Part shown: positions 1 through 34,271 of the stretch, piece after piece | How the letters are laid out: every line of letters begins with the position of its first letter | How positions within the stretch are numbered: the first letter of the stretch is position 1 | Notes under the pieces: model-generated | The model's input: only the letters and a program-made list of their open reading frames with translations | Databases searched by the model: none | What the model was told of the DNA's origin: nothing | Source of the DNA: a virus | Lineage: Duplodnaviria > Heunggongvirae > Uroviricota > Caudoviricetes | Reading direction: 5' to 3' (one strand) | DNA length: 34,271 bases | Virus record (IMG/VR): IMGVR_UViG_2734482775_000003 | Location: 1-34,271 of that record | Made by a program: the position numbers and the translations under genes

Positions 1-1023
1 TTATGTGGATGAAATGTGGATACCTCCTTTTAACGGATTAAGTGAAATTGCATCCTGGAGGAAATCAGGAGCGAGGTGCGCATAGGTCATAGTTTGCTGG
101 ATCGTGGCGTGCCCCATAATTCGCTGGAGCGTAAGTATATTTCCTCCATTAATCATAAAGTGAGCTGCAAAGGTATGGCGTAGAACATGTACAGCCTGCC
201 CTTTCGGTAGGTCAGGCTTAACACTGCGAAGCACCTTGCGATATTCCTCATAATTGACGTCAAACAAAAGGCCGGATTTCTTTGTTTTGATCTCACTAAC
301 AACTTCATCAGAGACAGGAATAATTCGAACTTTTCCGTTTTTAGTTTTGTTAAACGTCACGCGGTTATTGATGATGTGTTCCGCGCGCAGATTTTTCGCT
401 TCTCCCCATCTCGCACCAGTACTGAGACAAAGTAGCGTAATCCGCCGGGCATCACCGCTTACTGCATCCAGTAATTTGGCGATTTCTTCCGTGGTGAGAT
501 ACGTCATTTCGGGTGATTTTCGTTTCAAAGAGGGGAGGGCGCGGAGCGGATTTTCTCCGTGAAATTCCCCGGCATTTGCCAGGAGTGTAAACATTCCTCC
601 GAGATCCGACTCATCACGCCGAACAGTAGACTCTTTTACTCCCAAGGATAAACGGGAGCTTCGATAAGCGGCCATGAAACGAGCATTAATCTGGCTAACC
701 CTTGGATCATTCATTTCTTTGATGATTTTTTTCAACCTGGTTAGAACGCCGTTAGCATATGGCTTATTGCGTCCACCCAATTCCCACCATAACGGAAGCA
801 GATCTGAGAGATGACGTTGCTCTGTTGGCTTTTCAAGCCATTCCTTATCGTGCATGTGGCTGAGAACATAACGCTCAAAGGCCACTGCATCTGCCTTTTT
901 CTTAAAAATCCGCTGAATCCGACGTCCACTTCGGCCACGCGGTCTAACATCCACTTTATACCGTCCACCATCGAGCGCTTTAATTGCCATTGGCAAGCCC
1001 TCCGGTGAAACGAGGAAAGACAT
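1..1023 (-). CDS. int: Tyrosine integrase, P2 Int-like; stop codon is the first three bases of the window
   Basis: 340-aa ORF with C-terminal catalytic-region motifs typical of phage integrases (HVLRHTFA...H...GH...Y); sits downstream of the repressor gene on the same strand, as in P2. Confidence 0.9.
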   Translation of the reverse strand: MSFLVSPEGLPMAIKALDGGRYKVDVRPRGRSGRRIQRIFKKKADAVAFERYVLSHMHDKEWLEKPTEQRHLSDLLPLWWELGGRNKPYANGVLTRLKKIIKEMNDPRVSQINARFMAAYRSSRLSLGVKESTVRRDESDLGGMFTLLANAGEFHGENPLRALPSLKRKSPEMTYLTTEEIAKLLDAVSGDARRITLLCLSTGARWGEAKNLRAEHIINNRVTFNKTKNGKVRIIPVSDEVVSEIKTKKSGLLFDVNYEEYRKVLRSVKPDLPKGQAVHVLRHTFAAHFMINGGNILTLQRIMGHATIQQTMTYAHLAPDFLQDAISLNPLKGGIHISST

Positions 1024-1056
1024 TTCCAGTTTGTAAAACGTAAGAATAATAAAGGG

Positions 1057-1359
1057 TTAACCAATTTTCCTTTCGGATGGGGGTAAGTCCGTTGGCTCTT
1101 GCCCATAGTGTGCGAGAGCCGGAGCTATCTGCCCGGATTCAGGCGCAATTTTTCCAGTCATAAACCACAACGCATATTTCTCAAATCTGGGGTTGTTTAG
1201 TATTTGCTCAATTACTTCAGCATTAGGGATAGTTTTACCGCTTTCATATCTCCACAGAGCATCACGGTTTAAACCAAGCATTTTTGCTGTATCCGGGAGG
1301 CTAGTAAGTCTCTCGCTTTCACGCATGATTTTTATGCGCTCTCCAATAGTCATACGCAT
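1057..1359 (-). CDS. C: Immunity repressor, P2 C-like
   Basis: Translation contains WFMTGKIAPESGQIAPALAHYGQ, matching the P2 C repressor as I recall it; start placed at the ATG (MRMTIGERIKIM) preceded by GGAG, rather than the track's upstream TTG. Confidence 0.85.
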   Translation of the reverse strand: MRMTIGERIKIMRESERLTSLPDTAKMLGLNRDALWRYESGKTIPNAEVIEQILNNPRFEKYALWFMTGKIAPESGQIAPALAHYGQEPTDLPPSERKIG

Positions 1360-1454
1360 GTTGCAATTCTCCAACGTCTGTATTAATGTTTATACAAATG
1401 AGTTTGATTTGGGGCATCCGTCGCAAGAAATACCCCAAACAGGGAGATTATCAC
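1360..1454. promoter_or_regulatory. Divergent C / early-operon promoter-operator region
   Basis: Intergenic stretch between divergent repressor and first early gene; contains inverted repeat TTTGGGG-N18-CCCCAAA and AT-rich -10-like hexamers. Confidence 0.45.
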
Positions 1455-1781
1455 ATGAATGAAGAACTATTGAGGGCATTGTTTAAGATCCCAGACCCCA
1501 TCACCGTCGATGAATTTGCCCGCCGCACGGGCAAGACCGAATCAGCCGTAAGAAAGTTGGTGGAACGTCGGCTCATCCCTCTGGCTACTGAGCGTGAAGT
1601 TTTAGGCGAGGAAGGAAGTTCACGCCGCCTCCTCATCTTATGGAACGAGTGGCTCGAAATGGTCTATGACGCAACGAAACAGCTTCCTCCTGAGCGTAAA
1701 GATTGGCGCAACCACTGGCTTAATAAAGCTAAGAAGCTGGCGGAAGATTTGGGATTAGGCTTTCTTAATTTTGCTGCATGA
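1455..1781 (+). CDS. First early-operon gene; Cox/Apl-like small DNA-binding regulator (positional call)
   Basis: Good RBS (AGGGAG) before ATG at 1455; first gene divergent from the repressor, the position Cox/Apl occupies in P2/186; sequence similarity to P2 Cox not evident by eye. Confidence 0.4.
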   Translation: MNEELLRALFKIPDPITVDEFARRTGKTESAVRKLVERRLIPLATEREVLGEEGSSRRLLILWNEWLEMVYDATKQLPPERKDWRNHWLNKAKKLAEDLGLGFLNFAA

Positions 1782-1799
1782 GATGCAGGGAGTTTTGAT

Positions 1800-2141
1800 A
1801 TGAAACAGCAACGTAATTCACGCTTTCGTAATGGTGCTGAACGCCACGCTAACCGTTTCGCTACCAGCGCATCACGCAGCAACATCCGCTACAGCCTGAG
1901 TGATACACACGCAACGCCGGATGGCTACCCAGTAAAACAAATCGGCGAGCATGCCTGGCTGATTGAGAAAGCTGGAATCGTGGTCCGCAAATGTCCACGC
2001 AATCCGTTTACCGGAAACCGCATTTTTGCATTGAGCTGCGGCGACAATCAGTTCGGGCAGGATTTCACATTATACGAAGCACTACGCACGGTTGATCGTC
2101 TGCTTCGCGGGCAAAGTTTTATTAAACAGGCTGATTTATAA
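1800..2141 (+). CDS. Hypothetical early protein
   Basis: 113-aa ORF in the early operon, same strand, compact spacing. Confidence 0.45.
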   Translation: MKQQRNSRFRNGAERHANRFATSASRSNIRYSLSDTHATPDGYPVKQIGEHAWLIEKAGIVVRKCPRNPFTGNRIFALSCGDNQFGQDFTLYEALRTVDRLLRGQSFIKQADL

Positions 2142-2151
2142 CAGGTGCTTT

Positions 2152-2430
2152 ATGACCAAAGAGCATGCACAAGGTGTATTTATCCGTTTTATTGATTTTC
2201 GCGGTGAACTGTTATTACGCGCATCAGCCATTGACGGAGTTGTTCCATCCGAAAAAAACGCAGCTACTTACGTTTATCTGAACGGTACGCGCTTGACTGT
2301 GGAGCTTCCGTACCAGACCGTGCGAGAAATCATTAGCGAAGCTGAAAAGGCACGTCAGGTTAATGGCGATGAACCATATATCGAAATTATTTGTATGGAT
2401 TCAGAAGCTGAAATTCAGAAAGCAGATTAA
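2152..2430 (+). CDS. Hypothetical early protein
   Basis: ATG at 2152 in frame with track ORF 2092..2430; ordinary composition. Confidence 0.45.
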   Translation: MTKEHAQGVFIRFIDFRGELLLRASAIDGVVPSEKNAATYVYLNGTRLTVELPYQTVREIISEAEKARQVNGDEPYIEIICMDSEAEIQKAD

Positions 2431-2441
2431 AGGGCGTTGCG

Positions 2442-2684
2442 ATGGGCAAAGAATATAAAACTCTCATTAACAAAGCACTTGAGCGTTTTTATTTTCGCTT
2501 AAGTGCATCAGGCGCTCATGCTGAACGTGCAGCCCGTGACTCATTGACCAGGGCAATCCGGAGTCTGTATGACGTGGCTTTTTACGCTGATGATCTGGAT
2601 GCACTTAACGAACTTTCCGAGCTGATCTGTGCCGCAGAATGCGGGGAACATATTGAACCGTATAAGCTGGGGAATATCGCATGA
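2442..2684 (+). CDS. Hypothetical early protein
   Basis: 80-aa ORF, compact operon spacing. Confidence 0.45.
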   Translation: MGKEYKTLINKALERFYFRLSASGAHAERAARDSLTRAIRSLYDVAFYADDLDALNELSELICAAECGEHIEPYKLGNIA

Positions 2685-2818
2685 GTATATTTATCTCATG
2701 GCTTGTTCTGATTATTTCGGTGGCCTGCGCTATTGGAATTATGCGAATTATTCATTCAGTAAAAAAGATTGAACGTTTTTCACTGGTGAATAACGATACA
2801 AATAAAACATCAAATTAA
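2681..2818 (+). CDS. Possible small single-pass membrane protein (45 aa)
   Basis: ATG overlaps the upstream stop (ATGA); hydrophobic core LVLIISVACAIGIM; below the ORF-track size cut-off. Confidence 0.3.
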   Translation: MSIFISWLVLIISVACAIGIMRIIHSVKKIERFSLVNNDTNKTSN

Positions 2819-2886
2819 ATAAGAAAACGAGAAAACCATCCGTATTAACGGAGGTATTCGCACACGCAAATAACGGAGATACAAAA

Positions 2887-3297
2887 ATGCACGCAAAAGA
2901 AGAAGGTATCATCAGAGCACTGAAAGAAATTTCAAAGACAGAAAACGTAGTAGCGAAAAAAGCCATAGCAAATAATCATATGGACGTCGCAACCCACACA
3001 CTGATAGTCGCAAGAGTCACGGCAGAAGCAGCCGAAATTATCGCAAAACAGGATGCTGAACTGGCGGTTCTCAGAACACAACCCGTCACCGGACTGGATT
3101 TGTCTAACACCGGACGCCTTATTTACACAATTGGCTCGGAGCTACAGCGATACACCATTATCGCCGGGTTACAGGATAAATACCTGATCACTCCTCACCC
3201 CATAAGGGAATCAGAAATTCTGACAAATCTCCGCCTGATAGAGCGCTCTCAAGTCGCATTCATTGATGACGCACAGTGCACCGTATTTAACGCATAG
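2887..3297 (+). CDS. Hypothetical early protein
   Basis: 136-aa ORF with a purine-rich RBS upstream. Confidence 0.5.
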   Translation: MHAKEEGIIRALKEISKTENVVAKKAIANNHMDVATHTLIVARVTAEAAEIIAKQDAELAVLRTQPVTGLDLSNTGRLIYTIGSELQRYTIIAGLQDKYLITPHPIRESEILTNLRLIERSQVAFIDDAQCTVFNA

Positions 3298-3320
3298 GGT
3301 TACTGGACAAAGGGGGCGCA

Positions 3321-3524
3321 ATGGCAATTAAGCATTTTCCCGTCGTTCGCTTTACCTCCAGAGGGCGCGAATACGAGGTCGACGAACGCCTGATTACCAC
3401 TATCGACAAACATCGTTCGGAAAAGGATGCACACCACATCTACCTCACTGACGGCACTTACTTCTGCGCCACTAATGTGGCGCGGGTAAACCTTATCCGA
3501 CAGGTACAGGAGCAGCGTAAATGA
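3321..3524 (+). CDS. Hypothetical early protein
   Basis: 67-aa ORF; start/stop coupled to the next gene. Confidence 0.45.
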   Translation: MAIKHFPVVRFTSRGREYEVDERLITTIDKHRSEKDAHHIYLTDGTYFCATNVARVNLIRQVQEQRK

Positions 3525-3739
3525 GCAGAAGGCGAATCACACGCAGGCATCGCCGCACACACATGAATTCCTTACCGACGCTGAAAGAACTCATTCAACA
3601 CGAGATCGCTGATTTCTGCGCACCGCTGGGGTCGCCTGGTGAACCGGAAACACCAGAAGCGATGCAGCGCGAACTCATGATGCGCATCGATAACGTTTTT
3701 GACTTTTTCCTGAATAACAAAAGAGAGCAATCAACATGA
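3521..3739 (+). CDS. Hypothetical early protein
   Basis: ATG overlaps the upstream stop and the downstream start (ATGA couplings). Confidence 0.4.
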   Translation: MSRRRITRRHRRTHMNSLPTLKELIQHEIADFCAPLGSPGEPETPEAMQRELMMRIDNVFDFFLNNKREQST

Positions 3740-3939
3740 ACAAAAAGACCTGGTTTCGCGCATACATGTGGGCGCTGGTATGCGTCCTCGTCTCTTTCAT
3801 TCTGTATGCAGGACTACTCCCCCGAATGATTTCATCAGACAGCTCCTTCCTGGTATTGCTGGGCATTTTCATTGCCATGCTGTACCCGGCAGGCGTTGTT
3901 CGCCTTTTCAGTAAGTACATCAAGGAAATCAAGCAATGA
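3736..3939 (+). CDS. Small two-helix membrane protein
   Basis: 67 aa with two hydrophobic stretches (WALVCVLVSFILYAGLL and FLVLLGIFIAMLYPAGVV); translationally coupled to the SPFH gene. Confidence 0.55.
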   Translation: MNKKTWFRAYMWALVCVLVSFILYAGLLPRMISSDSSFLVLLGIFIAMLYPAGVVRLFSKYIKEIKQ

Positions 3940-4766
3940 AGAAATTCAAACTCTTTCAGATTCTCCCGCTTTTTGCCGCCATCCTGCTGGTTGGTTGCGA
4001 TCGCGTTGAGCCAGGTAATGTGGGAATCAAAGTCAACAAACTGGGCGACGACAAAGGCGTCGGCGAAGTAGTTGGCGTTGGCCGCTACTGGACAGGCTGG
4101 AATACAGAGGTTTACATCTTCCCGACTTTCAAACAAATGAAGACTTACGATGAGCCGTTCAACTTCCAGATGAGTGACGGCACAACCATCGGCTATCACA
4201 TCGGCGTGGCCTACAAAGTTGATCCATCCAAAGTTACCACGGTGTTTCAGACCTACCGCAAAGGCGTGGACGACATTACCGACACTGACCTGCGCCAGAA
4301 GATCGCCGACGCACTCAACCGACTGGCCAGCAAAATGACCACCGATAAATTCATCGACGGTGGCAAGTCTGAACTGCTGGATTCAGCACTTAAAGATATT
4401 CAGGCAGAAATGACACCCATCGGCATTCAGGTAATGAGCCTCTCTTATGTCGGTAAACCGGAATATCCGCCAACCGTTATCGACAGCATTAACGCCAAAG
4501 TCACGGCAAACCAGAAAACCCTGCAACGCGAACAGGAAGTAAAACAGCGCGAAGCAGAAGCCAACATGTTGCGCGCAGAAGCTGCCGGACAGGCTGATGC
4601 CATTCGCACAAAAGCCCAGGCTGAAGCCGACGCCATTCGTTTACGCGGCGAAGCTCTGCGCCAGAATCCCGGCGTTATGGAGCTGGAAGCGATCAACAAA
4701 TGGAACGGCACGCTGCCGCAATACATGACCAGTAACACCGCTGTTCCGTTCGTTCCCGTGAAGTAA
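3936..4766 (+). CDS. SPFH/band-7 (stomatin/prohibitin/HflKC-like) lipoprotein
   Basis: Lipoprotein signal with lipobox LLVGC; central SPFH-like domain followed by an Ala/Glu/Gln-rich coiled-coil (QREAEANMLRAEAAGQADAIRTKAQAEADAIRLRGEA), the usual architecture of bacterial band-7 proteins. Confidence 0.7.
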   Translation: MKKFKLFQILPLFAAILLVGCDRVEPGNVGIKVNKLGDDKGVGEVVGVGRYWTGWNTEVYIFPTFKQMKTYDEPFNFQMSDGTTIGYHIGVAYKVDPSKVTTVFQTYRKGVDDITDTDLRQKIADALNRLASKMTTDKFIDGGKSELLDSALKDIQAEMTPIGIQVMSLSYVGKPEYPPTVIDSINAKVTANQKTLQREQEVKQREAEANMLRAEAAGQADAIRTKAQAEADAIRLRGEALRQNPGVMELEAINKWNGTLPQYMTSNTAVPFVPVK

Positions 4767-4928
4767 TGACACCCGGCCAGTGCAAACCGCTGGCCGGAGC
4801 AGTATCAGGATTTTTTAGTATGCCGTTCTCACAAAAAAACCGCTTGCCATGCCGCAATCAGTCAGGTTACATTTTCGCTGCACCTCATAAAACGGGTGCC
4901 GGGTTTCGCAGCCTGCTGACTACAAGAG

Positions 4929-4958
4929 CGCACAACCGCGCCAGCGGTTTTTTTGTGC
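4929..4958 (+). terminator. Putative intrinsic terminator inside the early region
   Basis: GC hairpin CCGC-GCCA-GCGG followed by a T7 run, flanked by CGCACAA / TTGTGCG. Confidence 0.4.
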
Positions 4959-5133
4959 GTACTGTATTGCCACGTTTTTTTCGCGTCAGAATTATGGCGG
5001 GGCGTACGGGGCCGACTTCGGTCGGGCCGGGATCTCTTGTAGCCGGTACTGCGAACCTCGTACGTCTCGCCACCCACAGTTTCGCAGCTCTGGATGGTGA
5101 GCTTTCACAACTTACTACAAGAGGCCACATATC

Positions 5134-5364
5134 ATGGCAAACCGCAAACAGCACCGCGCTATCGCGGAGCGTCGTCACATCCAGACTGAAATCAACCGCA
5201 GACTTTCCCGCGCATTCCGCGTCGCTAAAATCATGCACATCAATATGCTGCATGAGCGTAGCTGCGAACTTTCAAACCTCTACTCATCCGCTGTTTTCAG
5301 TTATCTGGCGGATGATCTGCGCGAGCTTCAGCAGCTCATCCAGCAGCAAAACAAACTCCATTAA
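5134..5364 (+). CDS. Hypothetical Arg-rich small protein
   Basis: 76-aa ORF directly after the structured non-coding stretch. Confidence 0.4.
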   Translation: MANRKQHRAIAERRHIQTEINRRLSRAFRVAKIMHINMLHERSCELSNLYSSAVFSYLADDLRELQQLIQQQNKLH

Positions 5365-5436
5365 TTCCTGTTCCGGGCCTTTCCTGCACCTTGCGGCGGG
5401 AGGCCTTCGCACATCTGTAACCAGAGGATTGCCGCA

Positions 5437-5802
5437 ATGATTCTCGCCAACGACTTTCTTGAATACCTGCTCAACACAGAGCGTGATCTTGCCGTTCGCG
5501 TGCGTGAACGTTATGACATGTACCTGAAATCCCTGCCTGTACCGCAGCTCGCTGACGGAAAGATTGTTATTGATGGTCGCTACATGATTGACAGCCACGA
5601 GGGAAATTACAGGCTTTACCGCATTGAAGGTGGCACCCCGTCCGTTATTGGCATTTACCAGCGCCCATCCTCTGCAATCGTCGATGTGATTGCCGACAGC
5701 ATCCGCATCACACATCGCCATGCCGACACAGAAGACACCGTGCTGGAAATTCAGCGGCTGGCTACAGTCTGCCGCGACACCCTGAATGGCATGACGAAGT
5801 AA
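5437..5802 (+). CDS. Hypothetical protein immediately upstream of gpA
   Basis: 121-aa ORF, same strand, 6 bp before the gpA start. Confidence 0.5.
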   Translation: MILANDFLEYLLNTERDLAVRVRERYDMYLKSLPVPQLADGKIVIDGRYMIDSHEGNYRLYRIEGGTPSVIGIYQRPSSAIVDVIADSIRITHRHADTEDTVLEIQRLATVCRDTLNGMTK

Positions 5803-5808
5803 ATCACT

Positions 5809-8631
5809 ATGACGGCAGAGTACATCAGGGACTGGCAACAACCGCGCCACGCAGTAGGACGTGAAGGAACGGGGATCCCCGCACCTGAATCCGCACTTTC
5901 CTCCTGGCTGGATGCCTACCGGGCAGAGAACGAGCGCCGCCAGGAAATGGCTGACGCGGCGTTCTCCGCCACACCGCTGGGCAACCTGATTAATAAAAGC
6001 CTGGACGCACAGGAAAAGCAGGACAAAACCATCACACTGGCCAGAGAAGCCAGAAAACAGGCACGCGGTGCGGTGGATGAAGCCATGGCCTCGCTGCGCC
6101 TGCTGCCGTCCTATCTGCGCGATCCGCTTATTCGCCACCTCTCCTTCCTGCGCAAAAAACAGGAAGCCGATCGCCGGAAAGGCAAAAAGAGCTGGCAGGC
6201 GGAACGCTATGCACGCGGAACCCTGCGCAAAATATTGGAACGTCTGGCCCGCACTGACGGACGCTGGCTGACTCCGGGTTATCGCTCCCTTGCCGGACGT
6301 GAACGTCTGGACGATTTACTTTACCTGCCGCAGCTCAACAAACACCAGATACAGACACTGGCCGTCATGACGGCGGCAATGTTCAGCAGCACCTTCGAAA
6401 AACTCTGCGATGGCTTTGGCGCGACCGATGGCGAGCTGACCATGGATATAACGCTGAAGGCGTATCAGCTGCTGGCTCGCATGGCGTTACATCTGCACAC
6501 AGTGCCTCCGCATTATGACGCACTGACAACAGACAAAGACCGGAGGAACGAACCGGACACAGAACTGCTGCCGGGTGCAATCCTTCGCCTGACCTGTGCG
6601 GACTGGTGGAAACGCAAATTGTGGCTTTTACGTTGCGAATGGAGAGAGGAACAACTCCGCGCTGCCTGTCTGGTTTCCAGAAAAACATCCCCCTATCTGA
6701 GTCAGGATGCATTAAGTGAATTTCGCGCACAGCGCGAGAAAACACGCGATTTCCTGAAAAGTTTCATGCTGGAAAATGAAGACGGGTTCACGATTGATCT
6801 CGAGACGGTGTATTACGCAGGTGTCAGTAACCCGGTCCACCGTAAAGCAGAAATGATGGCCACCATGAAGGGACTGGAACTTCTGGCCGAAGCCCGTGGC
6901 GACAAAGCGGTGTTTCTGACTGTCACCTGCCCGTCAAAATACCACGCCACAACAGAGAACGGTCATCCGAATCCCAAATGGAACGGGGCCACCATGCGCG
7001 ACTCCAGCGATTACCTGGTTAACACGTTTTTTGCGGCGGTCCGCAAAAAACTGAACCGCGACGGCCTGCGCTGGTATGGCATCCGCACGGTGGAGCCTCA
7101 CCATGACGGCACCGTGCACTGGCATATGATGGTCTTTGCTCATCCGGAAGAAATCGACAGCATCGTGGCCATCACCCGCGATATTGCCATTCAGGAAGAC
7201 CGCCACGAGCTGGGCAATGATATTACTCCGCGCTTTAAGGTGGAGTACGTCGACGGCTCCAAAGGCACGCCAACCAGCTACATCGCCACCTACATCGGAA
7301 AAAACCTGGACAGCCGCGCCGTGGATGGAATCGACCCGAAAACGGGCAAACCACGCGTTGACCACGAAACCGGAAAATCAATGGCCGAGAGCGTGGAGCG
7401 CGCCATCGGCTGGGCGCGCCTTCATCGGGTCCGCCAGTTCCAGTTCTTTGGCATCCCCTCCCGTCAGGTGTGGCGTGAACTGCGCCGCCTTGCCAGCCAG
7501 ATGGCACGCAACCCGGAAGGCCCGCAACGGCTGAAGGATGACGCAATGGATGCGGTACTCGCTGCCGCTGATGCCGGATGTTTTGCCACCTACATTGAAA
7601 AACAGGGTGGCGTACTTGTTCCGCGCAAGGACTACCTGATTCGCACAGCCTACGACCTCGCAGATGAGCTGAACGATTACGGCGAACAGAGTGTACAGAT
7701 TTACGGGATCTGGTCGCCATTCATCGGGGAATCCTCCCGTGTGTGCACGCATCCGGATAACTGGAAGCTGGTAAGACGTAAACCGGAAGCGGAAGACAGC
7801 GCCCGCGAAAATGGTTTTGACCTTCAGGGCGGCCCTGCCGCCCCTTGGACTCGTGGCAATAACTGTCCCCGTGTACAGGAAACGGACAACAACGGGACAG
7901 AACAGCCGGAAGAACGGCCAGCACCGTGGCCGCAGCTCCCTGACGGCGTTGAAGTGAACGAATGGATGCGCTCACTGAAACGGCACGAACGCCGGGCGCT
8001 GATGCGTTCGCTTCGTGACAAACAGGCAAAAAACAGCAGTGATGAAATGCAGAGCTGGACACAGAGCCGCAAACAGCAGCGGCCTTTGCCTGATAACCAC
8101 GAATTACTCGCTAAAGAATGGCGGGAGTCTGCTGAATCTCTCGGCCTGCATATCGGTGAACAGCAGATGCAGCACCTGTTACGGGGCGGCAGTCTGTACG
8201 TTGACGGCAGCATCATTGCACCGCAGGGATTTGAAATTGTACGCAAACCGGATACCCGCCCGGACAGCCGAATCACGCAGCTCTGGCAACGCCTGAGCCG
8301 TAATCACGGCGTAAGCAGCACGGAGATCCGCCATAACCCGGTCGCCAGCTATCTGGAACAGCTTGGGGTATCAGACCCTGAAGCCGCCGCACGCCTGGCA
8401 TCCACACTTCAGCAAGACCAGAACACCATGAAAACACCCGTTACCGTGCTTTCTGACATGCTGCGCGCCATCCGCGACGCAGAGCACGCACAGAGAATCA
8501 GTGAAACCACTGAACGCGCCCGCCGCAAAGCAGACCTGCTGCGGGGTGGCCTGACCAGTGGAAACAAAAAACAGACAAAAACGGGATTCACAAATCCCGT
8601 AAATGAGCAAAAAACGCGCCGCGATATATGA
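5809..8631 (+). CDS. A: Rolling-circle replication initiation endonuclease, P2 gpA family (HUH relaxase-type)
   Basis: HUH-type motif TVHWHMMVFAH and paired catalytic tyrosines in SYIATYIGKN; position between the early operon and the packaging genes; about 180 aa longer than P2 gpA as I recall it. Confidence 0.9.
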   Translation: MTAEYIRDWQQPRHAVGREGTGIPAPESALSSWLDAYRAENERRQEMADAAFSATPLGNLINKSLDAQEKQDKTITLAREARKQARGAVDEAMASLRLLPSYLRDPLIRHLSFLRKKQEADRRKGKKSWQAERYARGTLRKILERLARTDGRWLTPGYRSLAGRERLDDLLYLPQLNKHQIQTLAVMTAAMFSSTFEKLCDGFGATDGELTMDITLKAYQLLARMALHLHTVPPHYDALTTDKDRRNEPDTELLPGAILRLTCADWWKRKLWLLRCEWREEQLRAACLVSRKTSPYLSQDALSEFRAQREKTRDFLKSFMLENEDGFTIDLETVYYAGVSNPVHRKAEMMATMKGLELLAEARGDKAVFLTVTCPSKYHATTENGHPNPKWNGATMRDSSDYLVNTFFAAVRKKLNRDGLRWYGIRTVEPHHDGTVHWHMMVFAHPEEIDSIVAITRDIAIQEDRHELGNDITPRFKVEYVDGSKGTPTSYIATYIGKNLDSRAVDGIDPKTGKPRVDHETGKSMAESVERAIGWARLHRVRQFQFFGIPSRQVWRELRRLASQMARNPEGPQRLKDDAMDAVLAAADAGCFATYIEKQGGVLVPRKDYLIRTAYDLADELNDYGEQSVQIYGIWSPFIGESSRVCTHPDNWKLVRRKPEAEDSARENGFDLQGGPAAPWTRGNNCPRVQETDNNGTEQPEERPAPWPQLPDGVEVNEWMRSLKRHERRALMRSLRDKQAKNSSDEMQSWTQSRKQQRPLPDNHELLAKEWRESAESLGLHIGEQQMQHLLRGGSLYVDGSIIAPQGFEIVRKPDTRPDSRITQLWQRLSRNHGVSSTEIRHNPVASYLEQLGVSDPEAAARLASTLQQDQNTMKTPVTVLSDMLRAIRDAEHAQRISETTERARRKADLLRGGLTSGNKKQTKTGFTNPVNEQKTRRDI
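8577..8606. repeat. Palindromic 30-bp repeat, copy 1 (inside the gpA 3' end)
   Basis: caaaaACGGGATTcacaAATCCCGTaaa, internal palindrome ACGGGA/TCCCGT. Confidence 0.6.
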
Positions 8632-8649
8632 AGCGCGCATAAAACAGGC

Positions 8650-8680
8650 AAAAACGGGATTTCAGAATCCCGTAAACGAT
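8650..8680. repeat. Palindromic 30-bp repeat, copy 2 (upstream of parM); candidate operator or centromere element
   Basis: Near-identical to copy 1 (caaaaACGGGATTtcagAATCCCGTaaa), about 73 bp centre to centre. Confidence 0.6.
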
Positions 8681-8707
8681 TAATTAATCAACATAAGGAA
8701 AAACGAC

Positions 8708-9667
8708 ATGAAAATTTGTATCGACGACGGCTCCACCAACATCAAGCTGGCATGGACTGAGAACGGCGAACGCCGCAACGCCATCAGCCCGAACAGCTTC
8801 AAGTCGGAATGGTCTGCGCCGTTCTGTGGCACGCAGCCCGCGAACTATATGCTTGATGGCGTGCGCTATGGTTTTGATCCGGTCAGCGATCGCTTTGTCC
8901 AGACGACCGACACGCAATACCAGTACAGCGATGTGAATGTCATTGCCATTCATCACGCGCTGGTCAAATCAGGCATCACGCCACAGGAGGTGGATGTGGT
9001 TGTCACCCTGCCACTGAGCGAGTATTTCGACACAAACGCACAGCCGGACATGACCAACATCAACCGCAAAAAAGCGAACGTTATGCGCCCGGTGGAGTAC
9101 CAGAACGGCGAAGCATTCACTATCCGTAACGTACGGGTTATGCCTGAATCCATTCCGGCTGGCTTTAAGGCACTGGCTGACATGAGTCCGTTTGAATCCC
9201 TGCTGATTGTGGATTTGGGCGGAACCACGCTGGATGTGGCAAAGGTTCAGGGGCAACTGGCAGGTATCAGCCAGATGTTTTGCGATCCACACGTAGGCGT
9301 TTCTCTGATGGCCGATGCCGTACTGTCGGTGATGGCCACTAACGGTATGCGCACCAGTCACCACATCGCCAATACCATTATCGAACATCGCCATGATGAA
9401 GCCTGGCTGCGCCAGCACATCCACAATGACGCGCATTACGCCAGCCTGATGGCGGTTATTCGTGAAAAGGAAGAAACACTGAAACAACGCGTGATCCGCG
9501 CGCTGGCGGGTTTTTCGGGTTACGGGCGGGTGATGGTTGTCGGTGGCGGGGCGGAGATTGTGGCACCCGCTATCCGCGAAGCCTGCGGAGTTAATGCGAC
9601 TTTCATCGCGGACGGGGTGCCACAGTTTGCTCTGGTTAATGGGCTGTACGCAATGGACAAGGAGTAA
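8708..9667 (+). CDS. parM: ParM/StbA-family actin-like segregation ATPase
   Basis: N-terminus MKICIDDGSTNIKLAW, plus YSDVNVIAIHHAL, VMPESIPAGF, LLIVDLGGTTLDV and GYGRVMVVGGGAE, all closely matching plasmid R1 ParM motifs as recalled. Confidence 0.85.
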   Translation: MKICIDDGSTNIKLAWTENGERRNAISPNSFKSEWSAPFCGTQPANYMLDGVRYGFDPVSDRFVQTTDTQYQYSDVNVIAIHHALVKSGITPQEVDVVVTLPLSEYFDTNAQPDMTNINRKKANVMRPVEYQNGEAFTIRNVRVMPESIPAGFKALADMSPFESLLIVDLGGTTLDVAKVQGQLAGISQMFCDPHVGVSLMADAVLSVMATNGMRTSHHIANTIIEHRHDEAWLRQHIHNDAHYASLMAVIREKEETLKQRVIRALAGFSGYGRVMVVGGGAEIVAPAIREACGVNATFIADGVPQFALVNGLYAMDKE

Positions 9668-9671
9668 ACCA

Positions 9672-9986
9672 ATGACGACACCAACCAGACGGATAAGTTT
9701 CTATCTGAAGCCAGTCGCCGTCAATAGTGAACGGGAGGCGTGTAATTACCTCGACAGCCTGCCAGCCTCTGAACGCAGCCGCGCGCAACGCGCGGCCTTT
9801 CTGGCCGGGCTGGCACTCATAAAACGCGATCCTGCATTTGCCTATTGGTTGGCCGAATGGCCGGAAGAAGGAGCTGCGCCAGCCAAGAATAATATTCAGA
9901 GTAAATATGCCAGCGCACCTGCCACCGGAAGCAATCACAGCACTAGCGAGATAAGAAAGAACATTCAGTCATTTTTCCCAGAGTGA
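9672..9986 (+). CDS. parR: ParR/StbB-family centromere-binding adaptor
   Basis: N-terminal region RRISFYLKPV...DSLPASERSRAQRAAFLAGLAL parallels R1 ParR (DSIPQGERSRLNRAALTAGLAL); AAGGAG RBS; directly follows parM as in par operons. Confidence 0.75.
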   Translation: MTTPTRRISFYLKPVAVNSEREACNYLDSLPASERSRAQRAAFLAGLALIKRDPAFAYWLAEWPEEGAAPAKNNIQSKYASAPATGSNHSTSEIRKNIQSFFPE

Positions 9987-10005
9987 AAACAGGAGAGGAG
10001 CATCT

Positions 10006-10437
10006 ATGGCAACTATCCCCAAAAAATGGTTACAACGCAAAATTGCAGACCTTGAATCGTGTCGTGAAGACATCCCGTTTGGCCTTGATGAAAACGATCA
10101 CAATATGTTAATCGCACTGAAAATCGCACTCACATCGCTGGAAGCGAAACCTGTTGCATGGACTGATGATGAGGAACTGCGTGATGTCAAGCAGTATGGT
10201 TTCGGTGAGATATTTCAGTGTCCGCCAGATAAATACGCGGACCCGCGACGTGTTATCCCTATGTATCGAGAGCCGCCAGCGCCAGCAGTACCAGATGGAC
10301 TGGTTAGAGCGGTGCGTTTCTATGAACAGGTAAAGCGTGAGAATCCGCCAGTCGAAACTGGAGTATGGAAAGACGCTATTGACTGGGTGACCAAAGAGGC
10401 TTGCCAAGCTGTAGACATTGGCATCAAAGGAGAGTGA
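10006..10437 (+). CDS. Hypothetical protein, co-operonic with parMR
   Basis: Strong RBS AGGAGAGGAG before the ATG; 143 aa; no motif recognised. Confidence 0.55.
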   Translation: MATIPKKWLQRKIADLESCREDIPFGLDENDHNMLIALKIALTSLEAKPVAWTDDEELRDVKQYGFGEIFQCPPDKYADPRRVIPMYREPPAPAVPDGLVRAVRFYEQVKRENPPVETGVWKDAIDWVTKEACQAVDIGIKGE

Positions 10438-10438
10438 T

Positions 10439-10702
10439 ATGGCAACTTTGACAAAAAAAGAACAAGCATGGTTGAGCGAATTACAGGACGTTCTTGATCG
10501 CTGTCCATCACCGAAAAAAATTGGTTTTTACACCATTGGCGATAAAAACATTTACCTGTATGACCTACGCCGCATGGATGAAATCATGGAGGCTCTTGAT
10601 AATCGTTCGTCAATGGATTGGTGTGTTGCTGTCCATGATATGAATGCAGGGTTTGATGAAAAGATTTTGTTCCCCTCATCAGTTGAAAGCACAGCAGGAT
10701 AA
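10439..10702 (+). CDS. Hypothetical protein, co-operonic with parMR
   Basis: ATG 1 bp after the upstream stop; 87 aa; followed by a terminator. Confidence 0.5.
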   Translation: MATLTKKEQAWLSELQDVLDRCPSPKKIGFYTIGDKNIYLYDLRRMDEIMEALDNRSSMDWCVAVHDMNAGFDEKILFPSSVESTAG

Positions 10703-10736
10703 GGACCCAGCCAATATACACAACCTATAAAACACT

Positions 10737-10763
10737 AAAGCGCCTCAGGGGCGCTTTTTGTTT
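10737..10763 (+). terminator. Intrinsic terminator closing the parMR-orf143-orf87 operon
   Basis: Hairpin GCGCC-tcagg-GGCGC followed by TTTTTGTTT. Confidence 0.7.
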
Positions 10764-10789
10764 GCACAAAAGTGCACAAATTTGCACAA
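10763..10789. repeat. Three direct TGCACAA repeats at 10-bp phasing
   Basis: tTTGCACAAaaGTGCACAAatTTGCACAAttttttt; helical-turn spacing suggests an array of protein-binding sites. Confidence 0.5.
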
Positions 10790-11288
10790 TTTTTTTGAAC
10801 GACTTTTTACCCTTCCGGCCCGCATGGCGGCTGGATCCGTCAAGGATCCGTGCGTGCACAAAAAAACGCGCTTTTTCTGCGCGCAGGTGACGGGGGAACA
10901 GCCCGCGTTTCAGGGGGTAAACAGCATTCCCTGAACGATGTCGCAGCGACACAACGGAATGGCTGTCTTTCTCTCGCTGAGCGTGAAAAATACGTGAGGG
11001 CTTTTGATTTGATGGGGTGACTGATAAGGCCGTCAAAATCGCACTGAGGCGACGAGAACATGCAGTCAGCACGGCGGGATTGCGTAAGAGCCTGACCGTC
11101 GATGATGACAATAAGCTGGAAGGCGTCGTGAAATTATCTGATTGATACAGGAGCTGGAGAGTCGGGGCATAAATTTTTTATGCCCCGGCGAAGCAGCAGA
11201 CAAGCGAAGCGCGTCAGCGATACGGCACCTTGCCGACCATACTTCATAAGTGCAAAATACGAGCAAAGAAATCAATGGAGGCTGTCTT

Positions 11289-11813
11289 ATGGTCATTAAT
11301 TACAAGCAGTTAAGAGAAAAACGGGAGCAGGTAAAGGAGAGCTTTCGCCGCAATGAAGATCTGACCCCGCTTGTACGCCTTGCCCAGGGCATTGTTGATG
11401 CTTATGAAATCTCGCTGGAGCTGCCATCACAGACCTGGACAGATAGCGACGGTAATCGCCAGCATTACGTTTCATGTGGACTGGAAGCAGCCGAAGGATT
11501 TCGCAGAATGCCTTTATCCCAGATCCCTGCCGCTACCCCCAAAGCACGAGGCAGCAATGATGAGCGAAAACTGACTTTTAGTATTGAAACGGTGGTTGAC
11601 GACACACCTGGCGAAGTCGCGTTCGTACACACTCCTGTTTCGATCGCAATGTATAACGATGAAATACAGGTTCGCGTTAATAATAATATCGTGCCACTTA
11701 AAGAAGGTAATTCACCCTACACCACCGTTTGTGAAGCCATTCAATATTACGTTCTCTCTGAAATTGATAATCTCAAGCCTGACGGCACCCAGAAAATGGT
11801 TCAACTCTGGTAA
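11289..11813 (+). CDS. Hypothetical protein (about 174 aa), orphan accessory gene between hotspot and portal
   Basis: ATG at 11289 in frame with track ORF 11250..11813; followed by a strong terminator; no motif recognised. Confidence 0.5.
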   Translation: MVINYKQLREKREQVKESFRRNEDLTPLVRLAQGIVDAYEISLELPSQTWTDSDGNRQHYVSCGLEAAEGFRRMPLSQIPAATPKARGSNDERKLTFSIETVVDDTPGEVAFVHTPVSIAMYNDEIQVRVNNNIVPLKEGNSPYTTVCEAIQYYVLSEIDNLKPDGTQKMVQLW

Positions 11814-11845
11814 AAAGGACAGCCCCATCACGGGGCTGTTTTTTC
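11813..11845. terminator. Bidirectional intrinsic terminator between orf175 and portal Q
   Basis: A-run, hairpin ACAGCCCC-atca-GGGGCTGT, T6 run; overlaps the Q 3' end. Confidence 0.7.
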
Positions 11846-12874
11846 ATCAAGAAGAGCATAAGAGTTAAAACGGATCACCTCTTCGCCAAGCCAGTCATTG
11901 ATGTGCTTCATAGCCTCCATGACGGGCATCAGCTCGTTAATTGCGTAAACCCGCGCGGCCTTCTCCACATCACCAAACGCACTTTTTTCGCCCGGCATCG
12001 CCCCCATCAGTTGCGGCGGAACGCGGTGCGCAGCCAGCACATCATCACGGGATGCCGCCTTAACATTCATGAACTCATCTTTTGCGGTGATCTGCTGGAA
12101 CGGCAAAATTTGCACCCCCTCTTTGCCCCCGTTGGGCGCATGAATGAGCACGTTTTTAAACGCACCACCACCACGTGCCCCCTGTAGCGTTTCTTTCAGG
12201 GAGTCCATGCTTTCGCGGTTTACCTGCGCTGCACCGATGTAGATGATGCACCCGGCGTGGGATCCGTTGTCGTAGTACAGTTTTCTGAACATGTCCGCCG
12301 AATGAGACAGGCTGGCCGAGAGTAATGCGCCAAGATATTCCGGCATGCCGTAGATTTCCTGGTTAATGTCCGGATTCATCAGGTGGCACACTTTGCCAGG
12401 GCGAAACTGGAACGCGTCCTTGCCATCATGCACATACCACCATGATTCAAGATCGCTTCCGCGTCGCATGTATTTCGCCAGGGCGTGCCGTAATTTAAGT
12501 GGTTCGCCGAGCATATTGCTTCGAAGCTCAAGGAATGCGTTACCGAACACAAACCAGTCCAGCGCCAGCGCCGAGAAATCCTGCCGGGAAAGCAGCGGGT
12601 GCGGGATGTAGCAACCGAGTAATACATTGCGCTTAAAGTAAAGCGCAGACTGATGCCAGGACGTTTGCCGGGCAGCTCTTGCCAGACCGTACCAGTCCAC
12701 CGGGGTTTCATACCACCGCCCGTTATCAGCACAGTACATATTGTCCAGCAGGTCATGCCCGGTCAGGCGATAAGGACCATCAAATGTGAATGCACTGAGC
12801 GATGATTCTTTCCTGAGCGCATCAGCGAGATCAATGCGTGAACTCATGCGCACTTTTTTATTTTTTCTGCTCAT
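11828..12874 (-). CDS. Q: Portal (capsid vertex) protein, P2 gpQ family
   Basis: 348 aa; position and orientation (leftward, adjacent to terminase ATPase) as in P2; recognised by overall similarity to P2 gpQ. Confidence 0.85.
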   Translation of the reverse strand: MSRKNKKVRMSSRIDLADALRKESSLSAFTFDGPYRLTGHDLLDNMYCADNGRWYETPVDWYGLARAARQTSWHQSALYFKRNVLLGCYIPHPLLSRQDFSALALDWFVFGNAFLELRSNMLGEPLKLRHALAKYMRRGSDLESWWYVHDGKDAFQFRPGKVCHLMNPDINQEIYGMPEYLGALLSASLSHSADMFRKLYYDNGSHAGCIIYIGAAQVNRESMDSLKETLQGARGGGAFKNVLIHAPNGGKEGVQILPFQQITAKDEFMNVKAASRDDVLAAHRVPPQLMGAMPGEKSAFGDVEKAARVYAINELMPVMEAMKHINDWLGEEVIRFNSYALLDEKTAP

Positions 12875-14625
12875 CAGAACTCCATAACCGTGAAACGCTC
12901 GTTTTCTCCTTCGCCGCCAATCGGTTCGTTAATGACAGCAAGCATGGTTGCCCACGCAAGGTCGCCGTGGCTGATCCCCCTCGCGCGGTCCGTTTCGTAA
13001 GTGATAAAGCCGCCCGGTGTTTTCACCTTACGCACGGCGTTAAAGGCCGCGACCAGCTCGCGTTCGGCGCGATCGTATTCCCACCGCCCGGCACGCATTA
13101 TTTGCAGCATTTTCAGTACCAGCGACCGTTTTGATGACAGCGTGAAGGTGTACGGAATAGCAGCAGGGAAAAACCGTTTCACTATCTGATAAACAGCCTC
13201 CCCGTTCCCGCCCGTCACATCAATGCCGATGTGTTCCACGTTGTAGCGATACGTGAACTCTTCAATGACTCTGGCCTGTTCTTCAAACTCCAGCCCCTGA
13301 ACGCGTCGCGTCTCCACCGTTCGAAAACGGCCACCAGGAACAGCCGGAGGAACCACCACGGACACAGCGCCGCTGTCGCCGTTGCCGCTGCTGCCGTTTG
13401 CGTCATACCCAATCCATACCGGACGATTCCCCATCGGGCGGGGAGCAAAAGGTTTCCAGTCTTTCCAGTCGTCGTACCCGTCAACGCCGCAGCCAATCAG
13501 GATATTCAGGTTAAATGCCGATTCCCCTTCGCGGACAAACTCACACATATAGAGATTGAGAAACTCGTCTTCGGTGTTTTCATCACGAATTTCGTCGATA
13601 TCGGTGTGTTTCCAGCCGTGATTAACCACATCTTCCAGCGTGACAATTTGCCGCCACGTCCGGTCAGGACAGATAAGCCCGTTATGCAGCGTTTTCCAGT
13701 CCACAGAAAAACGCTGGCGTTTATGCGTGGCCTTTTTCTCATTCCAGCGGTCGCCGTTCCAGTAGGCGTATGCCTCGTGCGTTTCGGTGGATGGCGTGGA
13801 GAAGTAGGTGCGCCGCAGTCCGCTGAGGGTTGCCATCGCGCCAGCCACCTTGCGCAGTTCAGCAAAGCGACTGACCCAGAAAAATTCATCAAAATAAAAA
13901 TTGCCCGTATAGGACTGTGCCGACGCAGCAGAAGTGCCGAGAAAATGCAGCTCTGCGCCGTTTGAGAGGATGATTTTATCGCCCCCTTTCAGCTCCACAT
14001 CAACTTCAGCCGCGGCCTTCTGAATAATGCTTTTAAACTGGAACGCCTGACGACGCGACGCAGACAAAAAAATCTGGTTACGCTGGTAAGGTTGCGCCAC
14101 ATCGTCACGCAGCGCCATCAGCAGTGCTTCCTGTGCAAAATACCAGGTCGCCCCAATCTGTCGGGATTTCAGGATCATCCTGTTACGTATCCCGGCTTCC
14201 CTGCAAAGGGTAAGGGAGTCAAACCAGCCACGCTGATGCCACTCCAGCCTGCTGATGATTTTTTCCCGCAGTGCGGCAATCTGTTCCGGCGTGAAATGAT
14301 TTTTGAGTTTTTTCGCCCGGCCTTTCTTTCCTGCGGCCATCACATCCGGCTGGCCATCATGCAGCTTTTTAAGCTGCCGGGTCAGCAGGTCTATTTCCTT
14401 AAAGTCACCGCCTGTTTTATTCTGTTTTTCAGTAAGCTGGATGAGGCGCGCATCGATGGACTGCGTGACACGCTGCACGGGTGGCGTTTCATCCCACTGG
14501 TCACGTTTTTTCCACGCATAAATCGTGTTCGGGTTTATTCCCATCAGACGTGATATTTCTGCGGGCGGATAACCCTGCCAGTAAAGTTGCCGCGCACGCT
14601 GGCGCACAAAAGCGTCCTGAATCAT
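12874..14625 (-). CDS. P: Terminase large (ATPase) subunit, P2 gpP family
   Basis: 583 aa, overlaps the Q start; divergent from the O-N-M capsid operon as in P2. Confidence 0.9.
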   Translation of the reverse strand: MIQDAFVRQRARQLYWQGYPPAEISRLMGINPNTIYAWKKRDQWDETPPVQRVTQSIDARLIQLTEKQNKTGGDFKEIDLLTRQLKKLHDGQPDVMAAGKKGRAKKLKNHFTPEQIAALREKIISRLEWHQRGWFDSLTLCREAGIRNRMILKSRQIGATWYFAQEALLMALRDDVAQPYQRNQIFLSASRRQAFQFKSIIQKAAAEVDVELKGGDKIILSNGAELHFLGTSAASAQSYTGNFYFDEFFWVSRFAELRKVAGAMATLSGLRRTYFSTPSTETHEAYAYWNGDRWNEKKATHKRQRFSVDWKTLHNGLICPDRTWRQIVTLEDVVNHGWKHTDIDEIRDENTEDEFLNLYMCEFVREGESAFNLNILIGCGVDGYDDWKDWKPFAPRPMGNRPVWIGYDANGSSGNGDSGAVSVVVPPAVPGGRFRTVETRRVQGLEFEEQARVIEEFTYRYNVEHIGIDVTGGNGEAVYQIVKRFFPAAIPYTFTLSSKRSLVLKMLQIMRAGRWEYDRAERELVAAFNAVRKVKTPGGFITYETDRARGISHGDLAWATMLAVINEPIGGEGENERFTVMEF

Positions 14626-14779
14626 TGCTCCCCCTGAGTAATTACAGGAAGATTACCCGCGCGCGAAACTGTTCTCCTTAACCCCCTGTTCTGGCCGTTT
14701 TCTTACAACAAAAGCCCTTTGTATCAGCCTGTTACGCTTTGCCATCATGACTGAAGAACCAGTCAGAGGGGCAAAAACT

Positions 14780-15616
14780 ATGGCTAATGAAAAAAAGACA
14801 TCCCGCAAAAAGTTTCGCGTGGCTGTCTCCGGATCAACTGTTGATGGCCGTGAAATCAGTCCGGTGCATCTGCGTGAAGCCGCCGAGAACTTCAACCCGG
14901 ATGTTTACGCTGCCCGCGTGAACGTTGAGCACTATCTCTCGCCATGCCCGTCAAGCGAATTTTCCGCAATGGGCGATGTCACCGCACTGAGTACGGAAGA
15001 CATTACGGAAGGTCCGCTGGCCGGACGTACTGCGCTGTATGCAGAAATCGAACCGACCGAGCGCATGAAGCAGCTTGTCGCGGACGGCAAGAAAATCTAT
15101 TCCAGTATCGAACTGCACCCGCAGTTCTCCGTTAACGGGCGCGCCTATCTGGTCGGGCTGGCGATGACCGACACCCCGGCAAGCCTGGGCACTGAGCGCC
15201 TGAAATTCACGGCACAGCAACGTCAGGCGGTAATGACGTTCAACAGTGTCCAGGGTGAAGCGCCGCTTATCTCCGAAGCCATCGAGTCTGAAATCATCGA
15301 AATGGCAGAACAACGCCAGGAAGAAGGCACCCAGTGGTTTAACCGCGTAATGGGGATTATTGGCCGTGGCCGCAAAGCGGATGACGCCAGTTTTTCCCGT
15401 ATTCAGGAAGCGGTGGAAGGCGTCGCAACGTCACAGGCCGACATTATCGACCGTTTTAATGTGCTGGAAACCCGCCATCAGCAGGACCGCCAGAAAATTA
15501 CGTCACTGACCACAGAGCTGGCAGCACTGAAGGAAAAACTGCGCACGCAGGACGGCGATCCGCAGAACCGGTTCACCGCAACGGGCGCAGCCTCCGACCA
15601 GCTGGCTGACTTCTGA
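14780..15616 (+). CDS. O: Capsid scaffolding protein, P2 gpO family
   Basis: Start MANEKKTSRKKFRVAVSGSTVDGREISPVHL parallels the P2 gpO N-terminus; ATG at 14780 chosen over the track's upstream start. Confidence 0.85.
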   Translation: MANEKKTSRKKFRVAVSGSTVDGREISPVHLREAAENFNPDVYAARVNVEHYLSPCPSSEFSAMGDVTALSTEDITEGPLAGRTALYAEIEPTERMKQLVADGKKIYSSIELHPQFSVNGRAYLVGLAMTDTPASLGTERLKFTAQQRQAVMTFNSVQGEAPLISEAIESEIIEMAEQRQEEGTQWFNRVMGIIGRGRKADDASFSRIQEAVEGVATSQADIIDRFNVLETRHQQDRQKITSLTTELAALKEKLRTQDGDPQNRFTATGAASDQLADF

Positions 15617-15639
15617 TAAGACAAAGGAGCAAATTTTTT

Positions 15640-16692
15640 ATGAATCTGGTGATGTCAGATATTACCCGCAACAAGCTGGGTTGCTATATGGCGCAGCAGG
15701 CGTCGCTTAATAATATCCCGGTTTCTGCGCTGGTATCGCGATTTACCGTTGAACCCTCGGTGCAGCAGCGTTTTGAAAACGCCTCAAAGGAAAGCACCGA
15801 ATTTACAAAAAGAATTAACGTGATCGGCGTGACCGACCAGAAAGGCGAAAAAATCCTCCCGGATACCACAGGACCGATTGCGCGCACGAATACCAGTTAT
15901 GACGGCACAAAACGCCGTAACCCGAATAACGTGGTTGATCTGAAAAACCGCAAATACCAGTGCGAACAGGTGAACTACGACACGTTTATTTCATATCCGC
16001 AGCTTGATGCCTGGGCGGCACATCCTGATTTTCAGTCCCGCATCAGCGCACAGATTGCCCGGCAGGTGGCGCTTGACCGCATCATGATCGGTTTCAACGG
16101 CACGTCTCACGCGGATGAATCCAACTTCAGCACCAACAAGCTGCTTCAGGACGTTAACGTGGGATGGCTGGAGCACATCAGAACCGACGCCAGCGAGCGC
16201 GTTATGAATGACGTGACGCTGACCTCCCGCAACATGGACAACACCGTGGCGCACGCGGGTAAGTATGCGAACGCTGATGCACTGGTACAGGACGCGCGTT
16301 CATCCCTGCTGGATGAATGGCACAAGGAAGCTGACGACCTCGTGGTGATTATGGGGCGCAACCTGTTTAACTCGCTGCGTCTGCCCGTGCTGAACAGCAT
16401 CAGCGGCCAGAATCCCAATGCGGAATTACTTGCCGGGCAGCTCATCCTGTCATCGCGCACCATTGGCGGGCTGGGCGTGTTCCTTGCGCCGTTCTTCCCG
16501 GATGCAACGATGCTGATCACCTCGTTCAACAACCTGTCGATTTACTGGCAAAAAGGTTCAATGCGTCGTCTGATGAAAGACGAACCGGAATACAACCGCA
16601 TCGCCACCTATCAGTCCATCAATGACGCTTATGTCGTTGAAGACTATGGCAAGTGCGCGATGGTCACTGGCCTGAAGTTCGCCGACAGCTAA
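15640..16692 (+). CDS. N: Major capsid protein, P2 gpN family
   Basis: 350 aa; conserved blocks FTVEPSV, IMIGFNG, LLQDVNVGWL, DLVVIMGR, YVVEDY that I recall from P2 gpN. Confidence 0.9.
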   Translation: MNLVMSDITRNKLGCYMAQQASLNNIPVSALVSRFTVEPSVQQRFENASKESTEFTKRINVIGVTDQKGEKILPDTTGPIARTNTSYDGTKRRNPNNVVDLKNRKYQCEQVNYDTFISYPQLDAWAAHPDFQSRISAQIARQVALDRIMIGFNGTSHADESNFSTNKLLQDVNVGWLEHIRTDASERVMNDVTLTSRNMDNTVAHAGKYANADALVQDARSSLLDEWHKEADDLVVIMGRNLFNSLRLPVLNSISGQNPNAELLAGQLILSSRTIGGLGVFLAPFFPDATMLITSFNNLSIYWQKGSMRRLMKDEPEYNRIATYQSINDAYVVEDYGKCAMVTGLKFADS

Positions 16693-16701
16693 TCAACTCA
16701 C

Positions 16702-16720
16702 GGCGGGCATCATGCCCGCC
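16702..16720 (+). other. Perfect hairpin between N and M (no T-run)
   Basis: GGCGGGCAT-c-ATGCCCGCC; candidate mRNA stability or processing element. Confidence 0.4.
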
Positions 16721-16737
16721 TGTAACGGAGAGAAAAA

Positions 16738-17538
16738 ATGATTACTCCTGCACAGCAACACTGGCAGAACGTGATGGCACAGCGCGCAGGCCGGGCGAAT
16801 GAAGGCGTGGACCACGCCGCGCGTACCGCGCATGAAGAGGTGCTGTATCGTCTGCGTCTGGCACAGGCCCGGCTTAAGGGCGTACAGGCCAGAAGCGCGA
16901 AAGCCGCCATCAAAAAAGAGTTGTTGCCGGACTTTTCCGGCTGGATTGAGGGAACGCTGGAGGCTGACGGTGGGCAGCAGGATGAAGTGATTGCCACGCT
17001 GATGGTGTGGGCGATTGACTGCGGCGATCTTCCGCTGGCGTTGCGTATTGGTGCGTATGTGGTCCGTCATAACCTCATTATGCCGGATAACTTTGGCCGT
17101 ACTGCTGCCACAGTGCTGACCGAAGAAATCTGCAACCCGGTACTGACGCAGGCCGGGGCGGATGTCGACGCGGATTTGTCCGCCTTTATCGAACCACTGG
17201 ACACCCTCCGGAAGATTGTCACCGACCAGGACATGCCGGACGAAGTACGCGCCAAATTATGCAAGGCGTGCGCCTTTGCCCGTCGTGGTCTGACCGATGC
17301 AGACAACATGGCCTTATCACTGAAGCTGCTGCGCGAAGCGATGCACCTGAACCCGAACGCAGGTGTGAAACGCGAGATTGCAACCCTTTCCCGCGCCCTG
17401 AAAAAAGCCGATTCCGCAGCCGAACCAGAAGACGCCAGCGCACAGCAGGCGCAGGACGAAAGCAGCAAAAGTAAAAAGACAACGCGGAAGCCTGCAACAC
17501 GAAAAACCACCGCGACGCAGAAGGCGAAGCGCGGTTAA
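16738..17538 (+). CDS. M: Terminase small (endonuclease) subunit, P2 gpM family
   Basis: 266 aa directly after the capsid gene; basic C-terminal tail. Confidence 0.85.
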   Translation: MITPAQQHWQNVMAQRAGRANEGVDHAARTAHEEVLYRLRLAQARLKGVQARSAKAAIKKELLPDFSGWIEGTLEADGGQQDEVIATLMVWAIDCGDLPLALRIGAYVVRHNLIMPDNFGRTAATVLTEEICNPVLTQAGADVDADLSAFIEPLDTLRKIVTDQDMPDEVRAKLCKACAFARRGLTDADNMALSLKLLREAMHLNPNAGVKREIATLSRALKKADSAAEPEDASAQQAQDESSKSKKTTRKPATRKTTATQKAKRG

Positions 17539-17553
17539 CGACTGACCCCGTCA

Positions 17554-17627
17554 GCGGGCGGCGTGCGCGGTGTTCCGGTTTGACTCCGTGACCGTTTACA
17601 CCGCGCACCCACCGCCCGATTTTTTTC
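17554..17627 (+). terminator. Long imperfect hairpin plus T-run between M and L (terminator or attenuator-like)
   Basis: GCGGGCGGCGTGCGCGGTGT ... ACACCGCGCACCCACCGCCCG followed by ATTTTTTT. Confidence 0.4.
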
Positions 17628-17640
17628 AGGAGTGAACCCC

Positions 17641-18135
17641 ATGAGTATGGTTGCCAGAAACAACCCCGGACCCGCAGAGGACGACATCACCGATACCGAT
17701 GATGGTGATACCCGTATTTCAGCGGGCGCATTCTGGCCGGATATTGTGCTGCGTGAGCTGCGTCTGGCGATACGACTGCCGGGCCGTGTGACCACCTCCC
17801 GCCTGCTGCATACCGCCACCGGGGCCGTGGCACACGTTACCCGCGAGCTGGAAGCGTGGCAGCAGGAACAGCAGGCGGCTGGCCATCAGACGCTGGCCGA
17901 TGTTCCGGCACCCGTAATTAACGGAGAAAGCGTCAATCTCTGGCACTGGCGCAATGCTGTTTATACCGCCACACGCGCCCTGATTCTGGAGCGTTACCGC
18001 GATGCGGACACAACGGACAAGGGCGACCGCCGGGCGGACGCACTGGATATACAGACATCGGATTTGTGGCGTGATGTGAGCTGGGCCATCTCTGACATTC
18101 TGTGCCGCCCACGAATCTTTGCGGAGTTGTGCTGA
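17641..18135 (+). CDS. L: Head completion/stabilisation protein, P2 gpL family
   Basis: ATG with CAGGAG RBS; size and position match gpL. Confidence 0.8.
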   Translation: MSMVARNNPGPAEDDITDTDDGDTRISAGAFWPDIVLRELRLAIRLPGRVTTSRLLHTATGAVAHVTRELEAWQQEQQAAGHQTLADVPAPVINGESVNLWHWRNAVYTATRALILERYRDADTTDKGDRRADALDIQTSDLWRDVSWAISDILCRPRIFAELC

Positions 18136-18335
18136 TGAAAGTAAAGGCACTGGAAGACGACACCGTGGATTCGCTCTGTTTCCGGTACTACGGCACGACG
18201 CAGGGCGTCACCGAAAAGGTGCTGGATGCCAACCCCGGACTCTGTCAGCAGGTATTTCTGGACGCCGGGCAGGAAGTGGAGATGCCGGAGCCGGAGAAGA
18301 AGAAACGAGAAATGATTCAGTTGTGGGGGGAGTAG
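18135..18335 (+). CDS. X: Tail protein X (P2 gpX-like, 66 aa)
   Basis: ATG overlaps the L stop; size and position as P2 X. Confidence 0.7.
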   Translation: MKVKALEDDTVDSLCFRYYGTTQGVTEKVLDANPGLCQQVFLDAGQEVEMPEPEKKKREMIQLWGE

Positions 18336-18337
18336 CA

Positions 18338-18661
18338 GTGAGCACCATTCAAACAGGGATCACAGAGCAGGTTATTGCGTGGCTCTTTGACCACCTGCCA
18401 ACGGTGTATGCAGTAGGCGCAGCGGTCAGCATTTCCGCGCTGATGAGTCTTTATGACGGACGAACGCTGGTTCAGACCGTAACGGGGTCGCTGGCGTGCG
18501 GCGTTCTTGCCATGACCGTGGCCGGGTCGTTGCGCTTCTTCGGGGTACCTGAAGGTGCTGTGACGTTTATCGGCGCATCTATCGGTTTTATGGGCGCAGA
18601 AAAAGCACGTGACAAGATTATTGCGGCCTTTAATCGCAGGGTGAAGGAGAAGGACGAATGA
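18338..18661 (+). CDS. Putative holin
   Basis: GTG start; about 108 aa with hydrophobic segments and a charged C-terminus (KARDKIIAAFNRRVKEKDE); immediately upstream of the endolysin. Confidence 0.6.
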   Translation: MSTIQTGITEQVIAWLFDHLPTVYAVGAAVSISALMSLYDGRTLVQTVTGSLACGVLAMTVAGSLRFFGVPEGAVTFIGASIGFMGAEKARDKIIAAFNRRVKEKDE

Positions 18662-19050
18662 GCAACACATTTAAATTCAGCAGCCGGAGCGAAAAGAATT
18701 TGCAGGGCGTAAATCCTGATCTGGTGAAAGTGACCCGACGGGCACTGGAAATCTCGGAAGTAGATTTTGGTATCACCGAAGGGTTGCGCAGCCGTTACCG
18801 CCAGAAGCAACTGGTGGCCACGGGTAAGAGCCAGACCATGAACAGCCGCCACCTTACGGGACATGCCGTGGATGTTGTGGCTTATATCGGCAGCCAGGTG
18901 TCATGGGAATGGCCGCTGTACGAAAAAATCGCAGCAGCATTCAGACAGGCCAGCCGGGAACTGAATATTCCGGTGGAATGGGGCGGCGACTGGAAGACCC
19001 TGAAAGACGGACCGCATTTTCAGTTACCACACGGAGCCTATCCGGCATGA
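18658..19050 (+). CDS. Endolysin, peptidase M15 family (L-alanyl-D-glutamate peptidase-like)
   Basis: Zn-ligand-like motifs SRHLTGHAVDV and DGPHFQL; 130 aa; located between holin and spanins. Confidence 0.75.
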   Translation: MSNTFKFSSRSEKNLQGVNPDLVKVTRRALEISEVDFGITEGLRSRYRQKQLVATGKSQTMNSRHLTGHAVDVVAYIGSQVSWEWPLYEKIAAAFRQASRELNIPVEWGGDWKTLKDGPHFQLPHGAYPA

Positions 19051-19454
19051 AGCTCTGGCCCACGCTGGGCGTCGCTTTCCTTCTGATTGCCGCATGGGGA
19101 ACATCCATGCGTCTGTCGTGGTCGCTGGGCCGGGAGAACGCCAGAAACGAAGCGCAGGCCAGCGCCCTGAAAAGTACCGTCGACACCCTGAATATCATCA
19201 GCACCGGGGTGCAGGATATGCAGCAGGTGCTGGCGCAACTCCGCGTGGAAAATCAACAGCGAAATCAGGACGGAGAGGTCAGACGTGAACAGCTACGCAA
19301 CGATATTGCAAAAGATGAATGCGCCCACGCTTTGCCTGACGCTCGTTTTACTGACAGGCTGCGCAGGCACGCAGAACGCGCCACGGCCAGCGCCGTCAGT
19401 CCGGCTTATACCGCAGACGCTGACCATACCGGTAACGCCTCCCCCCTTCCCTGA
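19047..19454 (+). CDS. i-spanin (Rz/LysB-like)
   Basis: N-terminal transmembrane segment LWPTLGVAFLLIAAWG then coiled-coil-like region; start overlaps the endolysin stop. Confidence 0.55.
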   Translation: MKLWPTLGVAFLLIAAWGTSMRLSWSLGRENARNEAQASALKSTVDTLNIISTGVQDMQQVLAQLRVENQQRNQDGEVRREQLRNDIAKDECAHALPDARFTDRLRRHAERATASAVSPAYTADADHTGNASPLP

Positions 19455-19605
19455 TACTCCCACATGGGGAAATTTCGGTATATGGGGCGACCGCCTTCTG
19501 GATGCACTGGAAACCTGTAACGCGGATAAACGGGCCATTGAATTACTGGAACAGCGCAGGCTGCAACGACTGAACAACGAGGATAACAACCATGCTGAAA
19601 ACTGA
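19315..19605 (+). CDS. o-spanin (Rz1/LysC-like lipoprotein), overlapped arrangement
   Basis: Lipobox LLTGC, Pro-rich; starts inside the i-spanin gene in another frame and extends past it. Confidence 0.5.
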   Translation: MNAPTLCLTLVLLTGCAGTQNAPRPAPSVRLIPQTLTIPVTPPPFPDTPTWGNFGIWGDRLLDALETCNADKRAIELLEQRRLQRLNNEDNNHAEN

Positions 19606-20059
19606 TTCCCTGCGTGAAGCCATGACCCGTTCATGCCGATGGTGTCAGGCCAACCCGGAAAAATTCACCATTTTCGTGGAGAGCGGCAACATTGAAACGA
19701 CCGGAGAAACTCCCTCGTTTGTTTACCGCTATCAGATGGTGATGTTTGTCATGGATTACGCCGGGGAGCTGGACGACCTCACGCTGCCGCTGCTGGCGTG
19801 GTTATCCGAAAATCAGCCACAGTTGTTGCTCAACCCTGAGCGTAATCAGGACATCAAATTCTCCGCCGTTATCAATGACGATGACAGCGCCGATCTCCTG
19901 TTTATGCTCCCCCTGCGGGAACGCGTTCGCATCACGCGCAGCAGTCAGGGCACACCGCAGGCAGAACACCTGCCGGAGCCAAAACCCCGCCTGCCATCTT
20001 CCGAAGGCGACTGGTCGCATGTATTCCAGGATGTGACGTGGGGTGAAAGCGATGGATAA
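19592..20059 (+). CDS. R: Tail completion protein, P2 gpR family
   Basis: 155 aa, position between lysis genes and S as in P2. Confidence 0.75.
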   Translation: MLKTDSLREAMTRSCRWCQANPEKFTIFVESGNIETTGETPSFVYRYQMVMFVMDYAGELDDLTLPLLAWLSENQPQLLLNPERNQDIKFSAVINDDDSADLLFMLPLRERVRITRSSQGTPQAEHLPEPKPRLPSSEGDWSHVFQDVTWGESDG

Positions 20060-20687
20060 GGCATTCACCCGCGTGGATGAAACCTTTGAGGCTATCCGCG
20101 ACAGCCTGAATCAGCAGGCCATCAATAACATCGCCAGAAAGCTGGCACAGGATTTACGTCGCGCCCAGCAGGCACGTATCCGGTCACAGAAAGCGCCGGA
20201 CGGGACTGCATGGACACCACGCAGACGCCGCGTAACCCGGATACAGGAGCGCATTCGCTTTATCTGGAATAACGAAGCACGCACGCTGAAAAACTGGCAT
20301 CACGACACGGGGAAATACGGGCGAACCATTACCGGGTGGGATGAGGATAAAAACAATATCCGCACGTTTTACCGGGATGACATCGACCGTTTTCTGGAAA
20401 TACGCACCAGGCGCATCAACCAGGACAGCACAAAGCGCGTCCCCATGTTCGTAAAACTGCGCACCGCCCGCTACCTGAAAGCCCGTGCAGATGCTTCCGG
20501 TGTGACGGTGGGTTACAGCGGCGTGGCCGCACGTATTGCCCGCGTTCATCAGTTCGGTGAGCGCGATCAGGTTGCGCCGGGCATTTTCACCGATTACCCG
20601 GTACGTGAGCTGTTGGGTATCAGCCAGGCAGATGAGCGCCTGATTTATAACACGGTGCTGGGCCGGATTGCGGAGGCTGTACGGTGA
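20052..20687 (+). CDS. S: Tail completion protein, P2 gpS family
   Basis: ATG at 20052 overlapping the R stop; position as in P2. Confidence 0.7.
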   Translation: MDKAFTRVDETFEAIRDSLNQQAINNIARKLAQDLRRAQQARIRSQKAPDGTAWTPRRRRVTRIQERIRFIWNNEARTLKNWHHDTGKYGRTITGWDEDKNNIRTFYRDDIDRFLEIRTRRINQDSTKRVPMFVKLRTARYLKARADASGVTVGYSGVAARIARVHQFGERDQVAPGIFTDYPVRELLGISQADERLIYNTVLGRIAEAVR

Positions 20688-21265
20688 GCGCTGAACTCAT
20701 GCGACTGCTGAGCAACATCATCCGTACCGGGATCATCTCTGAAGTTGATGAGGAATCCTGGTGCGTGCGCGTTCGCAGCGGCGAACTGGAAACAGGCTGG
20801 CTGCGCTGGAACACCACGCGCGCGGGTGCCTTCAATGTGTGGTTGCCGCCATCACCCGGCGAACAGGTGGTAATTGCCTGCATCGGCGGCAACCCGGAAA
20901 CCGCCATGATAATTGGCAGTCTGTGGAGTGATGCCATTCCGGCACCCGGCAAAAGCCTGAAAGAAATCGTGGTCAGCGCGCCGGATGGCGCGGTGTTCCG
21001 CTACGACGCGGACGCAGGCGCACTGAGCGCCAGCGGCATGAAAACGGCCACCCTGCAGGCATCCGTCAGTGTGACACTGGACACACCTGTCGTGGAATGC
21101 ACAGACCTTCTGAGAACAGCGACGCTTGACGTCACAAAAGGAGGAAAGATGAGCGGCAATATCACGCACAGCGGCGGCAACTTCACCTCAAACGGCATTA
21201 CCGTGCATACGCATAAACACGGTGGCGTGAAAGGCGGCAGCGATTCGACAGGAGGCCCGCAGTGA
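20684..21265 (+). CDS. V: Baseplate assembly/spike protein, P2 gpV family
   Basis: 193 aa, overlaps S stop; precedes W-J-I as in P2. Confidence 0.85.
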   Translation: MSAELMRLLSNIIRTGIISEVDEESWCVRVRSGELETGWLRWNTTRAGAFNVWLPPSPGEQVVIACIGGNPETAMIIGSLWSDAIPAPGKSLKEIVVSAPDGAVFRYDADAGALSASGMKTATLQASVSVTLDTPVVECTDLLRTATLDVTKGGKMSGNITHSGGNFTSNGITVHTHKHGGVKGGSDSTGGPQ

Positions 21266-21612
21266 CAACCCGCTACACAGGAATGAATCCGGACGGGACG
21301 GGAAACCTGAACGATATGGAGCACCTGAAACAGTCAGTCAGGGATATCCTGACCACCCCGCTGGCAAGCCGGGTTATGCGACGGGAATATGGCAGCCTTG
21401 TGCCTGATTTGATTGACGAACCCATGAATAACACCACGCGTCTGCAATGCATGAGTGCTGCCGTGATTGCGCTGACACGATGGGAACCCCGCATTGCCCT
21501 GGATGCCATCGACGTTGTCTGGAAAGCGGGAGGCCGCGCCGGGGTGACGCTGTCGGGCACTGTCATGCAGACCATGCAGAATGTTGAGTTAACCATCACG
21601 CTGAGGGAGTAA
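21262..21612 (+). CDS. W: Baseplate protein, P2 gpW (gp25-like)
   Basis: 116 aa; position. Confidence 0.8.
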   Translation: MTTRYTGMNPDGTGNLNDMEHLKQSVRDILTTPLASRVMRREYGSLVPDLIDEPMNNTTRLQCMSAAVIALTRWEPRIALDAIDVVWKAGGRAGVTLSGTVMQTMQNVELTITLRE

Positions 21613-21615
21613 ATC

Positions 21616-22512
21616 ATGCCCGCCGTTGACCTTTCCCAGTTACCGGAACCCGCCATCATCGCGGAGCCTGACTTTGAGGCAATTCTGGCTGACACAAAGG
21701 CCATGATGATTGCGGCTTATCCCGCCGAACAGCGTGAAGCCGTCTCCGCCGCGCTGGAGCTGGAATCGGAACCCCTGAACGTTATCGCTCAAACCATGTC
21801 GTTTCGTGAAATGCTGTTACGCCAGCGGGTCAATGAGGGTGCACGCGCCTGCATGTTAAGCCACAGCGCCGGGACAGACCTGGACAACCTCGCGGGCAAT
21901 ATGAACACAAAGCGCCTGGTTATCACTCCGGCAACGGATACCACCGACGCGGTGATGGAGAGCGACACCTCGCTGAGACTGCGGGCGCAGCGGGCGTACG
22001 ACGGCCTGAGTGTTGCTGGCCCGTCAGGTGCATACGAGTATTTTGCCCGCAGCGCCAGCGGTCTGGTGCGCGATGCGCGGGCTATCAGTCCGTCTCCGGC
22101 CTGTGTGACGGTTTCCATCCTGTCCACTGAAGGCGACGGCACAGCAACGGAGGCGTTGCTTAATACCGTTCGCGCCGTTCTGAATGCAGAGGATACCCGC
22201 CCGGTGGCCGACCGCCTGACCGTACAGAGCGCCAGAATCGTGACATGGCGGCTGAATGCAAAACTGTACTTTTACCCCGGCCCGGAATCCGAACCTATTC
22301 TGGCCGCGGCTGAATCGTCGTTCAGGAAGTGGCTGGCTGAACAGGGGCTTATCGGTCAGGACGTGGCGTTGTCCGCCATTGCTGCCGCACTGCATGTGCA
22401 CGGTGTGCAACGCGTGGAGATAATCGAACCCACACAGAATATGGCCATCAGCGACATACAGGCGGCGCGCTGTGAGTCATTCACCATCAGCGAAGGTGGA
22501 CGCAATGAGTAA
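21616..22512 (+). CDS. J: Baseplate protein, P2 gpJ family
   Basis: 298 aa; position. Confidence 0.85.
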   Translation: MPAVDLSQLPEPAIIAEPDFEAILADTKAMMIAAYPAEQREAVSAALELESEPLNVIAQTMSFREMLLRQRVNEGARACMLSHSAGTDLDNLAGNMNTKRLVITPATDTTDAVMESDTSLRLRAQRAYDGLSVAGPSGAYEYFARSASGLVRDARAISPSPACVTVSILSTEGDGTATEALLNTVRAVLNAEDTRPVADRLTVQSARIVTWRLNAKLYFYPGPESEPILAAAESSFRKWLAEQGLIGQDVALSAIAAALHVHGVQRVEIIEPTQNMAISDIQAARCESFTISEGGRNE

Positions 22513-23113
22513 TTCGTTGTTACCACCATCAGCCAGCAATTTCATGCGTTGTGCCGAAGCCGTCGGAACACGCATTACAGACATTCCGGTAGACCTCAAC
22601 ACGCTGTGGTCGCCGGACACCTGCCCGGTGCATCTGCTGCCTTATCTCGCCTGGGCGTTTTCCGTTGACCGCTGGGATCGCAACTGGCCGGAAGAGACAA
22701 AGCGACAGGTGATTCGTGATGCATGGCTGATACACCGACACAAAGGGACCATCAGCGCACTGCGAAGAGCCGTGGAGCCTCTCGGCTACCTGATTGAAGT
22801 AAAGGAGTGGTGGCAACTCAACGAGGAGCCAGGAACATTTCGCATTGTTGTCGGAGTACTTGATCAGGGCATCACCGATGAAATGTATCAGGAACTTGAG
22901 CGCCTTATTGCGGATGCAAAACCAGTAAGTCGCCATCTGACGGGGCTGGCGATCAGCCTGAGTGTGAACGGAAAGATTTTCGTTGGTACGGGATGCTATC
23001 ACGGCGATGCCCTGACGGTTTATCCCTACACCCCGGAGTCCATTATTGTCGAAGGGGATTATTTCCCTGCCCCGGCCATTCATTTAATTGATAATCTGAG
23101 AGTAAACGCATGA
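22505..23113 (+). CDS. I: Baseplate/tail-fibre attachment protein, P2 gpI family
   Basis: ATG at 22505 overlapping the J stop; position. Confidence 0.8.
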   Translation: MSNSLLPPSASNFMRCAEAVGTRITDIPVDLNTLWSPDTCPVHLLPYLAWAFSVDRWDRNWPEETKRQVIRDAWLIHRHKGTISALRRAVEPLGYLIEVKEWWQLNEEPGTFRIVVGVLDQGITDEMYQELERLIADAKPVSRHLTGLAISLSVNGKIFVGTGCYHGDALTVYPYTPESIIVEGDYFPAPAIHLIDNLRVNA

Positions 23114-24723
23114 CAGTGAAATACTACGCCATTCTGACTAATCAGGGCGCGGCACGACTGGCTAACGCGACGATGCTCGGCAGTAAGCTGAATCTGACGC
23201 AAATGGCCGTTGGTGATGCAAATGGTGTGTTACCAACACCAGACCCTGCACAAACAAAACTGATTAACCAGAAACGCATTGCACCGCTGAATCTTCTGAG
23301 TGTTGACCCTAACAATCAGAGCCAGATTATTGCGGAGCAAATCATCCCTGAAAACGAGGGAGGATTCTGGATCCGTGAGATTGGTCTTTATGATGATGAA
23401 GGTGTACTCATTGCGGTGGCAAACTGCCCGGAAACGTACAAACCGCAGTTGCAGGAAGGCAGTGGACGCACCCAGACTATCCGCATGATTCTGGTTGTCA
23501 CGAACACCGAAGCCATCACGCTGAAAATCGACCCGTCTGTGGTTCTGGCAACCCGCAAATATGTGGATGATAAAATCTCAGAGCACGAACAGTCACGACG
23601 TCACCCGGACGCCTCGCTGACCGTAAAAGGTTTTACTCAGTTAAGCAGTGCAATTAACAGTGAATCAGAAACACTGGCCGCAACACCGAAAGCGGTTAAG
23701 GCTGCATATGACCTGGCTAACGGGAAATATACCGCCCAGAACGCCACCACTACACAAAAAGGAATTGTTCAGCTCAGTAGCGCCACGAACAGCACGTCTG
23801 AAACGCTGGCAGCGACACCAAAATCTGTTAAGGCGGTAATGGATGAAACGAACAAGAAAGCACCATTAAACAGCCCGGCACTGACCGGAACGCCAACAAC
23901 ACCAACAGCGCCACAGGGGACTAATAGTACCCAGATCGCAAGCACGGCTTTCGTTATGGCCGCGATTGCCGCACTTGTAGATTCGTCACCTGATGCACTG
24001 AACACGCTGAACGAACTGGCTGCGGCGCTGGGCAATGACCCGAATTTTGCGACCACCATGACTAACGCGCTTGCGGGTAAGCAACCGAAGGATGCCACCC
24101 TGACGGCGCTGGCAGAGCTTGCTACATCAGCAGATAAACTCCCATATTTTACAGGGGCAGATCGTGCCGCGTTAACCGCGTTGACAAGTGTTGGACGTGC
24201 CATTCTTGGTAAAACCAGCACTCAGGGAGTTCTTGATTACCTTGGTTTAGGGGAAGGCTCTGCGCTGCCTGTTGGTGTGCCTGTTCCATGGCCTTCAGCC
24301 ACACCGCCAACAGGCTGGCTGAAATGCAACGGTGCGGCTTTTTCTGCTGAAGATTACCCTAATCTGGCAAAGGCTTACCCGACGTTAAAATTGCCTGATT
24401 TACGCGGTGAGTTTATTCGTGGCTGGGATGATGGAAAGGGAGTGGATAGTGGGCGAACTCTGCTTTCAGCACAAGGAGATGCTATCCGAAACATTACCGG
24501 GGTGGTTGGCTACAGTTCAATTGGCGATTCACAAGGGTTATTAGGATACGTGTCAGGGGCCTTTTCGGCTTCGGAGTCAAAAGCTCCCGCATTAAGTGGT
24601 GCATCAGCATCCGGGTATCAACGCTCCCTGTATGCGAATTTTAATGCTTCAGCCGTTGTCCCAACCGCAAATGAGAACCGCCCACGTAACATTGCCTTTA
24701 ATTATATTGTGAGGGCTGCATAA
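23110..24723 (+). CDS. H: Tail fibre protein, P2 gpH family; C-terminal part lies inside the invertible segment
   Basis: N-terminus and repeated SSATNSTSETLAATPKAVKA blocks match P2 H as recalled; hix-like crossover site lies within the codons for LDYLGLGE. Confidence 0.9.
   Translation: MTVKYYAILTNQGAARLANATMLGSKLNLTQMAVGDANGVLPTPDPAQTKLINQKRIAPLNLLSVDPNNQSQIIAEQIIPENEGGFWIREIGLYDDEGVLIAVANCPETYKPQLQEGSGRTQTIRMILVVTNTEAITLKIDPSVVLATRKYVDDKISEHEQSRRHPDASLTVKGFTQLSSAINSESETLAATPKAVKAAYDLANGKYTAQNATTTQKGIVQLSSATNSTSETLAATPKSVKAVMDETNKKAPLNSPALTGTPTTPTAPQGTNSTQIASTAFVMAAIAALVDSSPDALNTLNELAAALGNDPNFATTMTNALAGKQPKDATLTALAELATSADKLPYFTGADRAALTALTSVGRAILGKTSTQGVLDYLGLGEGSALPVGVPVPWPSATPPTGWLKCNGAAFSAEDYPNLAKAYPTLKLPDLRGEFIRGWDDGKGVDSGRTLLSAQGDAIRNITGVVGYSSIGDSQGLLGYVSGAFSASESKAPALSGASASGYQRSLYANFNASAVVPTANENRPRNIAFNYIVRAA
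24230..24255. other. hix/gix-like recombination site (left), inside H
   Basis: TTCTTGATTACC-TT-GGTTTAGGGGAA; 12-2-12 architecture; reverse complement has central AA matching the right site. Confidence 0.65.
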
Positions 24724-25325
24724 TGGATAACGCTGTATTAAATAGCGAGATTATTGCCACGAAGGCAGGGAATATTACCGTCTATAACTATGATGGTGAA
24801 ACACGGGAATATATTTCCACTTCAAATGAATATCTTGCCGTTGGTGTTGGTATCCCGGCATATTCCTGTTTAGATTCACCAGGCACATATAAGGCTGGTT
24901 ATGCTATCTGCCGTTCTGCAGATTTTAACTCATGGGAATATGTGCCAGACCATCGCGGTGAAATCGTCTATAACACCGAAACGGGAGAAGCCAAAGAAAT
25001 CACAACTCCGGGTGATTACCCTGAAAATACAACCACTATCGCCCCGTTAACGCCATACGATAAATGGGATGGTGAGAAATGGGTGACCGATACTGAGGCA
25101 CAGCACGGCGCAGCAGTAGATGCAGCAGAAGCACAGCGCCAGTCGCTGATTGATACTGCAATGGCCTCCATCAGTCTGATTCATCTGAAATTACAGGCCG
25201 GACGGAAGCTGACGCAGGCAGAAACAACCCGCCTTAACACTGTGCTGGATTACATTGACGTGGTGACGGCAACAGATACCAGCACAGCGCCGGACGTCAT
25301 CTGGCCTGAACTGCCGGAGGCGTAG
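24723..25325 (+). CDS. G: Tail fibre assembly protein (P2 gpG-like), active orientation
   Basis: 200 aa; start overlaps the H stop. Confidence 0.8.
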   Translation: MDNAVLNSEIIATKAGNITVYNYDGETREYISTSNEYLAVGVGIPAYSCLDSPGTYKAGYAICRSADFNSWEYVPDHRGEIVYNTETGEAKEITTPGDYPENTTTIAPLTPYDKWDGEKWVTDTEAQHGAAVDAAEAQRQSLIDTAMASISLIHLKLQAGRKLTQAETTRLNTVLDYIDVVTATDTSTAPDVIWPELPEA

Positions 25326-25737
25326 GCCATTCAATATCTGGCGCACCGGAAGTATCGACCAGTTCCAGTGCGTCCAGATAATCCAGCCACAAATTATATT
25401 GCGCCAGTTCCTCACCTTTCAGGCGACCAATCGCCGCTTTACCAGGCCATTGCTTACTGTTTATGTATTCGTTGACCTGATTAATCAATTGCTGCTTTTC
25501 CAGTTCGGCTGCGGCAATTTGTTCCTCATGAGTTGGCGGTGGAATATCAATCCATGCAGGCATTCCGTCGATGACACCTCTGTATTTTCCTTCTGGTGCT
25601 TCCTTCATAAATTCGGCGGCAACAGTGTCGTCAATTTCGATTCCATCATCGGGCCATTCGCCGGATTCCTGATAAGCGATTTTAAGCTCCACAGGGAAAA
25701 ACGCATTTTTATCGGCACTGAAAATATATTTCTGCAT
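25297..25737 (-). CDS. Alternative tail fibre assembly protein (G'), silent orientation
   Basis: 146 aa on the opposite strand, convergent with and overlapping G; tail-fibre-assembly-like C-terminus (DTSGAPDIEWP, compare G: DTSTAPDVIWP). Confidence 0.7.
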   Translation of the reverse strand: MQKYIFSADKNAFFPVELKIAYQESGEWPDDGIEIDDTVAAEFMKEAPEGKYRGVIDGMPAWIDIPPPTHEEQIAAAELEKQQLINQVNEYINSKQWPGKAAIGRLKGEELAQYNLWLDYLDALELVDTSGAPDIEWPTPPAVQAR

Positions 25738-25739
25738 TT

Positions 25740-26096
25740 CTACCGTCCTATCGAAATATAACTGAATCTGTATTGCTGTGAGATATCACTGGTTGCCACA
25801 CGCCACGCTGAATTACTGATATGTTCAAAATTTACAGACAAAACCTGCGGGGCAGGATTCGACGGGTCTGACTGAACGGCATCAGACATAACACTGACTG
25901 AAACCATCGGCTGATTAGGGAATGGTATAGGGAAGTGTCCACTGATAAAGCGGGTCGTGTTTCCTGAAAAAGTGCCAAACTGAACAATATATCCACCTGG
26001 TAGCCTGAACCATCCCGAACCAGAAGCGAATGCTCCCATATCCGGTATCTGATTATCTCCTGTGCCCACATCCCTTTTCGCCGCTTCTCCCAAACC
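25740..26096 (-). CDS. Alternative tail-fibre C-terminal cassette (H' variable part); promoterless, expressed only after inversion
   Basis: Minus-strand reading frame continues through the right hix site encoding ...NVGLGEAAKRD..., in frame with H ...YLGLGE at the left site; track ORF 25740..26138 covers it. Confidence 0.65.
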   Translation of the reverse strand, partial: GLGEAAKRDVGTGDNQIPDMGAFASGSGWFRLPGGYIVQFGTFSGNTTRFISGHFPIPFPNQPMVSVSVMSDAVQSDPSNPAPQVLSVNFEHISNSAWRVATSDISQQYRFSYISIGR

Positions 26097-26109
26097 AACG
26101 TTTAAGAAA
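26084..26109. other. hix/gix-like recombination site (right)
   Basis: TTCTCCCAAACC-AA-CGTTTAAGAAAA; resembles Hin hixL TTCTTGAAAACCAAGGTTTTTGATAA as recalled. Confidence 0.7.
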
Positions 26110-26165
26110 ATGCAGAGATTACGGCTAACTGGCATCATCCCCGGTTTTTATTCAGGGGATCCATC

Positions 26166-26765
26166 ATGCTTATTGGCTATGTCCGCGTATCAACAAATGA
26201 CCAGAATACAGAATTGCAGCGTAACGCGCTGGAGTGCGCAGGATGTGAACTGATTTTTGAAGATAAAATCAGCGGAACGAAATCAGCCAGACCGGGATTG
26301 AAAAAACTGCTCAGAACGCTATCAGAAGGAGATACGCTGGTTGTCTGGAAGCTGGACAGACTGGGCAGAAGTATGAAACACCTGATCACGCTTATTGAGG
26401 AATTGCGGGAAAAAGGTGTTAATTTCCGTAGTCTGACGGACAGCATTGACACATCAACACCCATGGGGCGTTTCTTTTTTCACGTCATGGGAGCTTTAGC
26501 CGAAATGGAACGTGAATTAATTGTAGAGCGTACACTGGCCGGGCTGGCAGCAGCACGCGCACAAGGACGCATTGGCGGACGTCGCCCGAAGTTGACAAAA
26601 GAACAACACGAGCAAATAGCGAGGCTGATTAAAAACGGTCATGACAGGAAACAACTGGCGATCATTTACGACATCGGCATATCGACGATTTATCGTTATC
26701 ACCCTGTAGGCGATATACAGGCTGAAGAAACAACCAGGCAGATTCAGGAAAATGAAAACCGCTAA
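26166..26765 (+). CDS. Serine DNA invertase, Hin/Gin/Cin/Pin family
   Basis: N-terminus MLIGYVRVSTNDQNTELQRNALE with catalytic Ser; LDRLGRS motif; C-terminal HTH (GISTIYRY); 199 aa. Confidence 0.9.
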   Translation: MLIGYVRVSTNDQNTELQRNALECAGCELIFEDKISGTKSARPGLKKLLRTLSEGDTLVVWKLDRLGRSMKHLITLIEELREKGVNFRSLTDSIDTSTPMGRFFFHVMGALAEMERELIVERTLAGLAAARAQGRIGGRRPKLTKEQHEQIARLIKNGHDRKQLAIIYDIGISTIYRYHPVGDIQAEETTRQIQENENR

Positions 26766-26791
26766 TCTGACCATTAGCGGTTTTGCGTTAA

Positions 26792-27286
26792 TCAAAACAG
26801 CCCTTTAACGGAGCTGGCCGCGCTGTTAAGGGATGATGTGACCTTATCTTTGAAGCCGGACAGCATATCACTGAACGATGAGGATTGCAGGCGCTCCCGC
26901 AAATCCTCATCACAGCGTTCAAGAGTCAGTGAAAATTCTATCTTTTTCGCCTTACCGTAGCGATCAAACTCGGAGCGGGTCGTATTCGTTTCAGTCAGTA
27001 CATACATGCCGTAAATCTGTCCGACGCCATCAATCAGAGGCCAGGGGCGTCCTGTATACGCCTGCGTGGTCAGCAGCGACAGCGACACTTCGCCACCTGT
27101 GATTTCAGGATAAAGCACACCAGAAAGCACGATGCGATCATCGCCTGCCCCGATATACTGCCAGCTTGCTGAACGGTTAACGCGTTCATTTTTCACATGC
27201 CGCCAGCTTTTATTTTGCTGTAACTGCTGATGCGGCAATGTGCGCAGCTCAAAAACAAACATGCCGTAGATCATCATCATGGCCAT
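26792..27286 (-). CDS. U: Tail protein, P2 gpU family
   Basis: 164 aa starting MAMMMIYGMFVFELRTLPHQ, the characteristic gpU N-terminus. Confidence 0.8.
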   Translation of the reverse strand: MAMMMIYGMFVFELRTLPHQQLQQNKSWRHVKNERVNRSASWQYIGAGDDRIVLSGVLYPEITGGEVSLSLLTTQAYTGRPWPLIDGVGQIYGMYVLTETNTTRSEFDRYGKAKKIEFSLTLERCDEDLRERLQSSSFSDMLSGFKDKVTSSLNSAASSVKGLF

Positions 27287-27292
27287 GACTCC

Positions 27293-30109
27293 TCAATCTT
27301 TATCGTAAAAACTGCCACGTCCGGCACGGTCGCGTCGTTCCAATTCTGCCCTGACCATTTCACCGACCAGTTTCGCCAGTTCGCGGGGATTCTGCGTAAC
27401 AACGTTATGCAGATGAACATGAATTTCACCGCCAAATCCGGAGACAGCAGGCTCCCGATTACGGGAAGCTGCAGGAACTGATGCCACTGGCGATCGTATG
27501 GCCTCCGCCACCGGGCGGGAGCTGGCCGCAACAACAGGGACCAGCGCCGGAGGCAGAGGAGTCGGGACCACGGGTGTGATGTTGATTGCGGAAGCAGGCT
27601 TACTGACCTGCGCAATCTTCCGCTCCTGCCACTCCCCACGAACGGCAAGTGCGCGGGGCAGGTTCTTAAAGACAATATCGCCGGGGCCAATACGTTTTTT
27701 CGTCTCATCAACCAGCTTACCTGTGTTATCAGCAATTTTGCTGAGTCTGCGTAGCGTACCGGTATTGCTGTCTGTGAGCGGTTTGTTGTCTTTGGGTTTA
27801 TCACCTCCGGTGCCATTGCCATTTTCCACAGGCTTCGGCGGATTGATTTTCGCCAGGTCCCCCTGAAGCAAGGCAACCTTGTCCTGAAGAATGGCCGCAC
27901 GCTGTGCGTCTTCGATTTTCTTGCGCGCCCTTTCCGCTTCATCCGGAAGCACACCGAGCTTTTCAAGTATCCACGCCAGCGTATCCAGCAACATTTTTGC
28001 AGGTGTCAGAACAAGTTGTAACGCACCGCCAAGAACGTTACCGAATATCTCGCCAGCACTGGTACATTTATCCAGCGTTTCCTTGCTGGACTCCATCGGT
28101 GACAGCAGCGATTTAAACCAGTTAAACACCTGGCTGATCCCGCTTCCGATTACGTCAAAAACAGGGCCAAACCGTTCAAAGGTTTCGCGCAACGGGGTCA
28201 GCCTTTCCATAATCCCGCCGAACACCCCGGCAAAAAATGCCCTGATGGGATCCCAATATTTCCAGATAAGAATGGCAGCTCCGGCAAGCGCAGCCACGAT
28301 AAGACCAACCGGACTGAACAGCGCCCCGATAGCACCTCCCAGCAAAGAAACGGAACCCGTCACCATTCCCCATAGTGCTGGCAGGACCCTGACAGCATTC
28401 ATTGATCCGGTCAGGAGGGAAAAACCAAGACGCAGTTTTGCCAGCGGACCAGCAAGCACACCAATAGCCAGCGACAACGAGCCAACCGTTGCAGTCATTG
28501 CCAGCAACGCACCGCCTGCTATCAGTAGCTGGCGCGTCAGTGCGGGATGGGCCTGCGCCAGCGCCGTCACCTTTGATACCACACGCGTGAGCCACTGCGT
28601 GACAGAACGCAGCGGACCGTCAATCAGATCTGCAATGCGGATGCGCAACCCTTCCCATGCACTGCCGAGTGATTTCAGATCGCCGTCAAGGTTGTTGGCC
28701 ATAACCTTTGCTGTGCGTTCAGCCTCACCGCGCGCGCCTTCAAGTTCTTTTCTCAGTTTGGGTAAGGACCCGTCACCCGCTGCATCAACGAGCGCCATAA
28801 ACGATGTGAAAGCCTCTTCCCCGGCGATGTCCTTAAAGAAGGATACCCGGTCAACTTCCCCGTATTTGCGGGTGGCTTTATAAAGGTCGGCCAGCACATC
28901 CTCCATCGGGCGCATTTTGCCGTTCGCGTCAGAAACTGCCACACCAAGCTCTTTCAGCGCCTCTGCTGCTGCCTTTGGCGGTGATGCCAGACGAGCCAGG
29001 CTGGCACGCATTGCCGTCCCGGCATCACTCCCTCTGATACCCATATTCGCCAGCACGCCCGCCATCGCTGCGGCCTGCTCCAGCGATATTCCCAGCTTAC
29101 CCGCCACCGGACCTGCATATTTCATGGTTTCGCCCAGTGCGCGAAGGTCAGTGTTGGTACGGGTAAACGCTGCGGTGAGTGTGTCACCAACCCGGTCCAT
29201 CTGGTCAGCAGAAAGGCCGAACTGCGTCAGGATATTTGAGCCAATATCCGCCGTCTCGCCGAGATCCATGCCGCCAGCCGTTGCCATGCTCAGCACGCCC
29301 GGAAGCGCAGCCTGAATGGCCTGCGGTGTGAAGCCAGCCATTGCAAGAAATGCCTGTCCACTGGCGGCATCGCCTGCGGTGAACTGCGTTTCAGAGCCAA
29401 GTTTTAACGCCTGCTCACGCAGCGCCTTAAACTGTGGGCTGTTCTGATCGATTCGCGTCAGTGCCTGAACGCGGGACATCTCTTTCCCGAACCCGATCGC
29501 AGGCTGCAAAAAACGCCCGGCAGCATAGCCGCCAGCCGCTGCCGCACCAATTGCCAGCGCACCACCTGTTTTCAGTTTTCCAGCAGTTTCCTGCGCGCGC
29601 GAATACCGCTCACGCGCCCGCGTTACACGCGCAAGCGTCTGCCGTTCGCGTTCAAGCTGGTTGTTGTACTGTTCGGTGCGTCTGATGGCCTGCTGGATGG
29701 TGTTATCGCTGCCTGTCAGGGAAATGCCGTGGCGTTTCAGCTCTCCGCCAAGCTCCCGCATTTTCTGAATTTCCCGTGTGCGCGATTCATTCAGGCGTTC
29801 AAGCCGGGTGCTTAACTGCTGCATCAGCTTTTGTTGTTTTTCGCTGAGCACTGTACCCGTGCGTTGTAACTGATTAAGGGCGTTAAGCTGGCGTCGTGCT
29901 TTCACGATGCTCGCATCCGCTTTACTGACAGCGTCACGGGCGCGCTCAAATGAACGCGCCTGACGCTCGAGATTTTTGATCGCCCCCTGCGTTCGCTGGA
30001 TGGAGTCACCAAACTGCCCCATCAGGCGGCGGGCGTTTTCGGCAGGCCGGGTCAGTCTGTCAACGGCGCTGAAAGCGACCCGGATATCAAGAGTCTTCAT
30101 TGTCTGCAT
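27293..30109 (-). CDS. T: Tail tape measure protein, P2 gpT family
   Basis: About 940 aa, Ala/Gly-rich with multiple hydrophobic segments; start uncertain (ATG at 30109 or the track's GTG at 30136). Confidence 0.85.
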   Translation of the reverse strand: MQTMKTLDIRVAFSAVDRLTRPAENARRLMGQFGDSIQRTQGAIKNLERQARSFERARDAVSKADASIVKARRQLNALNQLQRTGTVLSEKQQKLMQQLSTRLERLNESRTREIQKMRELGGELKRHGISLTGSDNTIQQAIRRTEQYNNQLERERQTLARVTRARERYSRAQETAGKLKTGGALAIGAAAAGGYAAGRFLQPAIGFGKEMSRVQALTRIDQNSPQFKALREQALKLGSETQFTAGDAASGQAFLAMAGFTPQAIQAALPGVLSMATAGGMDLGETADIGSNILTQFGLSADQMDRVGDTLTAAFTRTNTDLRALGETMKYAGPVAGKLGISLEQAAAMAGVLANMGIRGSDAGTAMRASLARLASPPKAAAEALKELGVAVSDANGKMRPMEDVLADLYKATRKYGEVDRVSFFKDIAGEEAFTSFMALVDAAGDGSLPKLRKELEGARGEAERTAKVMANNLDGDLKSLGSAWEGLRIRIADLIDGPLRSVTQWLTRVVSKVTALAQAHPALTRQLLIAGGALLAMTATVGSLSLAIGVLAGPLAKLRLGFSLLTGSMNAVRVLPALWGMVTGSVSLLGGAIGALFSPVGLIVAALAGAAILIWKYWDPIRAFFAGVFGGIMERLTPLRETFERFGPVFDVIGSGISQVFNWFKSLLSPMESSKETLDKCTSAGEIFGNVLGGALQLVLTPAKMLLDTLAWILEKLGVLPDEAERARKKIEDAQRAAILQDKVALLQGDLAKINPPKPVENGNGTGGDKPKDNKPLTDSNTGTLRRLSKIADNTGKLVDETKKRIGPGDIVFKNLPRALAVRGEWQERKIAQVSKPASAINITPVVPTPLPPALVPVVAASSRPVAEAIRSPVASVPAASRNREPAVSGFGGEIHVHLHNVVTQNPRELAKLVGEMVRAELERRDRAGRGSFYDKD

Positions 30110-30308
30110 TCCCGCTGCGAAGTGCCGCCCGCTCACGCCAGCTAACCACTTCGCCGGGCGTCATCATGAAGATTTCGGCGGGCGACCAGTTAAAAATGGC
30201 GGCAATATCCGCCACCAGATCTTCGATGTGCTCAAAGCACACCAGGGTGATTACGCTGCCGTCTCCTGCACGCTCTTCGCGCCAGAGTCTGGCTCGCTCA
30301 TAAAATTT
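30087..30308 (-). CDS. E' extension reached by -1 programmed frameshift from gpE (E+E' fusion)
   Basis: ORF in the -1 frame overlapping the E 3' end; slippery heptamer A-AAT-TTT (minus strand, about 30302..30308) lies after the last -1-frame stop. Confidence 0.6.
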   Translation of the reverse strand, partial: KFYERARLWREERAGDGSVITLVCFEHIEDLVADIAAIFNWSPAEIFMMTPGEVVSWRERAALRSGNADNEDS

Positions 30309-30625
30309 ACAGCCACAGCGCACAACTGAATAAAATCGCGTGACGACATTTTTTTAATCATCACTTCATCCAGTCGTGGCGAGGTCACGCGAGGCAACAG
30401 CGTGAACATGGTATCCGCTTTCAGATTCAGCACATCAGACAGCGACAGACCACGCAGAGATCCAGCCTGCTCAATAGCCCCGGTAATTTCCACATACGTG
30501 ATTTTTTCGCCACCGCGCTCAATTGGTCGGGCCAGTTTTACGCCACGTTCGACAGCCATATCCTCACCTGCCGTCACATCATCCGCCACGGCGTTATTCC
30601 GGGTTTCAGTATTGATGTTTTGCAT
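30251..30625 (-). CDS. E: Tail assembly chaperone, P2 gpE family
   Basis: 124 aa; position between FII and T; motif GSLRGLSLSDVLNLKADTMFTLLPRV resembles P2 E. Confidence 0.75.
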   Translation of the reverse strand: MQNINTETRNNAVADDVTAGEDMAVERGVKLARPIERGGEKITYVEITGAIEQAGSLRGLSLSDVLNLKADTMFTLLPRVTSPRLDEVMIKKMSSRDFIQLCAVAVNFMSEPDSGAKSVQETAA

Positions 30626-30681
30626 CAGTTGTCTCCTTTTTCAGTCAGAGGCGACGCACTGCGCCGCCTGCATATTACTTA

Positions 30682-31194
30682 TCAGCCAAGCCCAAGCGCG
30701 GAACGGATGCGATCAGGCACGATGTCCTTGCCGTCCTTCCGGTAGATGTGGTTCAGCAGGTCGATTTCCCACAGCGGACGATCGTTAACGCTCAGCTTGT
30801 AGTAGGTGTTTTTGACAGCGTAAGTGTGTGATGTGGCTTCGCCCTGTTTGGCTTCCCCCATATCAATTTCCGTCACACGCCCGCGCATCTCGATTTCATA
30901 CAGATCACTTTCTGCATCGGTGTAGTATTCACCCGCAAAACGCAGCAACGTGCCGTCAATCGTGCCGCCATATTTAAGGAACAGCTCACGAACTGCGCCC
31001 CCCATGACAAAACTCGCATCAAGCGCAGAATCATCAAGACCGAGGTCGATACTCACCGCCCCCATCATGCCACCGCCACGATAGCTTTCAGTTTTGCGCG
31101 TCAGTTTAGGTGGAGTGACGGACGTCACCTTACCCACTTCGTTTTCACCATTCACAAACAGCGTAAAAAAGCGAAGATGTTTTGGTACAGCCAT
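30682..31194 (-). CDS. FII: Tail tube protein, P2 gpFII family
   Basis: 170 aa directly downstream of the sheath gene. Confidence 0.85.
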   Translation of the reverse strand: MAVPKHLRFFTLFVNGENEVGKVTSVTPPKLTRKTESYRGGGMMGAVSIDLGLDDSALDASFVMGGAVRELFLKYGGTIDGTLLRFAGEYYTDAESDLYEIEMRGRVTEIDMGEAKQGEATSHTYAVKNTYYKLSVNDRPLWEIDLLNHIYRKDGKDIVPDRIRSALGLG

Positions 31195-32378
31195 CAGACA
31201 CCTCCCAACACCGCAAATGCGGGATCAAAGTATTCATCAGTAAACGTCTGGTAAAGCTCCATATCTTCCAGCGGAGGAACAGGCGTATATTTGTAGCGAA
31301 TACGCACACGCCCCTGACGTAAATCCGTGGTGCTGTTATCCACCACGTCATACCAGCACGACGCGCCAATCAGTTTCCCGGCAGTAACCAGTGAATCCAG
31401 TTTTGCCCTGATGGCACTGATAACATCCTTCACGTTCGCAGGCGTCAGTGGACTGTCGATGGTTTCAAACTGCGCTTCCGCAATTGAATCAGCCAGTACC
31501 TGTGCGGTTCGGGTATACACCTCAAAGATGTAGGCGTTCGTTTCCGGTGTGCGGTTGCCCCAGAAGCGGAACCCGTTGCGACGAATAATGGTCGTGATTT
31601 CTTTGTTGTTAAGGCTGTTGGCATCGCTGTCTTCGGCCTGCAACGACCAGAACACATGCCGGGACATCCCCAGCACATTTTTAACCGGAACGTTGGACAG
31701 TGATTTGTGCCAGCCCTGCTCATGGTCAATGTACGCACGAAGGCCGCACGCATAAGCAGGCGCGGGGAACGTTTCGTTTTTGCCACTTTTCGGGTTGTAG
31801 GCGATGAAGTCCGGCCATAAGAGCATCACCTCACGTTCGTTGAATTTCTGGCGGTAGGTAATTGCCTCTGCCATCGTGTTACAGCCATGACATGAGGCAT
31901 ACACAAACGCGCGCAGCTTACCCGCAATCACGCACAGGGATTTTGTCACCGCCTCCGTGTCCAGCTCCGGCGCGGCCAGAATACGCGGACGGTATCCGAT
32001 GCTTTCATCCTGCTCTGCAACAAGCAGCGCATACATTCCCGTATAGCTGCCGTCATCCTCAGAACCACCGATAACCAGTTGATCCTGCGTCTTTCCGTCT
32101 TCTTCTTTGTGTTCAGCCACGCGAACGACGATCACCTTTGTGCTCACCTGGTCTGCGATGGCCTTAAGCGCACGATAAAGCGTCCCCGTTGTCCCGCATT
32201 TCCCCAGCACGTCATTGACGCGGGTCAGCAGTGTGGGCTTGTTCAGCGGGAACAGCTTCGCGTCCGCATCATCCGCCGTTGCCACGATACCGATAACGCT
32301 GGAATCAACATCGTTAATCGCTGTTACCAGGTCGGTATTTTCCGTAACACGGGCACCATGAAAACGAGTTTCACTCAT
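31194..32378 (-). CDS. FI: Tail sheath protein, P2 gpFI family
   Basis: 394 aa; first gene of the leftward tail operon. Confidence 0.9.
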   Translation of the reverse strand: MSETRFHGARVTENTDLVTAINDVDSSVIGIVATADDADAKLFPLNKPTLLTRVNDVLGKCGTTGTLYRALKAIADQVSTKVIVVRVAEHKEEDGKTQDQLVIGGSEDDGSYTGMYALLVAEQDESIGYRPRILAAPELDTEAVTKSLCVIAGKLRAFVYASCHGCNTMAEAITYRQKFNEREVMLLWPDFIAYNPKSGKNETFPAPAYACGLRAYIDHEQGWHKSLSNVPVKNVLGMSRHVFWSLQAEDSDANSLNNKEITTIIRRNGFRFWGNRTPETNAYIFEVYTRTAQVLADSIAEAQFETIDSPLTPANVKDVISAIRAKLDSLVTAGKLIGASCWYDVVDNSTTDLRQGRVRIRYKYTPVPPLEDMELYQTFTDEYFDPAFAVLGGV

Positions 32379-32535
32379 AGCTTCAGCCCCTTGTATCCGT
32401 TAAATGATTCGGCAACAATCATCACCCACCACGCGCGTAATCTCACCCCTGCGCCGTTCTCCCGCCACGGCGACAACAAAAAGCAGTAACCCCCTCCGCA
32501 CGCACATGCGACCATGCCGCACAGGGAGGGAACAG

Positions 32536-33636
32536 ATGACCGACACCACCATGCAATTGCTCAGTCAGGGCACAGACCCCGTGAAAATGCCGGATTTTGA
32601 TATTCTTGCGGAGGGTAAAGCGCTGTCAGGCGTGGCAGAGCGCCTGATGAGCCTGTCACTGACCGACAACCGGGGATTTGAGGCGGACCAGCTCACCATC
32701 ACGCTGGATGATGCGGATGGTCAGTTGCAGCTACCGCCACGGGGCGCGCGTCTGACGGTTCTCATTGGCTGGAAAGGGGAACCGCTGACAGAAAAAGGCA
32801 CTTACATTGTTGATGAAATCGCTCACGAAGGACCGCCGGACAGGCTGACTGTTTCAGCCAGAAGCGCAGATTTTCGGGATGAATTTAACGTTAAACGTGA
32901 GGTGTCCTGGCATGATGTGACCGTTGAGCGCGTGGTATCTGCCATCGCTCATCGGTACGGTCTGAAACCGCAAATCAGCGAAATGCTGATGGATATCGAA
33001 ATCGACCACGCCGACCAGACCGAAGAAAGCGACATGTCCTTCCTTACGCGCATGGCGGAAATGCTGGGCGCAATCACCACGGTAAAAAGCGGTAATCTGT
33101 TATTCATCATGCCAGGCGGTGGCGTGAACGCACTGGGCCAGCCGTTGCCATCGTTCGCCATCACACGCAGCAGCGGCGATCGCCATCAGTTCCGCATTGC
33201 TGACCGCGAAGCGTATACGGGGGTACGCGCTTACTGGCTTGATCTTAATTACGGGAAAAAGAAAAAAGTCAGCGTGAAACGCCGCAAACCGAAAAAAGAG
33301 AAAAGCAGCAGCCGTGAAGGTGATTATATGGAAGGCGCGGAAGGCAATGTGTTTGTATTACGCAAGACTTATCAGAACGAGCAGGCAGCAAGACGCGCAG
33401 CAGCGGCAAAGTGGCAGCAGCTACAACGCGGAGCCGCAGCGTTCTCCATCACACTGGCACGTGGACGCGCAGAACTCTACCCCGAAATGCATGGTGCGGT
33501 AACAGGATTTAAAAGCGAGATTGATAATCAGGACTGGATCATTGCAAAAGCCGAGCACACCATTGATAACAGCGGCTTTACCACGCAGCTTGAGCTTGAG
33601 GCAAAAATCCCGGAATGGATAGCAGAAACAGAGTGA
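32536..33636 (+). CDS. D: Tail protein / late control gene D family
   Basis: ATG at 32536 with AGGGAGGG RBS (the track's longer 32404 start was rejected); about 366 aa; precedes ogr as in P2. Confidence 0.85.
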   Translation: MTDTTMQLLSQGTDPVKMPDFDILAEGKALSGVAERLMSLSLTDNRGFEADQLTITLDDADGQLQLPPRGARLTVLIGWKGEPLTEKGTYIVDEIAHEGPPDRLTVSARSADFRDEFNVKREVSWHDVTVERVVSAIAHRYGLKPQISEMLMDIEIDHADQTEESDMSFLTRMAEMLGAITTVKSGNLLFIMPGGGVNALGQPLPSFAITRSSGDRHQFRIADREAYTGVRAYWLDLNYGKKKKVSVKRRKPKKEKSSSREGDYMEGAEGNVFVLRKTYQNEQAARRAAAAKWQQLQRGAAAFSITLARGRAELYPEMHGAVTGFKSEIDNQDWIIAKAEHTIDNSGFTTQLELEAKIPEWIAETE

Positions 33637-33678
33637 GCAACTTAGAATAGCGGCAGCACCACGTTAAGGGAGGTCGCT

Positions 33679-33939
33679 ATGTTCCGTTGTCCGCTTTGTG
33701 GCGCATCTGCCCGTATCCGCACCAGTCGTCCGGAAAATGATTCAAACACCGTGCGGCAAAAGTATTACCAGTGTAACAATCTGGAATGCGGCGTATGCTT
33801 CTCAACACTGGAAGCTTTCCATAAATTCACATCAAAACACGCCTCCGGCGTTCACTCTTCAGAAGGTATCCCGTGGCATGAGCTGCCAGCTTCACACAGG
33901 GGAAACAATCAGATGAGTTTGCCTTTATCTCAGAATTAA
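33679..33939 (+). CDS. ogr: Late transcription activator, Ogr/Delta zinc-finger family
   Basis: N-terminus MFRCPLCGASARIRTSR...YYQCNNLECGVCFSTLE; four-Cys zinc-finger pattern as in P2 Ogr (MFHCPLC...QCQNVNCSATF). Confidence 0.85.
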   Translation: MFRCPLCGASARIRTSRPENDSNTVRQKYYQCNNLECGVCFSTLEAFHKFTSKHASGVHSSEGIPWHELPASHRGNNQMSLPLSQN

Positions 33940-34130
33940 CAGGCAGAATTGCCGGAGTAACAAAAAAGCGATAGATTACGCGCGGGTGCCTTTCGGCTGA
34001 TGGTCGGAGGGAATACCCGAAGGCCAGATGTGGAAAGGCCCCGGAAAACATTTCTGTTTAACCGAGGCCCTAACATATCTACCTTAAGCAAGTGATAGGT
34101 TAGCGCCTCTCCAACAAAGGAGCAAGCGCT

Positions 34131-34271
34131 ATGTCGCAAAAATCGCTTACAGCCATCACATTCTGCGTGACGGTAATCCTCATCATCTGGATGCTGCACG
34201 GTTCGCTGTGCGAAATACGGATGAGCTTCTGGGGAGCGGAGTTTGCGGCGTTCTTACAGTGTAAGCAGTAA
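34131..34271 (+). CDS. Hok/Gef-family membrane toxin (type I toxin-antitoxin); stop codon is the last three bases of the window
   Basis: 46-aa ORF MSQKSLTAITFCVTVILIIWMLHGSLCEIRMSFWGAEFAAFLQCKQ: hydrophobic helix then SLCEIR...AAF signature of Hok proteins; not in the ORF track (below size cut-off). Confidence 0.7.
   Translation: MSQKSLTAITFCVTVILIIWMLHGSLCEIRMSFWGAEFAAFLQCKQ

Follow-up and report, generated by a model that had tools for sequence, protein, structure and literature searches.

An integrated P88-like prophage with an R1-type ParMRC cassette that most likely serves a transient circle

The viral DNA analysed here (34,271 nucleotides; this whole stretch is called the window) spans the int-to-hok portion of a prophage of 36.06 kb, inserted into an E. 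coli-type chromosome between pheL and raiA, at the terminator of raiA. The element is a P88-like phage (Xuanwuvirus, Peduoviridae) and belongs to a P2-type family that is very common in E. coli. It is integrated rather than a plasmid prophage, and we think, with moderate confidence, that its R1-type ParMRC most likely serves a transient extrachromosomal circle. A sequence-only reading of the window had instead proposed a possible phage-plasmid hybrid, and much of what follows bears on the choice between these two views.

Integration site, gene content and relation to P88

The whole window is found at 100% identity and without mismatches (aligned pieces 1-19667 and 17293-34271) on DARRBU010000026.1, a 73-kb chromosomal contig of assembly GCA_033870015.1. 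Along this contig the order is pheA-pheL, attL, prophage, attR, raiA-bamD-rluD-yfiH-clpB, and the sequence flanking the prophage is 97-98.6% identical to E. coli chromosomes. A 20-bp direct repeat, ACAAAAAACGCGCCCGAAGG, bounds 36,058 bp of the contig and also delimits relatives at the pheL/raiA site. In window coordinates its two copies lie at:

-112 to -93: attL, 93 bp left of the window
35946 to 35965: attR, 1.67 kb right of the window

Both att sites thus fall outside the window, which is less than the whole element. The sequence-only reading had correctly observed that the window starts and ends at gene boundaries (with the integrase stop codon and the hok stop codon, respectively) and that it contains no att core repeat; searching added flank for direct repeats, as it suggested, yields the two copies above. 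It had also held that the integrated and episomal states could not be told apart from the window. Because the source contig is public, they can be: chromosomal flanks and att repeats on the identical contig decide for integration. The exact integrase protein recurs in 14,392 blocks of a public collection, adjoining pheL-pheA in all eight of the places listed. When IMG/VR was scanned for the predicted attP junction, one 6.7-kb contig matched, which supports attP and is silent on plasmid state.

Outside the partition cassette, which is treated below, the window contains the following features:

1 to 990 (open reading frame to 1023), minus strand: tyrosine integrase, 329 aa (Pfam Int_N 5.6e-23, Phage_integrase 3.7e-17)
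1057 to 1359, minus strand: CI/C-type HTH immunity repressor (Pfam HTH_31, HTH_3; ATG start confirmed)
1455 to 1781, plus strand: Cox-type regulator/excisionase, first gene of the early operon (Phage_Cox 3.8e-06, slightly under the Pfam cut-off)
1800 to 5802, plus strand: early-operon accessory genes, including DUF4761, DUF4754 and others (Pfam, PHROGs)
3936 to 4766, plus strand: SPFH/Band_7 ORF (Pfam/PHROGs)
4820 to 5440, plus strand: Ash-like ORF (Pfam/PHROGs)
4880 to 4954, plus strand: isrK RNA (Rfam 66.7 bits, over the gathering score)
4990 to 5077, plus strand: C4 antisense RNA (Rfam 81.1 bits, over the gathering score)
5809 to 8631, plus strand: GpA, P2-type rolling-circle replication endonuclease, 940 aa (Phage_GPA 4e-129)
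10006 to 11813, plus strand: variable cargo between parR and the portal gene (ORFs 10006-10437, 10418-10702 and 11250-11813)
11828 to 24723: P2-type portal, terminase, scaffold, capsid, lysis, baseplate and tail-fibre genes (relatives' annotation and Pfam, identical contig)
24723 to 26765: invertible tail-fibre assembly segment (Caudo_TAP)
26166 to 26765: DNA invertase (Resolvase/HTH_7)
within 26792 to 33636, minus strand: tail genes U, T, E, tube and sheath (Pfam, identical contig)
32536 to 33636, plus strand: gpD (Pfam, identical contig)
33679 to 33939, plus strand: Ogr/Delta late-gene activator (Ogr_Delta)
33984 to 34141, plus strand: sok-family leader region (Rfam sok 47.9 bits, E 4.6e-09, against a gathering score of 59)
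34131 to 34271, plus strand: Hok toxin ORF (HOK_GEF 3.7e-07, 30.1 bits against a cut-off of 22)

The integrase/repressor module is complete, as had been read from the sequence, with integrase, HTH repressor and Cox all in place; relatives carry a counterpart of the 1455 to 1781 gene that is annotated as Cox family. The Hok toxin is likewise present, but it had been taken for a neighbour of the element and in fact lies inside the att-bounded prophage, since attR is further to the right; 3' of hok, still within the prophage, come TM2, Com and then a DNA methyltransferase. The cargo ORFs fall into PHROGs of unknown function, and cargo content varies among relatives. As regards the invertible segment, three isolates with an identical tape-measure protein do not agree in gene arrangement (L026 differs from L027 and L028), which fits inversion.

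Gene set and order are those of P2-type phages (int-C-cox-A ... Q P O N M L ... tail ... D ogr), as judged from Pfam on the identical contig and from the annotation of relatives. At the nucleotide level phages P88, vB_EcoM-569R5, PhiR44_2 and Shae_phiSM match the window at 95-97% identity, and for the full prophage against P88 the product of identity and coverage is about 0.73, above the 70% genus threshold, this being a one-directional, approximate figure and not a VIRIDIC value. P88 and its relatives, including the Citrobacter phage Shae_phiSM, have the same int-to-hok gene order (with 92-97% of nucleotides identical across some 76% of the prophage) and share the DNA invertase and hok; their par cassette likewise follows gene A, and their ParM is 98-99% identical to that of the window. 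They differ in the parR allele, in the cargo after parR and in the tail-fibre genes, and this prophage has the extra TM2/Com/methyltransferase genes at its right end. The integrases differ as well, with a 20-bp core at pheL/raiA in this prophage as opposed to a 14-bp core, GCCACCCGAAGGTG, in P88, a phage that was induced from the chromosome and whose attP has been defined (PMC5285337). The element is already known.

The partition cassette and its candidate centromere

Immediately downstream of gene A, and in part within it, lies the cassette:

8565 to 8679: candidate parC, two 42-nt direct repeats, 73 bp apart
8581 to 8600: palindrome 1, inside the 3' end of gene A
8654 to 8673: palindrome 2, intergenic
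8708 to 9667, plus strand: ParM, actin-like segregation ATPase, 319 aa (StbA_N 1e-81, ParM C-terminal domain 4e-68)
9672 to 9986, plus strand: ParR, ribbon-helix-helix adaptor, 104 aa (Plasmid_stab_B 4e-25), after a 4-bp gap

The actin-type partition system recognised by the sequence-only reading is thus confirmed in both its proteins, and it shows no sign of decay. ParM matches structures of plasmid R1 ParM over its full length (E 2e-91, 46% identity) and retains the nucleotide-binding motifs. The gene is intact in all eight sequences compared and is under strong purifying selection, its dN/dS of 0.08 being comparable to that of the portal (0.05) and terminase genes. The earlier reading had named clear chromosomal flanks with att repeats and chromosomal-level coverage, plus a non-functional ParMR, as findings that would speak against a hybrid; the flanks and repeats are there, but the dN/dS argues against loss of function. 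A scan of genome contigs for ParM returned three loci only, all close relatives. ParR belongs to the same Pfam family as pB171 ParR and matches the structure of that protein (2JD3) weakly. While parM is nearly invariant, parR is strongly allelic; its alleles conserve the N-terminus and the C-terminal tail and vary in the linker, a pattern that would fit a DNA-binding N-terminus and a ParM-binding tail.

Each of the two repeats of the candidate parC holds the palindrome ACGGGATT-N4-AATCCCGT, which has these two matches and no others in the whole window; none of 100 shuffles had two or more. The palindrome arms are conserved in the seven family members whose parM start was located, although a few arms carry point substitutions. 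Lying upstream of parM, the two palindromes look like a compact centromere and may be the sites to which ParR binds. The order parC-parM-parR is that of the type II ParMRC system of plasmid R1. The R1 centromere, though, is a multi-repeat one with ten iterons, whereas the candidate here consists of two palindromic sites, one of them inside gene A, and the window's cassette, unlike R1's, sits in an integrating phage with no clear promoter of its own found.

A simple promoter scan found no sigma-70-like promoter upstream of parM, and a terminator scan found no terminator-like site on the plus strand between gene A and parM; the first strong plus-strand terminator-like hairpin downstream is at 10737-10757. 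Since the cassette directly follows gene A with no intervening plus-strand terminator-like site, co-transcription with the early replication operon is probable. Together, parM, parR and the candidate parC appear to form a genuine segregation module of the R1 type (type II) that is part of the conserved backbone of the P88-like family, and the low dN/dS together with the two conserved centromere-like palindromes suggests that the cassette is probably functional.

Chromosomal distribution and the phage-plasmid question

Of 5426 complete E. coli genomes, 1303 (~24%) carry the par cassette; 1441 of its 1443 copies in them are chromosomal, in prophages that include those of O157:H7, UTI89 and ST131 lineages. 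The remaining two are on plasmid-labelled records of 129 kb and 439 kb, so that none of the 1443 copies is a phage-sized episome. PLSDB (72,556 plasmids) holds one phage-sized circular record, NZ_CP148288.1 (34,461 bp), a complete relative with a phage-only junction from int to methyltransferase. Other candidate episomes were set aside: a 26.8-kb 'plasmid' from Shigella proves to be a linear fragment riddled with IS1, and the 'bone infection' plasmid records look like assembly fragments.

The hybrid gene content that prompted the phage-plasmid proposal is real, integration and immunity genes, a type II partition cassette and hok all being present. The inference of a hybrid lifestyle is unsupported. 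Virion, packaging, lysis and partition genes are there, but a plasmid-type replication module is absent: Pfam, NCBIfam and PHROGs reveal no plasmid-type Rep among the early-region ORFs, leaving GpA as the sole replication protein found, and neither a theta-type Rep nor an iteron origin was found. With chromosomal flanks around this copy and the distribution described above, nothing indicates that the window's element lives as a plasmid.

One might still imagine a facultative phage-plasmid, usually integrated but also able to persist over generations as a low-copy circle (for example where attB is missing or occupied), with ParMRC partitioning the circle and hok/sok killing post-segregationally. 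The idea has been published for P88, which Pfeifer et al. (2021) placed among putative phage-plasmids and for which they suggested episomal and integrative states (PMC7969092). It draws further on the complete, selectively maintained partition cassette, on the presence of hok and on the circular relative deposited as a plasmid, as well as on phage D6, a circular plasmid prophage according to the literature, whose ParM is 47% identical to that of the window. The ParR of D6 is 30% identical, and the D6 parM is preceded by a multi-repeat region of 266 bp. Nonetheless, we consider a facultative phage-plasmid unlikely. The copy in the window is itself integrated, phage-sized episomes are missing from the complete E. 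coli genomes, and the solitary circular plasmid record would assemble alike from an excised or replicating circle. In P2, GpA replication is part of a repressor-controlled lytic programme. [quoted passage not shown] Compared with D6 and KS14, the window has an integrase and GpA as its only replication protein, and it is integrated.

Possible roles of ParMRC

Why, then, should an integrating phage keep a plasmid-type segregation cassette? We favour the scenario in which ParMRC most likely acts on a transient circle. ParR would bind the two palindromes of the candidate parC, and ParM filaments would move or separate circular phage genomes after infection, after excision or during GpA-driven rolling-circle replication. 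The benefit could be better replication or positioning, or that dividing cells do not lose the element, and hok/sok at the other end might penalise loss or serve as an abortive-infection defence.

This scenario has precedents in two other integrative elements. In SXT/R391 elements, srpMRC stabilises the excised, rolling-circle-replicating form, and the likeness to the window extends to integration, rolling-circle replication, ParM-type partition and a toxin-antitoxin system; yet these elements are ICEs rather than phages, SrpM is distant from R1 ParM, and srpM expression is coupled to int and to the SetCD activator (PMC4489591). The integrated Corynebacterium prophage CGP3 encodes, as the window does, an actin-like protein with a DNA-binding adaptor, and this AlpAC system is induced early and needed for efficient replication of circular phage DNA (PMC4446434). 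CGP3 differs in its Gram-positive host and in that AlpC represents a distinct actin-like family, whereas the window's proteins are of a close R1 ParM/ParR type. Our literature search turned up no study of what ParMR does in P2-like phages and no data on role or expression for P88-like ParMRC. Weighing against a role on transient circles are the two-site candidate parC, which contrasts with the multi-repeat centromeres of R1 and D6, the promoter scan upstream of parM, and the 34.5-kb circular 'plasmid' record of a relative.

A different possibility is that the cassette is expressed in the lysogen for some accessory purpose, ParR/parC or ParM hindering incoming plasmids or phages with related par systems (centromere incompatibility) or conferring another host benefit. 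The cassette borders the variable cargo region that separates gene A from the portal gene and that in P2 contains tin and old, and the allelic diversity of parR next to a nearly invariant parM could mean diversifying specificity. Moreover, prophages are enriched for hok, for which a role in defence has been discussed (10.1101/2025.08.07.668861). We nevertheless doubt this explanation: PADLOC gives no hit for ParM, ParR or the neighbouring cargo ORFs, and promoter evidence for expression in the lysogen is lacking. Across alleles, the DNA-binding N-terminus of ParR and the arms of the palindromes are for the most part conserved, so that ParR specificity is apparently not diversifying. That the cassette is a passively carried, non-functional relic of past recombination with a plasmid, as an undefined role and a candidate centromere of only two repeats might suggest, is already disfavoured and very improbable, given intact and constrained parM, its retained nucleotide-binding motifs and at least 1278 genomes that keep at least 80% of the cassette at 95-99% identity.

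Returning to the transient-circle reading, a bolder version, which we put forward as a long shot, would cast P88-like phages, which roughly a quarter of E. coli genomes contain, as the phage equivalent of SXT/R391 ICEs: their rolling-circle-replicating circles would be acted on by an actin segregation machine of the R1 type whose minimal, two-site centromere lies partly inside the replication gene, and, where no free attB is available, this might possibly permit stable plasmid lysogeny without a theta replicon.

The window is, then, an unremarkable integrated prophage from a genus already described; for this copy the question of lifestyle is settled. What makes it mildly interesting is that an intact plasmid-type ParMRC is kept under purifying selection in chromosomal prophages of about 24% of complete E. 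coli genomes.

Gene content and integration site

The window has the ORF layout and composition of a P2-type temperate phage, and the integrase/repressor module, actin-type partition genes and Hok named by the sequence-only reading are each confirmed by Pfam. No tRNA gene lies in the window, which, as that reading had it, ends at gene boundaries (the integrase stop codon on the left, the hok stop codon on the right).

Features in window coordinates (att cores located on contig DARRBU010000026.1)
-112..-93, attL core
1-990, minus strand, tyrosine integrase (Pfam; ORF open to 1023)
1057-1359, minus strand, CI/C-type HTH repressor (Pfam)
1455-1781, plus strand, Cox (Pfam, slightly under the cut-off)
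5809-8631, plus strand, GpA, P2 rolling-circle replication nuclease (Pfam, E 4e-129)
8708-9667, plus strand, ParM (Pfam StbA_N 1e-81, ParM C-terminal domain 4e-68)
9672-9986, plus strand, ParR (Pfam Plasmid_stab_B 4e-25)
34131-34271, plus strand, Hok (Pfam, 30 bits against a cut-off of 22)
35946..35965, attR core

Whether the element is integrated or episomal had been judged undecidable from the window. It is decided by DARRBU010000026.1 (73,089 bp; GCA_033870015.1), a contig found by exact-protein look-up that is the source of the window or an identical copy, matching it at 100.000% identity over 1-19667 and 17293-34271 (stretches L021 and L026, respectively). The order on this contig is pheA-pheL, attL core, int through hok, TM2 protein, Com, N6/N4 DNA methyltransferase, attR core and raiA-bamD-rluD-yfiH-clpB, and its flanks share 97-98.6% identity with E. 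coli chromosomes. In complete E. coli chromosomes, relatives whose integrase is the same (98.6% identity) likewise occupy the pheL-raiA interval, with the 20-bp direct repeat ACAAAAAACGCGCCCGAAGG on both sides; the att core overlaps the terminator hairpin of raiA. Core to core the prophage measures 36,058 bp, so that both cores lie beyond the window ends, in keeping with the earlier remark that none is visible inside, and the window is an internal slice. Hok, described as sitting next to the element, is indeed present but is encoded within the prophage, attR following only at 35946..35965. The prophage, flanked by chromosomal genes and att direct repeats, is a known element, found here integrated as is normal for it, and the phage-plasmid lifestyle suggested for it is unsupported for this copy and rare at best in the family.

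The window matches Escherichia phage P88, vB_EcoM-569R5, PhiR44_2 and Citrobacter phage Shae_phiSM at 95-97% identity over long stretches, broken by the usual mosaic gaps (early region, downstream of parR, tail fibres). For the full prophage, identity times coverage against P88 is ~0.73, a genus-level value that, judged by sequence, places it in Xuanwuvirus (Peduoviridae). Mitomycin C induced P88 from the chromosome of E. coli K88, in which it resided as a prophage, and its attP is defined (PMC5285337); PhiSM, a prophage of C. rodentium, is integrated and active (PMC6456863).

Several further observations concern the element and its relatives. The TM2-domain protein, Com zinc-ribbon regulator and methyltransferase occupy 34272-35945 (L026 4257-5830), an arrangement like Mu com/mom. 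At the same att site, another stretch (L015, 8152-11103) has a ~2.9 kb remnant between both cores that retains int, repressor and cox together with a fusion of two truncated genes, DUF4761 and methyltransferase; it arose from the prophage by deletion. An SPFH/Band_7 gene (3936-4766) shares ~92% DNA identity with a gene of Stx2-converting phages and phiP27, annotated there as serine protease or lipoprotein, which indicates exchange between P2-like and lambdoid phages. Mid early operon, upstream of gene A and parMR, isrK (66.7 bits) and C4 antisense RNA (81.1 bits), both above Rfam gathering, stand in tandem at 4880-5077 (plus strand) within the 5' part of a called Ash-like ORF (4820-5440), with promoter-like sites at 4844 and 4967 and a terminator-like hairpin at 4934-4949, resembling P1 immI / Gifsy-1 IsrK antirepressor control. 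Between parR and the portal gene (10006-11813), at a position equivalent to the P2 tin/old accessory region, lie three cargo ORFs (143, 94 and 187 aa) that vary among relatives, match only PHROGs of unknown function and matched no PADLOC model. The cargo of relatives differs: in one, a radical-SAM/HxsD cluster separates gpD from ogr (L035 2900-6297), and in another SopE lies in the tail-fibre region (L030 14456-15178). A DNA invertase (26166-26765) adjoins alternative tail-fibre and tail-fibre-assembly segments (24723-26765), whose orientation differs among isolates with identical tape-measure protein (L026, L027, L028) and so points to an active host-range switch; such an invertible switch has been reported for P88-like prophages. 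A contig labelled 'Vagococcus sp. WN89Y' (L006, NZ_JBQPOM010000071.1) holds a P88-like prophage with a 98%-identical ParM and is most likely enterobacterial contamination or a mislabelled assembly.

The cassette on chromosomes and plasmids

P88 was assigned by Pfeifer et al. to the VP882 community of putative phage-plasmids (PMC7969092), so that the hypothesis of the sequence-only reading was already published for the type phage. A facultative plasmid state is possible but would be rare, judging by the census and by the missing plasmid replicon. Queried with the parC-parM-parR segment (window 8560-9990), 1303 of 5426 complete E. coli genomes carry the cassette, always adjoining the replication endonuclease, at 1441 chromosomal places versus two on plasmid-labelled records. 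The latter are a 439-kb record and pCREC455-3 (129 kb), neither of them an episome of phage size; in pCREC455-3 a whole P88-like prophage is embedded in a larger replicon with other phage genes. That prophage (L008, NZ_CP183151.1, 100-34392) is complete and has the same integrase, the rest of the circular plasmid carries different phage tail and baseplate genes, and the stretch examined contains the right-hand att core alone; possibly, it is a prophage integrated into a phage-plasmid.

Among the 72,556 plasmids of PLSDB, this parM occurs in seven records only: large replicons, apparent assembly fragments, one linear Shigella fragment and one 34,461-bp circular record, NZ_CP148288.1, a complete relative. 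The int-to-methyltransferase junction of that record consists of nothing but phage DNA, as would be seen in either a plasmid or an excised, replicating circle. In a public collection the exact integrase is found in 14,392 blocks and the exact ParM in 227, and all 16 places among the matches listed are chromosomal.

A plasmid replicon is absent as well: no replication initiator besides GpA was detected among the early ORFs (Pfam, NCBIfam, PHROGs). The plasmid prophage KS14, with P2-type virion genes, has RepB and ParA (PMC3091744), whereas the window phage has GpA instead. Across 50,697 phage records, the phage-plasmid D6 is the only other one with this type of ParM (47% identity).

Integrity of the cassette and a candidate centromere

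The R1 ParM structures align along the whole of ParM (E 2e-91, 46% identity), in which the motifs for phosphate binding, catalysis and adenosine are preserved; the match of ParR to the pB171 ParR structure is weak. The 319 codons of parM are intact in all eight sequences compared, and its dN/dS of 0.08 (portal gene 0.05, terminase median 0.07) opposes the disfavoured view of the cassette as a dead relic.

parR is strongly allelic. Its ribbon-helix-helix N-terminus (RRISFYLKP...) and C-terminal tail (NIxxFFPE; last 8 residues) are conserved around a hypervariable linker with mosaic breakpoints at ~9724 and ~9817, and dN is ~0.4 and dS ~1.1 between alleles whose adjacent parM shares ~97% DNA identity. 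R1 ParR has a DNA-binding N-terminus and a ParM-binding tail, and the conservation seen here is the pattern expected of such a protein.

Two 42-nt direct repeats, spaced 73 bp apart, immediately precede parM. Each includes the palindrome ACGGGATT-N4-AATCCCGT, the first copy within the final codons of gene A and the second in the intergenic gap of 76 bp. The palindrome occurs only these two times in the whole window (0 of 100 shuffles reach two), and its arms, a few of them with point substitutions, are conserved among seven family members with a located parM start. We regard the pair as a candidate centromere and operator, with putative ParR sites. D6 differs in having a longer, multi-repeat region at the same place. 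GpA itself (940 aa) has its Pfam GPA domain confined to residues 179-503, leaving the C-terminal ~430 residues without a family match.

What the cassette may do

P2-type replication yields monomeric double-stranded circles that serve for packaging too. No plus-strand terminator-like site lies between gene A and parM, the first strong one downstream being a hairpin at 10737-10757, past two more small ORFs, and a scan for sigma-70-like promoters upstream of parM found none. On the simplest reading, parMR would be transcribed with the early, replication operon and be silent under immunity. Two precedents lead us to favour a role of ParMRC on the transient extrachromosomal circle rather than in stable plasmid lysogeny. 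In SXT/R391 ICEs, srpMRC, alongside a toxin-antitoxin, stabilises an excised circle that replicates by the rolling-circle mode (PMC4489591). In the integrated prophage CGP3, AlpAC is induced early, and efficient replication of the circular phage DNA depends on it (PMC4446434). On this view the hok/sok pair would be a loss-penalty or defence module; hok is enriched in prophages (10.1101/2025.08.07.668861), and a sok match just upstream of hok falls below the Rfam threshold.

It is also possible that the cassette serves competition and is expressed in the lysogen, as its position beside variable cargo might suggest; the lack of a PADLOC match and the conservation of the DNA-binding parts speak against this. 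In the literature searched, no work on what ParMR does in a P2-like phage turned up, and the one point of remaining interest is the function that a widespread, conserved ParMRC cassette may have in an integrating phage.

Follow-up and report, generated by a model that had tools for sequence, protein, structure and literature searches.

The question raised by this stretch of DNA is what a run of four short, overlapping genes contributes to the phage that carries them, and which of the four belong together. The window, by which is meant the whole of the tailed-phage record analysed (IMGVR_UViG_2734482775_000003, 34,271 nucleotides), had been given a first-pass annotation in which these genes formed one translationally coupled early envelope module, ending in a small two-helix membrane protein and an SPFH/band-7 lipoprotein, and was a candidate for superinfection exclusion, abortive infection or lysogenic conversion. 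The functional unit is smaller than this, comprising the last two genes, 3736-3939 and 3936-4766, and the pair is a self-contained, horizontally mobile and ancient phage accessory module. The features on which the argument draws are as follows.

3321-3524, + strand: ORF1, 67 aa, phrog_3459 (E 5e-45), a backbone early gene outside the module
3521-3739, + strand: ORF2, 72 aa with an Arg-rich N-terminus, phrog_4144 (E 6e-28), a backbone or mosaic early gene outside the module
3736-3939, + strand: hairpin gene, 67 aa, phrog_1130 'membrane protein' (E 3e-22)
3936-4766, + strand: SPFH/Band_7 lipoprotein gene, 276 aa, phrog_200 'lipoprotein' (E 7e-112)
3936-3998, + strand: signal peptide and lipobox (L18-V-G-C21) of the SPFH protein, read directly from the sequence, with the codon for Asp22 (+2) at 3999-4001
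4773-4797, + strand: GC-rich stem-loop of 10 bp straight after the SPFH stop (RNA fold -23.2 kcal/mol, z -2.5)

The four genes are tightly packed on the cox strand, and the ATGA start/stop overlaps first described for them can be read at all three junctions (3521-3524, 3736-3739 and 3936-3939). The strong PHROG family match of each identifies them as real genes and not chance open reading frames, and Shine-Dalgarno-like sequences precede the last two, with GAGAG (3723-3727) lying 8 nt 5' of the hairpin gene start and AAGGA (3922-3926) lying 9 nt 5' of the SPFH start. Pfam and NCBIfam profiles returned nothing informative for ORF1 or ORF2. P2-like phages without the SPFH pair carry ORF1 at 86-100% DNA identity, ORF1 and ORF2 occur together in phage Chuche, from which the pair is missing, and the 3' half of ORF2 is common to differing genes in P88, 569R5 and P884B11. 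ORF1 and ORF2 are thus backbone genes that occur without the pair, and the proposal of a single four-gene unit does not hold. A 224-aa open reading frame at 4766-5440, considered as a further gene of the operon, has a composition unlike that of a protein and is probably spurious; it overlaps two Rfam-supported RNA genes, isrK and C4, and the RefSeq annotation of P88 differs over the matching region.

The last gene encodes an SPFH/Band_7 protein, as it was first read: its product matches PF01145 with 108.8 bits (cut-off 23.6, E 4e-31) over residues 23-209, spanning profile positions 2-176 of 176. The N-terminus, MKKFKLFQILPLFAAILLVGC followed by DR, consists of a basic n-region, a hydrophobic core and the lipobox L18-V-G-C21, and it conforms, with Cys21, to the rule for signal peptidase II substrates as applied by hand (basic n-region, hydrophobic h-region, [LVI][ASTVI][GAS]C, Cys at about residue 15-35). 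In 27 enterobacterial homologues both Cys21 and Asp22 reach at least 90% conservation. Under the Lol-avoidance rule an Asp at +2 is an inner-membrane retention signal in Enterobacteriaceae, and Asp22 is predicted to act as such a signal here, the effect of the Arg at +3 being uncertain. Among dereplicated relatives a lipobox is present in 66 (35 of them with Asp at +2) and an uncleaved hydrophobic anchor in 12; outside the Enterobacteriaceae Ser, Glu or Gly often occupies +2, so that retention by the +2 rule does not generalise across the family. Cys21, the +2 Asp, and the existence of relatives that are anchored by a transmembrane (TM) helix or fused to the hairpin all point to what would be a scaffold tethered to the inner membrane and facing the periplasm, resembling the prohibitin and HflK/C cages.

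The AlphaFold model of this protein (pLDDT 73) comprises a beta-rich portion (21-95), helices (97-162), a strand (164-176) and a 65-residue helix (179-243) that corresponds to the coiled-coil tail noted at first reading, and its C-terminal 33 residues fall below pLDDT 50, as expected for oligomer-dependent elements in a monomer model. The protein also has a prohibitin-like C-terminal motif, NP-x-V-x-x-L-E-A-I-x-K-W-N-G. Foldseek ranks prohibitin, HflK/C and erlin at the top (E about 1e-13), and assigns a probability of 1.00 to the match with these as well as with stomatin and flotillin. Matches by sequence are weak and are confined to PHB2, HflK and HflC, and a fold search of BFVD returned only uncharacterised viral SPFH proteins. 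The label 'serine protease', which recurs in annotations of this gene, finds no support in the profile searches.

The 67-aa product of the preceding gene is indeed a small membrane protein with two helices, since hydropathy places TM segments at 12-28 and 39-55 and the AlphaFold model (pLDDT 86) folds helices 3-32 and 37-66 into a hairpin. Pro29 is invariant across alignments, the turn carries the conserved motif P-x-[LMF]-[ILVM]-[SN], the tails are rich in Lys and Arg, and the loop is neutral to acidic; the protein is predicted to be a two-TM inner-membrane protein with both termini in the cytoplasm (N-in/C-in). In Pfam at E <= 0.1 it has a sub-threshold match to RseC_MucC and nothing else, and PHROGs files it under 'moron/host takeover'. 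An NfeD domain (PF01957), for which a profile search had been proposed, gives no Pfam match, and with only 67 residues and two helices the protein is too small to hold an OB-fold domain. Assignment as a class II holin or pinholin was likewise rejected: the two TM segments are present, but there is no Pfam holin match and no location in a lysis cassette in any context examined.

That these two proteins act together is argued by how rarely their genes part. In the first pass of a hairpin profile HMM against 19,445 ORFs, every one of the 220 matches sits 5' of an SPFH gene on the same strand, and after one iteration the hairpin gene is immediately upstream of the SPFH gene in 250 of 264 loci and in 37 of 42 lineages; the second iteration took its seeds from ORFs in the upstream position, which makes its gain partly circular. 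Viewed from the hairpin gene, Band_7 lies directly downstream in 15 of 15 places, and the sole exception in spacing is an IS1 insertion. LUZ24-like and phiCbK-like phages have another small membrane ORF upstream of the SPFH gene (1 TM and 3 TM), and in Stx-type phages the hairpin gene runs about 20 nt past the SPFH start. About 20 of 150 representative SPFH clusters (about 13% of distant homologue clusters) have N-terminal extensions of 54 residues or more, and in-frame fusions of hairpin to SPFH were recognised in 20 of the 22 long homologues inspected, one of them a C-terminal fusion, P0148. Neither the window nor any related locus has more than one SPFH gene. The early suggestion that the SPFH protein works with a small membrane partner is strongly supported by the conserved adjacency and by natural fusions, and the hairpin gene is regarded as an obligate partner.

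The boundaries of the module are visible by comparison with the close relatives 569R5, P884B11 and Chuche, which differ from the window by a segment at about 3730-4830, an insert of ~1.1 kb that they lack. The pair is therefore not universal among P2-like early operons, and the SPFH gene stands outside the P2 early backbone, as had been supposed. Its presence or absence among otherwise collinear phage genomes is one of the patterns by which morons are recognised, another being a promoter and terminator of their own that would permit expression from a repressed prophage. The proteins gp11 and gp12 of phage P88 are direct orthologues of the pair (identity to the window proteins is 99.3% for gp12 and about 96% for gp11), preceded there by another gene, gp10 (Ead/Ea22-like), and further orthologues with the same order and overlap are found in phiP27 (L05), SSU5 (SSU5_061/062), PVP-SE1 (gp115/gp117) and phiE125 (gp44/gp43). 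In lambdoid, N4-like and other phages the upstream neighbours are entirely different. Annotation of the orthologues in these five named phages goes no further than 'lipoprotein', 'putative SPFH domain protein', 'serine protease' or 'membrane protein', and the hairpin ORF is unannotated in the phiP27 and Stx2a EH2201 records.

The distribution of the SPFH gene is broad. Relatives are present in 380 of 50,697 phage records (about 0.75%), among P2-like, Stx/lambdoid, N4-like, PVP-SE1-like, phiCbK-like and crAss-like phages and phage-plasmids, and in 393 of 5,426 complete E. coli genomes (7%); a genome scan with the SPFH alignment returned 20 loci and sampled non-phage chromosomal contexts thinly. 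The gene is common in Stx-converting phages, and its core is 92% identical at the DNA level in unrelated Stx/phiP27 phages. Strictly virulent carriers include Schitoviridae, Vequintavirinae, Bruynoghevirus and phiCbK-like phages, and the gene is abundant in virulent phages of Erwinia, Caulobacter, Pseudomonas and Burkholderia, bacteria of plants, soil and water. The mature protein keeps 70-93% identity across myo-, sipho- and podoviruses. The Vi01-like phage PhiSH19 has an SPFH gene adjoining one that is annotated 'superinfection exclusion protein'. The literature yielded no functional study of SPFH lipoproteins from phages, and mentions of 'band 7' in the phiCbK paper refer to gel bands, not to the protein family.

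Judged by position, the hairpin and SPFH genes are inferred to be transcribed within the early operon, and the module is early-lytic in position in all contexts examined (P2-like, lambdoid and other phages). A scan for promoters and terminators over 1386-4766 gave none that was convincing; no sigma-70-like promoter was found upstream of 3736, where the hairpin gene start overlaps ORF2, and the lambdoid copy has no convincing promoter 5' of the hairpin gene either, its one weak consensus match beginning inside that gene. The stem-loop at 4773-4797 was not called by the terminator scan because the T-run that follows (4811-4816) lies 13 nt beyond the stem; it may terminate transcription weakly or serve to stabilise the RNA. 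It also forms the 3' edge of the inserted segment, homology with the relatives lacking the cassette resuming at 4830.

Among the closest known systems are prohibitin (PHB1/PHB2) and the bacterial 'prohibitin family' SPFH proteins. Prohibitin provides the best Foldseek match (8rrh, E 7e-14), which extends over the full length of SPFH domain, long helix and C-terminal segment, and also the best PDB match by sequence, through a shared C-terminal motif, GEAL-x-x-NP-x-x-x-x-L-x-x-I. Both have, by prediction in the case of the phage protein, an SPFH domain exposed on the non-cytoplasmic face of an energy-transducing membrane, and some phage homologues carry the annotation 'prohibitin family protein'. 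The phage protein is, however, phage-encoded, only about 14-15% identical in sequence, and predicted to be anchored by lipid at the lipobox Cys where prohibitin uses an N-terminal TM helix; in place of a PHB1/PHB2 pair it has one SPFH gene with a dedicated two-TM hairpin partner. The E. coli HflK/HflC-FtsH complex, historically linked to phage through the stability of lambda CII, is likewise an SPFH cage of the inner membrane facing the periplasm, the orientation that is predicted for the phage protein, and structural similarity again extends over the full length (7vhq, 7wi3 and 9cz2, E 1e-13 to 1e-11), with weak similarity in sequence. Orthology was rejected on the NCBIfam equivalogs, the scores being 24.8 bits for hflC (cut-off 134.4) and 22.7 bits for hflK (cut-off 159.4). 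HflK and HflC are a heterodimeric pair of paralogues with intrinsic TM helices, whereas the phage has a single SPFH gene next to that of a 67-aa hairpin, a predicted lipid anchor and the separate hairpin standing in for the intrinsic TM helix.

A third comparison is with the SPFH-NfeD operons (such as QmcA-YbbJ and YqiJ-YqiK), in which an SPFH gene is also conserved beside a gene for a small membrane protein and, as is probable for the phage pair, co-transcribed with it, and the QmcA-YbbJ structure 8z5g is among the fold matches of the model. The phage partner differs in having no PF01957 match and no room for an OB-fold domain, and the SPFH proteins differ in orientation, E. coli QmcA and YqiK facing the cytoplasm and the phage protein being predicted to be periplasmic.

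The best overall explanation, which we regard as an evenly balanced proposition, is a mobile accessory module that would work as a cage in four steps. In the first, the pair would be transcribed with the early lytic genes, to judge from its position, and the ATGA overlap would couple translation to give similar amounts of the two proteins. In the second, the 67-aa protein is predicted to enter the inner membrane as a helical hairpin of N-in/C-in topology, while the SPFH precursor would be exported, lipidated at Cys21 and held in the inner membrane by Asp22, placing the SPFH domain in the periplasm; this predicted topology is supported by the TM-anchored relatives, the hairpin-fused relatives and the charge bias. 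These two steps, taken jointly, are probable. In the third, the SPFH protein would oligomerise through its long helix into a membrane ring or dome like those of prohibitin, HflK/C and erlin, and the hairpins would line the rim through their conserved turn motif, supplying a transmembrane 'fence', which no lipid anchor can provide; fold, conserved adjacency and natural fusions incline us somewhat towards this step. The fourth is speculative and tentative: the fenced patch might capture or regulate a conserved inner-membrane component of the host during infection. FtsH would be the prime candidate because it is the client of both HflK/C and prohibitin-type cages, although no observation made here points to it specifically, and general protection of inner-membrane integrity is the alternative. 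A more pointed version is unlikely, namely that phages have built a minimal periplasmic cage by dividing an HflK-like protein between a TM hairpin 'fence' and a lipid-tethered SPFH wall, and that many phage families deploy it early in infection to enclose a conserved inner-membrane machine of the host, FtsH being the most plausible, or else the DNA-entry channels of competing phages.

Among the competing explanations, superinfection exclusion or anti-phage defence survives best, although it is rather unlikely. The periplasm-facing lipoprotein and the hairpin in the inner membrane would keep out the genomes of other phages, or kill cells infected by them, in the lysogen or early in infection, on the model of T4 Imm and Sp, P22 SieA, HK97 gp15 and TP-J34 Ltp. 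An early, non-essential envelope pair matches known exclusion proteins in location and timing, the 'moron/host takeover' category of the hairpin and the neighbour of the SPFH gene in PhiSH19 lean in the same direction, and occurrence in virulent phages is compatible because these too encode early exclusion genes. A scan of the four proteins and their neighbours against PADLOC-DB v2, however, gave no match to a defence system for the SPFH protein, ORF1 or ORF2, and for the hairpin only a sub-threshold match of 21 residues to PDC-M18B (E 0.007), so that the module is not a known defence system; nor is there a Pfam match to the Imm or Sie families. Expression from a repressed prophage is unlikely, because the pair lies in the Cox-side lytic operon and no internal promoter was detected. 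Exclusion proteins, moreover, are usually specific to the entry route of their own phage, and the 70-93% identity of the mature SPFH protein across phages with differing entry machineries suggests instead a conserved target on the side of the host. Early-lytic position in P2-like and lambdoid genomes and equal presence in strictly virulent phages argue against a role in defence or conversion that is specific to prophages, and together with the lack of a PADLOC match for the SPFH protein they make the functional framing of the first-pass annotation a poor fit; exclusion may nonetheless operate during an ongoing infection.

A role in the timing of lysis or in membrane integrity, in which the cage would keep the energised inner membrane stable, or bind up small membrane proteins of the holin kind, and so keep the infected cell productive until programmed lysis, is distinctly unlikely. 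SPFH proteins are tied to membrane-stress responses, as with YdjI/SamI and PspA in B. subtilis (PMC8581546), in its size and topology the hairpin is similar to a class II holin, and the module is early in virulent and temperate phages alike; against this, the hairpin matches no Pfam holin and the module was never met within a lysis cassette.

Lysogenic conversion or a virulence role, by which the lipoprotein would reach the cell surface or leave the cell (in vesicles, for instance) and affect an animal host, is very improbable. Its precedent is PM0222 of Pasteurella multocida, an 'HflK/C-like' SPFH protein of a lambda-like prophage that is reported to be secreted in outer-membrane vesicles, to stimulate TLR1/2 signalling and to aid virulence in mice (PMC9872710), and which is a putative member of the phage SPFH family; the frequency of the gene in Stx-converting phages fits this reading as well. 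TLR1/2 activation is, however, common to any triacylated lipoprotein, the position is in a lytic operon, and interaction with animals is irrelevant to the virulent phages of plant, soil and water bacteria in which the module abounds. That the genes at 3321-4766 form one four-protein system is hardly credible, for all their three consecutive ATGA overlaps, given that such overlaps are generic in compact phage operons, that ORF1 alone or with ORF2 occurs where the pair does not, and that the pair follows gp10 in P88 and wholly other genes elsewhere.

The hairpin-SPFH pair is among the more widespread early accessory modules of phages to which no function has been assigned, and it is common to temperate phages (P2-like, Stx-converting and phage-plasmids) and to virulent phages employed in therapy or biocontrol (N4-like, PVP-SE1-like and LUZ24-like). 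For annotation, the profile searches lend no support to the 'serine protease' label, and a hairpin ORF is missing from the phiP27 and Stx2a EH2201 records. The structures of SPFH cages (HflK/C, prohibitin, flotillin, erlin, stomatin and QmcA-NfeD) have been resolved only recently. At about 340 residues in all, and with a hairpin partner of its own and naturally occurring fusions, a phage SPFH cage, if that is what the pair forms, would be a compact and genetically tractable model for cage assembly and contents. Should the pair control FtsH or membrane integrity it would reveal a general step in host takeover, and should it exclude other phages it would represent a new mechanism of exclusion. 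If the more pointed cage reading is true, a general host-takeover device would have gone unrecognised although it is carried by about 0.75% of the phages sequenced and 7% of complete E. coli genomes.

It is clear that the four flagged genes of the early region are real, since each product matches a PHROG family strongly, and they lie where the first-pass annotation placed them, with ATGA overlaps at all three junctions. The last encodes a 276-aa protein matching Band_7 (PF01145) at 108.8 bits, with a lipobox read by hand from the sequence (L-V-G-C21, then Asp22) and an AlphaFold model consisting of an SPFH domain and a 65-residue helix, as its proposed SPFH/band-7 identity, lipoprotein nature and long helical tail required. 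Its neighbor, described as a 67-aa two-helix membrane protein, is modeled as a helical hairpin (helices 3-32 and 37-66, pLDDT 86). The earlier observation is thus confirmed, and its interpretation is supported in part. The window is a P2-like (P88/Xuanwuvirus-type) prophage, arranged as follows.

1-1023, minus strand: integrase
1057-1374, minus strand: HTH repressor C
1386-1781, plus strand: Cox-like gene, divergent from repressor C
after the Cox-like gene, plus strand: run of small genes
3321-3524, plus strand: ORF1
3521-3739, plus strand: ORF2
3736-3939, plus strand: hairpin gene
3936-4766, plus strand: SPFH gene
5809-8631: replication gene A (Phage_GPA, E 4e-129)
8708-9986: ParM (StbA_N, E 1e-81) and a Plasmid_stab_B partner, 3' of gene A
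then: structural and lysis block of standard P2 type

The hairpin and SPFH genes form a pair, and the pairing extends well beyond this prophage. All annotated phages that were inspected have a small gene, labeled 'membrane protein' in several, that lies directly upstream of the SPFH gene or overlaps it. Helix 1 of the hairpins ends with an invariant Pro, after which comes x-[LMF]-[ILVM]-[SN], and helix 2 contains a conserved Gly. When a hairpin HMM was run on 19,445 six-frame ORFs from 267 loci (E <= 1e-3), each of the 220 first-pass matches lay 5' of an SPFH gene on its own strand, with no match anywhere else. Lineages negative in this pass mostly carry a divergent two-TM ORF with a recognizable motif variant; after one iteration, partly circular for 13 hand-added seeds, 250 of 264 SPFH loci and 37 of 42 lineages (90% identity) were positive. 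The exceptions are LUZ24-like phages (a 72-aa 1-TM ORF ending ...ITPLLYK), phiCbK-like phages (a 116-aa 3-TM ORF), loci that are truncated, one in which the gene order is reversed and two with IS1 between the genes. In these last, the chromosomal loci of Shigella flexneri (L095) and E. coli (L096), a spacer of ~770 nt (~2237-3003) encodes InsA/InsB-like ORFs and the hairpin C-terminus is altered, which probably inactivates translational coupling. Searched from the hairpin side, 81 clusters were recovered, all small 'hypothetical' proteins; for the three examined, a Band_7 gene lay directly downstream at 15 of 15 genomic places, overlapping by 4 nt where the SPFH gene was intact.

About 20 of 150 representative SPFH clusters have N-terminal extensions of at least 54 residues, and 20 of the 22 long homologues fetched carry an in-frame hairpin adjoining the SPFH protein: 19 read hairpin, signal peptide, lipobox and SPFH domain, and one (P0148) has the hairpin at the SPFH C-terminus. 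Fusions that occur naturally in both orders are a classic sign of joint action, so the two proteins would be expected to act together. The proposal that the band-7 protein works with a small membrane partner is accordingly upheld by both adjacency and fusion, and on these sequence comparisons the hairpin appears to be an obligate partner in a near-universal pairing. The two evolve at very different rates: relative to the window, the SPFH and hairpin proteins are 91% and 22% identical in the Stx2a phage, 78% and 27% in SSU5, and 70% and 40% in S6. Database records partly obscure the pair, with the hairpin ORF unannotated in phiP27 (L002, ~3760-3950) and Stx2a phage EH2201 (L084, 3760-3948) and the SPFH gene of both labeled 'serine protease'. 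The latter locus has an additional 35-aa single-TM mini-ORF (~3628-3735), and in one Stx-type group (L061-L083) a 78-aa hairpin ORF overlaps the SPFH start by ~20 nt, not 4.

The suggestion that all four genes form one module was not borne out. In Chuche, a related P2-like phage, a 390-nt ORF and gene A come straight after ORF1 and ORF2, and 569R5 and P884B11 have ORF1 and then different genes; none of the three has the pair, in keeping with the view that SPFH proteins lie outside the common P2-like early set. Against 569R5 and P884B11, BLAST breakpoints delimit an extra window segment (~3730-4830) holding the two genes and a 10-bp stem-loop (4773-4797), with homology returning at 4830. P88 keeps the pair, its SPFH protein 99.3% identical, but has a different gene upstream. 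Because relatives keep the backbone without the pair, and P88 the pair with another neighbor, ORF1 and ORF2 are backbone or mosaic early genes, whose ATGA links reflect compact phage operon layout rather than module membership. Between unrelated phages only the mature SPFH core (3987-4733) is conserved as DNA, at ~92% identity to phiP27 and Stx2a-converting phages and 79% to Fraca.

Several other features of the window merit description in their own right. ORF2 (phrog_4144) begins with an arginine-rich stretch (3521-3565, MSRRRITRRHRRTH) resembling the RNA-binding motifs of lambdoid N proteins, with an alternative start possible at Met15. A 45-aa single-TM ORF (2681-2818), equivalent to the P88 'membrane protein' gp07, overlaps the end of a DUF4754 gene and is a further tiny early-operon membrane protein, kept in relatives without the pair. 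Directly 3' of the SPFH gene are an isrK-like Hfq-binding sRNA (4880-4954, 66.7 bits) and a C4 antisense RNA (4990-5077, 81.1 bits), preceded by sigma-70-like promoter matches (4844-4873 and 4967-4995, respectively); next comes a 76-aa ORF belonging to the Pfam 'Derepression' family (5134-5364, P88 gp14). This segment (4844-5364), found in 569R5, P884B11 and P88 and not in Chuche, looks like a P1 immI-type RNA-controlled anti-repressor module within a P2-like early region. A 224-aa ORF (4766-5440) overlying both RNA genes is probably spurious, given its Ser/Arg/Thr/Gly-rich, non-protein-like sequence; its 618-nt equivalent is annotated 'transcriptional regulator' or 'hypothetical protein' in P884B11 and 569R5. 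The plasmid-type ParM/Plasmid_stab_B pair, which P88 has too, suggests that phages of this type may persist or segregate episomally, and a serine invertase (Resolvase + HTH_7, 26166-26765) adjoining tail-fiber genes, with opposite-strand ORFs at 25297-26138, suggests an invertible host-range segment (25297-26765) of the Mu Gin / P1 Cin type.

The SPFH gene is widely distributed. Close SPFH relatives number 646 in a set of 5.8 billion proteins (72-96% identical, phage records included), spanning Escherichia, Salmonella, Klebsiella, Enterobacter and Citrobacter, and exhaustive searching of cluster representatives recovered 2,867 clusters at E <= 1e-3 (222 at E <= 1e-30). A relative is encoded in 380 of the 50,697 records of an annotated phage collection. 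The temperate phages with one include P88, Stx2a/Stx2d-converting phages, phiP27, Fraca, Burkholderia phiE125 and the SSU5 phage-plasmid; virulent or large ones include Schitoviridae (Erwinia S6, phiEaP8), Vequintavirinae (PVP-SE1), Bruynoghevirus (Ab22), phiCbK-like Caulobacter phages, a crAss-like phage, Lak megaphages and a 349-kb jumbo phage. Among 5,426 complete E. coli genomes 393 have the gene, 145 of these with a full-length P88-type pair, and 34 places are plasmid-borne (plasmids of ~90-100 kb among the matches listed). The closest E. coli-host phage record is P88 (99.3%), and a Salmonella enterica chromosome (strain s1, L094) encodes an SPFH protein 100% identical to that of the window, so the P88-type element circulates across genera.

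With K/R-rich tails and a turn that is neutral to acidic, the hairpin is predicted to lie N-in/C-in, its conserved motif at the periplasmic interface. After the lipobox, Asp at +2 is nearly invariant in enterobacterial homologues. Asp at this position is an inner-membrane retention signal in E. coli (the Lol-avoidance rule, reportedly from work by Yamaguchi in 1988 and Terada in 2001), with an uncertain effect of Arg at +3. Of the dereplicated relatives, 66 carry a lipobox and 12 have in its place a hydrophobic N-terminal anchor that is not cleaved, and in the fusions the SPFH domain follows three hydrophobic segments. These features concur in predicting an SPFH domain that faces the periplasm and is tethered to the inner membrane. 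In non-enteric relatives +2 is often Ser, Glu or Gly, so sorting cannot be inferred from it there. In a well-populated enterobacterial subgroup (homologues P0116 and P0119, the latter on 175 contigs) Tyr replaces the lipobox Cys (..GIIGYDRVEPG..), so these proteins are not lipidatable and would be signal-anchored or released to the periplasm.

Fold searches matched the SPFH model over its full length to cage-forming SPFH proteins, foremost prohibitin (8rrh), HflK/C (7vhq, 7wi3, 9cz2) and erlin1/2, all facing the non-cytoplasmic side, followed by stomatin, flotillin, QmcA-YbbJ and major vault protein. PDB sequence matches were limited to PHB2, HflK and HflC, weak (E ~1e-3) and chiefly through a common C-terminal motif. 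The protein is not an HflK or HflC orthologue, scoring 23-25 bits against cut-offs of 134-159; HflK/C comprises two SPFH paralogues, whereas the phage module has a single SPFH gene. Profile searches found no NfeD domain in the hairpin, which excludes the SPFH-NfeD pair raised earlier, and no peptidase family in the SPFH protein, which is not a protease; its 'serine protease' label probably stems from old HflC/NfeD naming. Nor, on a PADLOC scan, is the module a known defense system.

The window pair sits on the Cox side of the switch and follows a tight run of early genes, with no promoter detected ahead of it and the hairpin start overlapping ORF2. Lambdoid prophages always show the order S24-repressor, small genes, hairpin, SPFH, (xis), int, placing the pair where lambda has its PL accessory region, and in virulent phages the pair lies among early or DNA-metabolism genes; across the contexts examined it never falls in a lysis or structural module. 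This placement, with its abundance in strictly virulent phages, argues for a primary role in lytic development. The favored model is that the SPFH protein builds a phage HflK/prohibitin-like cage on the inner membrane, at its periplasmic face, with hairpins as the transmembrane fence. Such a cage would surround or control some inner-membrane component of the host, FtsH being the prime candidate client by analogy only. The mature SPFH protein is highly conserved in myo-, sipho- and podoviruses alike, suggesting that self-assembly and a conserved host-side partner constrain it, and not a phage target that evolves fast. Live rivals to the cage are a role in excluding secondary infections, in stabilizing the membrane or in timing lysis. 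The earlier framing as a prophage-expressed defense or lysogenic conversion factor fits poorly with the lytic-side position and the virulent carriers.

The genes themselves are already deposited as P88 gp11 and gp12 (96-99% identical). According to one paper, why phage genomes have SPFH genes 'remains unclear' (PMC13239085), another invokes HflK/C by analogy (PMC4936722), and a Pasteurella prophage 'HflK/C-like' protein, PM0222, a possible family member, is a reported virulence factor (PMC9872710); the literature searched yielded no functional study of the module. The module itself appears undescribed, as regards its near-universal hairpin-SPFH pairing, natural fusions, predicted periplasmic lipid-tethered topology and spread through temperate and virulent phages. 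It would be an SPFH scaffold with a dedicated membrane partner, and more significant if the cage-and-client model is true.

Follow-up and report, generated by a model that had tools for sequence, protein, structure and literature searches.

The region between positions 4844 and 5133 of the window, the whole 34,271-nt stretch of viral DNA analysed here (IMG/VR record IMGVR_UViG_2734482775_000003), very likely constitutes an IsrK-C4 antisense-RNA immunity cassette carried within the early operon of a P2-family prophage that is P88-like (Xuanwuvirus), and is quite probably the same device as the seqA-CI-seqC region of P4 and the immI a1b1-c4-a2b2 region of P1. The assignment is based on membership of known RNA families, the structures, complementarity with covariation at three sites, and collinearity with P4 and P1. 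The features of the region and its surroundings are as follows.

4766..5440, + strand, open frame of 224 codons spanning IsrK, C4 and the entire epsilon-like gene, out of frame with the latter
4773..4797, + strand, hairpin after the SPFH stop, forming the 3′ terminus of the SPFH cargo insertion, outside the RNA cassette
4844..4873, + strand, putative sigma-70-like promoter for IsrK (-35 TTGCCA at 4844-4849, 18-nt spacer, -10 TACATT at 4868-4873)
4880..4954, + strand, IsrK / P4 SeqA-like small RNA (Rfam RF01394 isrK, terminator, helices)
4990..5077, + strand, C4 / P4 CI-like antisense RNA (Rfam RF01695, fold, covariation)
5064..5103, + strand, alternative hairpin of the predicted fold, in which 5066-5072, from the 3′ strand of the closing stem of C4, pairs with 5095-5101
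5115..5124, + strand, box b2 (CUACAAGAG, 5115-5123) on the Shine-Dalgarno sequence AAGAGG (5119-5124) of the ATG at 5134
5134..5364, + strand, 76-aa ORF, homologue of P4 epsilon (helper derepression), from Pfam, BLASTP and coding signature
5437-5802, + strand, orf121, downstream in the same transcription unit
5809-8631, + strand, gpA, P2-type replication nickase (Pfam Phage_GPA, E = 4e-129)

Comparison with Rfam revealed that the isrK model (RF01394) matched over positions 1-77 of 77 with 66.7 bits (gathering score, 50), and the C4 antisense RNA model (RF01695, clan CL00128) over positions 1-87 of 87 with 81.1 bits (gathering score, 45). The c4-a1b1 model (RF03163; threshold, 46.7 bits) scored below threshold in the window, with 19.6 bits at 4867-4919 as opposed to 51 bits in P1, and ARAGORN detected no tRNA or tmRNA in the window. 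In the IsrK-like RNA, hairpin 1 (4880-4899) is followed by hairpin 2 (4900-4915), the loop of which holds box a1 (UUCGCAG, 4905-4911), by a linker holding box b1 (CUACAAGAG, 4920-4928), and by an intrinsic terminator (4934-4949, then U7), in agreement with the two 5′ hairpins and terminator that characterize the family. The helices of this RNA were 83-89% paired among 27 relatives. A terminator-like hairpin with a T7 run had already been noticed in an earlier reading of the letters; it was located at 4934-4949 (AACCGC-GCCA-GCGGTT) with the T7 at 4950-4956, and is the predicted IsrK terminator.

The C4-like RNA has the long closing stem, two hairpins, and boxes in loop 2 and in the 3′ single strand that define its family. 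The closing stem comprises 17 bp (4995-5011 with 5056-5072), hairpin 1 (5012-5025) carries a UUCG loop, hairpin 2 (5026-5047) presents box b′ (CUCUUGUAG, 5034-5042) in a 12-nt loop, and box a′ (CUGCGAA, 5049-5055) lies in a single-stranded stretch. Its minimum-energy fold was identical to the Rfam consensus structure (-47 kcal/mol, z = -4.18), and among the 27 relatives the closing stem was 100% paired, with changes on both sides in 9 of its 17 pairs. The UUCG hairpin pointed out in the sequence-only reading (GGCCGACTTCGGTCGGGCC, 5010-5028) is the predicted hairpin 1 of C4. Downstream of C4, the segment 5095-5101 is a copy of the 5′ strand of the closing stem, and forms with the 3′ strand an alternative hairpin that has box a2 (UUCGCAG, 5081-5087) in its loop and is followed by UUUU in most relatives. 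This helix was 87% paired, compared with at most 56% in slid controls, with both-side changes in 6 of 9 pairs, and was seen also in P4 (GCTATCGCC / GGCGATAGC) and P1 (CCTGCCACC / GGTAGCAGG).

The 9-mer CTACAAGAG was confirmed to occur three times, at 4920-4928 (+), 5115-5123 (+) and 5034-5042 (-); no further copy was present in the 34-kb window, the mean in shuffled sequences was 0.12, and none of 100 shuffles had three. The inverted copy is the predicted loop of C4 hairpin 2, and the two direct copies are its putative targets, one in IsrK and the other on the Shine-Dalgarno sequence of the ORF at 5134. A second repeat set had been overlooked, in which TTCGCAG at 4905-4911 and 5081-5087 faces its reverse complement CTGCGAA at 5049-5055; this 7-mer by itself is not rare in the window, and the significance of the set is therefore based on covariation in relatives rather than on rarity. 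Thus, the C4 boxes are complementary to one upstream and one downstream site within one transcription unit, and there is overlap between the downstream target and the ribosome-binding site of the first ORF, as is also the case in P4 and P1. It was also noticed that the coordinates given earlier for some of the features were shifted by 1-2 nt, every feature being present.

The relatives sampled were 123 loci having an invariant C4 core, with 22 loop sequences and 27 a′/b′ combinations; pairing and covariation were scored on 27 relatives differing in their boxes, with slid alignments as controls. Both boxes were found to change compensatorily at all three sites in these 27 relatives, and the upstream and downstream targets fitted the cognate C4 in nearly all loci examined. 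Between the upstream target and C4, 92.8% of the cells were paired, 14 of 16 pairs had changed on both sides, and the covariation was 0.759 versus at most 0.23 in slid controls; for the downstream target the values were 84.9% and 0.582 versus at most 0.22, with box b2 covarying with the C4 loop. The mean duplex energy was -30.5 kcal/mol for cognate and -17.7 ± 4.6 kcal/mol for non-cognate combinations. The window, P88 and PV468777 differ from one another almost only in the boxes, and these differences are compensatory. Absence of repeat conservation in related phages had been named beforehand as an observation that would speak against a function; the repeats proved to be kept complementary by covariation.

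The putative IsrK promoter, a consensus match with its -10 ending 7 nt before the start of the isrK match, is conserved in relatives and shares its geometry with the P4 promoter (TTGCCT-17-TATAGT) and with the annotated P1 promoter P1c4/P51b, although the promoter scan returned 2 sites against a chance expectation of 1.8. The other site, TTGCCA-17-AATTAT (4967-4995) before C4, probably arose by chance in view of the same expectation, and no promoter is annotated at this place in P1; its -10 is within the 5′ leader of the C4 model, so that transcription would begin inside the closing stem. The hairpin 3′ of the SPFH stop (arms CCGGCCAG at 4773-4780 and CTGGCCGG at 4790-4797; 10-bp stem, z = -3.05) was also verified, but its earlier grouping with the non-coding region did not hold, as it moves with the SPFH cargo gene: it is found in P88, which has SPFH, and not in PV468777, which lacks it, the homology between P88 and PV468777 restarting near window position 4829. 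Since its U-run begins 13 nt beyond the stem, this hairpin was not scored as a terminator.

The 76-aa ORF (5134-5364) matched PF25738 "Derepression" with 29.5 bits (gathering score, 27) and P4 epsilon in BLASTP with 29% identity over 66 aa (E = 1e-8), and its variable columns were distributed 31/29/54 over codon positions 1/2/3. By homology, it is most likely the first gene under the putative C4 control, with a putative anti-repressor role. The gene is C-rich, G-poor and rut-like (C/G = 1.57), a composition compatible with Rho polarity. There is no intrinsic terminator between C4 and gpA; control of orf121 and gpA is presumed to operate by polarity or coupling, and the two could be translated independently. 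No similarity was detected between orf121 and P4 orf151. The epsilon types do not track the C-repressor types (six C types are found together with type E0, and three E types with type C1), and P4 epsilon may be broad in specificity; the action of the epsilon-like protein on the phage's own repressor is consequently regarded as putative.

In P4- and P1-type systems, C4/CI is cut from a longer transcript, its 5′ end being generated by RNase P, and builds up in lysogens; in trans it exerts a translational block and/or premature termination downstream, conferring specific superinfection immunity. For the window phage, we infer from these homologous systems that the region is transcribed and processed, that translation is blocked, that gpA is subject to polarity, and in which direction IsrK acts. 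Transcription would start at about 4880 from the internal promoter at 4844-4873, and the majority of transcripts would end at the IsrK terminator to give the short IsrK RNA. Read-through transcripts, together with those from the upstream early promoter controlled by the C repressor, would be processed, presumably with RNase P generating the 5′ end, to a C4 of about 78 nt that would accumulate in lysogens; this processing is supported by the closing stem, which is tRNA-like, and by the conserved geometry of the promoter. C4 would present box b′ in the hairpin-2 loop and box a′ in single-stranded form, and these would pair in trans with b2 (5115-5123) and a2 (5081-5087) in the leader of the next gene, an interaction as short as 9 + 7 bp. 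As b2 covers the Shine-Dalgarno sequence, we propose that translation of the epsilon-like anti-repressor homologue is blocked; the untranslated C-rich message would probably be terminated or uncoupled, keeping orf121 and the replication protein gpA low. In this way, C4 acting in trans would prevent downstream expression and provide specific superinfection immunity. IsrK boxes a1 and b1 are identical to the targets and would pair with C4 in cis, within the precursor, or titrate it in trans; carrying these target copies, IsrK is proposed to be an antagonist or decoy that sets the switch. By analogy, IsrK may be an activator (Gifsy-1 model) or may be required for repression (P4 seqA).

The immunity region of P4 has the order PLE - seqA - CI RNA/seqB - seqC - kil/eta - epsilon - alpha. 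Both Rfam families are found in P4 as well, with order and strand as in the window, and the two regions correspond in that 1) a -10 ends 7 nt before the start of the IsrK-like RNA, 2) a1 is in the loop of hairpin 2 and b1 in the linker, followed by the terminator, 3) the boxes in loop 2 and in the 3′ single strand of CI have their counterparts, 4) the 3′ strand of CI takes part in a helix whose loop holds a2, and b2 is on the Shine-Dalgarno sequence of the first ORF, and 5) an epsilon homologue and a replication gene are situated downstream. However, P4 is a satellite, whereas the window cassette resides in a P2-family phage that is autonomous and has a C/Cox protein switch of its own; in the window, the first ORF to follow the leader is epsilon, kil/eta being absent; the replication gene encodes the P2-type nickase gpA instead of the alpha primase-helicase; the spacer between IsrK and C4 is 35 nt instead of about 107 nt; the window cassette is located about 3.5 kb into the early operon; and the box sequences are unrelated. 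The sequence-only reading had suggested comparison with P2 and its relatives. P2 and 186 gave no Rfam match, and their annotated genes reach A without a comparable non-coding gap, indicating that the cassette is not a general feature of the P2 family, whereas P88-like phages do carry it.

The immI operon of P1 and P7 is arranged as P51a/P51b - a1 b1 - c4 - a2 b2 - icd - ant. The P1 C4 belongs to the same C4 family as that of the window (68.8 bits), and the curated P1 record annotates a1, b1, c4, a2 and b2, with "repression of icd ant translation", in a layout like that of the window. The positions of a1/b1/a2/b2 relative to the structures are alike, including b2 at the RBS of the first ORF, as is the proposed combination of a repressor-controlled upstream promoter with a constitutive proximal one. 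The controlled product of P1 is an anti-repressor, and that of the window would be an anti-repressor homologue. They differ in the genes downstream (icd/ant versus the epsilon-like gene, orf121 and gpA) and in the upstream RNA, for which the scores are reversed, P1 having 35 bits for isrK beside its 51 bits for c4-a1b1. In P1, c4 stops ant expression at the RBS, and the heteroimmunity of P1 and P7 results from a switch of specificity via box changes (PMC12197685).

The isrK-orf45(STnc1160)-anrP region of Gifsy-1 in Salmonella resembles the window in having an RNA of the IsrK family with an anti-repressor gene downstream and a leader ORF whose AUG lies on the 5′ edge of C4. Structurally, IsrK is homologous to P4 SeqA; its terminator in Gifsy-1 is leaky, and pairing of its middle part with the downstream transcript controls the anti-repressor (PMC4825925), for which an equivalent long-range helix was seen in the predicted full-length fold of the window. 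Unlike in the window, the Gifsy-1 leader ORF has 45 codons and ends beside anrP, while the window frame has 148 codons, traversing the epsilon-like gene and reaching the start of the following one; furthermore, the Gifsy-1 host phage is lambdoid instead of P2-family, and its output is AntQ-mediated antitermination. The sequence-only reading had left a choice among regulated read-through, a new promoter and a small RNA. By homology all three may apply, in that the two Rfam matches represent two small-RNA genes, the site at 4844-4873 (TTGCCA-18-TACATT) is a promoter-like consensus match with the geometry of P4 PLE and P1 P51b, and read-through of the window terminator would parallel the leakiness reported for Gifsy-1 (PMC4825925). 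The earlier proposal was thus partly supported, the antisense logic of loop versus target having gone unrecognised.

An alternative that we consider unlikely is that the cassette serves chiefly as a weapon or shield in helper-satellite conflict with P4-like satellites, control of the phage's own replication being secondary. P4-like loci share an identical 21-nt C4 core, the a′ of several P4-like loci (UUUCCAC) and that of P88 (GUGGAAA) are reverse complements, reassortment of the boxes is independent of C-repressor type, and Barquist et al. proposed a protective role for lambdoid copies (PMC3632133). However, none of the P4-like loci sampled had the a′/b′ pair of any P88-like phage, and in every P88-like variant the targets matching C4 were its own leader and its own IsrK, indicating that self-regulation is the conserved interaction.

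It is rather improbable that the region instead encodes a protein, namely that the 224-aa ORF, or 148 aa starting internally from the AUG at 4994, on the 5′ edge of C4, is an "Ash family" protein or transcriptional regulator and the hairpins are incidental. Almost all relatives have the frame open, as do 50 of 50 unique epsilon genes (10-31% expected); polymorphic stop sites by phase numbered 10/9/1 in the RNA region and 12 versus 0 in the epsilon region, being depleted in the 224-codon phase; and the frame ends in an ATGA overlapping the orf121 start. In addition, Gifsy-1 orf45, which begins at the equivalent AUG, is translated (PMC4825925), and the 224-aa ORF has weak matches to Pfam Phage_ASH and PHROG "transcriptional regulator" families. 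Nevertheless, these matches are limited to residues 31-131, which are the translated IsrK and C4, and the PF10554 Phage_ASH scores for ORF 4766-5440 (19.7 and 21.4 bits) are under the cut-off of 26. In P4, the PF10554 model falls on the seqA and CI RNA genes and not on epsilon; PF10554 has served as a P4 epsilon marker (PMC8628076), but the P4 match is a translated RNA-immunity region. BLASTP detected no similarity between the 224-aa ORF and the P4 "cI ORF", though both match PF10554. Moreover, the variation follows RNA pairing at three sites, so that box swaps are non-synonymous in the 224-codon frame, and the third-position enrichment across the epsilon gene suits the epsilon frame and not the 224-codon one. 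The judgement of the sequence-only reading that this ORF is low-complexity and implausible, and the region without coding capacity, therefore stood in part: the predicted product is Ser/Thr/Ala-rich and of low complexity, and neither protein-type conservation nor coding-type substitutions of this frame across the epsilon-like gene were seen, but the frame is unusually conserved open, which the antisense-cassette model does not account for.

That the region holds no trans-acting RNA, but just chance repeats and an intrinsic terminator or attenuator within the operon, is very improbable, for despite the canonical terminator at 4934-4956 and the second, alternative hairpin at 5064-5103 with a U-rich tract after it in most relatives, both Rfam models match full-length and above threshold, a plain terminator cannot produce the three-site covariation, and the 9-mer triple is unexpected by chance.

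The antisense cassette described here adds an unannotated member, in a P2-like prophage, to a known class of RNA immunity systems, and suggests two independent immunity determinants in these prophages, as in P1. A helper-type P2-like lineage thereby shares the RNA switch and an epsilon homologue with satellite P4, which bears on the origin of the P4 immunity and derepression genes, and the cassettes offer over 20 naturally occurring short RNA-RNA specificities that are orthogonal to one another. In a further-reaching and less probable reading, P88-like phages would run a second, purely RNA-based immunity specificity that gates the epsilon-type anti-repressor and the replication initiator, with the frame through the RNAs and epsilon kept open for ribosome transit. 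If so, there would be at least 22 loop variants, with the a and b boxes reassorting without regard to one another or to the C repressor; the 148-codon orf45-like leader ORF, with its ATGA on the next start, would couple translation or block Rho for orf121/gpA; and the immunity/derepression cassette of P4 and that of its helper would share ancestry and possibly cross-talk.

None of the literature searched dealt with the cassette in P88/Xuanwuvirus. Among the 123 related loci, the epsilon-like gene occupied the same position in 86 and gpA was present in 77, and in other contexts the cassette was situated upstream of Rha or BRO/P22-type anti-repressor genes. A near match was detected in 1282 of 5426 complete E. 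coli genomes (ca. 24%), with nothing annotated under the best matches listed; this abundant regulatory element is thus left unannotated there, and elsewhere it is misannotated as "ash family", "transcriptional regulator" or an N-terminally extended Rha.

An Rfam scan at curated thresholds, covering the entire window, revealed exactly two matches, isrK and C4 antisense RNA, both on the plus strand of the region that follows the SPFH/Band-7 gene. The window is a P2-family prophage whose genes run integrase, C repressor, cox, small early genes, SPFH/Band-7 cargo gene, RNA region, 76-aa ORF, 121-aa ORF, gpA and ParM; among deposited phages, Escherichia phage P88 (Xuanwuvirus, Peduoviridae) is nearest, with 91.9% identity over 4600-5500. 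The features are listed below, with the boxes named after the curated P1 record.

3936-4766, SPFH/Band-7 cargo gene
4766-5440 (+), 224-codon frame through IsrK, C4 and, in another frame, the epsilon-like gene; internal AUG at 4994
4844-4873, sigma-70-like site TTGCCA-18-TACATT, ending 7 nt upstream of the IsrK start
4880-4954 (+), isrK (RF01394), 66.7 bits against a threshold of 50
4905-4911, box a1, TTCGCAG, loop of IsrK hairpin 2
4920-4928 (+), box b1, CTACAAGAG, IsrK linker
4990-5077 (+), C4 antisense RNA (RF01695), 81.1 bits against a threshold of 45
5034-5042 (-), box b', inverted copy of CTACAAGAG, loop 2 of C4
5049-5055, box a', CTGCGAA, single-stranded stretch of C4
5081-5087, box a2, TTCGCAG, downstream copy
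5115-5123 (+), box b2, CTACAAGAG, downstream copy
5134-5364, 76-aa ORF (epsilon-like gene)
5437-5802, 121-aa ORF (orf121)
5809-8631, P2-type replication protein gpA, 940 aa

The sequence-only reading had noted a terminator-like hairpin, a UUCG hairpin and a 9-mer occurring three times, and this observation is confirmed: the first (4934-4949, then T7) is the 3' end of IsrK, the second (5010-5028) is hairpin 1 of C4, and C4 hairpin 2 has the inverted 9-mer as its 12-nt loop. CTACAAGAG has only these three copies in the 34-kb window, compared with 0.12 expected, and none of 100 shuffles reached three. C4 alone is predicted to fold into the family consensus structure (-47 kcal/mol, z = -4.18). The proposal of regulated read-through, a new promoter or a small RNA pointed the right way but did not go far enough, the a box having been overlooked. 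A further hairpin, after the SPFH stop, does exist at 4773-4797, but it is separate from the cassette of RNA genes and target boxes, being present in P88, which has the SPFH gene, and absent in PV468777, a relative without it; homology between these two restarts at about 4829, past the hairpin. At 3936-4797 lies a cargo insertion made up of the SPFH/Band-7 'lipoprotein' gene and the hairpin 3' of it; it is found only in some P88-like phages (19 of 123 loci among the matches listed), always directly upstream of the RNA cassette.

The suggested comparison with P2 and relatives showed that P2 and 186 have no such RNA and that the boxes are compensated across relatives; the repeats are an antisense code. 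The window, P88 and PV468777 are near-identical across the cassette save for the boxes, which carry compensatory changes at all three sites, the b box reading CTACAAGAG, CAACTACAG and CTACACAAG and the matching loops CTCTTGTAG, CTGTAGTTG and CTTGTGTAG, respectively. A scan for the invariant 21-nt core of C4 yielded at least 119 IMG/VR stretches; with the window and four GenBank phages added, these contain at least 80 unique regions, at least 22 loop sequences and at least 27 a'/b' combinations. Among the matches listed, the cognate upstream and downstream sites were exact complements in nearly all combinations, and the a and b boxes reassorted independently. In an alignment of 27 representatives picked by the C4 side alone, the IsrK target and C4 were paired in 92.8% of cells, with 14 of 16 pairs changed on both sides and a covariation of 0.759 (slid controls, 0.23 at most), and the leader target and C4 in 84.9%, with 12 of 16 pairs changed on both sides and a covariation of 0.582 (slid controls, 0.22 at most); neither covariation was equalled in 500 shuffles. 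Low pairing values were due to a few divergent, badly aligned sequences. Cross-comparison of C4-leader duplexes gave a mean energy of -30.5 kcal/mol for cognate pairs versus -17.7 ± 4.6 for non-cognate ones.

The internal helices of IsrK and C4 were supported too, the C4 closing stem being 100% paired with 9 covarying pairs. Its 3' strand (5066-5072) can also pair with a copy of the 5' strand that lies downstream (5095-5101). In the resulting alternative helix (5064-5103), a2 occupies the hairpin loop, and most relatives have UUUU after the helix. This helix was 87% paired compared with 56% at most in slid controls, 6 of 9 pairs having changed on both sides, and it recurs in P4 (locus L124, about 8395-8435, minus strand) and P1 (locus L128, about 12408-12442); it may be an attenuator or terminator, or may serve in target presentation.

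Both families score in P4 as well, arranged as in the window, with 74.9 bits for C4 (its CI RNA) and 60.8 bits for isrK (its seqA RNA). As in the window, a promoter -10 ends 7 nt ahead of the IsrK-like start; hairpin 2 has GTGAGAA in its loop, the linker has TTCACAGG, and a terminator comes next. The same layout continues in CI, with CCTGTGAA in loop 2 and TTCTCAC after it. A second GTGAGAA and the alternative helix follow, the SD of the first ORF bears TTCACAGGAGG, and epsilon and the replication gene alpha lie downstream. The curated P1 record has the window's geometry as well, with promoters P51a (C1-controlled) and P51b, a1, b1, c4, a2, b2, icd and ant, and with the label 'repression of icd ant translation'. 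The P1 upstream RNA scored 51 bits with Rfam c4-a1b1 and 35 bits with isrK, whereas the window scored the opposite (19.6 and 66.7 bits, respectively), and it is therefore nearest the P4 version. The element is a previously unannotated member of a well-known class of phage regulatory device and so will hardly surprise a specialist; three points are of modest interest: a helper-type lineage of the P2 family has the cassette as well as an epsilon homologue, the specificities are many and reassort, and a puzzling open frame is conserved across the cassette.

The analysis establishes two RNA family members with their structures, three-site complementarity kept by compensatory change, collinearity with P4 and P1, and the position of b2 on the Shine-Dalgarno sequence AAGAGG (5119-5124) that serves the 76-aa ORF (ATG at 5134). 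By analogy, in the most likely mechanism the internal promoter would give IsrK, and read-through transcripts together with those from the C-controlled early promoter would be processed to C4, which would pair with a2 and b2, keep the epsilon-like gene from being translated and lower orf121 and gpA through polarity; IsrK would pair with C4 via a1 and b1. CI/C4 is reportedly processed by RNase P, and a translational block is said to lead to Rho-dependent termination in P4 and P1 (work of Forti, Briani, Dehò and Ghisotti and of Biere, Citron and Schuster). When folding is predicted for the transcript at full length, cis pairing of IsrK with C4 displaces the C4 fold and the alternative hairpin forms, similar to 'structure A' of the Gifsy-1 study. 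Hershko-Shalev et al. (PMC4825925) describe IsrK as a structural homologue of P4 SeqA, and show that its terminator is leaky and that its middle part pairs with downstream RNA in anti-repressor control; according to a 2025 review (PMC12197685), c4 blocks ant expression at the RBS and underlies P1/P7 heteroimmunity. In the window, IsrK may be mainly a decoy that activates, as it does in Gifsy-1, or may be needed for repression, as is P4 seqA.

Judging from its sequence, the 76-aa ORF is a homologue of epsilon, the P4 protein that derepresses P2 (PF25738, 29.5 bits, threshold 27; 29% identity, E = 1e-8), and its substitutions are of coding type (31, 29 and 54 variable columns by codon position). 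The gene is C-rich and G-poor (C/G = 1.57 versus 1.05-1.18 in neighbouring genes), so its message, if untranslated, would be a plausible Rho substrate. Among the matches listed, an epsilon-like ORF lay at the same distance in 86 of 123 loci, with gpA seen in 77 of these; 5 loci were P4-like with alpha primase, and some of the remaining 32 had a Rha or BRO-N/P22-type anti-repressor gene as the first ORF past the cassette. In every context where it was classified, the first downstream ORF was an anti-repressor-type gene. Near matches were present in 1,282 of 5,426 complete E. coli genomes, and the best matches listed had no annotation beneath them. Epsilon-like proteins are 46-100% identical among relatives (at least 14 types), with adjoining orf121 and gpA mostly 95% or more, and epsilon-like, C-repressor and RNA box types all reassort independently. 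Action on the phage's own repressor is plausible but unsupported, since among the relatives compared the epsilon type does not follow the C-repressor type.

The 224-codon frame, which ends in ATGA on the orf121 start, had been dismissed as implausible; indeed it showed no coding-type substitution pattern, but it is open in nearly all relatives. It stayed open across all 50 distinct epsilon genes, where 10% would be expected from synonymous recoding or 31% from codon permutation, and polymorphic stop sites were depleted in its phase (10, 9 and 1 by phase in the RNA part; 12 versus 0 across epsilon), although this conserved openness is suggestive only, the sequences being related and the ORF noticed post hoc. 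Possibly it acts as a leader ORF like orf45, or as a transit ORF. In Rha and P4-like contexts it runs continuous with the downstream gene, which accounts for the old P4 'cI ORF' annotation, for Rha and regulator annotations extended at the N terminus, and for the matches to Pfam Phage_ASH and to PHROG 'regulator' families. In P4 (8168-8710, minus strand; in the window, 4856-5160), translation of the seqA and CI RNA genes is matched by PF10554 'Phage_ASH' (82.9 bits for the seqA-CI region) and by PHROGs 995/6928/821 ('transcriptional regulator'), and the true epsilon is PF25738 (170 bits); a survey of P4-like satellites (PMC8628076) had used PF10554 to mark 'epsilon'. Several GenBank records have Rha or regulator CDSs stretched over the RNA genes.

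It was also noticed that the a' of P88 (locus L001), GUGGAAA, and the a' of several P4-like CI RNAs, UUUCCAC (loci L018, L058, L106 and L117; alignment A2), are exact reverse complements, and on these sequences the two kinds of RNA may be able to pair with each other, although a chance match is possible. The window's gpA is longer than that of P2 (761 aa) or 186 (694 aa), and only its residues 179-503 belong to the Pfam Phage_GPA domain, leaving sizeable additional N- and C-terminal regions. A ParM-type actin-like segregation gene lies 3' of gpA (8708-9667), adjoined in P88 by a partner partition gene; it is unusual in an integrating P2-like phage and suggests plasmid-like maintenance or a replication-segregation function.

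Follow-up and report, generated by a model that had tools for sequence, protein, structure and literature searches.

In the type II partition system of plasmid R1, the C-terminal tail of ParR is the ParM-binding peptide. Systems of this general kind have also been described in elements that are normally chromosomal, as in the SXT/R391 ICEs, where a rolling-circle initiator replicates the excised form and the srpMRC locus, with four 13-bp repeats upstream of its M gene, is expressed only upon activation of the element; it has been demonstrated experimentally that srpMRC stabilises both the excised, replicating R391 ICE and a single-copy plasmid (PMC4489591). The CGP3 prophage of C. glutamicum carries AlpC/AlpA/alpS, which comprises an actin-like filament former and a repeat-binding adaptor, and the Alp genes are induced early and required for efficient phage DNA replication (PMC4446434, PMC5539076). 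Closest to the locus described here is phage P88, which was found integrated in strain K88 and is induced by mitomycin C (PMC5285337). The same module, with a ParM 98-99% identical to ours, is annotated in P88 and in 13 other phage records; PGAP names its products 'plasmid segregation protein ParM' and 'plasmid partitioning/stability family protein', and PHROGs labels it 'partition protein'. Since published work also records it from roughly one in four E. coli P2-like prophages, the identity of the module is not new, and a plasmid-like state has already been suggested (Pfeifer et al., 2021, PMC7969092; Rousset et al., 2022, PMC9122126). Our literature search retrieved no paper that describes binding by ParR, filament assembly or a phenotype for this module. 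The present analysis adds its frequency, its linkage to gpA, a phage group that extends across genera, a two-site frame upstream of parM, and scans that found neither promoter nor terminator at the gpA-parM junction.

The window, that is, the whole stretch of 34,271 nucleotides that was analysed, is a P88-like (Xuanwuvirus) prophage in which the integrase, C, Cox, gpA and portal genes were all identified. Its gpA shares 30% identity with P2 A across residues 77-800, and parM and parR lie between gpA and the portal gene, in the slot that is occupied in P2 by orf91, tin and old (Table 1). These flanks (PF05840 and portal) confirm the initial annotation, which had placed the two genes between gpA and Q in a P2-like phage.

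Table 1. Location of gpA, the partition genes and the associated predicted elements in the window.
Feature	Coordinates	Strand	Basis or remarks
gpA, rolling-circle replication initiator	5809..8631	+	PF05840, 4e-129
Predicted ori nick region	~7843-7866		Inside gpA; similarity to P2 nick site, position 29892
Repeat copy 1, putative parC site 1	8565..8606	+	Palindrome ACGGGATTCACAAATCCCGT at 8581-8600
Repeat copy 2, putative parC site 2	8638..8679	+	Palindrome ACGGGATTTCAGAATCCCGT at 8654-8673, 35 nt 5' of parM start
Leader	8680..8707	+	Conserved TTAATCAA box and Shine-Dalgarno AAGGA
parM, actin-fold ATPase, filament former by homology	8708..9667	+	319 aa; Pfam, R1 ParM match, phrog_691
parR, ribbon-helix-helix adaptor, predicted centromere binder	9672..9986	+	104 aa; PF10784, phrog_2515
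Intrinsic terminator, probable end of gpA-parM-parR-orf143-orf94 transcription unit	10737..10757	+	9-bp stem with 5 G-C pairs, then TTGTTT

The protein encoded directly after gpA matched the Pfam families StbA_N (PF06406, 1.1e-81, residues 1-157) and ParM C-terminal domain (PF21523, 3.7e-68, residues 159-316), and a phmmer search against the PDB aligned residues 2-316 with the R1 ParM structure 1mwk (E = 2.4e-91). It is an actin-fold ATPase of the kind that characterises type II systems, with the nucleotide-binding motifs IDDGSTNIKL, MPESIPAG, DLGGTTLD and GGGAE all intact. The parR gene starts at the ATG at 9672, 4 nt past the parM stop, and not at the TTG of the mechanically called ORF at 9537. 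Its product matched Plasmid_stab_B (PF10784) at 3.8e-25 with 88 bits (cut-off 25), and pB171 ParR (2jd3) at 0.0047 from the single sequence and at 2.5e-13 from a profile of ParRs. Both proteins thus match the ParM/StbA and ParR profiles, and the resemblances of the first ORF to R1 ParM and of the second to ParR, which had been proposed from the sequence, are confirmed; the peptide motifs quoted with them are all present in the ORFs.

The small ribbon-helix-helix adaptor predicted directly after parM is likewise typical of type II loci. ParR combines a hypervariable linker with a conserved C-terminal tail, KNIQSFFPE, of the form [KR]xN[IA]xx[LF][FI]P, which aligns with the tails of plasmid ParRs, those of R1 type included, and in which N97 is invariant (9/9 sequences). 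The beta strand named for the N-terminal ribbon-helix-helix, RRISFYL in the window, is conserved in the phage group as R-[RK]-[IV]-S-F-Y-L. Moreover, parR occurs as deeply diverged allelic types beside a nearly invariant parM. The dN/dS ratio was about 0.075 for parM among P88-like phages and 0.04-0.15 for the ribbon-helix-helix region of parR within one allelic type; both genes are intact and under purifying selection.

Upstream of parM lie two 42-nt direct repeats, 83% identical, each of which contains a perfect 8-4-8 palindrome of 20 bp (ACGGGATT-N4-AATCCCGT), with a start-to-start distance of 73 bp. Even with 3 mismatches permitted, the palindrome is unique to the repeats within the window (chance expectation, 0.11 matches). 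The initial annotation had described two 30-bp palindromic repeats flanking the likely promoter; the two copies stand, whereas their size and form do not, and the flanking of a promoter is unsupported because the sigma-70 scan found no consensus between or after the copies. Besides, copy 1 falls within the last 22 codons of gpA and is thus coding rather than intergenic. Site 1 is perfect in the window and imperfect in P88 (ACGGGACTCACGAATCCCGC). The core arms of site 2, CGGGATT/AATCCCG, are invariant at 11 P88-like loci, with variation in a few of them at the outermost positions 8654-8655 and in the loop, although little statistical weight attaches to conservation among P88-like phages, in which the region as a whole is 95-99% identical.

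A pair of YGGG-N10-CCCR sites spaced by 72-73 bp is kept in three genera, being represented in the window, in Plesiomonas (L017) and in Hafnia (L018). In the form YGGGH-N8-DCCCR, the sites lie at -126/-53 relative to the parM ATG in the window, at -132/-60 in L017 and at -129/-56 in L018, and the TTAATCAA box of the leader is common to all three even though their ParMs are only 61-62% identical. The inner bases of the sites are alike within one phage and different between phages. In a second ParR subgroup (L020, L021 and L030) a different element was found, a long inverted repeat, and the two-site frame varies together with the ParR subgroup. Repeated cis sites just upstream of parM are a further feature of type II systems, and the module likely has a two-site centromere.

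No sigma-70 consensus promoter was detected between 8300 and 10100 in a scan that was a crude consensus match, and the best candidate picked by hand, TTTCAG-17-ATTAAT, agrees with the consensus at 8 of 12 positions and lacks conservation in L017. The terminator scan found no plus-strand terminator at the gpA-parM junction; from about 5031 to the terminator at 10737, the only plus-strand matches were two weak 5-bp stems inside parM (9257 and 9439). On the best reading, parMR would be co-transcribed with gpA. A weak ParR-regulated promoter in the R1 style could also be present, and would mean that parMR is on in lysogens.

The module was detected in about 1277 of 5426 complete E. coli genomes (~23%), in up to three copies per genome, and was chromosomal at 1531 of the 1533 places where it occurred. 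This frequency, together with the existing annotations, contradicts the view of the module as an unusual, newly seen feature. Linkage to one gpA allele, defined by the gpA 3' end of the window, held in 1277 of 1373 genomes. Additionally, ParMs 54-62% identical to that of the window are encoded in Plesiomonas, Hafnia, Serratia and Enterobacter, all of them between Phage_GPA and Phage_portal and each followed by a PF10784 protein. On an unbootstrapped neighbour-joining tree, the phage ParMs cluster together, apart from those of plasmids, ICEs and D6 (at most 52% identical). The module goes with its gpA allele and is not exchanged freely as cargo; the gpA linkage and the recurrence of the same slot in four other genera oppose the earlier description of variable hotspot cargo.

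We consider it probable that the locus is a functional type II (ParM/ParR/parC) module set in the replication operon, conserved by lineage in P88-like and other enterobacterial P2-like phages, which acts on transient circles and not in plasmid maintenance. ParM, ParR and parC are evident at the sequence level, and the binding and pushing steps are those that we infer by homology with R1 ParMRC. ParR dimers would bind the two symmetric YGGG-N10-CCCR sites through the N-terminal ribbon-helix-helix and its RRISFYL strand, on either side of the gpA end and about 7 helical turns apart, and the C-terminal tail of ParR would capture the ends of ATP-ParM filaments, whose growth would drive two phage DNA circles apart. 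Given the integrase, the near-universal integration and the finding of no promoter or terminator between gpA and parMR, the most likely substrate would be the transient extrachromosomal circle that arises from gpA-driven replication after infection or induction. Circles spread to both cell halves or daughters may be less often lost before integration (abortive lysogeny), and their replication may be better organised. In P2, excision requires Cox, which is co-expressed with the lytic genes, and this makes it less certain when segregating circles would pay off, a point counted against this reading. R1 has 10 iterons (seen in L008), next to which two binding sites are few, and this observation was also counted against it.

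It is unlikely that the filaments serve the lytic cycle only, moving DNA to the membrane or a pole or dispersing monomeric circles for packaging, with no role in inheritance. Such a function would agree with the position of parMR directly 3' of gpA in one transcription unit and with the behaviour of AlpAC, which are induced early and bind repeats 5' of their own operon, and whose loss halves phage copy number (PMC4446434). However, ParM is about 50% identical to segregating plasmid ParMs and ParR has the same tail, so that bipolar pushing is the default, while the CGP3 argument is not transferable because E. coli has MreB.

A phage-plasmid lifestyle, in which a stable low-copy plasmid prophage would be an alternative to integration, for example where attB is absent or occupied, appears quite improbable. 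The module is of plasmid type, the true plasmid-prophage D6 has a StbA/StbB pair with 47% identity, and the circular 34,461-bp 'plasmid' record NZ_CP148288.1 consists of an entire P88-like genome; a second strain of the study behind that record has a 99.9% identical cargo region in integrated form. An excised or packaged genome, however, would likewise assemble as a circular 34-kb contig. Of the 7 PLSDB matches, most fall in records of 0.23-1.4 Mb and not in phage-sized replicons, and an integrase is present in both the window and L002. According to the P2 annotation and established P2 biology, gene A belongs to an early operon that is repressed by C; since replication needs gpA, a repressed prophage would not replicate as a plasmid. 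The integrase and the chromosomal location at all but two places also oppose the earlier suggestion of maintenance as an episome, whereas the alternative raised with it, co-option for another role, may yet apply. Assignment to the class of P1, N15 and D6 was rejected on these two grounds and because only one phage-sized circular record was found.

It is very improbable that the palindromes, instead of forming a centromere, are intrinsic terminators for leftward (minus-strand) transcription or elements linked with gpA or the ori. On the minus strand each palindrome forms an 8-bp hairpin followed by TTTTTG (-10.4 to -10.7 kcal/mol, z about -3), and a phage that lost parMR (L010) still has copy 1 with its gpA; yet the Plesiomonas and Hafnia sites retain the frame and the spacing but neither the tight hairpin nor the T run (copy 1 of L017 folds at -4.6 kcal/mol, z -0.3), no minus-strand gene runs into the region, and the P2-type nick sequence is found some 715 nt 5' of the palindromes. 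A role in conflict, whether as anti-phage defence or as centromere-based incompatibility directed at plasmids or at rival P2-like phages, is highly implausible, for although the interval is a known defence hotspot (PMC9122126) and diverged parR alleles with a hypervariable linker might arise under conflict, the gpA linkage and the conserved position across genera are unlike swapped cargo, and cross-binding is unlikely because plasmid systems have other repeats and a different ParR beta strand. PADLOC gave no match for ParM, ParR or the neighbouring ORFs, and the class of anti-phage defence cargo was rejected on this result together with the linkage and position.

Beyond the function of this one locus, it is possible, albeit tentative, that the ParMR of integrating P2-like phages forms an old, phage-specific type II branch with a minimal two-site centromere, replication-linked expression and a role on transient circles, in which parR has diverged against cross-talk. 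If true, a minimal centromere overlaps the end of a replication gene and serves the establishment of lysogeny or the organisation of replication, and the diverged parR alleles reflect selection against cross-talk among co-resident prophages.

Among the known systems, P88/Xuanwuvirus (NC_026014 gp17/gp18; phrog_691 and phrog_2515) has the same module in the same post-gpA position and with the upstream repeats; the parR allele of the window is about 55% identical to that of P88, and the genes downstream differ. With R1/NR1 ParMRC (StbA/StbB) the window shares the gene order parC-parM-parR, a ParM that aligns over its full length with all ATPase motifs, PF10784, and a ParR tail that aligns with the R1-type KKNAMKLIN. 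However, ParM shares only 46-52% identity with its plasmid counterparts, ParR has 104 aa against 116 aa in R1 and lacks a middle segment, and in place of the R1-type centromere, in which 2 x 5 direct 11-bp iterons surround a TTGACA promoter (L008), there are two 20-bp palindromes 73 bp apart, with no recognisable promoter and with an integrating phage as the replicon. The StbA/StbB pair of the P1-like plasmid-prophage D6 (NC_050154) belongs to the same Pfam families, but D6 is a true plasmid prophage of 91 kb, its ParM groups with plasmid ParMs on the tree, and its upstream repeats (TCTCAAAT...) are unlike the palindromes of the window. CGP3 resembles the window in being an integrated prophage with a filament former, an adaptor and repeats upstream of the operon, and differs in its unrelated actin-like family, its actinobacterial host and the membrane transport that was proposed for it as opposed to bipolar segregation. 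Finally, the module appears to parallel srpMRC of the SXT/R391 ICEs: the Srp proteins are only distant relatives of ParM, SrpR is without a recognisable ParR domain, the element is an ICE, and the locus adjoins int and not the replication gene, but both are type II-like loci with few repeats, carried by a normally integrated element with a rolling-circle initiator.

The prophage in the window is a complete P2-like element extending from the integrase through the structural genes, as indicated by ORF calls and Pfam, and two ORFs of the same orientation lie directly 3' of its gpA. The initial annotation had taken these for ParM-like and ParR-like genes, which is borne out by profile searches for ParM/StbA and ParR and by matches in the PDB, although the start of parR had to be moved to the ATG at 9672. 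ParM residues 2-316 match the crystal and cryo-EM chains of R1 ParM (E 2.4e-91), and the alignment to these chains shows every nucleotide-binding motif (phosphate-1, catalytic, phosphate-2, adenosine) to be kept; purifying selection on parM is strong (mean dN/dS 0.075). ParR matches pB171 ParR (2jd3) at 0.0047 with the single ParR sequence and at 2.5e-13 with a profile, and its alignment with plasmid ParRs divides it into an RHH region at the N terminus, a linker that is hypervariable, and a C-terminal tail (KNIQSFFPE) that is conserved and aligns with the tail KKNAMKLIN of R1-type ParR. In R1, the C-terminal tail of ParR is the ParM-binding peptide. As far as sequence comparison goes, the identification of the two genes as ParM and ParR is supported.

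Features of the prophage and its partition module, with the upstream sites of three phages
Feature	Position	Strand	Evidence or remark
Tyrosine integrase	1..1023	minus	PF24624 + PF00589
C-type HTH repressor, then Cox	between integrase and gpA		order of genes in the window
gpA	5809..8631	+	PF05840, 4e-129
parM	8708..9667	+	319 aa; StbA_N 1.1e-81, ParM C-terminal domain 3.7e-68 (Pfam, end to end)
parR	9672..9986	+	104 aa; ATG 4 nt past parM stop; PF10784 (Plasmid_stab_B, StbB/ParR family) 3.8e-25
Three small ORFs past parR	10006-10702 and 11250-11813		phrog_660, phrog_1714, phrog_5091; unknown function
Strong terminator	10737-10757		bidirectional hairpin
Portal gene	11828..12874	minus	terminase and structural genes beyond
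Sites of the window (E. coli)	-126 / -53 from parM ATG		CGGGATTCACAAATCCCG / CGGGATTTCAGAATCCCG
Sites of L017 (Plesiomonas phage)	-132 / -60 from parM ATG		CGGGACAACAAAAACCCG / CGGGACAACACTAACCCA
Sites of L018 (Hafnia phage)	-129 / -56 from parM ATG		TGGGATTGAGGAAACCCA / CGGGTTCATTAAATCCCA

Both as an annotation and as a hypothesis, the module is already known. The DNA at 8400-10000 is 94-99% identical to P88, phiSM, 520873 and 11 other phage records, whose annotations call the two genes ParM and partition protein, and PHROGs places both proteins in 'partition protein' families. Besides, PGAP names the module, which is present in 1277-1370 of 5426 complete E. coli genomes, so that about a quarter of them carry a plasmid-type actin segregation machine in an integrated prophage. 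A plasmid-like state of the phage has been proposed in passages of Rousset et al. 2022 (PMC9122126) and Pfeifer et al. 2021 (PMC7969092), and no functional study of the module was found in the literature searched. The slot had been rightly recognized as the tin/old site of P2, whose annotation places orf91, tin and old in the same gpA-portal interval, but the description of the module as unusual cargo does not agree with these records or with its linkage to the gpA allele. As a genome-scan result, the annotation is correct and already recorded; what is added here is the gpA-allele linkage, an apparent phage-specific ParM grouping across five genera, a two-site architecture overlapping gpA, the lack of any recognisable promoter specific to parMR, and deep parR allelism. 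A ParM 98% identical to that of the window was also observed in a contig labelled as a Firmicute ('Vagococcus sp. WN89Y', NZ_JBQPOM010000071.1), the probable explanation being contamination of the assembly with enterobacterial DNA.

Upstream of parM there are two direct repeats of 42 nt (8565-8606 and 8638-8679; 83% identical), each containing a perfect 8-4-8 palindrome, ACGGGATT-N4-AATCCCGT, with a start-to-start distance of 73 bp. The two copies previously reported are real, and this description replaces that of 30-bp palindromes; their supposed position on either side of a likely promoter found no support, since copy 1 falls within the last codons of gpA and a consensus scan found no sigma-70 promoter on the + strand in 8300-10100. 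No further copy of the palindrome occurs in the whole 34 kb with 3 mismatches allowed, and no degenerate ACGGGATT half-sites occur in 8450-8760 beyond the four perfect ones. A-tracts near the repeats are phased at ~10-11 nt, which is only suggestive.

Conservation of the palindromes among P88-like phages had no power (11 loci, whole region 95-99% identical), and for this reason the cross-genus comparison was relied on, covering the contigs with upstream DNA and thus leaving out L028 and L029. Two YGGG-N10-CCCR sites spaced 72-73 bp apart are found in each of the window and the Plesiomonas and Hafnia phages, site 1 falling within the end of gpA in the window and in Plesiomonas. The inner bases are alike between both copies of one phage and unlike between phages, and a TTAATCAA box lies 3' of site 2 in all three. 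Moreover, the ParR beta strand R-[RK]-[IV]-S-F-Y-L is kept across the phage group, whereas plasmid ParRs have another. The second ParR subgroup, from Serratia and Enterobacter phages, has one long inverted repeat instead (YGGGAACxAxATAGAAAAAT, 26-28 nt, ATTTTTCTxTTTC); the symmetric elements upstream of parM thus differ according to ParR type, which is what putative ParR binding sites would be expected to do. Applied to an R1-type plasmid, the same analysis recovered the well-known arrangement of 2 x 5 iterons on either side of TTGACA, and thus the putative centromere of the phages would be of a different, much smaller design.

Two other roles for the palindromes were rejected. In E. coli each has the look of a minus-strand terminator (hairpin of ~-10.5 kcal/mol, then TTTTTG), but conservation of the hairpin and its T run does not extend to the Plesiomonas or Hafnia phage. 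A function as replication origin was discarded because the P2-type nick sequence lies elsewhere, at ~7843-7866. This predicted nick region, which falls inside gpA, ~715 nt 5' of the first repeat copy, reads GCCCCTTGGACTCGTGGCAATAACTGT and is similar to GCGCCTCGGAGTCCTGTCAATAACTGT, the sequence around the ori nick of P2 (P2 position 29892).

A query joining the gpA 3' end to the parM 5' half matched 1373 genomes, 1277 of which cover both parts. Among the ~96 exceptions, two loci were informative. The P88-like L010 (NZ_CP115358.1, locus 4541-4780) has the same gpA allele without parMR. It still includes repeat copy 1 within gpA, but homology is lost immediately past the gpA stop codon, where a frameshifted ead/Ea22-like gene takes the place of the module; the module looks to have been replaced, with the joint of recombination falling between repeat copies 1 and 2. 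Locus L011 has a different gpA tail and then other cargo. Judging from these genomes, the module is not freely swapped cargo. The gpA of the window has 940 aa against 761 aa in P2, its residues 77-800 align with residues 42-740 of P2 A at 30% identity (BLASTP), and its C-terminal extension of ~140 aa, in which copy 1 lies, is lineage-specific.

ParMs in the plasmid collection are either at least 95% identical to that of the window, being the prophage itself, or at most 52% identical (>5000 plasmids), with none between. When genome contigs were scanned with one ParM protein, no more than 3 loci came back, all near-identical, which is too little diversity, and diverged relatives were taken from a large protein collection together with the contigs encoding them. 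There, intermediates at 54-62% identity were found in Plesiomonas, Hafnia, Serratia and Enterobacter, all located between Phage_GPA and Phage_portal genes with a PF10784 protein next, while the neighbours of relatives at 48-52% (Rep3, ParA, UmuDC or TraG/TraU) are those of plasmids or ICEs. In a neighbour-joining tree the ParMs of P2-like phages fall together, apart from those of IncF, R1-type plasmids and the P1-like plasmid-prophage D6, a grouping that is indicative only because the tree has no bootstrap.

Hand-picked promoter candidates near parM were weak and not conserved. Between ~5031 and the strong terminator at 10737, the only terminator-like matches on the + strand are two weak 5-bp stems in parM (9257 and 9439). 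Given this lack of promoters and of more than weak stems, gpA, parM, parR and two small ORFs appear to be transcribed as a single unit. Its start may lie at 4934-4995, upstream of a 'derepression protein' gene (5134..5364); this stretch begins with a hairpin of terminator type (4934-4949, with TTTTTTG next to it) and ends with a site resembling a promoter (TTGCCA-17-AATTAT, 4967-4995). At the other end, ~500 nt (10725-11250) have no convincing gene, only mechanical ORFs that overlap, carry further terminator-like hairpins (10772-10787, and 10884-10866 on the minus strand) and may contain the cos region.

Divergence among the same phages is far greater in parR than in parM: dS is 0.05-0.09 for parM, and for the RHH region of parR it is 0.35-0.47 among phages of one allelic type and 0.77 when the two types are compared (the window, L003 and L012 versus P88, L002, L013, L015 and L026, all P88-like). 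DNA homology between these phages breaks within parR, at 9724, 9817 or 9862, and the variable hotspot would in effect begin inside this gene. The three small ORFs past parR, with no Pfam, NCBIfam or PADLOC match, are the true variable cargo of the hotspot, since they differ between P88-like phages.

Regarding function, the favoured reading is that ParMR would act on transient extrachromosomal circles of the phage. A stable plasmid prophage, as implied by the earlier suggestion of episomal maintenance, would make P2-like phages facultative phage-plasmids, with a bearing on prophage detection and gene flow. One record agrees with it, a 34,461-bp circle (NZ_CP148288.1, strain Z1323PEC0009; 'plasmid' in PLSDB) consisting of an entire P88-like phage with integrase, but an excised or packaged genome would explain it just as well; strain Z1323HEC0067, sequenced in the same study, has a parR-cargo region 99.9% identical to that of the circle integrated in its chromosome, as seen among 40 listed matches that included neither the circle nor a chromosome of Z1323PEC0009. 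Against a plasmid state, the window encodes an integrase, 1531 of 1533 module places in complete E. coli genomes are chromosomal, most PLSDB matches fall in very large records, and P88 is an integrated prophage that mitomycin C induces (PMC5285337), so that this state is not supported. A defence function was rejected, the module having no PADLOC match.

Action on transient circles is favoured because of this evidence against a plasmid prophage, the apparent gpA-parMR unit and the parallels with two known systems. Its payoff may be either inheritance and the establishment of lysogeny or the organisation of replication, and the two are left side by side. If this reading is correct, temperate phages, like ICEs, would use active partition against loss before integration or after excision, and the module would offer a very small natural centromere, of two sites, for the study of ParR-ParM capture. 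Among systems studied by experiment, srpMRC of the SXT/R391 ICEs comes closest. This type II-like locus has four repeats, is expressed only on activation of the element and stabilises the element's excised, rolling-circle-replicating form (PMC4489591). A second parallel is AlpAC of prophage CGP3, which serves replication and positioning (PMC4446434).

Follow-up and report, generated by a model that had tools for sequence, protein, structure and literature searches.

orf143 and orf87, the two small genes that stand behind parR in a P88-like Escherichia coli prophage, are neither an obligate pair nor partition factors. Our best overall explanation, which we consider rather probable, is that they are mobile cargo genes with a host- or defence-modulating role. 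The structural and evolutionary part of this account, covering the identity of the genes, their origin and their lack of linkage to parMR, can be given with high confidence; the assignment to a functional class, as binders or modulators of host or host-defence proteins, is tentative and rests on negative evidence together with distribution.

The DNA analysed here, a stretch of 34,271 nucleotides hereafter called the window, is a P88-like E. coli prophage (genus Xuanwuvirus, P2 family). Megablast matches of the region include phages P88, PhiR44_2, 569R5, Shae_phiSM and others, and the E. coli MS8345 chromosome is 99.9% identical over positions 9900–10800, where PGAP annotates both ORFs as hypothetical proteins (orf143 as WP_000201251.1 and orf87 as WP_000224220.1). 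The features of the window are as follows.

Integrase and HTH repressor genes, minus strand.
Cox-like gene, DUF4761 gene, SPFH/Band-7 gene and two unknown ORFs, plus strand.
gpA replication protein gene, plus strand, 940 residues (PF05840, 4e-129).
8565–8606 and 8638–8679 (feature 8565..8679), no strand assigned: two 42-nt direct repeats between the gpA stop and the parM start.
8708–9667, plus strand: parM, actin-like segregation ATPase (Pfam StbA_N, 1.1e-81; ParM_N, 3.7e-68; phrog_691).
9672–9986, plus strand: parR (Plasmid_stab_B; PF10784, 3.8e-25).
9991–10000, plus strand: Shine-Dalgarno sequence of orf143, AGGAGAGGAG, 5 nt upstream of the ATG.
10006..10437, plus strand: orf143, mosaic accessory protein (phrog_660); ATG at 10006, 19 nt past the parR stop; TGA at 10435–10437.
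10426..10441, plus strand: junction AAAGGAGAG-TGA-t-ATG, with the orf87 Shine-Dalgarno sequence inside the last codons of the upstream gene (K-G-E-stop).
10439..10702, plus strand: orf87, 87 residues (phrog_1714; ST64T Orf-87 family); ATG at 10439, with AAAGGAGAG ahead of it.
10737..10764, plus strand: intrinsic terminator, consisting of a stem-loop at 10737–10757 (9-bp stem with 5 G-C pairs, 3-nt loop) followed by the T-tract TTTTGTTTG.
From 11828, minus strand: portal and large terminase genes.

Each of the 42-nt repeats contains a 20-bp palindrome, ACGGGATT-N4-AATCCCGT, which makes the pair a candidate parC or ParR operator.

That orf143 and orf87 are genuine genes with these boundaries, as the original prediction held, is borne out by PHROG matches, by many homologues and by codon conservation in orf87. 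The phrog_660 HMM matched residues 1–142 of orf143 (1.8e-43), and the phrog_1714 HMM matched orf87 from end to end, residues 1–87 on profile positions 1–87 of 87 (1.2e-50), so that each protein belongs to its respective family; homologues fell into 821 and 143 clusters for the two ORFs. Opposite-strand ORFs within 10006–10702 were discarded, being without support while the plus-strand ORFs match PHROGs. The strong ribosome-binding site expected ahead of orf143 is present, as AGGAGAGGAG. A stop/start overlap between the two genes had also been proposed, and this needs correction: a single nucleotide separates TGA from ATG (TGAtATG). The clean intrinsic terminator stood up well, with a folding energy of −20.6 kcal/mol in its 76-nt context (z = −2.96) that none of 200 shuffles equalled.

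Neither a hairpin, sought by folding (z = 0.15), nor a promoter-like site was found in the gap between parR and orf143, and a terminator search of the plus strand between gpA and 10737 gave no convincing candidate. An Rfam search of 8300–12000 returned no RNA family. Since all genes from cox through orf87 lie on the plus strand, and since the first strong plus-strand terminator past gpA is the one at 10737, the two ORFs are probably the tail of an early/par transcript. The layout thus suggests co-transcription with parMR and early expression: a rightward transcript running from cox through gpA-parM-parR-orf143-orf87 would end at the 10737 terminator, both genes would be made together with the early and par genes, and orf87 would be translationally coupled to orf143. 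Additionally, a weak ParR-regulated promoter within the 8565–8679 repeats could give low expression in the lysogen, which would fit a prophage-expressed role.

The two genes sit in the gpA–gpQ interval, between replication gene A and portal gene Q, a P2-like hotspot whose content varies among relatives. The original description of them as accessory cargo in a hotspot is accurate, as they lie in this interval of a P2-like prophage, in the same orientation as parMR and with no terminator between. About one quarter of P2-like phages have a putative partition system in the interval (Rousset et al. 2022, PMC9122126). The arrangement itself appears in Table S5A of that study as WP_000686540 + WP_000211292 + WP_000201251 + WP_000224219 + WP_100199588, annotated as StbA, Plasmid_stab_B and three hypotheticals, and WP_000224220, the orf87 product in MS8345, is found in other parMR arrangements of the same table (PMC9122126). 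The proteins, listed in RefSeq, their PHROG families (phrog_660 and phrog_1714, both of unknown function) and the exact hotspot arrangement are therefore already catalogued, the locus being one among about 1650 gpA–gpQ arrangements on record.

The location also bears on a different reading, in which orf143 and orf87 work together as a module for defence or superinfection exclusion, which the lysogen would express from the par promoter to block incoming phages. P2 itself has old and tin in the hotspot, and many defence systems are located there (PMC9122126), which favours the idea; the same catalogue files partition loci under 'other functions' (PMC9122126), which does not. We return to this reading below, where the protein-level evidence is given.

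Comparison of the window with P88, PhiR44_2 and MS8345 delimited the segment that the two genes occupy. Across parM and roughly the first 18 codons of parR, the window matches P88 at 98% identity; the match breaks off at 9724, and the rest of ParR belongs to a different allele, so that the window and P88 proteins share only 52% amino-acid identity. P88 similarity returns at 10763, in a conserved backbone that starts with three (T)GCACAA repeats. Between these flanks P88 has gp19 and gp20, PhiR44_2 adds an XF1762-family gene and orf87 to these two, and other relatives have DUF4760 and further genes. Every version is closed by its own terminator right before the backbone, the P88 terminator differing from that of the window, and P88 has a hairpin after parR that is missing from the window. 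A variable content that ends in its own terminator each time, between conserved flanks, identifies the segment extending from the parR stop as far as 10762 as a cargo slot. Another slot adjoins the portal gene; in the window it is occupied by orf187 (11250–11813, phrog_5091), and in MS8345 and P88 it is empty.

To follow the genes beyond close relatives, we counted them in 5426 complete E. coli genomes. orf87 occurs in 978 of these (~18%), at 1186 places of which 90 are on plasmids, and this type of parM in 1279, with 1441 of its 1443 copies chromosomal. The orf143-specific part is present in 47 genomes, O104:H4 strains matching it at 100% identity and strain 55989 at 99%, and the full arrangement, with orf87 adjoining parR, in about 42. 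It thus accompanies this parM in only ~3% of the genomes that have it (42/1279), and ~96% of genomes with orf87 lack it. Similarly, parM lies within only 10 of 79 viral orf87 loci, taken from IMG/VR with 97–99% identical orf87 and flanks of at most 4 kb to either side.

These counts weigh on the suggestion, part of the original prediction, that orf143 and orf87 are novel ParMR accessory factors, such as proteins that regulate ParM filaments or the ParR–parC complex. The genes do adjoin parMR in the same orientation, only 19 nt after parR, yet the distribution largely refutes such a role: besides the low frequency of the arrangement among both parM and orf87 genomes, unrelated genes occupy the same slot in other P88-like phages, and orf87 is found in phages without a par system. 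An accessory component of ParMRC was rejected because neither gene co-occurs consistently with parM and parR across genomes, and we regard a partition function as scarcely credible.

orf87 has a broad range among phages. It is found in P22-like phages (ST64T, as Orf-87, phage L, Emek and VSe13) and lambdoid phages, in Chivirus (FSL SP-030 and many Salmonella relatives), in the Vequintavirinae phage Av-05, in phages of Klebsiella, Serratia, Aeromonas and Yersinia, and in the ~100-kb records CMS-2020a and 813R1, which we take to be phage-plasmids. In ST64T the homologue follows erf, abc1, abc2 and eae within the early-left region; abc1 and abc2 are anti-RecBCD genes. The DNA of orf87 is 95–96% identical to that of lambdoid 689R5 and P22-like VSe13, in each of which the preceding gene is annotated Ea22 or Ead/Ea22-like.

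What precedes orf87 varies widely. Across the 79 viral loci at least 20 different, mostly unrelated ORFs of 29–212 residues lie upstream, among them Ead/Ea22-like, XF1762, small DUF4014-type and P88-gp20-like intermediate proteins. The preceding gene belongs to the XF1762 family in PhiR44_2, encodes a true Ead/Ea22-like coiled-coil protein in VSe13 and is another mosaic in 689R5; in Chivirus FSL SP-030 and in Av-05 it is gp44 and gp128, respectively, both unrelated to orf143. The original view of orf143 and orf87 as a pair does not survive this diversity, with at least 20 upstream ORFs in the 79 loci and non-homologous genes in Chivirus and Av-05, and a toxin–antitoxin or other two-gene, two-component system was rejected on the same grounds, several of the upstream ORFs being non-homologous. 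Together, the distribution and the varied upstream genes show that the two genes are neither obligate partners nor partition accessories.

The boundary between orf87 and its neighbour is constant. In all 78 loci in which an upstream ORF was found, the spacer ahead of orf87 is 1 nt, and most of these ORFs end in ...I-(R/G)-I-K-G-E-stop, which is the translated Shine-Dalgarno region AAAGGAGAG-TGA. The 1-nt spacer and the conserved I-K-G-E ends across unrelated upstream genes argue that the junction is a recombination joint travelling with orf87. We propose that the joint is the short ...G-I-x-I-K-G-E-stop + t + ATG segment, which would carry the orf87 ribosome-binding site within the final codons of any upstream gene. 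One viral locus, L048, combines the N-terminus of P88 gp20, the C-terminal module that orf143 has in the window, and orf87, which suggests that recombination at the joint, with a resident gp20-type gene, brought orf87 into the slot. According to this model, orf143 and orf87 would be separately mobile, non-essential accessory genes ("morons") from the early-region pool of lambdoid and P22-like phages (ea, exo-xis, nin), which recombination would have placed into the slot between parR and the backbone (10763) of a P88-like prophage; the C-terminal module of orf143 would be the one already resident in the slot in P88, as gp20.

Rapid turnover of the slot is also what one might expect of hitch-hiking remnants that are functionless in the present prophage, and decay products do occur, such as P0011, in which a deletion has fused ParM(1–65) to orf87, and upstream ORFs that have been truncated. 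Here, neither ORF is disrupted and each is preceded by a strong ribosome-binding site; purifying selection acts on orf87, whose length is kept across distant phages; and dozens of genomes, O104:H4 and 55989 included, have the arrangement with at least 99% identity. We therefore consider this alternative very unlikely.

orf143 is a three-module mosaic of the Ead/Ea22-like/DUF551 gene pool. Its BLAST segments, from 120 homologues, start at residues 1, 27–28 and 39 and end at 95–97, 135 and 143, which delimit the following parts.

Residues 1–38: N-terminal helical module, variable.
Residues 39–96: core, opening with the strongly conserved 'ALxSLEAxPVAW' and closing with 'PPAPxVP'.
Residues 97–143: C-terminal helical hairpin, common to P88 gp20.

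The mosaic structure accounts for partial matches of orf143 to seven other PHROGs, and its C-terminal module has 89.5% nucleotide identity to P88 gp20. Relatives of orf143 have PF13935 (Ead_Ea22) or PF04448 (DUF551) in other modules, PF04448 being in a different C-terminal module. orf143 itself matched no Pfam family at E <= 1, and hence neither of these two. Membership of the Ead_Ea22 family was rejected on this basis, the HMM being matched by only 1 of 54 aligned relatives, as was membership of DUF551. An AlphaFold2 model of moderate confidence (pLDDT 72.7) consists of helical hairpins, for which a structure search returned generic helical hairpins only. The protein has a pI of 4.9 and no hydrophobic segment.

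This ancestry raises the alternative that orf143 is an Ea22-like lysis–lysogeny modulator, that is, a pro-lysogenic oligomeric early protein, with orf87 as an unrelated passenger. P2-type lysogeny control, by C repressor and Cox, is unlike the lambda circuit, which speaks against a direct transfer of such a role, as do the absence of a PF13935 match in orf143 and in all but one of its 54 aligned relatives, and the absence of any sequence match between orf143 and the solved C-terminal domain of lambda Ea22 or any other PDB chain. Pointing the other way, orf143 has modules in common with Ead/Ea22-like-annotated proteins and with the one PF13935-matching relative, its model shows helical hairpins, a true Ead/Ea22-like coiled-coil protein often lies upstream of orf87 in lambdoid and P22-like phages, and lambda Ea22 favours lysogeny (PMC7093339, PMC10834534). 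On balance, we find this alternative doubtful, and retain the reading of orf143 as mosaic cargo.

orf87 is conserved across distant phages. It shares 61% amino-acid identity with ST64T Orf-87 without indels, and 88 codons are collinear, again without indels, in Chivirus, ST64T and Av-05. Compared with VSe13, 10 codons differ synonymously and 3 non-synonymously, synonymous changes predominate among close relatives, and orf87 is under purifying selection. A profile of the orf87 alignment, searched against 1.84 billion representative proteins, recovered 198 clusters, nearly all of them stand-alone proteins of 80–90 residues. Only a few hits are longer: these either join orf87 by read-through to the variable gene ahead of it or stem from a deletion that fuses it to parM, and because they contain no Pfam domain, they offer no informative domain fusion. 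Within the 75-member alignment, C22, P23, K27, G29 and R44 are invariant, and RCPSPKKIGFYTIGD together with a C-terminal FPSxVESTAG is nearly so. With a pI of 4.7, orf87 is an acidic protein, and it lacks hydrophobic segments. AlphaFold2 gave a confident alpha-beta-beta-alpha-alpha-beta model (pLDDT 91); this predicted fold has no PDB analogue, and Foldseek against BFVD returned members of its own family only. With a wide range, high conservation and, going by the model, a fold that has no solved analogue, orf87 appears mildly interesting.

The original observation that neither protein has a recognisable domain holds: Pfam, NCBIfam and PADLOC searches of both gave 0 matches, and PADLOC-DB v2 gave 0 defence families for orf143, orf87, parM, parR and orf187. 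The remote-homology and structure-prediction check that had been recommended yielded no homologue of known function for either, only PHROG families of unknown function, and no PDB fold for orf87 or, beyond generic helical hairpins, for orf143. PDB searches with single sequences and with profiles produced chance-level matches for both ORFs (E about 0.9–1.0), neither showed homology or fold similarity to known anti-defence or regulatory proteins, and no enzyme, nuclease, NTPase, membrane, toxin or DNA-binding signature was detected in orf143 or orf87. No paper on either ORF turned up when the literature was searched for accession numbers, PHROG ids and peptide strings.

Taken with the distribution, these results bear on the defence or exclusion module introduced above, which was also among the original suggestions. 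Its attraction lies partly in expression: in plasmids, as in R1 parMRC, parMR is constitutively expressed under ParR autoregulation, and the two genes lie downstream of parMR with a candidate operator at 8565–8679. Against it stand the lack of a PADLOC match, of any membrane segment and of nuclease, NTPase or toxin signatures, as well as the unconserved pairing of the genes; membrane-based exclusion was rejected, since neither protein has a hydrophobic segment. Moreover, Chivirus and Vequintavirinae, which are commonly considered virulent, have conserved orf87, and a prophage-only function would make no sense in them; the lambdoid and P22-like copies belong to lytic early operons and not to lysogen-expressed morons. 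We thus judge the defence module improbable.

Its presence in groups regarded as virulent, and in the lytic early operons of temperate phages, indicates that the function of orf87 probably serves phage development and not the lysogen. As no enzymatic, membrane, toxin or DNA-binding signature is present, the likeliest mechanism for the cargo genes is binding and modulation of a host or host-defence protein, and anti-defence or host modulation by orf143 and orf87 is a plausible prediction. In such a mechanism, orf87 would use its invariant RCPSP-K-G...GD loop together with the conserved C-terminal tail, and orf143 would serve, much like Ea22-type proteins, as a helical adaptor that is probably oligomeric. 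More speculatively, and with considerable doubt, orf87 might be a new fold that inhibits one conserved enterobacterial target, a defence or DNA-metabolism protein, via the RCPSP-K-G...GD loop and the STAG tail, across temperate lambdoid, P22-like and P2-like phages, phage-plasmids and the Chi-like and rV5-like phages, commonly taken to be virulent. Were this true, orf87 would represent a new anti-defence or host-takeover factor of wide distribution, present in ~18% of complete E. coli genomes.

The locus is an ordinary finding, in line with what is already familiar about mosaic accessory genes of phage hotspots. The analysis removes a tempting interpretation of the two genes as partition accessories or as a two-gene defence pair, and it points to a route by which cargo may enter the slot, through recombination at a short junction that holds the downstream ribosome-binding site within the last codons of the upstream gene. 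orf87 is a reasonable target for functional work, being widespread, under purifying selection, found in temperate phages and in phages regarded as virulent, and predicted to have a fold without a solved analogue.

Among known systems, plasmid R1 parMRC is the reference for the partition genes, and the window likewise has a bona fide parM and parR with repeats upstream. To our knowledge, R1 parMRC has no downstream accessory genes, whereas the window has orf143 and orf87 behind parR, unlinked to the par system across genomes; in addition, R1 is a plasmid, whereas the window's par system is part of an integrated prophage, in keeping with the almost exclusively chromosomal copies of this parM in E. 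coli. P88 gp19–gp20 and orf143–orf87 occupy the same slot, after parR and before the backbone, each with its own terminator, and gp20 ends in a homologue of the orf143 C-terminal module; P88 differs in lacking orf87 and in having the post-parR hairpin, and the window in lacking that hairpin and gp19. The validated defence systems of the gpA–gpQ hotspot consist of proteins unrelated to orf143 and orf87 (Rousset et al. 2022).

With lambda Ea22, P22 Ead (PF13935) and DUF551 (PF04448), orf143 shares a gene pool and segments of sequence, and it holds the position upstream of orf87 that true Ead/Ea22-like proteins take in P22-like and lambdoid phages. Like Ea22 and Ead it is helical, acidic and of similar size; unlike Ea22 and DUF551 proteins, it matches neither Pfam family nor the sequence of the Ea22 C-terminal domain. 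The phenotype of lambda Ea22 is pro-lysogenic (PMC7093339). Finally, ST64T Orf-87 (phrog_1714) and orf87 are members of the same family, of ~87 residues and with the same conserved motifs, and in both cases a stand-alone small ORF tightly abuts the gene upstream; they differ in setting, orf87 lying behind parMR in a P2-family prophage and ST64T Orf-87 in the early-left (ea) region of a P22-type phage.

At the upstream junction of orf87 (phrog_1714; 10439–10702), the second of two accessory genes following parMR, the Shine-Dalgarno sequence is supplied by the final codons (K-G-E-stop; 10426–10441) of whichever gene lies upstream. This arrangement recurs throughout the IMG/VR viral loci carrying orf87 (L009–L087), where unrelated upstream proteins share the ending ...IKGE and the spacer before orf87 is 1 nt in 78 of the 78 loci with an upstream ORF. 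The junction is a clear case of a recombination joint at a module boundary. Separately, a longer protein from an E. coli contig matched in the orf87 profile search (P0011) carries an in-frame deletion joining ParM residues 1–65 to orf87 residues from about 14 to 87; this fusion is a decay product, from another strain, of the very locus described here.

Comparison with the related phage P88 showed that parM DNA is 98% identical between the two, whereas similarity in parR (9672–9986) is lost about 18 codons into the gene, with a breakpoint near 9724, and the ParR proteins are only 52% identical; we therefore conclude that intragenic recombination swaps ParR alleles while parM remains constant. 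Of 5426 complete E. coli genomes, 1279 carry the parM type of the window, and 1441 of its 1443 copies there lie on the chromosome. The plasmid life that parMR (8708–9986) has been suggested in the literature to allow such prophages is not reflected in finished assemblies.

Variable cargo also occupies a second position:

11222–11846: second cargo slot, adjoining the portal gene and containing orf187 (11250–11813)

The orf187 product belongs to a family of unknown function (phrog_5091), gave no match in Pfam, NCBIfam or PADLOC, and is encoded in the window and phage PhiR44_2 while missing from the E. coli chromosome MS8345 and from P88. Further accessory cargo may be represented by three genes of the early operon, located just 5' of gpA:

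3936–4766: SPFH/Band-7 gene (PF01145, 4.2e-31)
4766–5440 and 5437–5802: two ORFs without a Pfam match

gpA itself (5809–8631) encodes 940 residues, with the Phage_GPA domain confined to residues 179–503 and no confident family match for the C-terminal ~430 residues, whose coding sequence contains the first of two parC-like repeats:

8565–8679: two direct repeats of 42 nt each, 83% identical and 73 nt apart

Each includes a 20-bp palindrome, ACGGGATT-N4-AATCCCGT, and the first repeat falls within the 3' end of gpA, the second just ahead of parM. These repeats are candidates for a parC centromere or a ParR operator, and differ in appearance from the 11-bp iterons of R1 parC.

To the right of the parR-proximal slot, the conserved backbone (10763–10905) opens with three (T)GCACAA repeats placed about 10 bp apart (10763–10789), and is also present in the P2-like phage record 500465-2, in which the rest of the 2.7-kb query, including parMR, was unmatched. 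The region is probably a cos or packaging region; near 10887–10905 it contains GGTGACGGGGGAACAGCCC, similar to the 19-mer of P2 cos.

Follow-up and report, generated by a model that had tools for sequence, protein, structure and literature searches.

Gene layout and sequence elements of the region

The window, the 34,271-nucleotide stretch of IMG/VR record IMGVR_UViG_2734482775_000003 analysed here, is a P88-like (Xuanwuvirus, P2-family) prophage. Its gene layout places the block under study between ParMR-plus-cargo genes and the portal gene, which is on the opposite strand. The upstream cargo operon (ParM/StbB and small ORFs) is closed by an intrinsic terminator on the plus strand at 10737-10757, with a 9-bp stem followed by TTGTTT. 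This terminator is the left edge of the block, and similarity to relatives begins immediately beyond it at 10763, exactly at the first TGCAC. On the other side, the minus strand encodes a gpQ-like portal (11828-12874; Phage_portal, PF04860) and a gpP-like large terminase (12874-14625; Terminase_6N/6C and Terminase_5; PF06056, PF03237, PF17289) with an N-terminal HTH (HTH_23 at residues 6-63). A gpM-like small terminase subunit is encoded on the plus strand at 16738-17538 (PF05944 Phage_term_smal, E 7e-37). The portal and the large terminase are the enzymes expected to act on a cos site here.

Three copies of TGCACAA with exact 10-bp spacing (10763-10769, 10773-10779 and 10783-10789) and a T7 tract make up the left boundary (10763-10798), a candidate terminase recognition array. 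A fourth copy at 10855-10861 is joined to an A-tract (10855-10868), so that one 99-bp interval holds four of the six TGCACAA copies that occur in the 34 kb window. Between the triplet and the fourth copy lies a GC-rich dyad, CCGGCC..GGCTGG, together with the direct repeat GGATCCGT (10812-10852; repeat copies at 10833-10840 and 10844-10851). A short GC hairpin, ACGCGC/GCGCGT (10866-10884), which is terminator-like on the minus strand, abuts the predicted cohesive end. The latter, the cosN equivalent GGTGACGGGGGAACAGCCC, was placed at 10886-10904 on the plus strand by aligning it without gaps to the cohesive ends annotated in P2 and 186; its 19-nt length and nick positions are predictions from this alignment, and the overhang could be of another length. 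The right flank (10905-10928, GCGTTTCAGGGGGTAAA and following bases) is common to an Escherichia-type satellite, and similarity stops after it. No IHF site was found by a consensus search of the window. The triplet, the direct repeat, a G-rich motif and a hairpin further right had all been listed in the earlier note, and each was found at most 1 nt from where it had been placed; the G-rich motif GGTGACGGGGGAACAGC is present and begins at 10886, where the note had 10887.

The next segment (10929-11162), reaching toward the portal end, forms a P88-lineage-specific non-coding spacer that has no similarity to other lineages. It is followed by the perfect hairpin just mentioned (11163-11187), an inverted repeat whose 11-nt arms CGGGGCATAAA/TTTATGCCCCG (11163-11173 and 11177-11187) are 100% complementary around a 3-nt loop. 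Only one of its 25 positions varies, in <5% of 66 sequences, and at two loci (L044 and L056) the arms are 21 bp long. P88 and P88_4B11 have this hairpin 26 nt past the portal stop codon, so that it probably marked the end of the ancestral portal operon, as the counterpart of tQ (P2) and tW (186), which are annotated at the same relative place. Its terminator activity is uncertain because it has no U-tract. Sequence comparison showed a conserved tail (11188-11216) that ends with the stop codon of the ancestral portal gene (TCA, 11214-11216), and similarity to P88 breaks at ~11217.

From there a moron (11217-11839, plus strand), consisting of orf175 and its own bidirectional terminator, replaces the last few portal codons, and the portal C-terminus reads ...LLDEKTAP in the window versus ...LLDTQPTS in P88_4B11. 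The orf175 gene (11289-11813; RBS GGAGG; terminator 11819-11839) belongs to PHROG 5091 (phrog_5091; unknown function). At 13 loci with portal identity of at least 97% and both positions visible, as in the window, the portal ends at +946, not at ~+341. P88, P88_4B11 and most of the relatives with a complete block have no orf175, and the block therefore pre-dates it; orf175 is a later insertion, outside the cos site. The earlier note had treated ~550 bp as a possible packaging site. This stands for about 165 bp (10763-10928), which is the cos portion, and not for 10929-11216, the P88-lineage spacer and hairpin; 10929-11288 as a whole is spacer, old post-portal hairpin and the start of the inserted moron.

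Evidence for a cos region at 10763-10928

P2-family cos has been placed between gpA and gpQ (PMC9122126). The annotated cohesive ends of P2 and 186 lie 186-195 bp past the portal stop codon, beside the old/tin or orf97 accessory region. According to Ziermann & Calendar 1990, as quoted in PMC9594776 and PMC5694545, cos of P2, 186 and P4 has 19-nt 5' cohesive ends and a 55-bp conserved core. The earlier note had pointed to a resemblance between the G-rich motif and the P2/186 end, and the P2 sequence given there, GGCGAGGCGGGGAAAGCAC, agrees exactly with cosL as annotated in NC_001895. GGTGACGGGGGAACAGCCC is identical to it at 13 of 19 positions without gaps. By itself this is at chance level: sites matching the P2/186 end at 13/19 number 17 in the window versus 15.5 per shuffle. 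A direct search of the window for GGCGAGGCGGGGAAAGCAC with up to 3 mismatches gave no match. An nhmmer profile of P2, 186 and P4 cos, run with all filters off, did not report the region and had its best match (E 0.45) elsewhere, the profile being built from three sequences only and thus of low sensitivity. Because the 19-mer match alone is non-significant and the profile fails, the case for cos rests on architecture and comparative data, and homology is argued from architecture and a bridging relative.

The architecture is closely alike. Measured from the start of the 19-mer, TGCA occurs at -123/-113/-103/-31 in the window and at -123/-111/-101/-29 in P2; in 186 and P4 the offsets are -124/-111/-101, then -35 and -29. 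The composite layout of core match, three phased TGCA at -130 to -115 and a fourth at -45 to -25, with offsets defined from P2, 186 and P4 only, occurs once in the window, at 10886, versus 0.0033 times per dinucleotide shuffle. The fourth TGCACAA with its A-tract, which is at least 90% conserved, is the equivalent of TGCATTAAAA just left of the P2/186/P4 cohesive end (offset -31 versus -29 in P2). Dyads of other sequence stand in the same place as that of the window in 186 (CGCCAG-AG-CTGGCG), P4 (CCGCGCC..GGCGCGG), phiT5282H (CCGCC..GGCGG) and 3LV2017 (CGCCAG-CA-CTGGCG). P2 has an analogue of the 10866-10884 hairpin at the same place (CCGCCC..GGGCGG followed by TTTTAA); this hairpin is absent from some lineages. 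The bridging relative is Klebsiella phage 3LV2017, whose TGCACAA-type repeats are 82% identical to the window over 54 bp and which carries GGCGAGGCGGGGGAGCAAG at the equivalent spot, the first 12 bases being those of the P2 cohesive end. As judged from these sequences, it would link the 19-mer of the window to the P2 end.

The arrangement is widely conserved. The core, which is invariant among the relatives, is carried by 144 loci; at 130 of these a portal gene on the opposite strand ends +209 to +347 after it, or +915 to +946 after it where a moron is inserted. The exact repeat 23-mer was found at 21 loci (20 contigs, ~18 genomes) in a one-genome-per-species collection, mostly from Enterobacterales and about a dozen genera. 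Loci were fetched by exact repeat or core match, and the conservation of the fetched motif in the profile is therefore partly by construction; all loci fetched by the 23-mer alone that extend far enough keep the core, 18 of 19 with GGTGACGGGGG[A/G]ACAG and the remaining one, from Klebsiella (L023), with the 3LV2017-type GGCGAGGCGGGGGAGTAAG. Among 5426 complete E. coli genomes, 1142 (about a fifth) have the block.

Five portal-less elements match the phages over a stretch that opens at the first TGCAC and closes at about +40, with no similarity past it. In the Escherichia element (sat_Esch, L030) the match is to the window type and extends to about GGGGGTAAAT; each of the other satellites resembles its own phage lineage, of the phiT5282H-like type, as far as ACGCGACGG.G. 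One of the satellites is a circularly assembled element of 12.2 kb that encodes an Ogr/Delta protein, AlpA, a Toprim primase and a P4-type integrase, and has no terminase or portal. We infer that such elements depend on the terminase of a helper. The C-terminal part of P4 Psu was not found beside cos in the portal-less elements. The sharing mirrors P2 and P4, for which cos is the region of homology between the two (PMC9122126); here it is the TGCACAA elements that helper phage and satellites share.

Two phage records that look virion-derived have indels in the 19-mer. P88_4B11 (a virion-derived assembly) has a 5-nt deletion at 10902 and phage Chuche (an environmental isolate, taken as virion-derived) a 7-nt deletion at 10894. 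Both are inside the predicted 19-mer, and they are the only indels across 454 bp among good-quality phage records; records 503458 and 500465-2, with scattered 1-nt indels that are mostly in homopolymers and probably sequencing errors, were excluded. This confinement to the 19-mer may be an indirect sign of physical ends. None of the phage records in the collection terminates in the core. Two other candidate ends were rejected. The linear record of P88_4B11 starts at window position 10809, 77 bp upstream, and its nucleotide 1 was set relative to reference genomes (PMC6969025). A MAG contig end at GGTGACGGGGGGACAG then AGATGTGTA was judged a Nextera mosaic-end k-mer artefact.

Position, the P2/186/P4 architecture, the bridging relative and the satellites all support a cos/packaging site between the accessory hotspot and Q, as the earlier note had proposed, and 10763-10928 is very probably the cos region of this P88-like (Xuanwuvirus), P2-family temperate phage. 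It is an expected and ordinary feature of the family, in the previously unannotated version of the P88-type lineage.

Other readings of the stretch

A structured non-coding RNA, or a long leader regulating orf175, had been the alternative in the earlier note, and we give it a small chance. On the plus strand, the RNA of 10926-11216 has a better fold than its shuffled versions (z = -2.54; 1 of 200 as good), many substitutions are compatible with G-U pairing, and the hairpin at 11163-11187 is near-invariant. The minus-strand fold, however, has z = -0.57, and the covariation term is only -1.51 kcal/mol with 1 of 74 predicted pairs compensatory, in sequences that are ~93% identical and thus give little power. 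The covariance-model scan suggested for the region found no Rfam match at E ≤ 1 over the 3 kb from 9500 to 12500 on both strands, and there is no sigma-70-like promoter from the cargo terminator to 11250. A partner of orf175 would also have to fit the absence of that insertion from P88, P88_4B11 and most block-bearing relatives. The RNA claim was thus not borne out.

Small genes are annotated in the stretch in several phage records, GenBank entries marking a 129-bp CDS (a 42-aa product) and other small CDSs as 'hypothetical proteins'. A coding stretch has very little probability in our view. The 42-codon ORF (11017-11145) is unbroken in 59 of 66 distinct sequences, but its variable sites are spread 21/18/17 over the codon positions, an evenness in which selection on a protein leaves no sign. 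The other ORFs are unbroken in 0-14 of the 66: those on the minus strand in 0-2, except for the 76-aa ORF (11066-11296, scored over 11066-11230), which is unbroken in 14. Pfam and PHROG searches gave no match here, and the annotations conflict between records in strand and position. The absence of any credible ORF, as first noticed from the sequence, is therefore upheld.

Two further readings concern the repeats themselves. They could be a parC-like centromere for StbB/ParR of the upstream ParM/StbA-StbB system (8708-9986), since ParM (PF06406/PF21523) and StbB (PF10784) are ~0.8-2 kb upstream of them and phased short direct repeats are typical of type II centromeres such as R1 parC. However, of the 77 loci for which 4 kb or more is available upstream, 36 are without both parM and parR, and 27 of these 36 still carry the strict triple repeat. 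The repeats also occur without ParMR in Klebsiella 3LV2017, Enterobacter phiT5282H and the satellites, their equivalent in P2, 186 and P4, a TGCAT triplet with the same offsets, likewise stands in genomes that lack ParMR, and variable cargo genes and a terminator intervene between repeats and parMR. We regard this reading as scarcely credible, and rejected a type II ParMRC centromere on the co-occurrence counts.

Equally remote is an operator, promoter or DnaA-box-like replication element unrelated to packaging: by inspection ATTTGCACA fits the DnaA-box consensus TTWTNCACA at 8 of 9 positions and the P2 TGCAT triplet sits just upstream of the old-tin transcript starts, but TGCAT of P2, 186 and P4 does not fit a DnaA box, the distance from triplet to cohesive end is constant whatever genes stand on the left, the triplet is kept in satellites, the neighbouring cargo operon reads toward the repeats and ends in a terminator, and no promoter-like site was found in the repeat region.

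Predicted packaging and relation to known cos sites

For the cos region, the sequence suggests the following course. After replication, the terminase (the gpM-like product of 16738-17538 with the gpP-like product of 12874-14625) would recognise 10763-10928 and make staggered nicks either side of GGTGACGGGGGAACAGCCC. This would yield 5'-protruding cohesive ends, and the genome would then be packaged through the adjacent portal. The triplet, whose repeats are one helical turn apart, with its T-tract, and the fourth TGCACAA with its A-tract, are likely the protein-recognition and bending elements. Cutting by the terminase at this site to make sticky ends is most likely; binding of the TGCAC repeats by one of its subunits is what we infer.

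More tentatively, and with less than an even chance, the phased TGCA[C/T] array and the fourth repeat may serve the P2-family terminase as an address label specific to the lineage. If so, the label could be read by the gpM subunit or by the HTH at the N-terminus of gpP, and two label-and-core types would coexist in Enterobacterales, TGCAT with GGCGAGGCGGGGAAAGCAC (P2, 186, P4) and TGCACAA with GGTGACGGGGGAACAGCCC (P88, phiT5282H). Klebsiella 3LV2017-type phages, with TGCACAA-type repeats and a P2-like core, are an exception to the two types. Each type would have its cognate satellites, the cos type deciding which helper a satellite parasitises, and the TGCACAA type would include a satellite family carrying its own P2-type capsid gene.

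The main value of the assignment is in annotation, and it leaves the current understanding of P2-family packaging unchanged. Public phage records leave the block blank or fill it with small 'hypothetical proteins', cos is unmentioned in the P88 genome paper (PMC5285337), and the 16-mer GGTGACGGGGGAACAG was absent from the literature searched, shorter substrings occurring only in unrelated papers. Once the block is marked as cos, P88-type genomes have their natural ends fixed and the defence/cargo hotspot has a defined right border. It also becomes clear why there is room between cos and portal for morons such as orf175. The 165-bp cassette, with a specificity unlike that of P2/P4, could serve cosmid or transducing-particle design and could help to predict helper-satellite compatibility.

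Among known systems, lambda cos (cosQ-cosN-cosB, with R sites and an IHF site) is like the window in having a nicking site flanked by recognition repeats and bent A/T tracts. It differs in its 12-nt overhang, in having no sequence relationship and in its IHF site, for which the window has no consensus. Judged from the packaging polarities of lambda and P2, the repeats in the two systems would also stand on opposite sides with respect to the end that is packaged first. Ralstonia phage phiRSA1, of a distant host and lineage, is a P2-family phage whose experimentally determined end, 5'-GGTGAGGCGGGGTCCAAC, begins with GGTGAGGCGGGG (PMC5694545). Like that of the window, this end starts with GGTGA and then a G-run, and in phiRSA1 too extra ORFs are possible between cosL and the gpQ homologue, as with orf175.

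Nearer to the window are 3LV2017 (Reginaelenavirus) and the Enterobacter phage phiT5282H (Novemvirus), in both of which the cos region is unannotated. They share the TGCACAA-type triplet and the fourth repeat at the same place relative to the portal; both are without ParMR, and their flanks past about +25 and the central dyad are lineage-specific. The core of phiT5282H is identical to that of the window, GGTGACGGGGGAACAGCCC, whereas that of 3LV2017 is P2-like. P2, 186 and P4 differ from the window in their repeat unit, TGCAT versus TGCAC(AA), and the distance from cos to the portal end is ~190 bp in P2 versus ~330 bp in the window lineage. The 19-mer of the window is unlike that of P2 at 6 of 19 positions, and its ends are predicted from sequence whereas those of P2 and 186 are annotated. 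The GC dyad has a counterpart in 186 and P4 and is not evident in P2. As in the window, cos of P2, 186 and P4 lies between an accessory hotspot downstream of gene A (in 186, the corresponding region) and the portal 3' end, with a phased TGCA triplet at about -123 to -101, a fourth TGCA with an A-tract at about -30, and a G-rich 19-mer that starts with GG.GA and continues with a G-run and then CGCG. It is likewise common to cognate satellites and served by the same terminase/portal families (PF05944, PF06056/PF03237/PF17289).

Gene neighbourhood and repeats of the stretch

The repeat-rich stretch at 10764-11288 very probably contains a cos site, as the earlier note had proposed. It lies in a P88-type prophage (genus Xuanwuvirus, P2 family), and phage records matched it by BLAST at 91-98% identity (P88, P88_4B11, 520873, PhiR44_2 and others). 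Upstream of the stretch are a gpA-type replication gene (5809-8631), ParM/StbA (8708-9667), StbB/ParR (9675-9986) and two small cargo ORFs ending at 10702; the terminator of the cargo operon (10737-10757) is located directly left of the first TGCAC. Downstream lies orf175 (11289-11813), followed on the minus strand by the portal gene (11828-12874) and the large terminase gene (gpP homologue, 12874-14625), whose product has an N-terminal Terminase_5/HTH_23 domain at residues 6-63. The gpO scaffold and gpN capsid genes come next, then the gpM small terminase gene (16738-17538) and gpL.

The ParM/StbA and StbB/ParR pair (8708-9986) is complete and directly 3' of the replication gene, with a 76-bp gap (8632-8707) preceding parM. 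Among the 77 related loci whose upstream sequence reaches 4 kb or more, 41 carry the pair, which hints at cargo or at a stage of plasmid-like maintenance.

All four sequence features described in the earlier note were present, within 1 nt of the positions given there. Three TGCACAA copies at 10-bp phasing start at 10763, 10773 and 10783; a direct repeat, GGATCCGT, has copies at 10833 and 10844; the G-rich motif starts at 10886; and a perfect hairpin with 11-bp arms occupies 11163-11187. A fourth TGCACAA is found at 10855; the whole 34-kb window has six copies, and 99 bp hold these four. The predicted cohesive end, hereafter the core, is the G-rich 19-mer GGTGACGGGGGAACAGCCC (10886-10904).

Extent of the conserved block and the orf175 insertion

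Similarity to relatives begins exactly at the first TGCAC, right after the cargo terminator. In P88, P88_4B11 and most relatives, the block equivalent to 10763-11216 directly adjoins the portal stop codon. The window and a minority of relatives have an insertion of about 600 bp after 11217, which carries orf175 with a terminator of its own and takes the place of the final portal codons (...LLDEKTAP in the window versus ...LLDTQPTS in P88_4B11), and the inserted terminator (11819-11839) now comes after the portal gene. The insertion (11217-11839) is a self-contained moron that separates the portal gene from the older post-portal hairpin, and was also found in PhiR44_2, 569R5, 705R2 and about 13 IMG/VR loci. 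Since most relatives have the block directly at the portal stop, orf175 came later, and the block therefore cannot have evolved as the orf175 leader that the earlier note offered as an alternative. orf175 matches PHROG 5091 but no Pfam family; it has an RBS, and the terminator is bidirectional.

The hairpin at 11163-11187 is nearly invariant and lies 26 nt past the portal stop in P88 and P88_4B11, where P2 and 186 have the annotated terminators tQ and tW. It is probably an end-of-operon hairpin, though without a U-tract. In the window its 11-bp arms are extended by flanking GCTG/CAGC pairing. In two IMG/VR loci (L044 and L056, corresponding to window 11151-11195) it is a perfect palindrome with 21-bp arms, GCTGCTTCGCCGGGGCATAAA TTT TTTATGCCCCGGCGAAGCAGC, unusually long and likewise lacking a U-tract.

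The segment 10929-11162 is conserved within the P88 lineage only and, judged by this pattern, would best be described as a spacer. A structured RNA here retains a small probability. The plus strand of 10926-11216 folded better than shuffles (z = -2.54), but the minus strand did not (z = -0.57), and Rfam gave no match. The alignment fold had a covariation term of -1.51 kcal/mol with 1 of 74 pairs compensatory; the residual probability is kept because sequences about 93% identical leave this test little power.

Conservation in phages and satellites

The TGCACAA triplet of the window also occurs in Klebsiella phage 3LV2017, which has GGCGAGGCGGGGGAGCAAG at the corresponding position, the first 12 bases being those of the P2 end. 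Enterobacter phage phiT5282H has a core identical to that of the window. In these two phages, neither of which has the element annotated, its distance to the end of the portal gene is 250-270 bp, and ParM/ParR is absent from both. In a collection with one genome per species, the exact repeat 23-mer was found at 21 loci, most of them in Enterobacterales (about a dozen genera), with a core about 113 bp downstream in every locus extending far enough. The core was GGTGACGGGGG[A/G]ACAG in 18 of 19 and the 3LV2017 type, GGCGAGGCGGGGGAGTAAG, in a Klebsiella locus. The exact core 21-mer occurred in at least 120 viral contigs; loci were fetched by one motif or the other, so independent evidence comes only from conservation of the motif not used for fetching. 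In 130 of 144 loci the opposite-strand portal gene ends at +209 to +347 past the core, or at +915 to +946 with the insertion. The block is carried by 1142 of 5426 complete E. coli genomes.

Over the 454-bp block, 25-31 substitutions separate the window from each of seven good-quality phage records. Indels in these records number only two: P88_4B11 (locus L002, positions about 79-96) lacks 5 nt at 10902 and phage Chuche (L157) lacks 7 nt at 10894, both within the predicted 19-mer. P88_4B11 was assembled from virion DNA, as presumably was Chuche, an environmental isolate. The deletions are probably end-joining errors, and their placement would fit contig ends having been joined at true termini, which is suggestive rather than proof. 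The P88_4B11 record begins 77 bp upstream, at a position set by comparison with a reference genome, and for that reason this start was rejected as a physical end. In the RefSeq records of phages 503458 (L156) and 500465-2 (L155), 1-nt indels are dispersed over the block, most of them within homopolymers, and the portal annotation is broken up, which points to sequencing errors left uncorrected.

Five loci had no portal gene despite ample downstream sequence (L022 with L025 on contig QAKE01000006.1, L019, L027, L030 and L014). On QAKE01000006.1 (12,723 bp) the cos-like element is present twice, 12,207 bp apart, so the contig represents a circular satellite of 12.2 kb. It encodes a Toprim primase, a P4-type integrase, a second tyrosine recombinase, AlpA and an Ogr/Delta zinc-finger protein, and this complete example lacks terminase, gpO and gpL. 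When aligned, satellite and phage sequences are similar from the first TGCAC to about 20-40 bp past the 19-mer and unrelated on both sides; because of these limits, the functional cos can be placed at roughly 10763-10928. The right flank of the Escherichia satellite is of the window type (GCGTTTCAGGGGGTAAA), and that of the other satellites, ACGCGACGG, is common to phiT5282H and several other phage lineages. This sharing is the situation of P2 and P4, in which cos is the region common to both elements (PMC9122126).

A P2-family major capsid gene (PF05125) of their own, with 36-40% identity to gpN of the window, is present in four of the five portal-less elements; in the fifth, L014, the fetched sequence ends 1.3 kb past cos. 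No sequence resembling P4 Psu was detected adjoining cos in these elements. They look like a satellite family with its own capsid protein in place of a Sid-type external scaffold. A targeted literature search found no description of such satellites, and they are perhaps worth a separate look.

Promoter, operator or DnaA-box elements would leave unexplained the fixed distance to the core across differing neighbours. The repeats as the parC centromere of ParM/ParR were rejected: 36 of the 77 loci lack parM/parR, 27 of these 36 keep the strict triple repeat, and the array also occurs in satellites, P2, 186 and P4. A coding stretch was rejected as well, in line with the earlier view that it holds no credible ORF, for the minus-strand ORFs are hardly ever intact across 66 distinct relatives, and a 42-codon plus-strand ORF annotated in several records has variable sites of 21/18/17 by codon position and neither a Pfam nor a PHROG match.

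Comparison with the cos regions of P2, 186 and P4

The sequence elements, with their order, location, limits of conservation and occurrence in satellites, have been shown; how the site works is inferred from them. If the stretch is a cos site, the gpM/gpP terminase would bind the phased TGCAC array. The repeats are one turn apart and flanked by A/T tracts, which suggests bent DNA with several subunits along one face. The enzyme would nick the two strands at positions 19 nt apart around 10886-10904 and then package the genome. The N-terminal HTH of the gpP homologue is a candidate reader of the repeats, alongside the gpM-like small subunit.

The core is identical at 13 of 19 positions to the P2 end, for which the earlier note gave the correct sequence. 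Matches this good are about as frequent as by chance (17 in the window versus 15.5 per shuffle), and the window region was not picked up by a profile HMM made from the cos regions of P2, 186 and P4. A composite rule drawn from these three alone (a core match plus a phased TGCA triplet at -130 to -115 and a further TGCA at -45 to -25) picked out one place in the window, 10886, against 0.0033 per shuffled window.

Record ends were joined and all sequences anchored ungapped on the first base of the cohesive end. TGCA then lies at -123/-113/-103/-31 in the window, P88 and phiT5282H, and at -123/-111/-101/-29 in P2. 186 and P4 have a phased TGCAT triplet at -124/-111/-101 and proximal copies at -35 and -29, with an extra TGCA at -120 in 186 and -75 in P4. 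The triplet is followed by a GC-rich dyad (about -85 to -55) whose sequence differs lineage by lineage, then by the fourth TGCA with an A-tract, a short GC hairpin, the G-rich 19-mer and CGCG. The annotated cohesive ends of P2 and 186 are located 186-195 bp past the portal genes and adjoin accessory genes. The stretch very probably holds an unannotated lineage variant of this well-known element.

Follow-up and report, generated by a model that had tools for sequence, protein, structure and literature searches.

A single-gene accessory cassette of the PHROG 5091 family beside the portal gene of a P88-like Escherichia coli prophage

Results

Gene layout of the phage

The window (the whole stretch of DNA analysed, 34,271 nucleotides of IMG/VR record IMGVR_UViG_2734482775_000003) is nearly a whole prophage of E. 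coli, P88-like (Xuanwuvirus, Peduoviridae) and a member of the P2 family. Its features are listed in Table 1. Replication gene A (gpA) is followed by a ParM/Plasmid_stab_B partition pair, a module of a type found in about one quarter of P2-like prophages, which may persist as plasmids (Rousset et al. 2022, PMC9122126). Two small accessory genes of lambdoid type come next, then ~590 bp of non-coding DNA and the 174-amino-acid (aa) ORF that is the subject of this work. This ORF is oriented like the early A operon and opposes the late P-Q operon; the portal gene Q does lie downstream of it, as a first reading of the DNA from its letters alone (hereafter the sequence-only reading) had stated, and the terminase gene P comes next.

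Cargo on the A side of cos has turned over very recently. VTB97432v (L013 2253-3443) and PhiR44_2 have an extra 492-bp gene between the two small accessory genes, annotated in VTB97432v as an XF1762 family protein, that is missing in the window. The cos-Q region of VTB97432v is 100% identical to that of the window. The early region also contains, between a Cox-like gene and gpA, the gene of an SPFH/Band 7 protein and an overlapping 224-aa ORF, possibly another accessory pair. Elsewhere in the window, a serine invertase gene adjoins minus-strand copies of a tail-fibre C-terminal fragment and a tail-fibre assembly gene, and this block comes directly after the plus-strand tail-fibre genes; the region from 25297 to 26765 looks like a Gin/Cin-type invertible host-range switch. 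A Q gene with 99% identity was also found on a 226-kb contig (NZ_JBQPOM010000071.1, L039) labelled Vagococcus sp. WN89Y, a Gram-positive genus, a match that is likely due to assembly contamination or mis-binning.

Table 1. Features of the window discussed in the text
Feature	Position	Strand	Remarks
SPFH/Band 7 protein	3936-4766		early region
224-aa ORF	4766-5440		no Pfam match
Replication gene A (gpA)	5809-8631
ParM/Plasmid_stab_B partition pair	8708-9986		3' of gpA
Two small accessory genes	10006-10702		lambdoid type
Conserved cos-proximal backbone	10760-11217		in window, PhiR44_2, P88 and 520873, with or without the cassette
TGCACAA-containing repeats	10762-10795		three, tandem
cos-like 19-mer	10886-10904
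42-aa ORF	11017-11145		WP_001418074.1
cos-like 19-mer	~11046-11064
Palindromic hairpin	11163-11187		11-bp stem
Cassette-specific leader	11218-11288	+	71 bp; left junction versus P88/520873 after 11217
Promoter candidate, -35 TTGCCG	11230-11235
GTG opening the longest frame of the ORF	11250
Promoter candidate, -10 CAAAAT	11253-11258		17-nt spacer
Ribosome-binding site GGAGG	11277-11281		7 nt 5' of the ATG
174-aa ORF	11289-11813	+	525 bp; 174 aa from ATG; 19.8 kDa; pI 5.0; soluble
Bidirectional intrinsic terminator	11814-11844	both	13-bp-stem hairpin; inverted repeat I3
Portal gene Q	11828-12874	-	converges on the 174-aa ORF
Terminase gene P	12874-14625		converges on the 174-aa ORF, after Q
Tail-fibre genes	23110-25325	+
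Tail-fibre assembly gene	25297-25737
Tail-fibre C-terminal fragment	25740-26138	-
Serine invertase gene	26166-26765	+	Resolvase and HTH_7

A short leader and a bidirectional terminator

The sequence-only reading had given the gene a long upstream leader and considered that it might be RNA-regulated. Most of that stretch is the conserved backbone, which is kept in phages without the gene, so only the 71 bp confined to the cassette belong to the unit. The upstream region matches no Rfam family (best 17.7 bits against a threshold of 100), which leaves RNA regulation without support.

Within the leader, a sigma-70-like promoter candidate was read from the sequence by eye. It is weak (8/12, under the scanner threshold), and both of its hexamers are unchanged among alleles with dS 0.15-0.25; the candidate may have promoter activity. 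No LexA box (CTGT-N8-ACAG) lies upstream of the gene, and window-wide matches to this pattern are at chance level; an SOS-controlled antirepressor of the 186 Tum type was rejected on this ground. Likewise, no Ogr-type late promoter motif (TGT-N12-ACA) was visible upstream when the sequence was read by eye.

The strong bidirectional terminator that had been noticed 3' of the gene was borne out. Its hairpin lies between an A-run and a T-run, with a folding energy of -19.9 kcal/mol on the plus strand and -16.4 kcal/mol on the minus strand. It is common to the ORF and the opposing late P-Q transcript, and contains the last codons and the stop of Q. Comparable hairpins are found 3' of the Salmonella and Morganella homologues. 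The GC content is 0.43-0.52 over the cassette versus 0.52-0.58 in Q and P, a modest gap. The cassette has no partner gene: it holds one ORF, and the neighbours of the gene change in every family context.

The cos-proximal backbone

Both cos-like 19-mers lie upstream of the ORF in the conserved backbone. Alignment of the upstream region with P2 cos gave a score of 29 against a shuffled mean of 22.3 +/- 2.9 (z ~2.4), which is not significant, so the position of cos in the window is putative. The gene lies between this cos-proximal backbone and Q. The ~120 bp that had been quoted for the cos-to-Q distance in P2 was an underestimate: from cosL (1-19) to the Q stop (187) we measured ~168 bp.

The backbone also contains three tandem TGCACAA-containing repeats, which form an overlapping palindrome, and a perfect palindromic hairpin (CGGGGCATAAA/TTTATGCCCCG, -21.5 kcal/mol) that has no T-run. 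Both are kept in all P88-like phages and are candidates for protein-binding or packaging-signal elements near cos. A 42-aa ORF inside this non-coding block is annotated in RefSeq and in phage records and is probably not a gene.

An accessory cassette swapped into the cos-Q spacer

The borders of the cassette were defined by aligning the window and PhiR44_2, in which the gene is present, against P88 and 520873, in which it is absent. Among these four phages, the cassette (11218 to ~11845, ~630 bp) is found only in the window and PhiR44_2; the two others have ~30 bp at the equivalent site, and the junctions are clean. The right edge falls inside the 3' end of Q. The C-terminus of the portal protein reads ...ALLDEKTAP* with the cassette versus ...ALLDTQP... 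in relatives without it, and the exchanged segment takes in the last ~5-16 codons of Q (11828 to ~11878).

We searched 5426 complete E. coli genomes and scored the cassette as present at a query coverage of at least 80%. It was detected in 397 of the 1146 genomes that bear the locus (35%), which is ~7% of all complete genomes (397/5426), and the carriers include ST131 clinical strains such as JJ2434. Below the coverage threshold, every sampled genome had an empty site, with 58-59% coverage. P2 itself has no member of the family, and none was detected within 3.5 kb of Q in 80 P2-like loci from other species, using the same pipeline that recovered 25 of 25 positive controls. Many of these 80 loci have other convergent ORFs adjoining Q.

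This presence and absence, together with the 0/80 result, identifies the gene as cargo and not a structural gene, and the phage can do without it. What was swapped into the cos-Q spacer is a moron, an accessory cassette that is self-contained: its leader is short, a single gene follows, and a bidirectional terminator closes the unit. The earlier description of stand-alone, non-core cargo therefore stands, on the clean indel versus P88 and 520873, the carriage in 397/1146 genomes, the gene's own terminator and its position in the gpA-gpQ hotspot (see below). A core structural or packaging gene conserved in P2-like phages, which the sequence-only reading had named as the contrary outcome, was rejected, as the gene is missing in P2, P88, 520873 and 80/80 other-species loci. 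Four lineages had suggested that the cos-Q slot is canonically occupied by this family, which the same 80 loci rule out.

A toxin was among the functions proposed from the sequence. This role is unsupported, since the gene has no partner, its product shows no recognisable enzyme or membrane feature, and it is stable in ~7% of complete E. coli genomes. A toxin-antitoxin module was rejected because no adjacent partner exists within the cassette.

A conserved protein with a confidently predicted fold

The protein corresponds to RefSeq WP_000236495.1 and UniProt A0A0C5EXS4. It matches the PHROG 5091 profile with E=1.4e-67 (residues 1-168 versus profile positions 1-164 of 164), and for each of the 40 diverse relatives examined PHROG 5091 is likewise the sole matching family. 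An exhaustive profile search returned 89 homologue clusters (50% identity) of 155-185 aa. Full-length homologues were detected down to ~20% identity, and they keep the two family motifs, Y..SL.LP...W.D..G...PYV and F.I.TV.DD.P.GG. PHROG 5091 has no annotated function, structure or phenotype, and we found no paper naming WP_000236495, A0A0C5EXS4 or phrog_5091.

The gene is under strong purifying selection. Six E. coli alleles have dS up to 0.25 with dN no higher than 0.018, giving dN/dS values of 0.06-0.10. A spurious or decaying ORF that hitch-hikes beside Q would fit with its annotation everywhere merely as 'hypothetical protein', yet this explanation is very improbable: it is effectively refuted by the dN/dS ratio at such dS, and is also at odds with the full-length, motif-bearing homologues, the confident fold prediction, and the canonical ribosome-binding site and terminator. 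The single 174-aa gene described from the sequence is thus real.

The absence of a recognisable motif, also noted at first reading, was confirmed by profile searches. There is no credible Pfam match (best E 0.17), no NCBIfam match and no match in PADLOC-DB v2.0.0; the 40 relatives likewise have no Pfam or NCBIfam match, and a single marginal PADLOC match (PDC-S26, E=0.009). The protein has no transmembrane segment, hydrophobic segment or signal peptide. Its net charge is about -6, and the possibility of a DNA mimic was dropped as the pI is only ~5.

The remote-homology search and structure prediction recommended by the sequence-only reading placed the protein in PHROG 5091 and gave a confident fold with no solved or viral relative. 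AlphaFold, supplied with the 40-sequence alignment, produced an alpha+beta model (pLDDT 90.2, pTM 0.80) with a helical hairpin at the N-terminus, long strands forming an antiparallel sheet, and a helix at the C-terminus. Foldseek against BFVD returned nothing at E<=0.001, and a PDB profile search with the 40-sequence alignment returned nothing (best E=0.07). A PDB sequence search matched designed helical-repeat proteins (E=2.7e-7); these were rejected, as the score is the sum of three weak repeat matches of ~11 bits each (independent E at least 2.4). The fold matches of the model appear to be generic two-layer alpha+beta protein-protein interaction modules, and are not evidence of homology. 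Family-wide conservation extends to S42, W50 and several polar residues (D52, T101, D104, D105, Y39 and Y60); the latter could belong to a site for ligand binding or catalysis instead of an interface with another protein.

Genomic contexts of the relatives

Members of the family adjoin Q in several other P2-like phages. In Salmonella, the gene lies before Q and is convergent with it (protein 61% and Q 74% identical to those of the window), and the same arrangement is found in Morganella and in a metagenome (protein 24-25%, Q 49-54%). In E. coli B771, the gene adjoins a Q with 82% identity; its protein is only ~20% identical overall (hhalign probability 99.5%). The B771 gene is on the other side of the conserved hairpin (11163-11187 in the window), which indicates an independent insertion. 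The corresponding RefSeq CDS (NZ_CP120557.1, L021 2747-3457; 236 aa) joins the divergent PHROG 5091 member to the reading frame of the 42-aa backbone ORF; it is probably over-extended at the N-terminus, as the family alignment and an AAGAGG ribosome-binding site point to a start at residue 70 (167 aa). In Trabulsiella, the family gene is located after gpA, ahead of HicB and Phd-Fic.

In lambdoid phages, the family gene occupies either the antiterminator-to-holin slot, which is where stx sits in these phages, or the slot between the lysis genes and HNH/terminase. In E217-like tail/baseplate modules it is found in about four positions: between hub and spike, between spike and sheath initiator, beside Dit, and between chaperone and tape measure. 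The gene of the Serratia E217-like module has a 4-bp stop/start overlap with the hub gene. Erwinia LS-2018a, the sequenced phage nearest to this Serratia module (hub 83% identical), also has hub, spike and initiator, but no gene separates them. In another E217-like tail module (L025 3552-5902), an accessory island lies between the tape-measure region and the Dit gene, immediately 5' of the PHROG 5091 gene; it encodes HicA, a DUF1902 protein, an Arc-like repressor and a P22-type antirepressor. In every non-P2 context the family gene is co-directional with the surrounding lytic operon. PHROG 5091 thus circulates as cargo, alongside many others, in accessory slots of three phage backbones.

An E217-like baseplate or tail structural protein is ruled out by the shifting position and by the absence from Erwinia LS-2018a. 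A broader possibility is an accessory of the virion or of its assembly that is not essential: made late, it would be packaged or ejected with the DNA (DarA-like), or would aid the assembly of neighbouring structural proteins. The relatives do recur beside portal, hub, spike, Dit, tape-measure and terminase genes and are co-directional with late operons. We nevertheless consider this improbable: the position in the tail module differs from phage to phage, the gene is missing in the nearest relatives and in 80/80 other P2-like loci, and in the window it is convergent with the late P-Q operon and has no visible TGT-N12-ACA motif upstream.

The lambdoid slots could also suggest, by analogy, a lysogenic-conversion factor that alters host physiology or virulence and not phage susceptibility, as a classic moron in stx/bor/ctx-type slots: known conversion genes include stx in the antiterminator-to-holin slot and bor at the lysis-to-cos end, both shared with PHROG 5091. 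The frequency of the cassette in pathogenic lineages, including ST131 (e.g., JJ2434), is consistent with such a role. Conversion is nonetheless unlikely for a cytoplasmic protein that has no secretion signal or membrane anchor and no similarity to any known virulence factor, and whose family occurs in hosts of very different lifestyles (Serratia, Morganella, Xenorhabdus, Yersinia and environmental metagenomes).

Comparison with hotspot cargo and known accessory genes

P2-like phages have a diversity hotspot between gpA and gpQ, and the locus is within it (Rousset et al. 2022, PMC9122126; Moura de Sousa et al. 2026, PMC13586616). Table S5A of PMC9122126 contains WP_000236495 at least 167 times, in the arrangement with partition genes and with no label other than 'hypothetical'; the protein is not among the tested systems of Table S2 of that paper. 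The known cargo of this hotspot is overwhelmingly defence, and recognised anti-defence is rare, being found in 28 of 1511 P2-like prophages (PMC13586616). The 174-aa gene resembles this cargo in lying between gpA and Q and in being variable among P2-like prophages. It differs in being located on the Q side of the cos-like sequences, whereas old and tin of P2 are on the A side, and in encoding a protein without a defence-type domain.

Classical morons include bor and lom of lambda, HK97 gp15, stx in lambdoid phages, and ctx at the left cos end of phiCTX. Like these, the cassette is a single gene with its own terminator, present or absent in otherwise collinear genomes and inserted between core transcription units, and the PHROG 5091 slots recur downstream of the antiterminator, downstream of the lysis genes and within tail modules. 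Unlike them, the product is not a membrane protein, lipoprotein or secreted toxin, and its own promoter is only a candidate.

Another comparison in the P2 family is with Tin, a single-protein exclusion factor encoded in this hotspot, which is likewise the soluble product of a single accessory gene near cos and is not known to have a recognisable enzyme motif either. The two proteins have no detectable homology (hhalign probability 0.5%), and their genes have opposite orientations relative to the early operon. No sequence homology was found to small phage anti-defence proteins of the Acr, Ocr and DarA types, and the 174-aa protein is not a strongly acidic DNA mimic. No aca-like regulator was noted in the family loci examined.

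These comparisons bear on an explanation modelled on P2 Tin, in which the prophage expresses the protein for defence or exclusion. Such a protein would be made in the lysogen from its own promoter, and would stop an incoming phage from growing, either by binding one of its proteins or by guarding a host target. Consistent with this are the hotspot location, the insulation of a transcription unit that has its own terminator and opposes the late operon, the retention in 35% of P88-like prophages under purifying selection, and the very different alleles in the same spacer of related backbones. At the L025 locus, moreover, HicAB, Arc and an antirepressor share an accessory island with a family gene. 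On the other side, apart from the marginal PDC-S26 match neither the protein nor its 40 relatives match PADLOC, it is unrelated to Tin, and it has no effector-type domain or membrane segment; many relatives lie within late operons, with little or no space for a promoter of their own. The protein is also not named in the supplements of the DefensePredictor paper, which is weak evidence. We regard this explanation as possible and rather doubtful. The defence or exclusion function put forward in the sequence-only reading has no direct support, and is no more likely than counter-defence or another lytic-cycle role.

Discussion

We tentatively favor the view that the 174-aa protein serves in conflicts between phage and host or between phages, with a lean towards the lytic cycle, in counter-defence or host takeover. 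Most likely, it would bind another protein stoichiometrically in such a conflict. The reading as a binder and not an enzyme is based on the lack of Pfam, NCBIfam and PADLOC matches, a pI of ~5, the lack of a transmembrane segment and a predicted fold of the generic interaction-module type. The family-conserved polar residues count against it, as they could form a ligand or catalytic site. In the window phage, transcription might start from the gene's own weak promoter candidate or be read through from the early operon, which has the same orientation; such read-through would cross a terminator at 10737-10757 and the hairpin at 11163-11187. In other phages, the gene would be transcribed as part of late operons.

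A lytic-cycle role in counter-defence or host takeover appears slightly more likely than a prophage-expressed exclusion factor. This lean is based on the co-directional embedding of relatives in lytic operons, including the 4-bp overlap with the hub gene, on the co-directionality of the window gene with the early A operon, and on the small size of the protein and its lack of a recognisable enzyme motif. It is also based on a divergence that is decoupled from the backbone, as two E. coli lineages with Q at 82% identity have proteins at ~20%, and on the swapping of alleles among backbones that are nearly identical. Several observations count against the lean. The known cargo of the gpA-gpQ hotspot is overwhelmingly defence, and the promoter candidate is weak (8/12). 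Moreover, in the window phage hairpins before the gene and a terminator after it insulate it as a unit, and it opposes the late operon; a prophage-expressed gene is expected to be arranged in this way.

For the family as a whole, PHROG 5091 could conceivably be a widespread group of conflict proteins with an undescribed fold, positioned beside virion and packaging genes in three unrelated temperate-phage architectures, although we hold this with little confidence. In one version, the protein would be a lytic-cycle inhibitor or decoy that neutralises host immunity triggered by late proteins, for example the portal or the terminase. In the converse version, it would be a new single-protein exclusion factor. 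As a member of this widespread family, the 174-aa protein is a reasonable, not an exceptional, conflict-protein candidate.

The gene is so far mechanistically unsurprising and, if inert in assays, would be one more uncharacterised moron. It is at the same time abundant, strongly conserved, predicted to adopt an unmatched fold, present in three phage types and never named, which makes it a cheap and well-defined experimental candidate. Natural phage pairs are available, with PhiR44_2 or vB_EcoM-705R2 carrying the gene and P88 lacking it, and these could reveal if the spacer on the Q side of the P2 hotspot houses immunity or counter-immunity functions.
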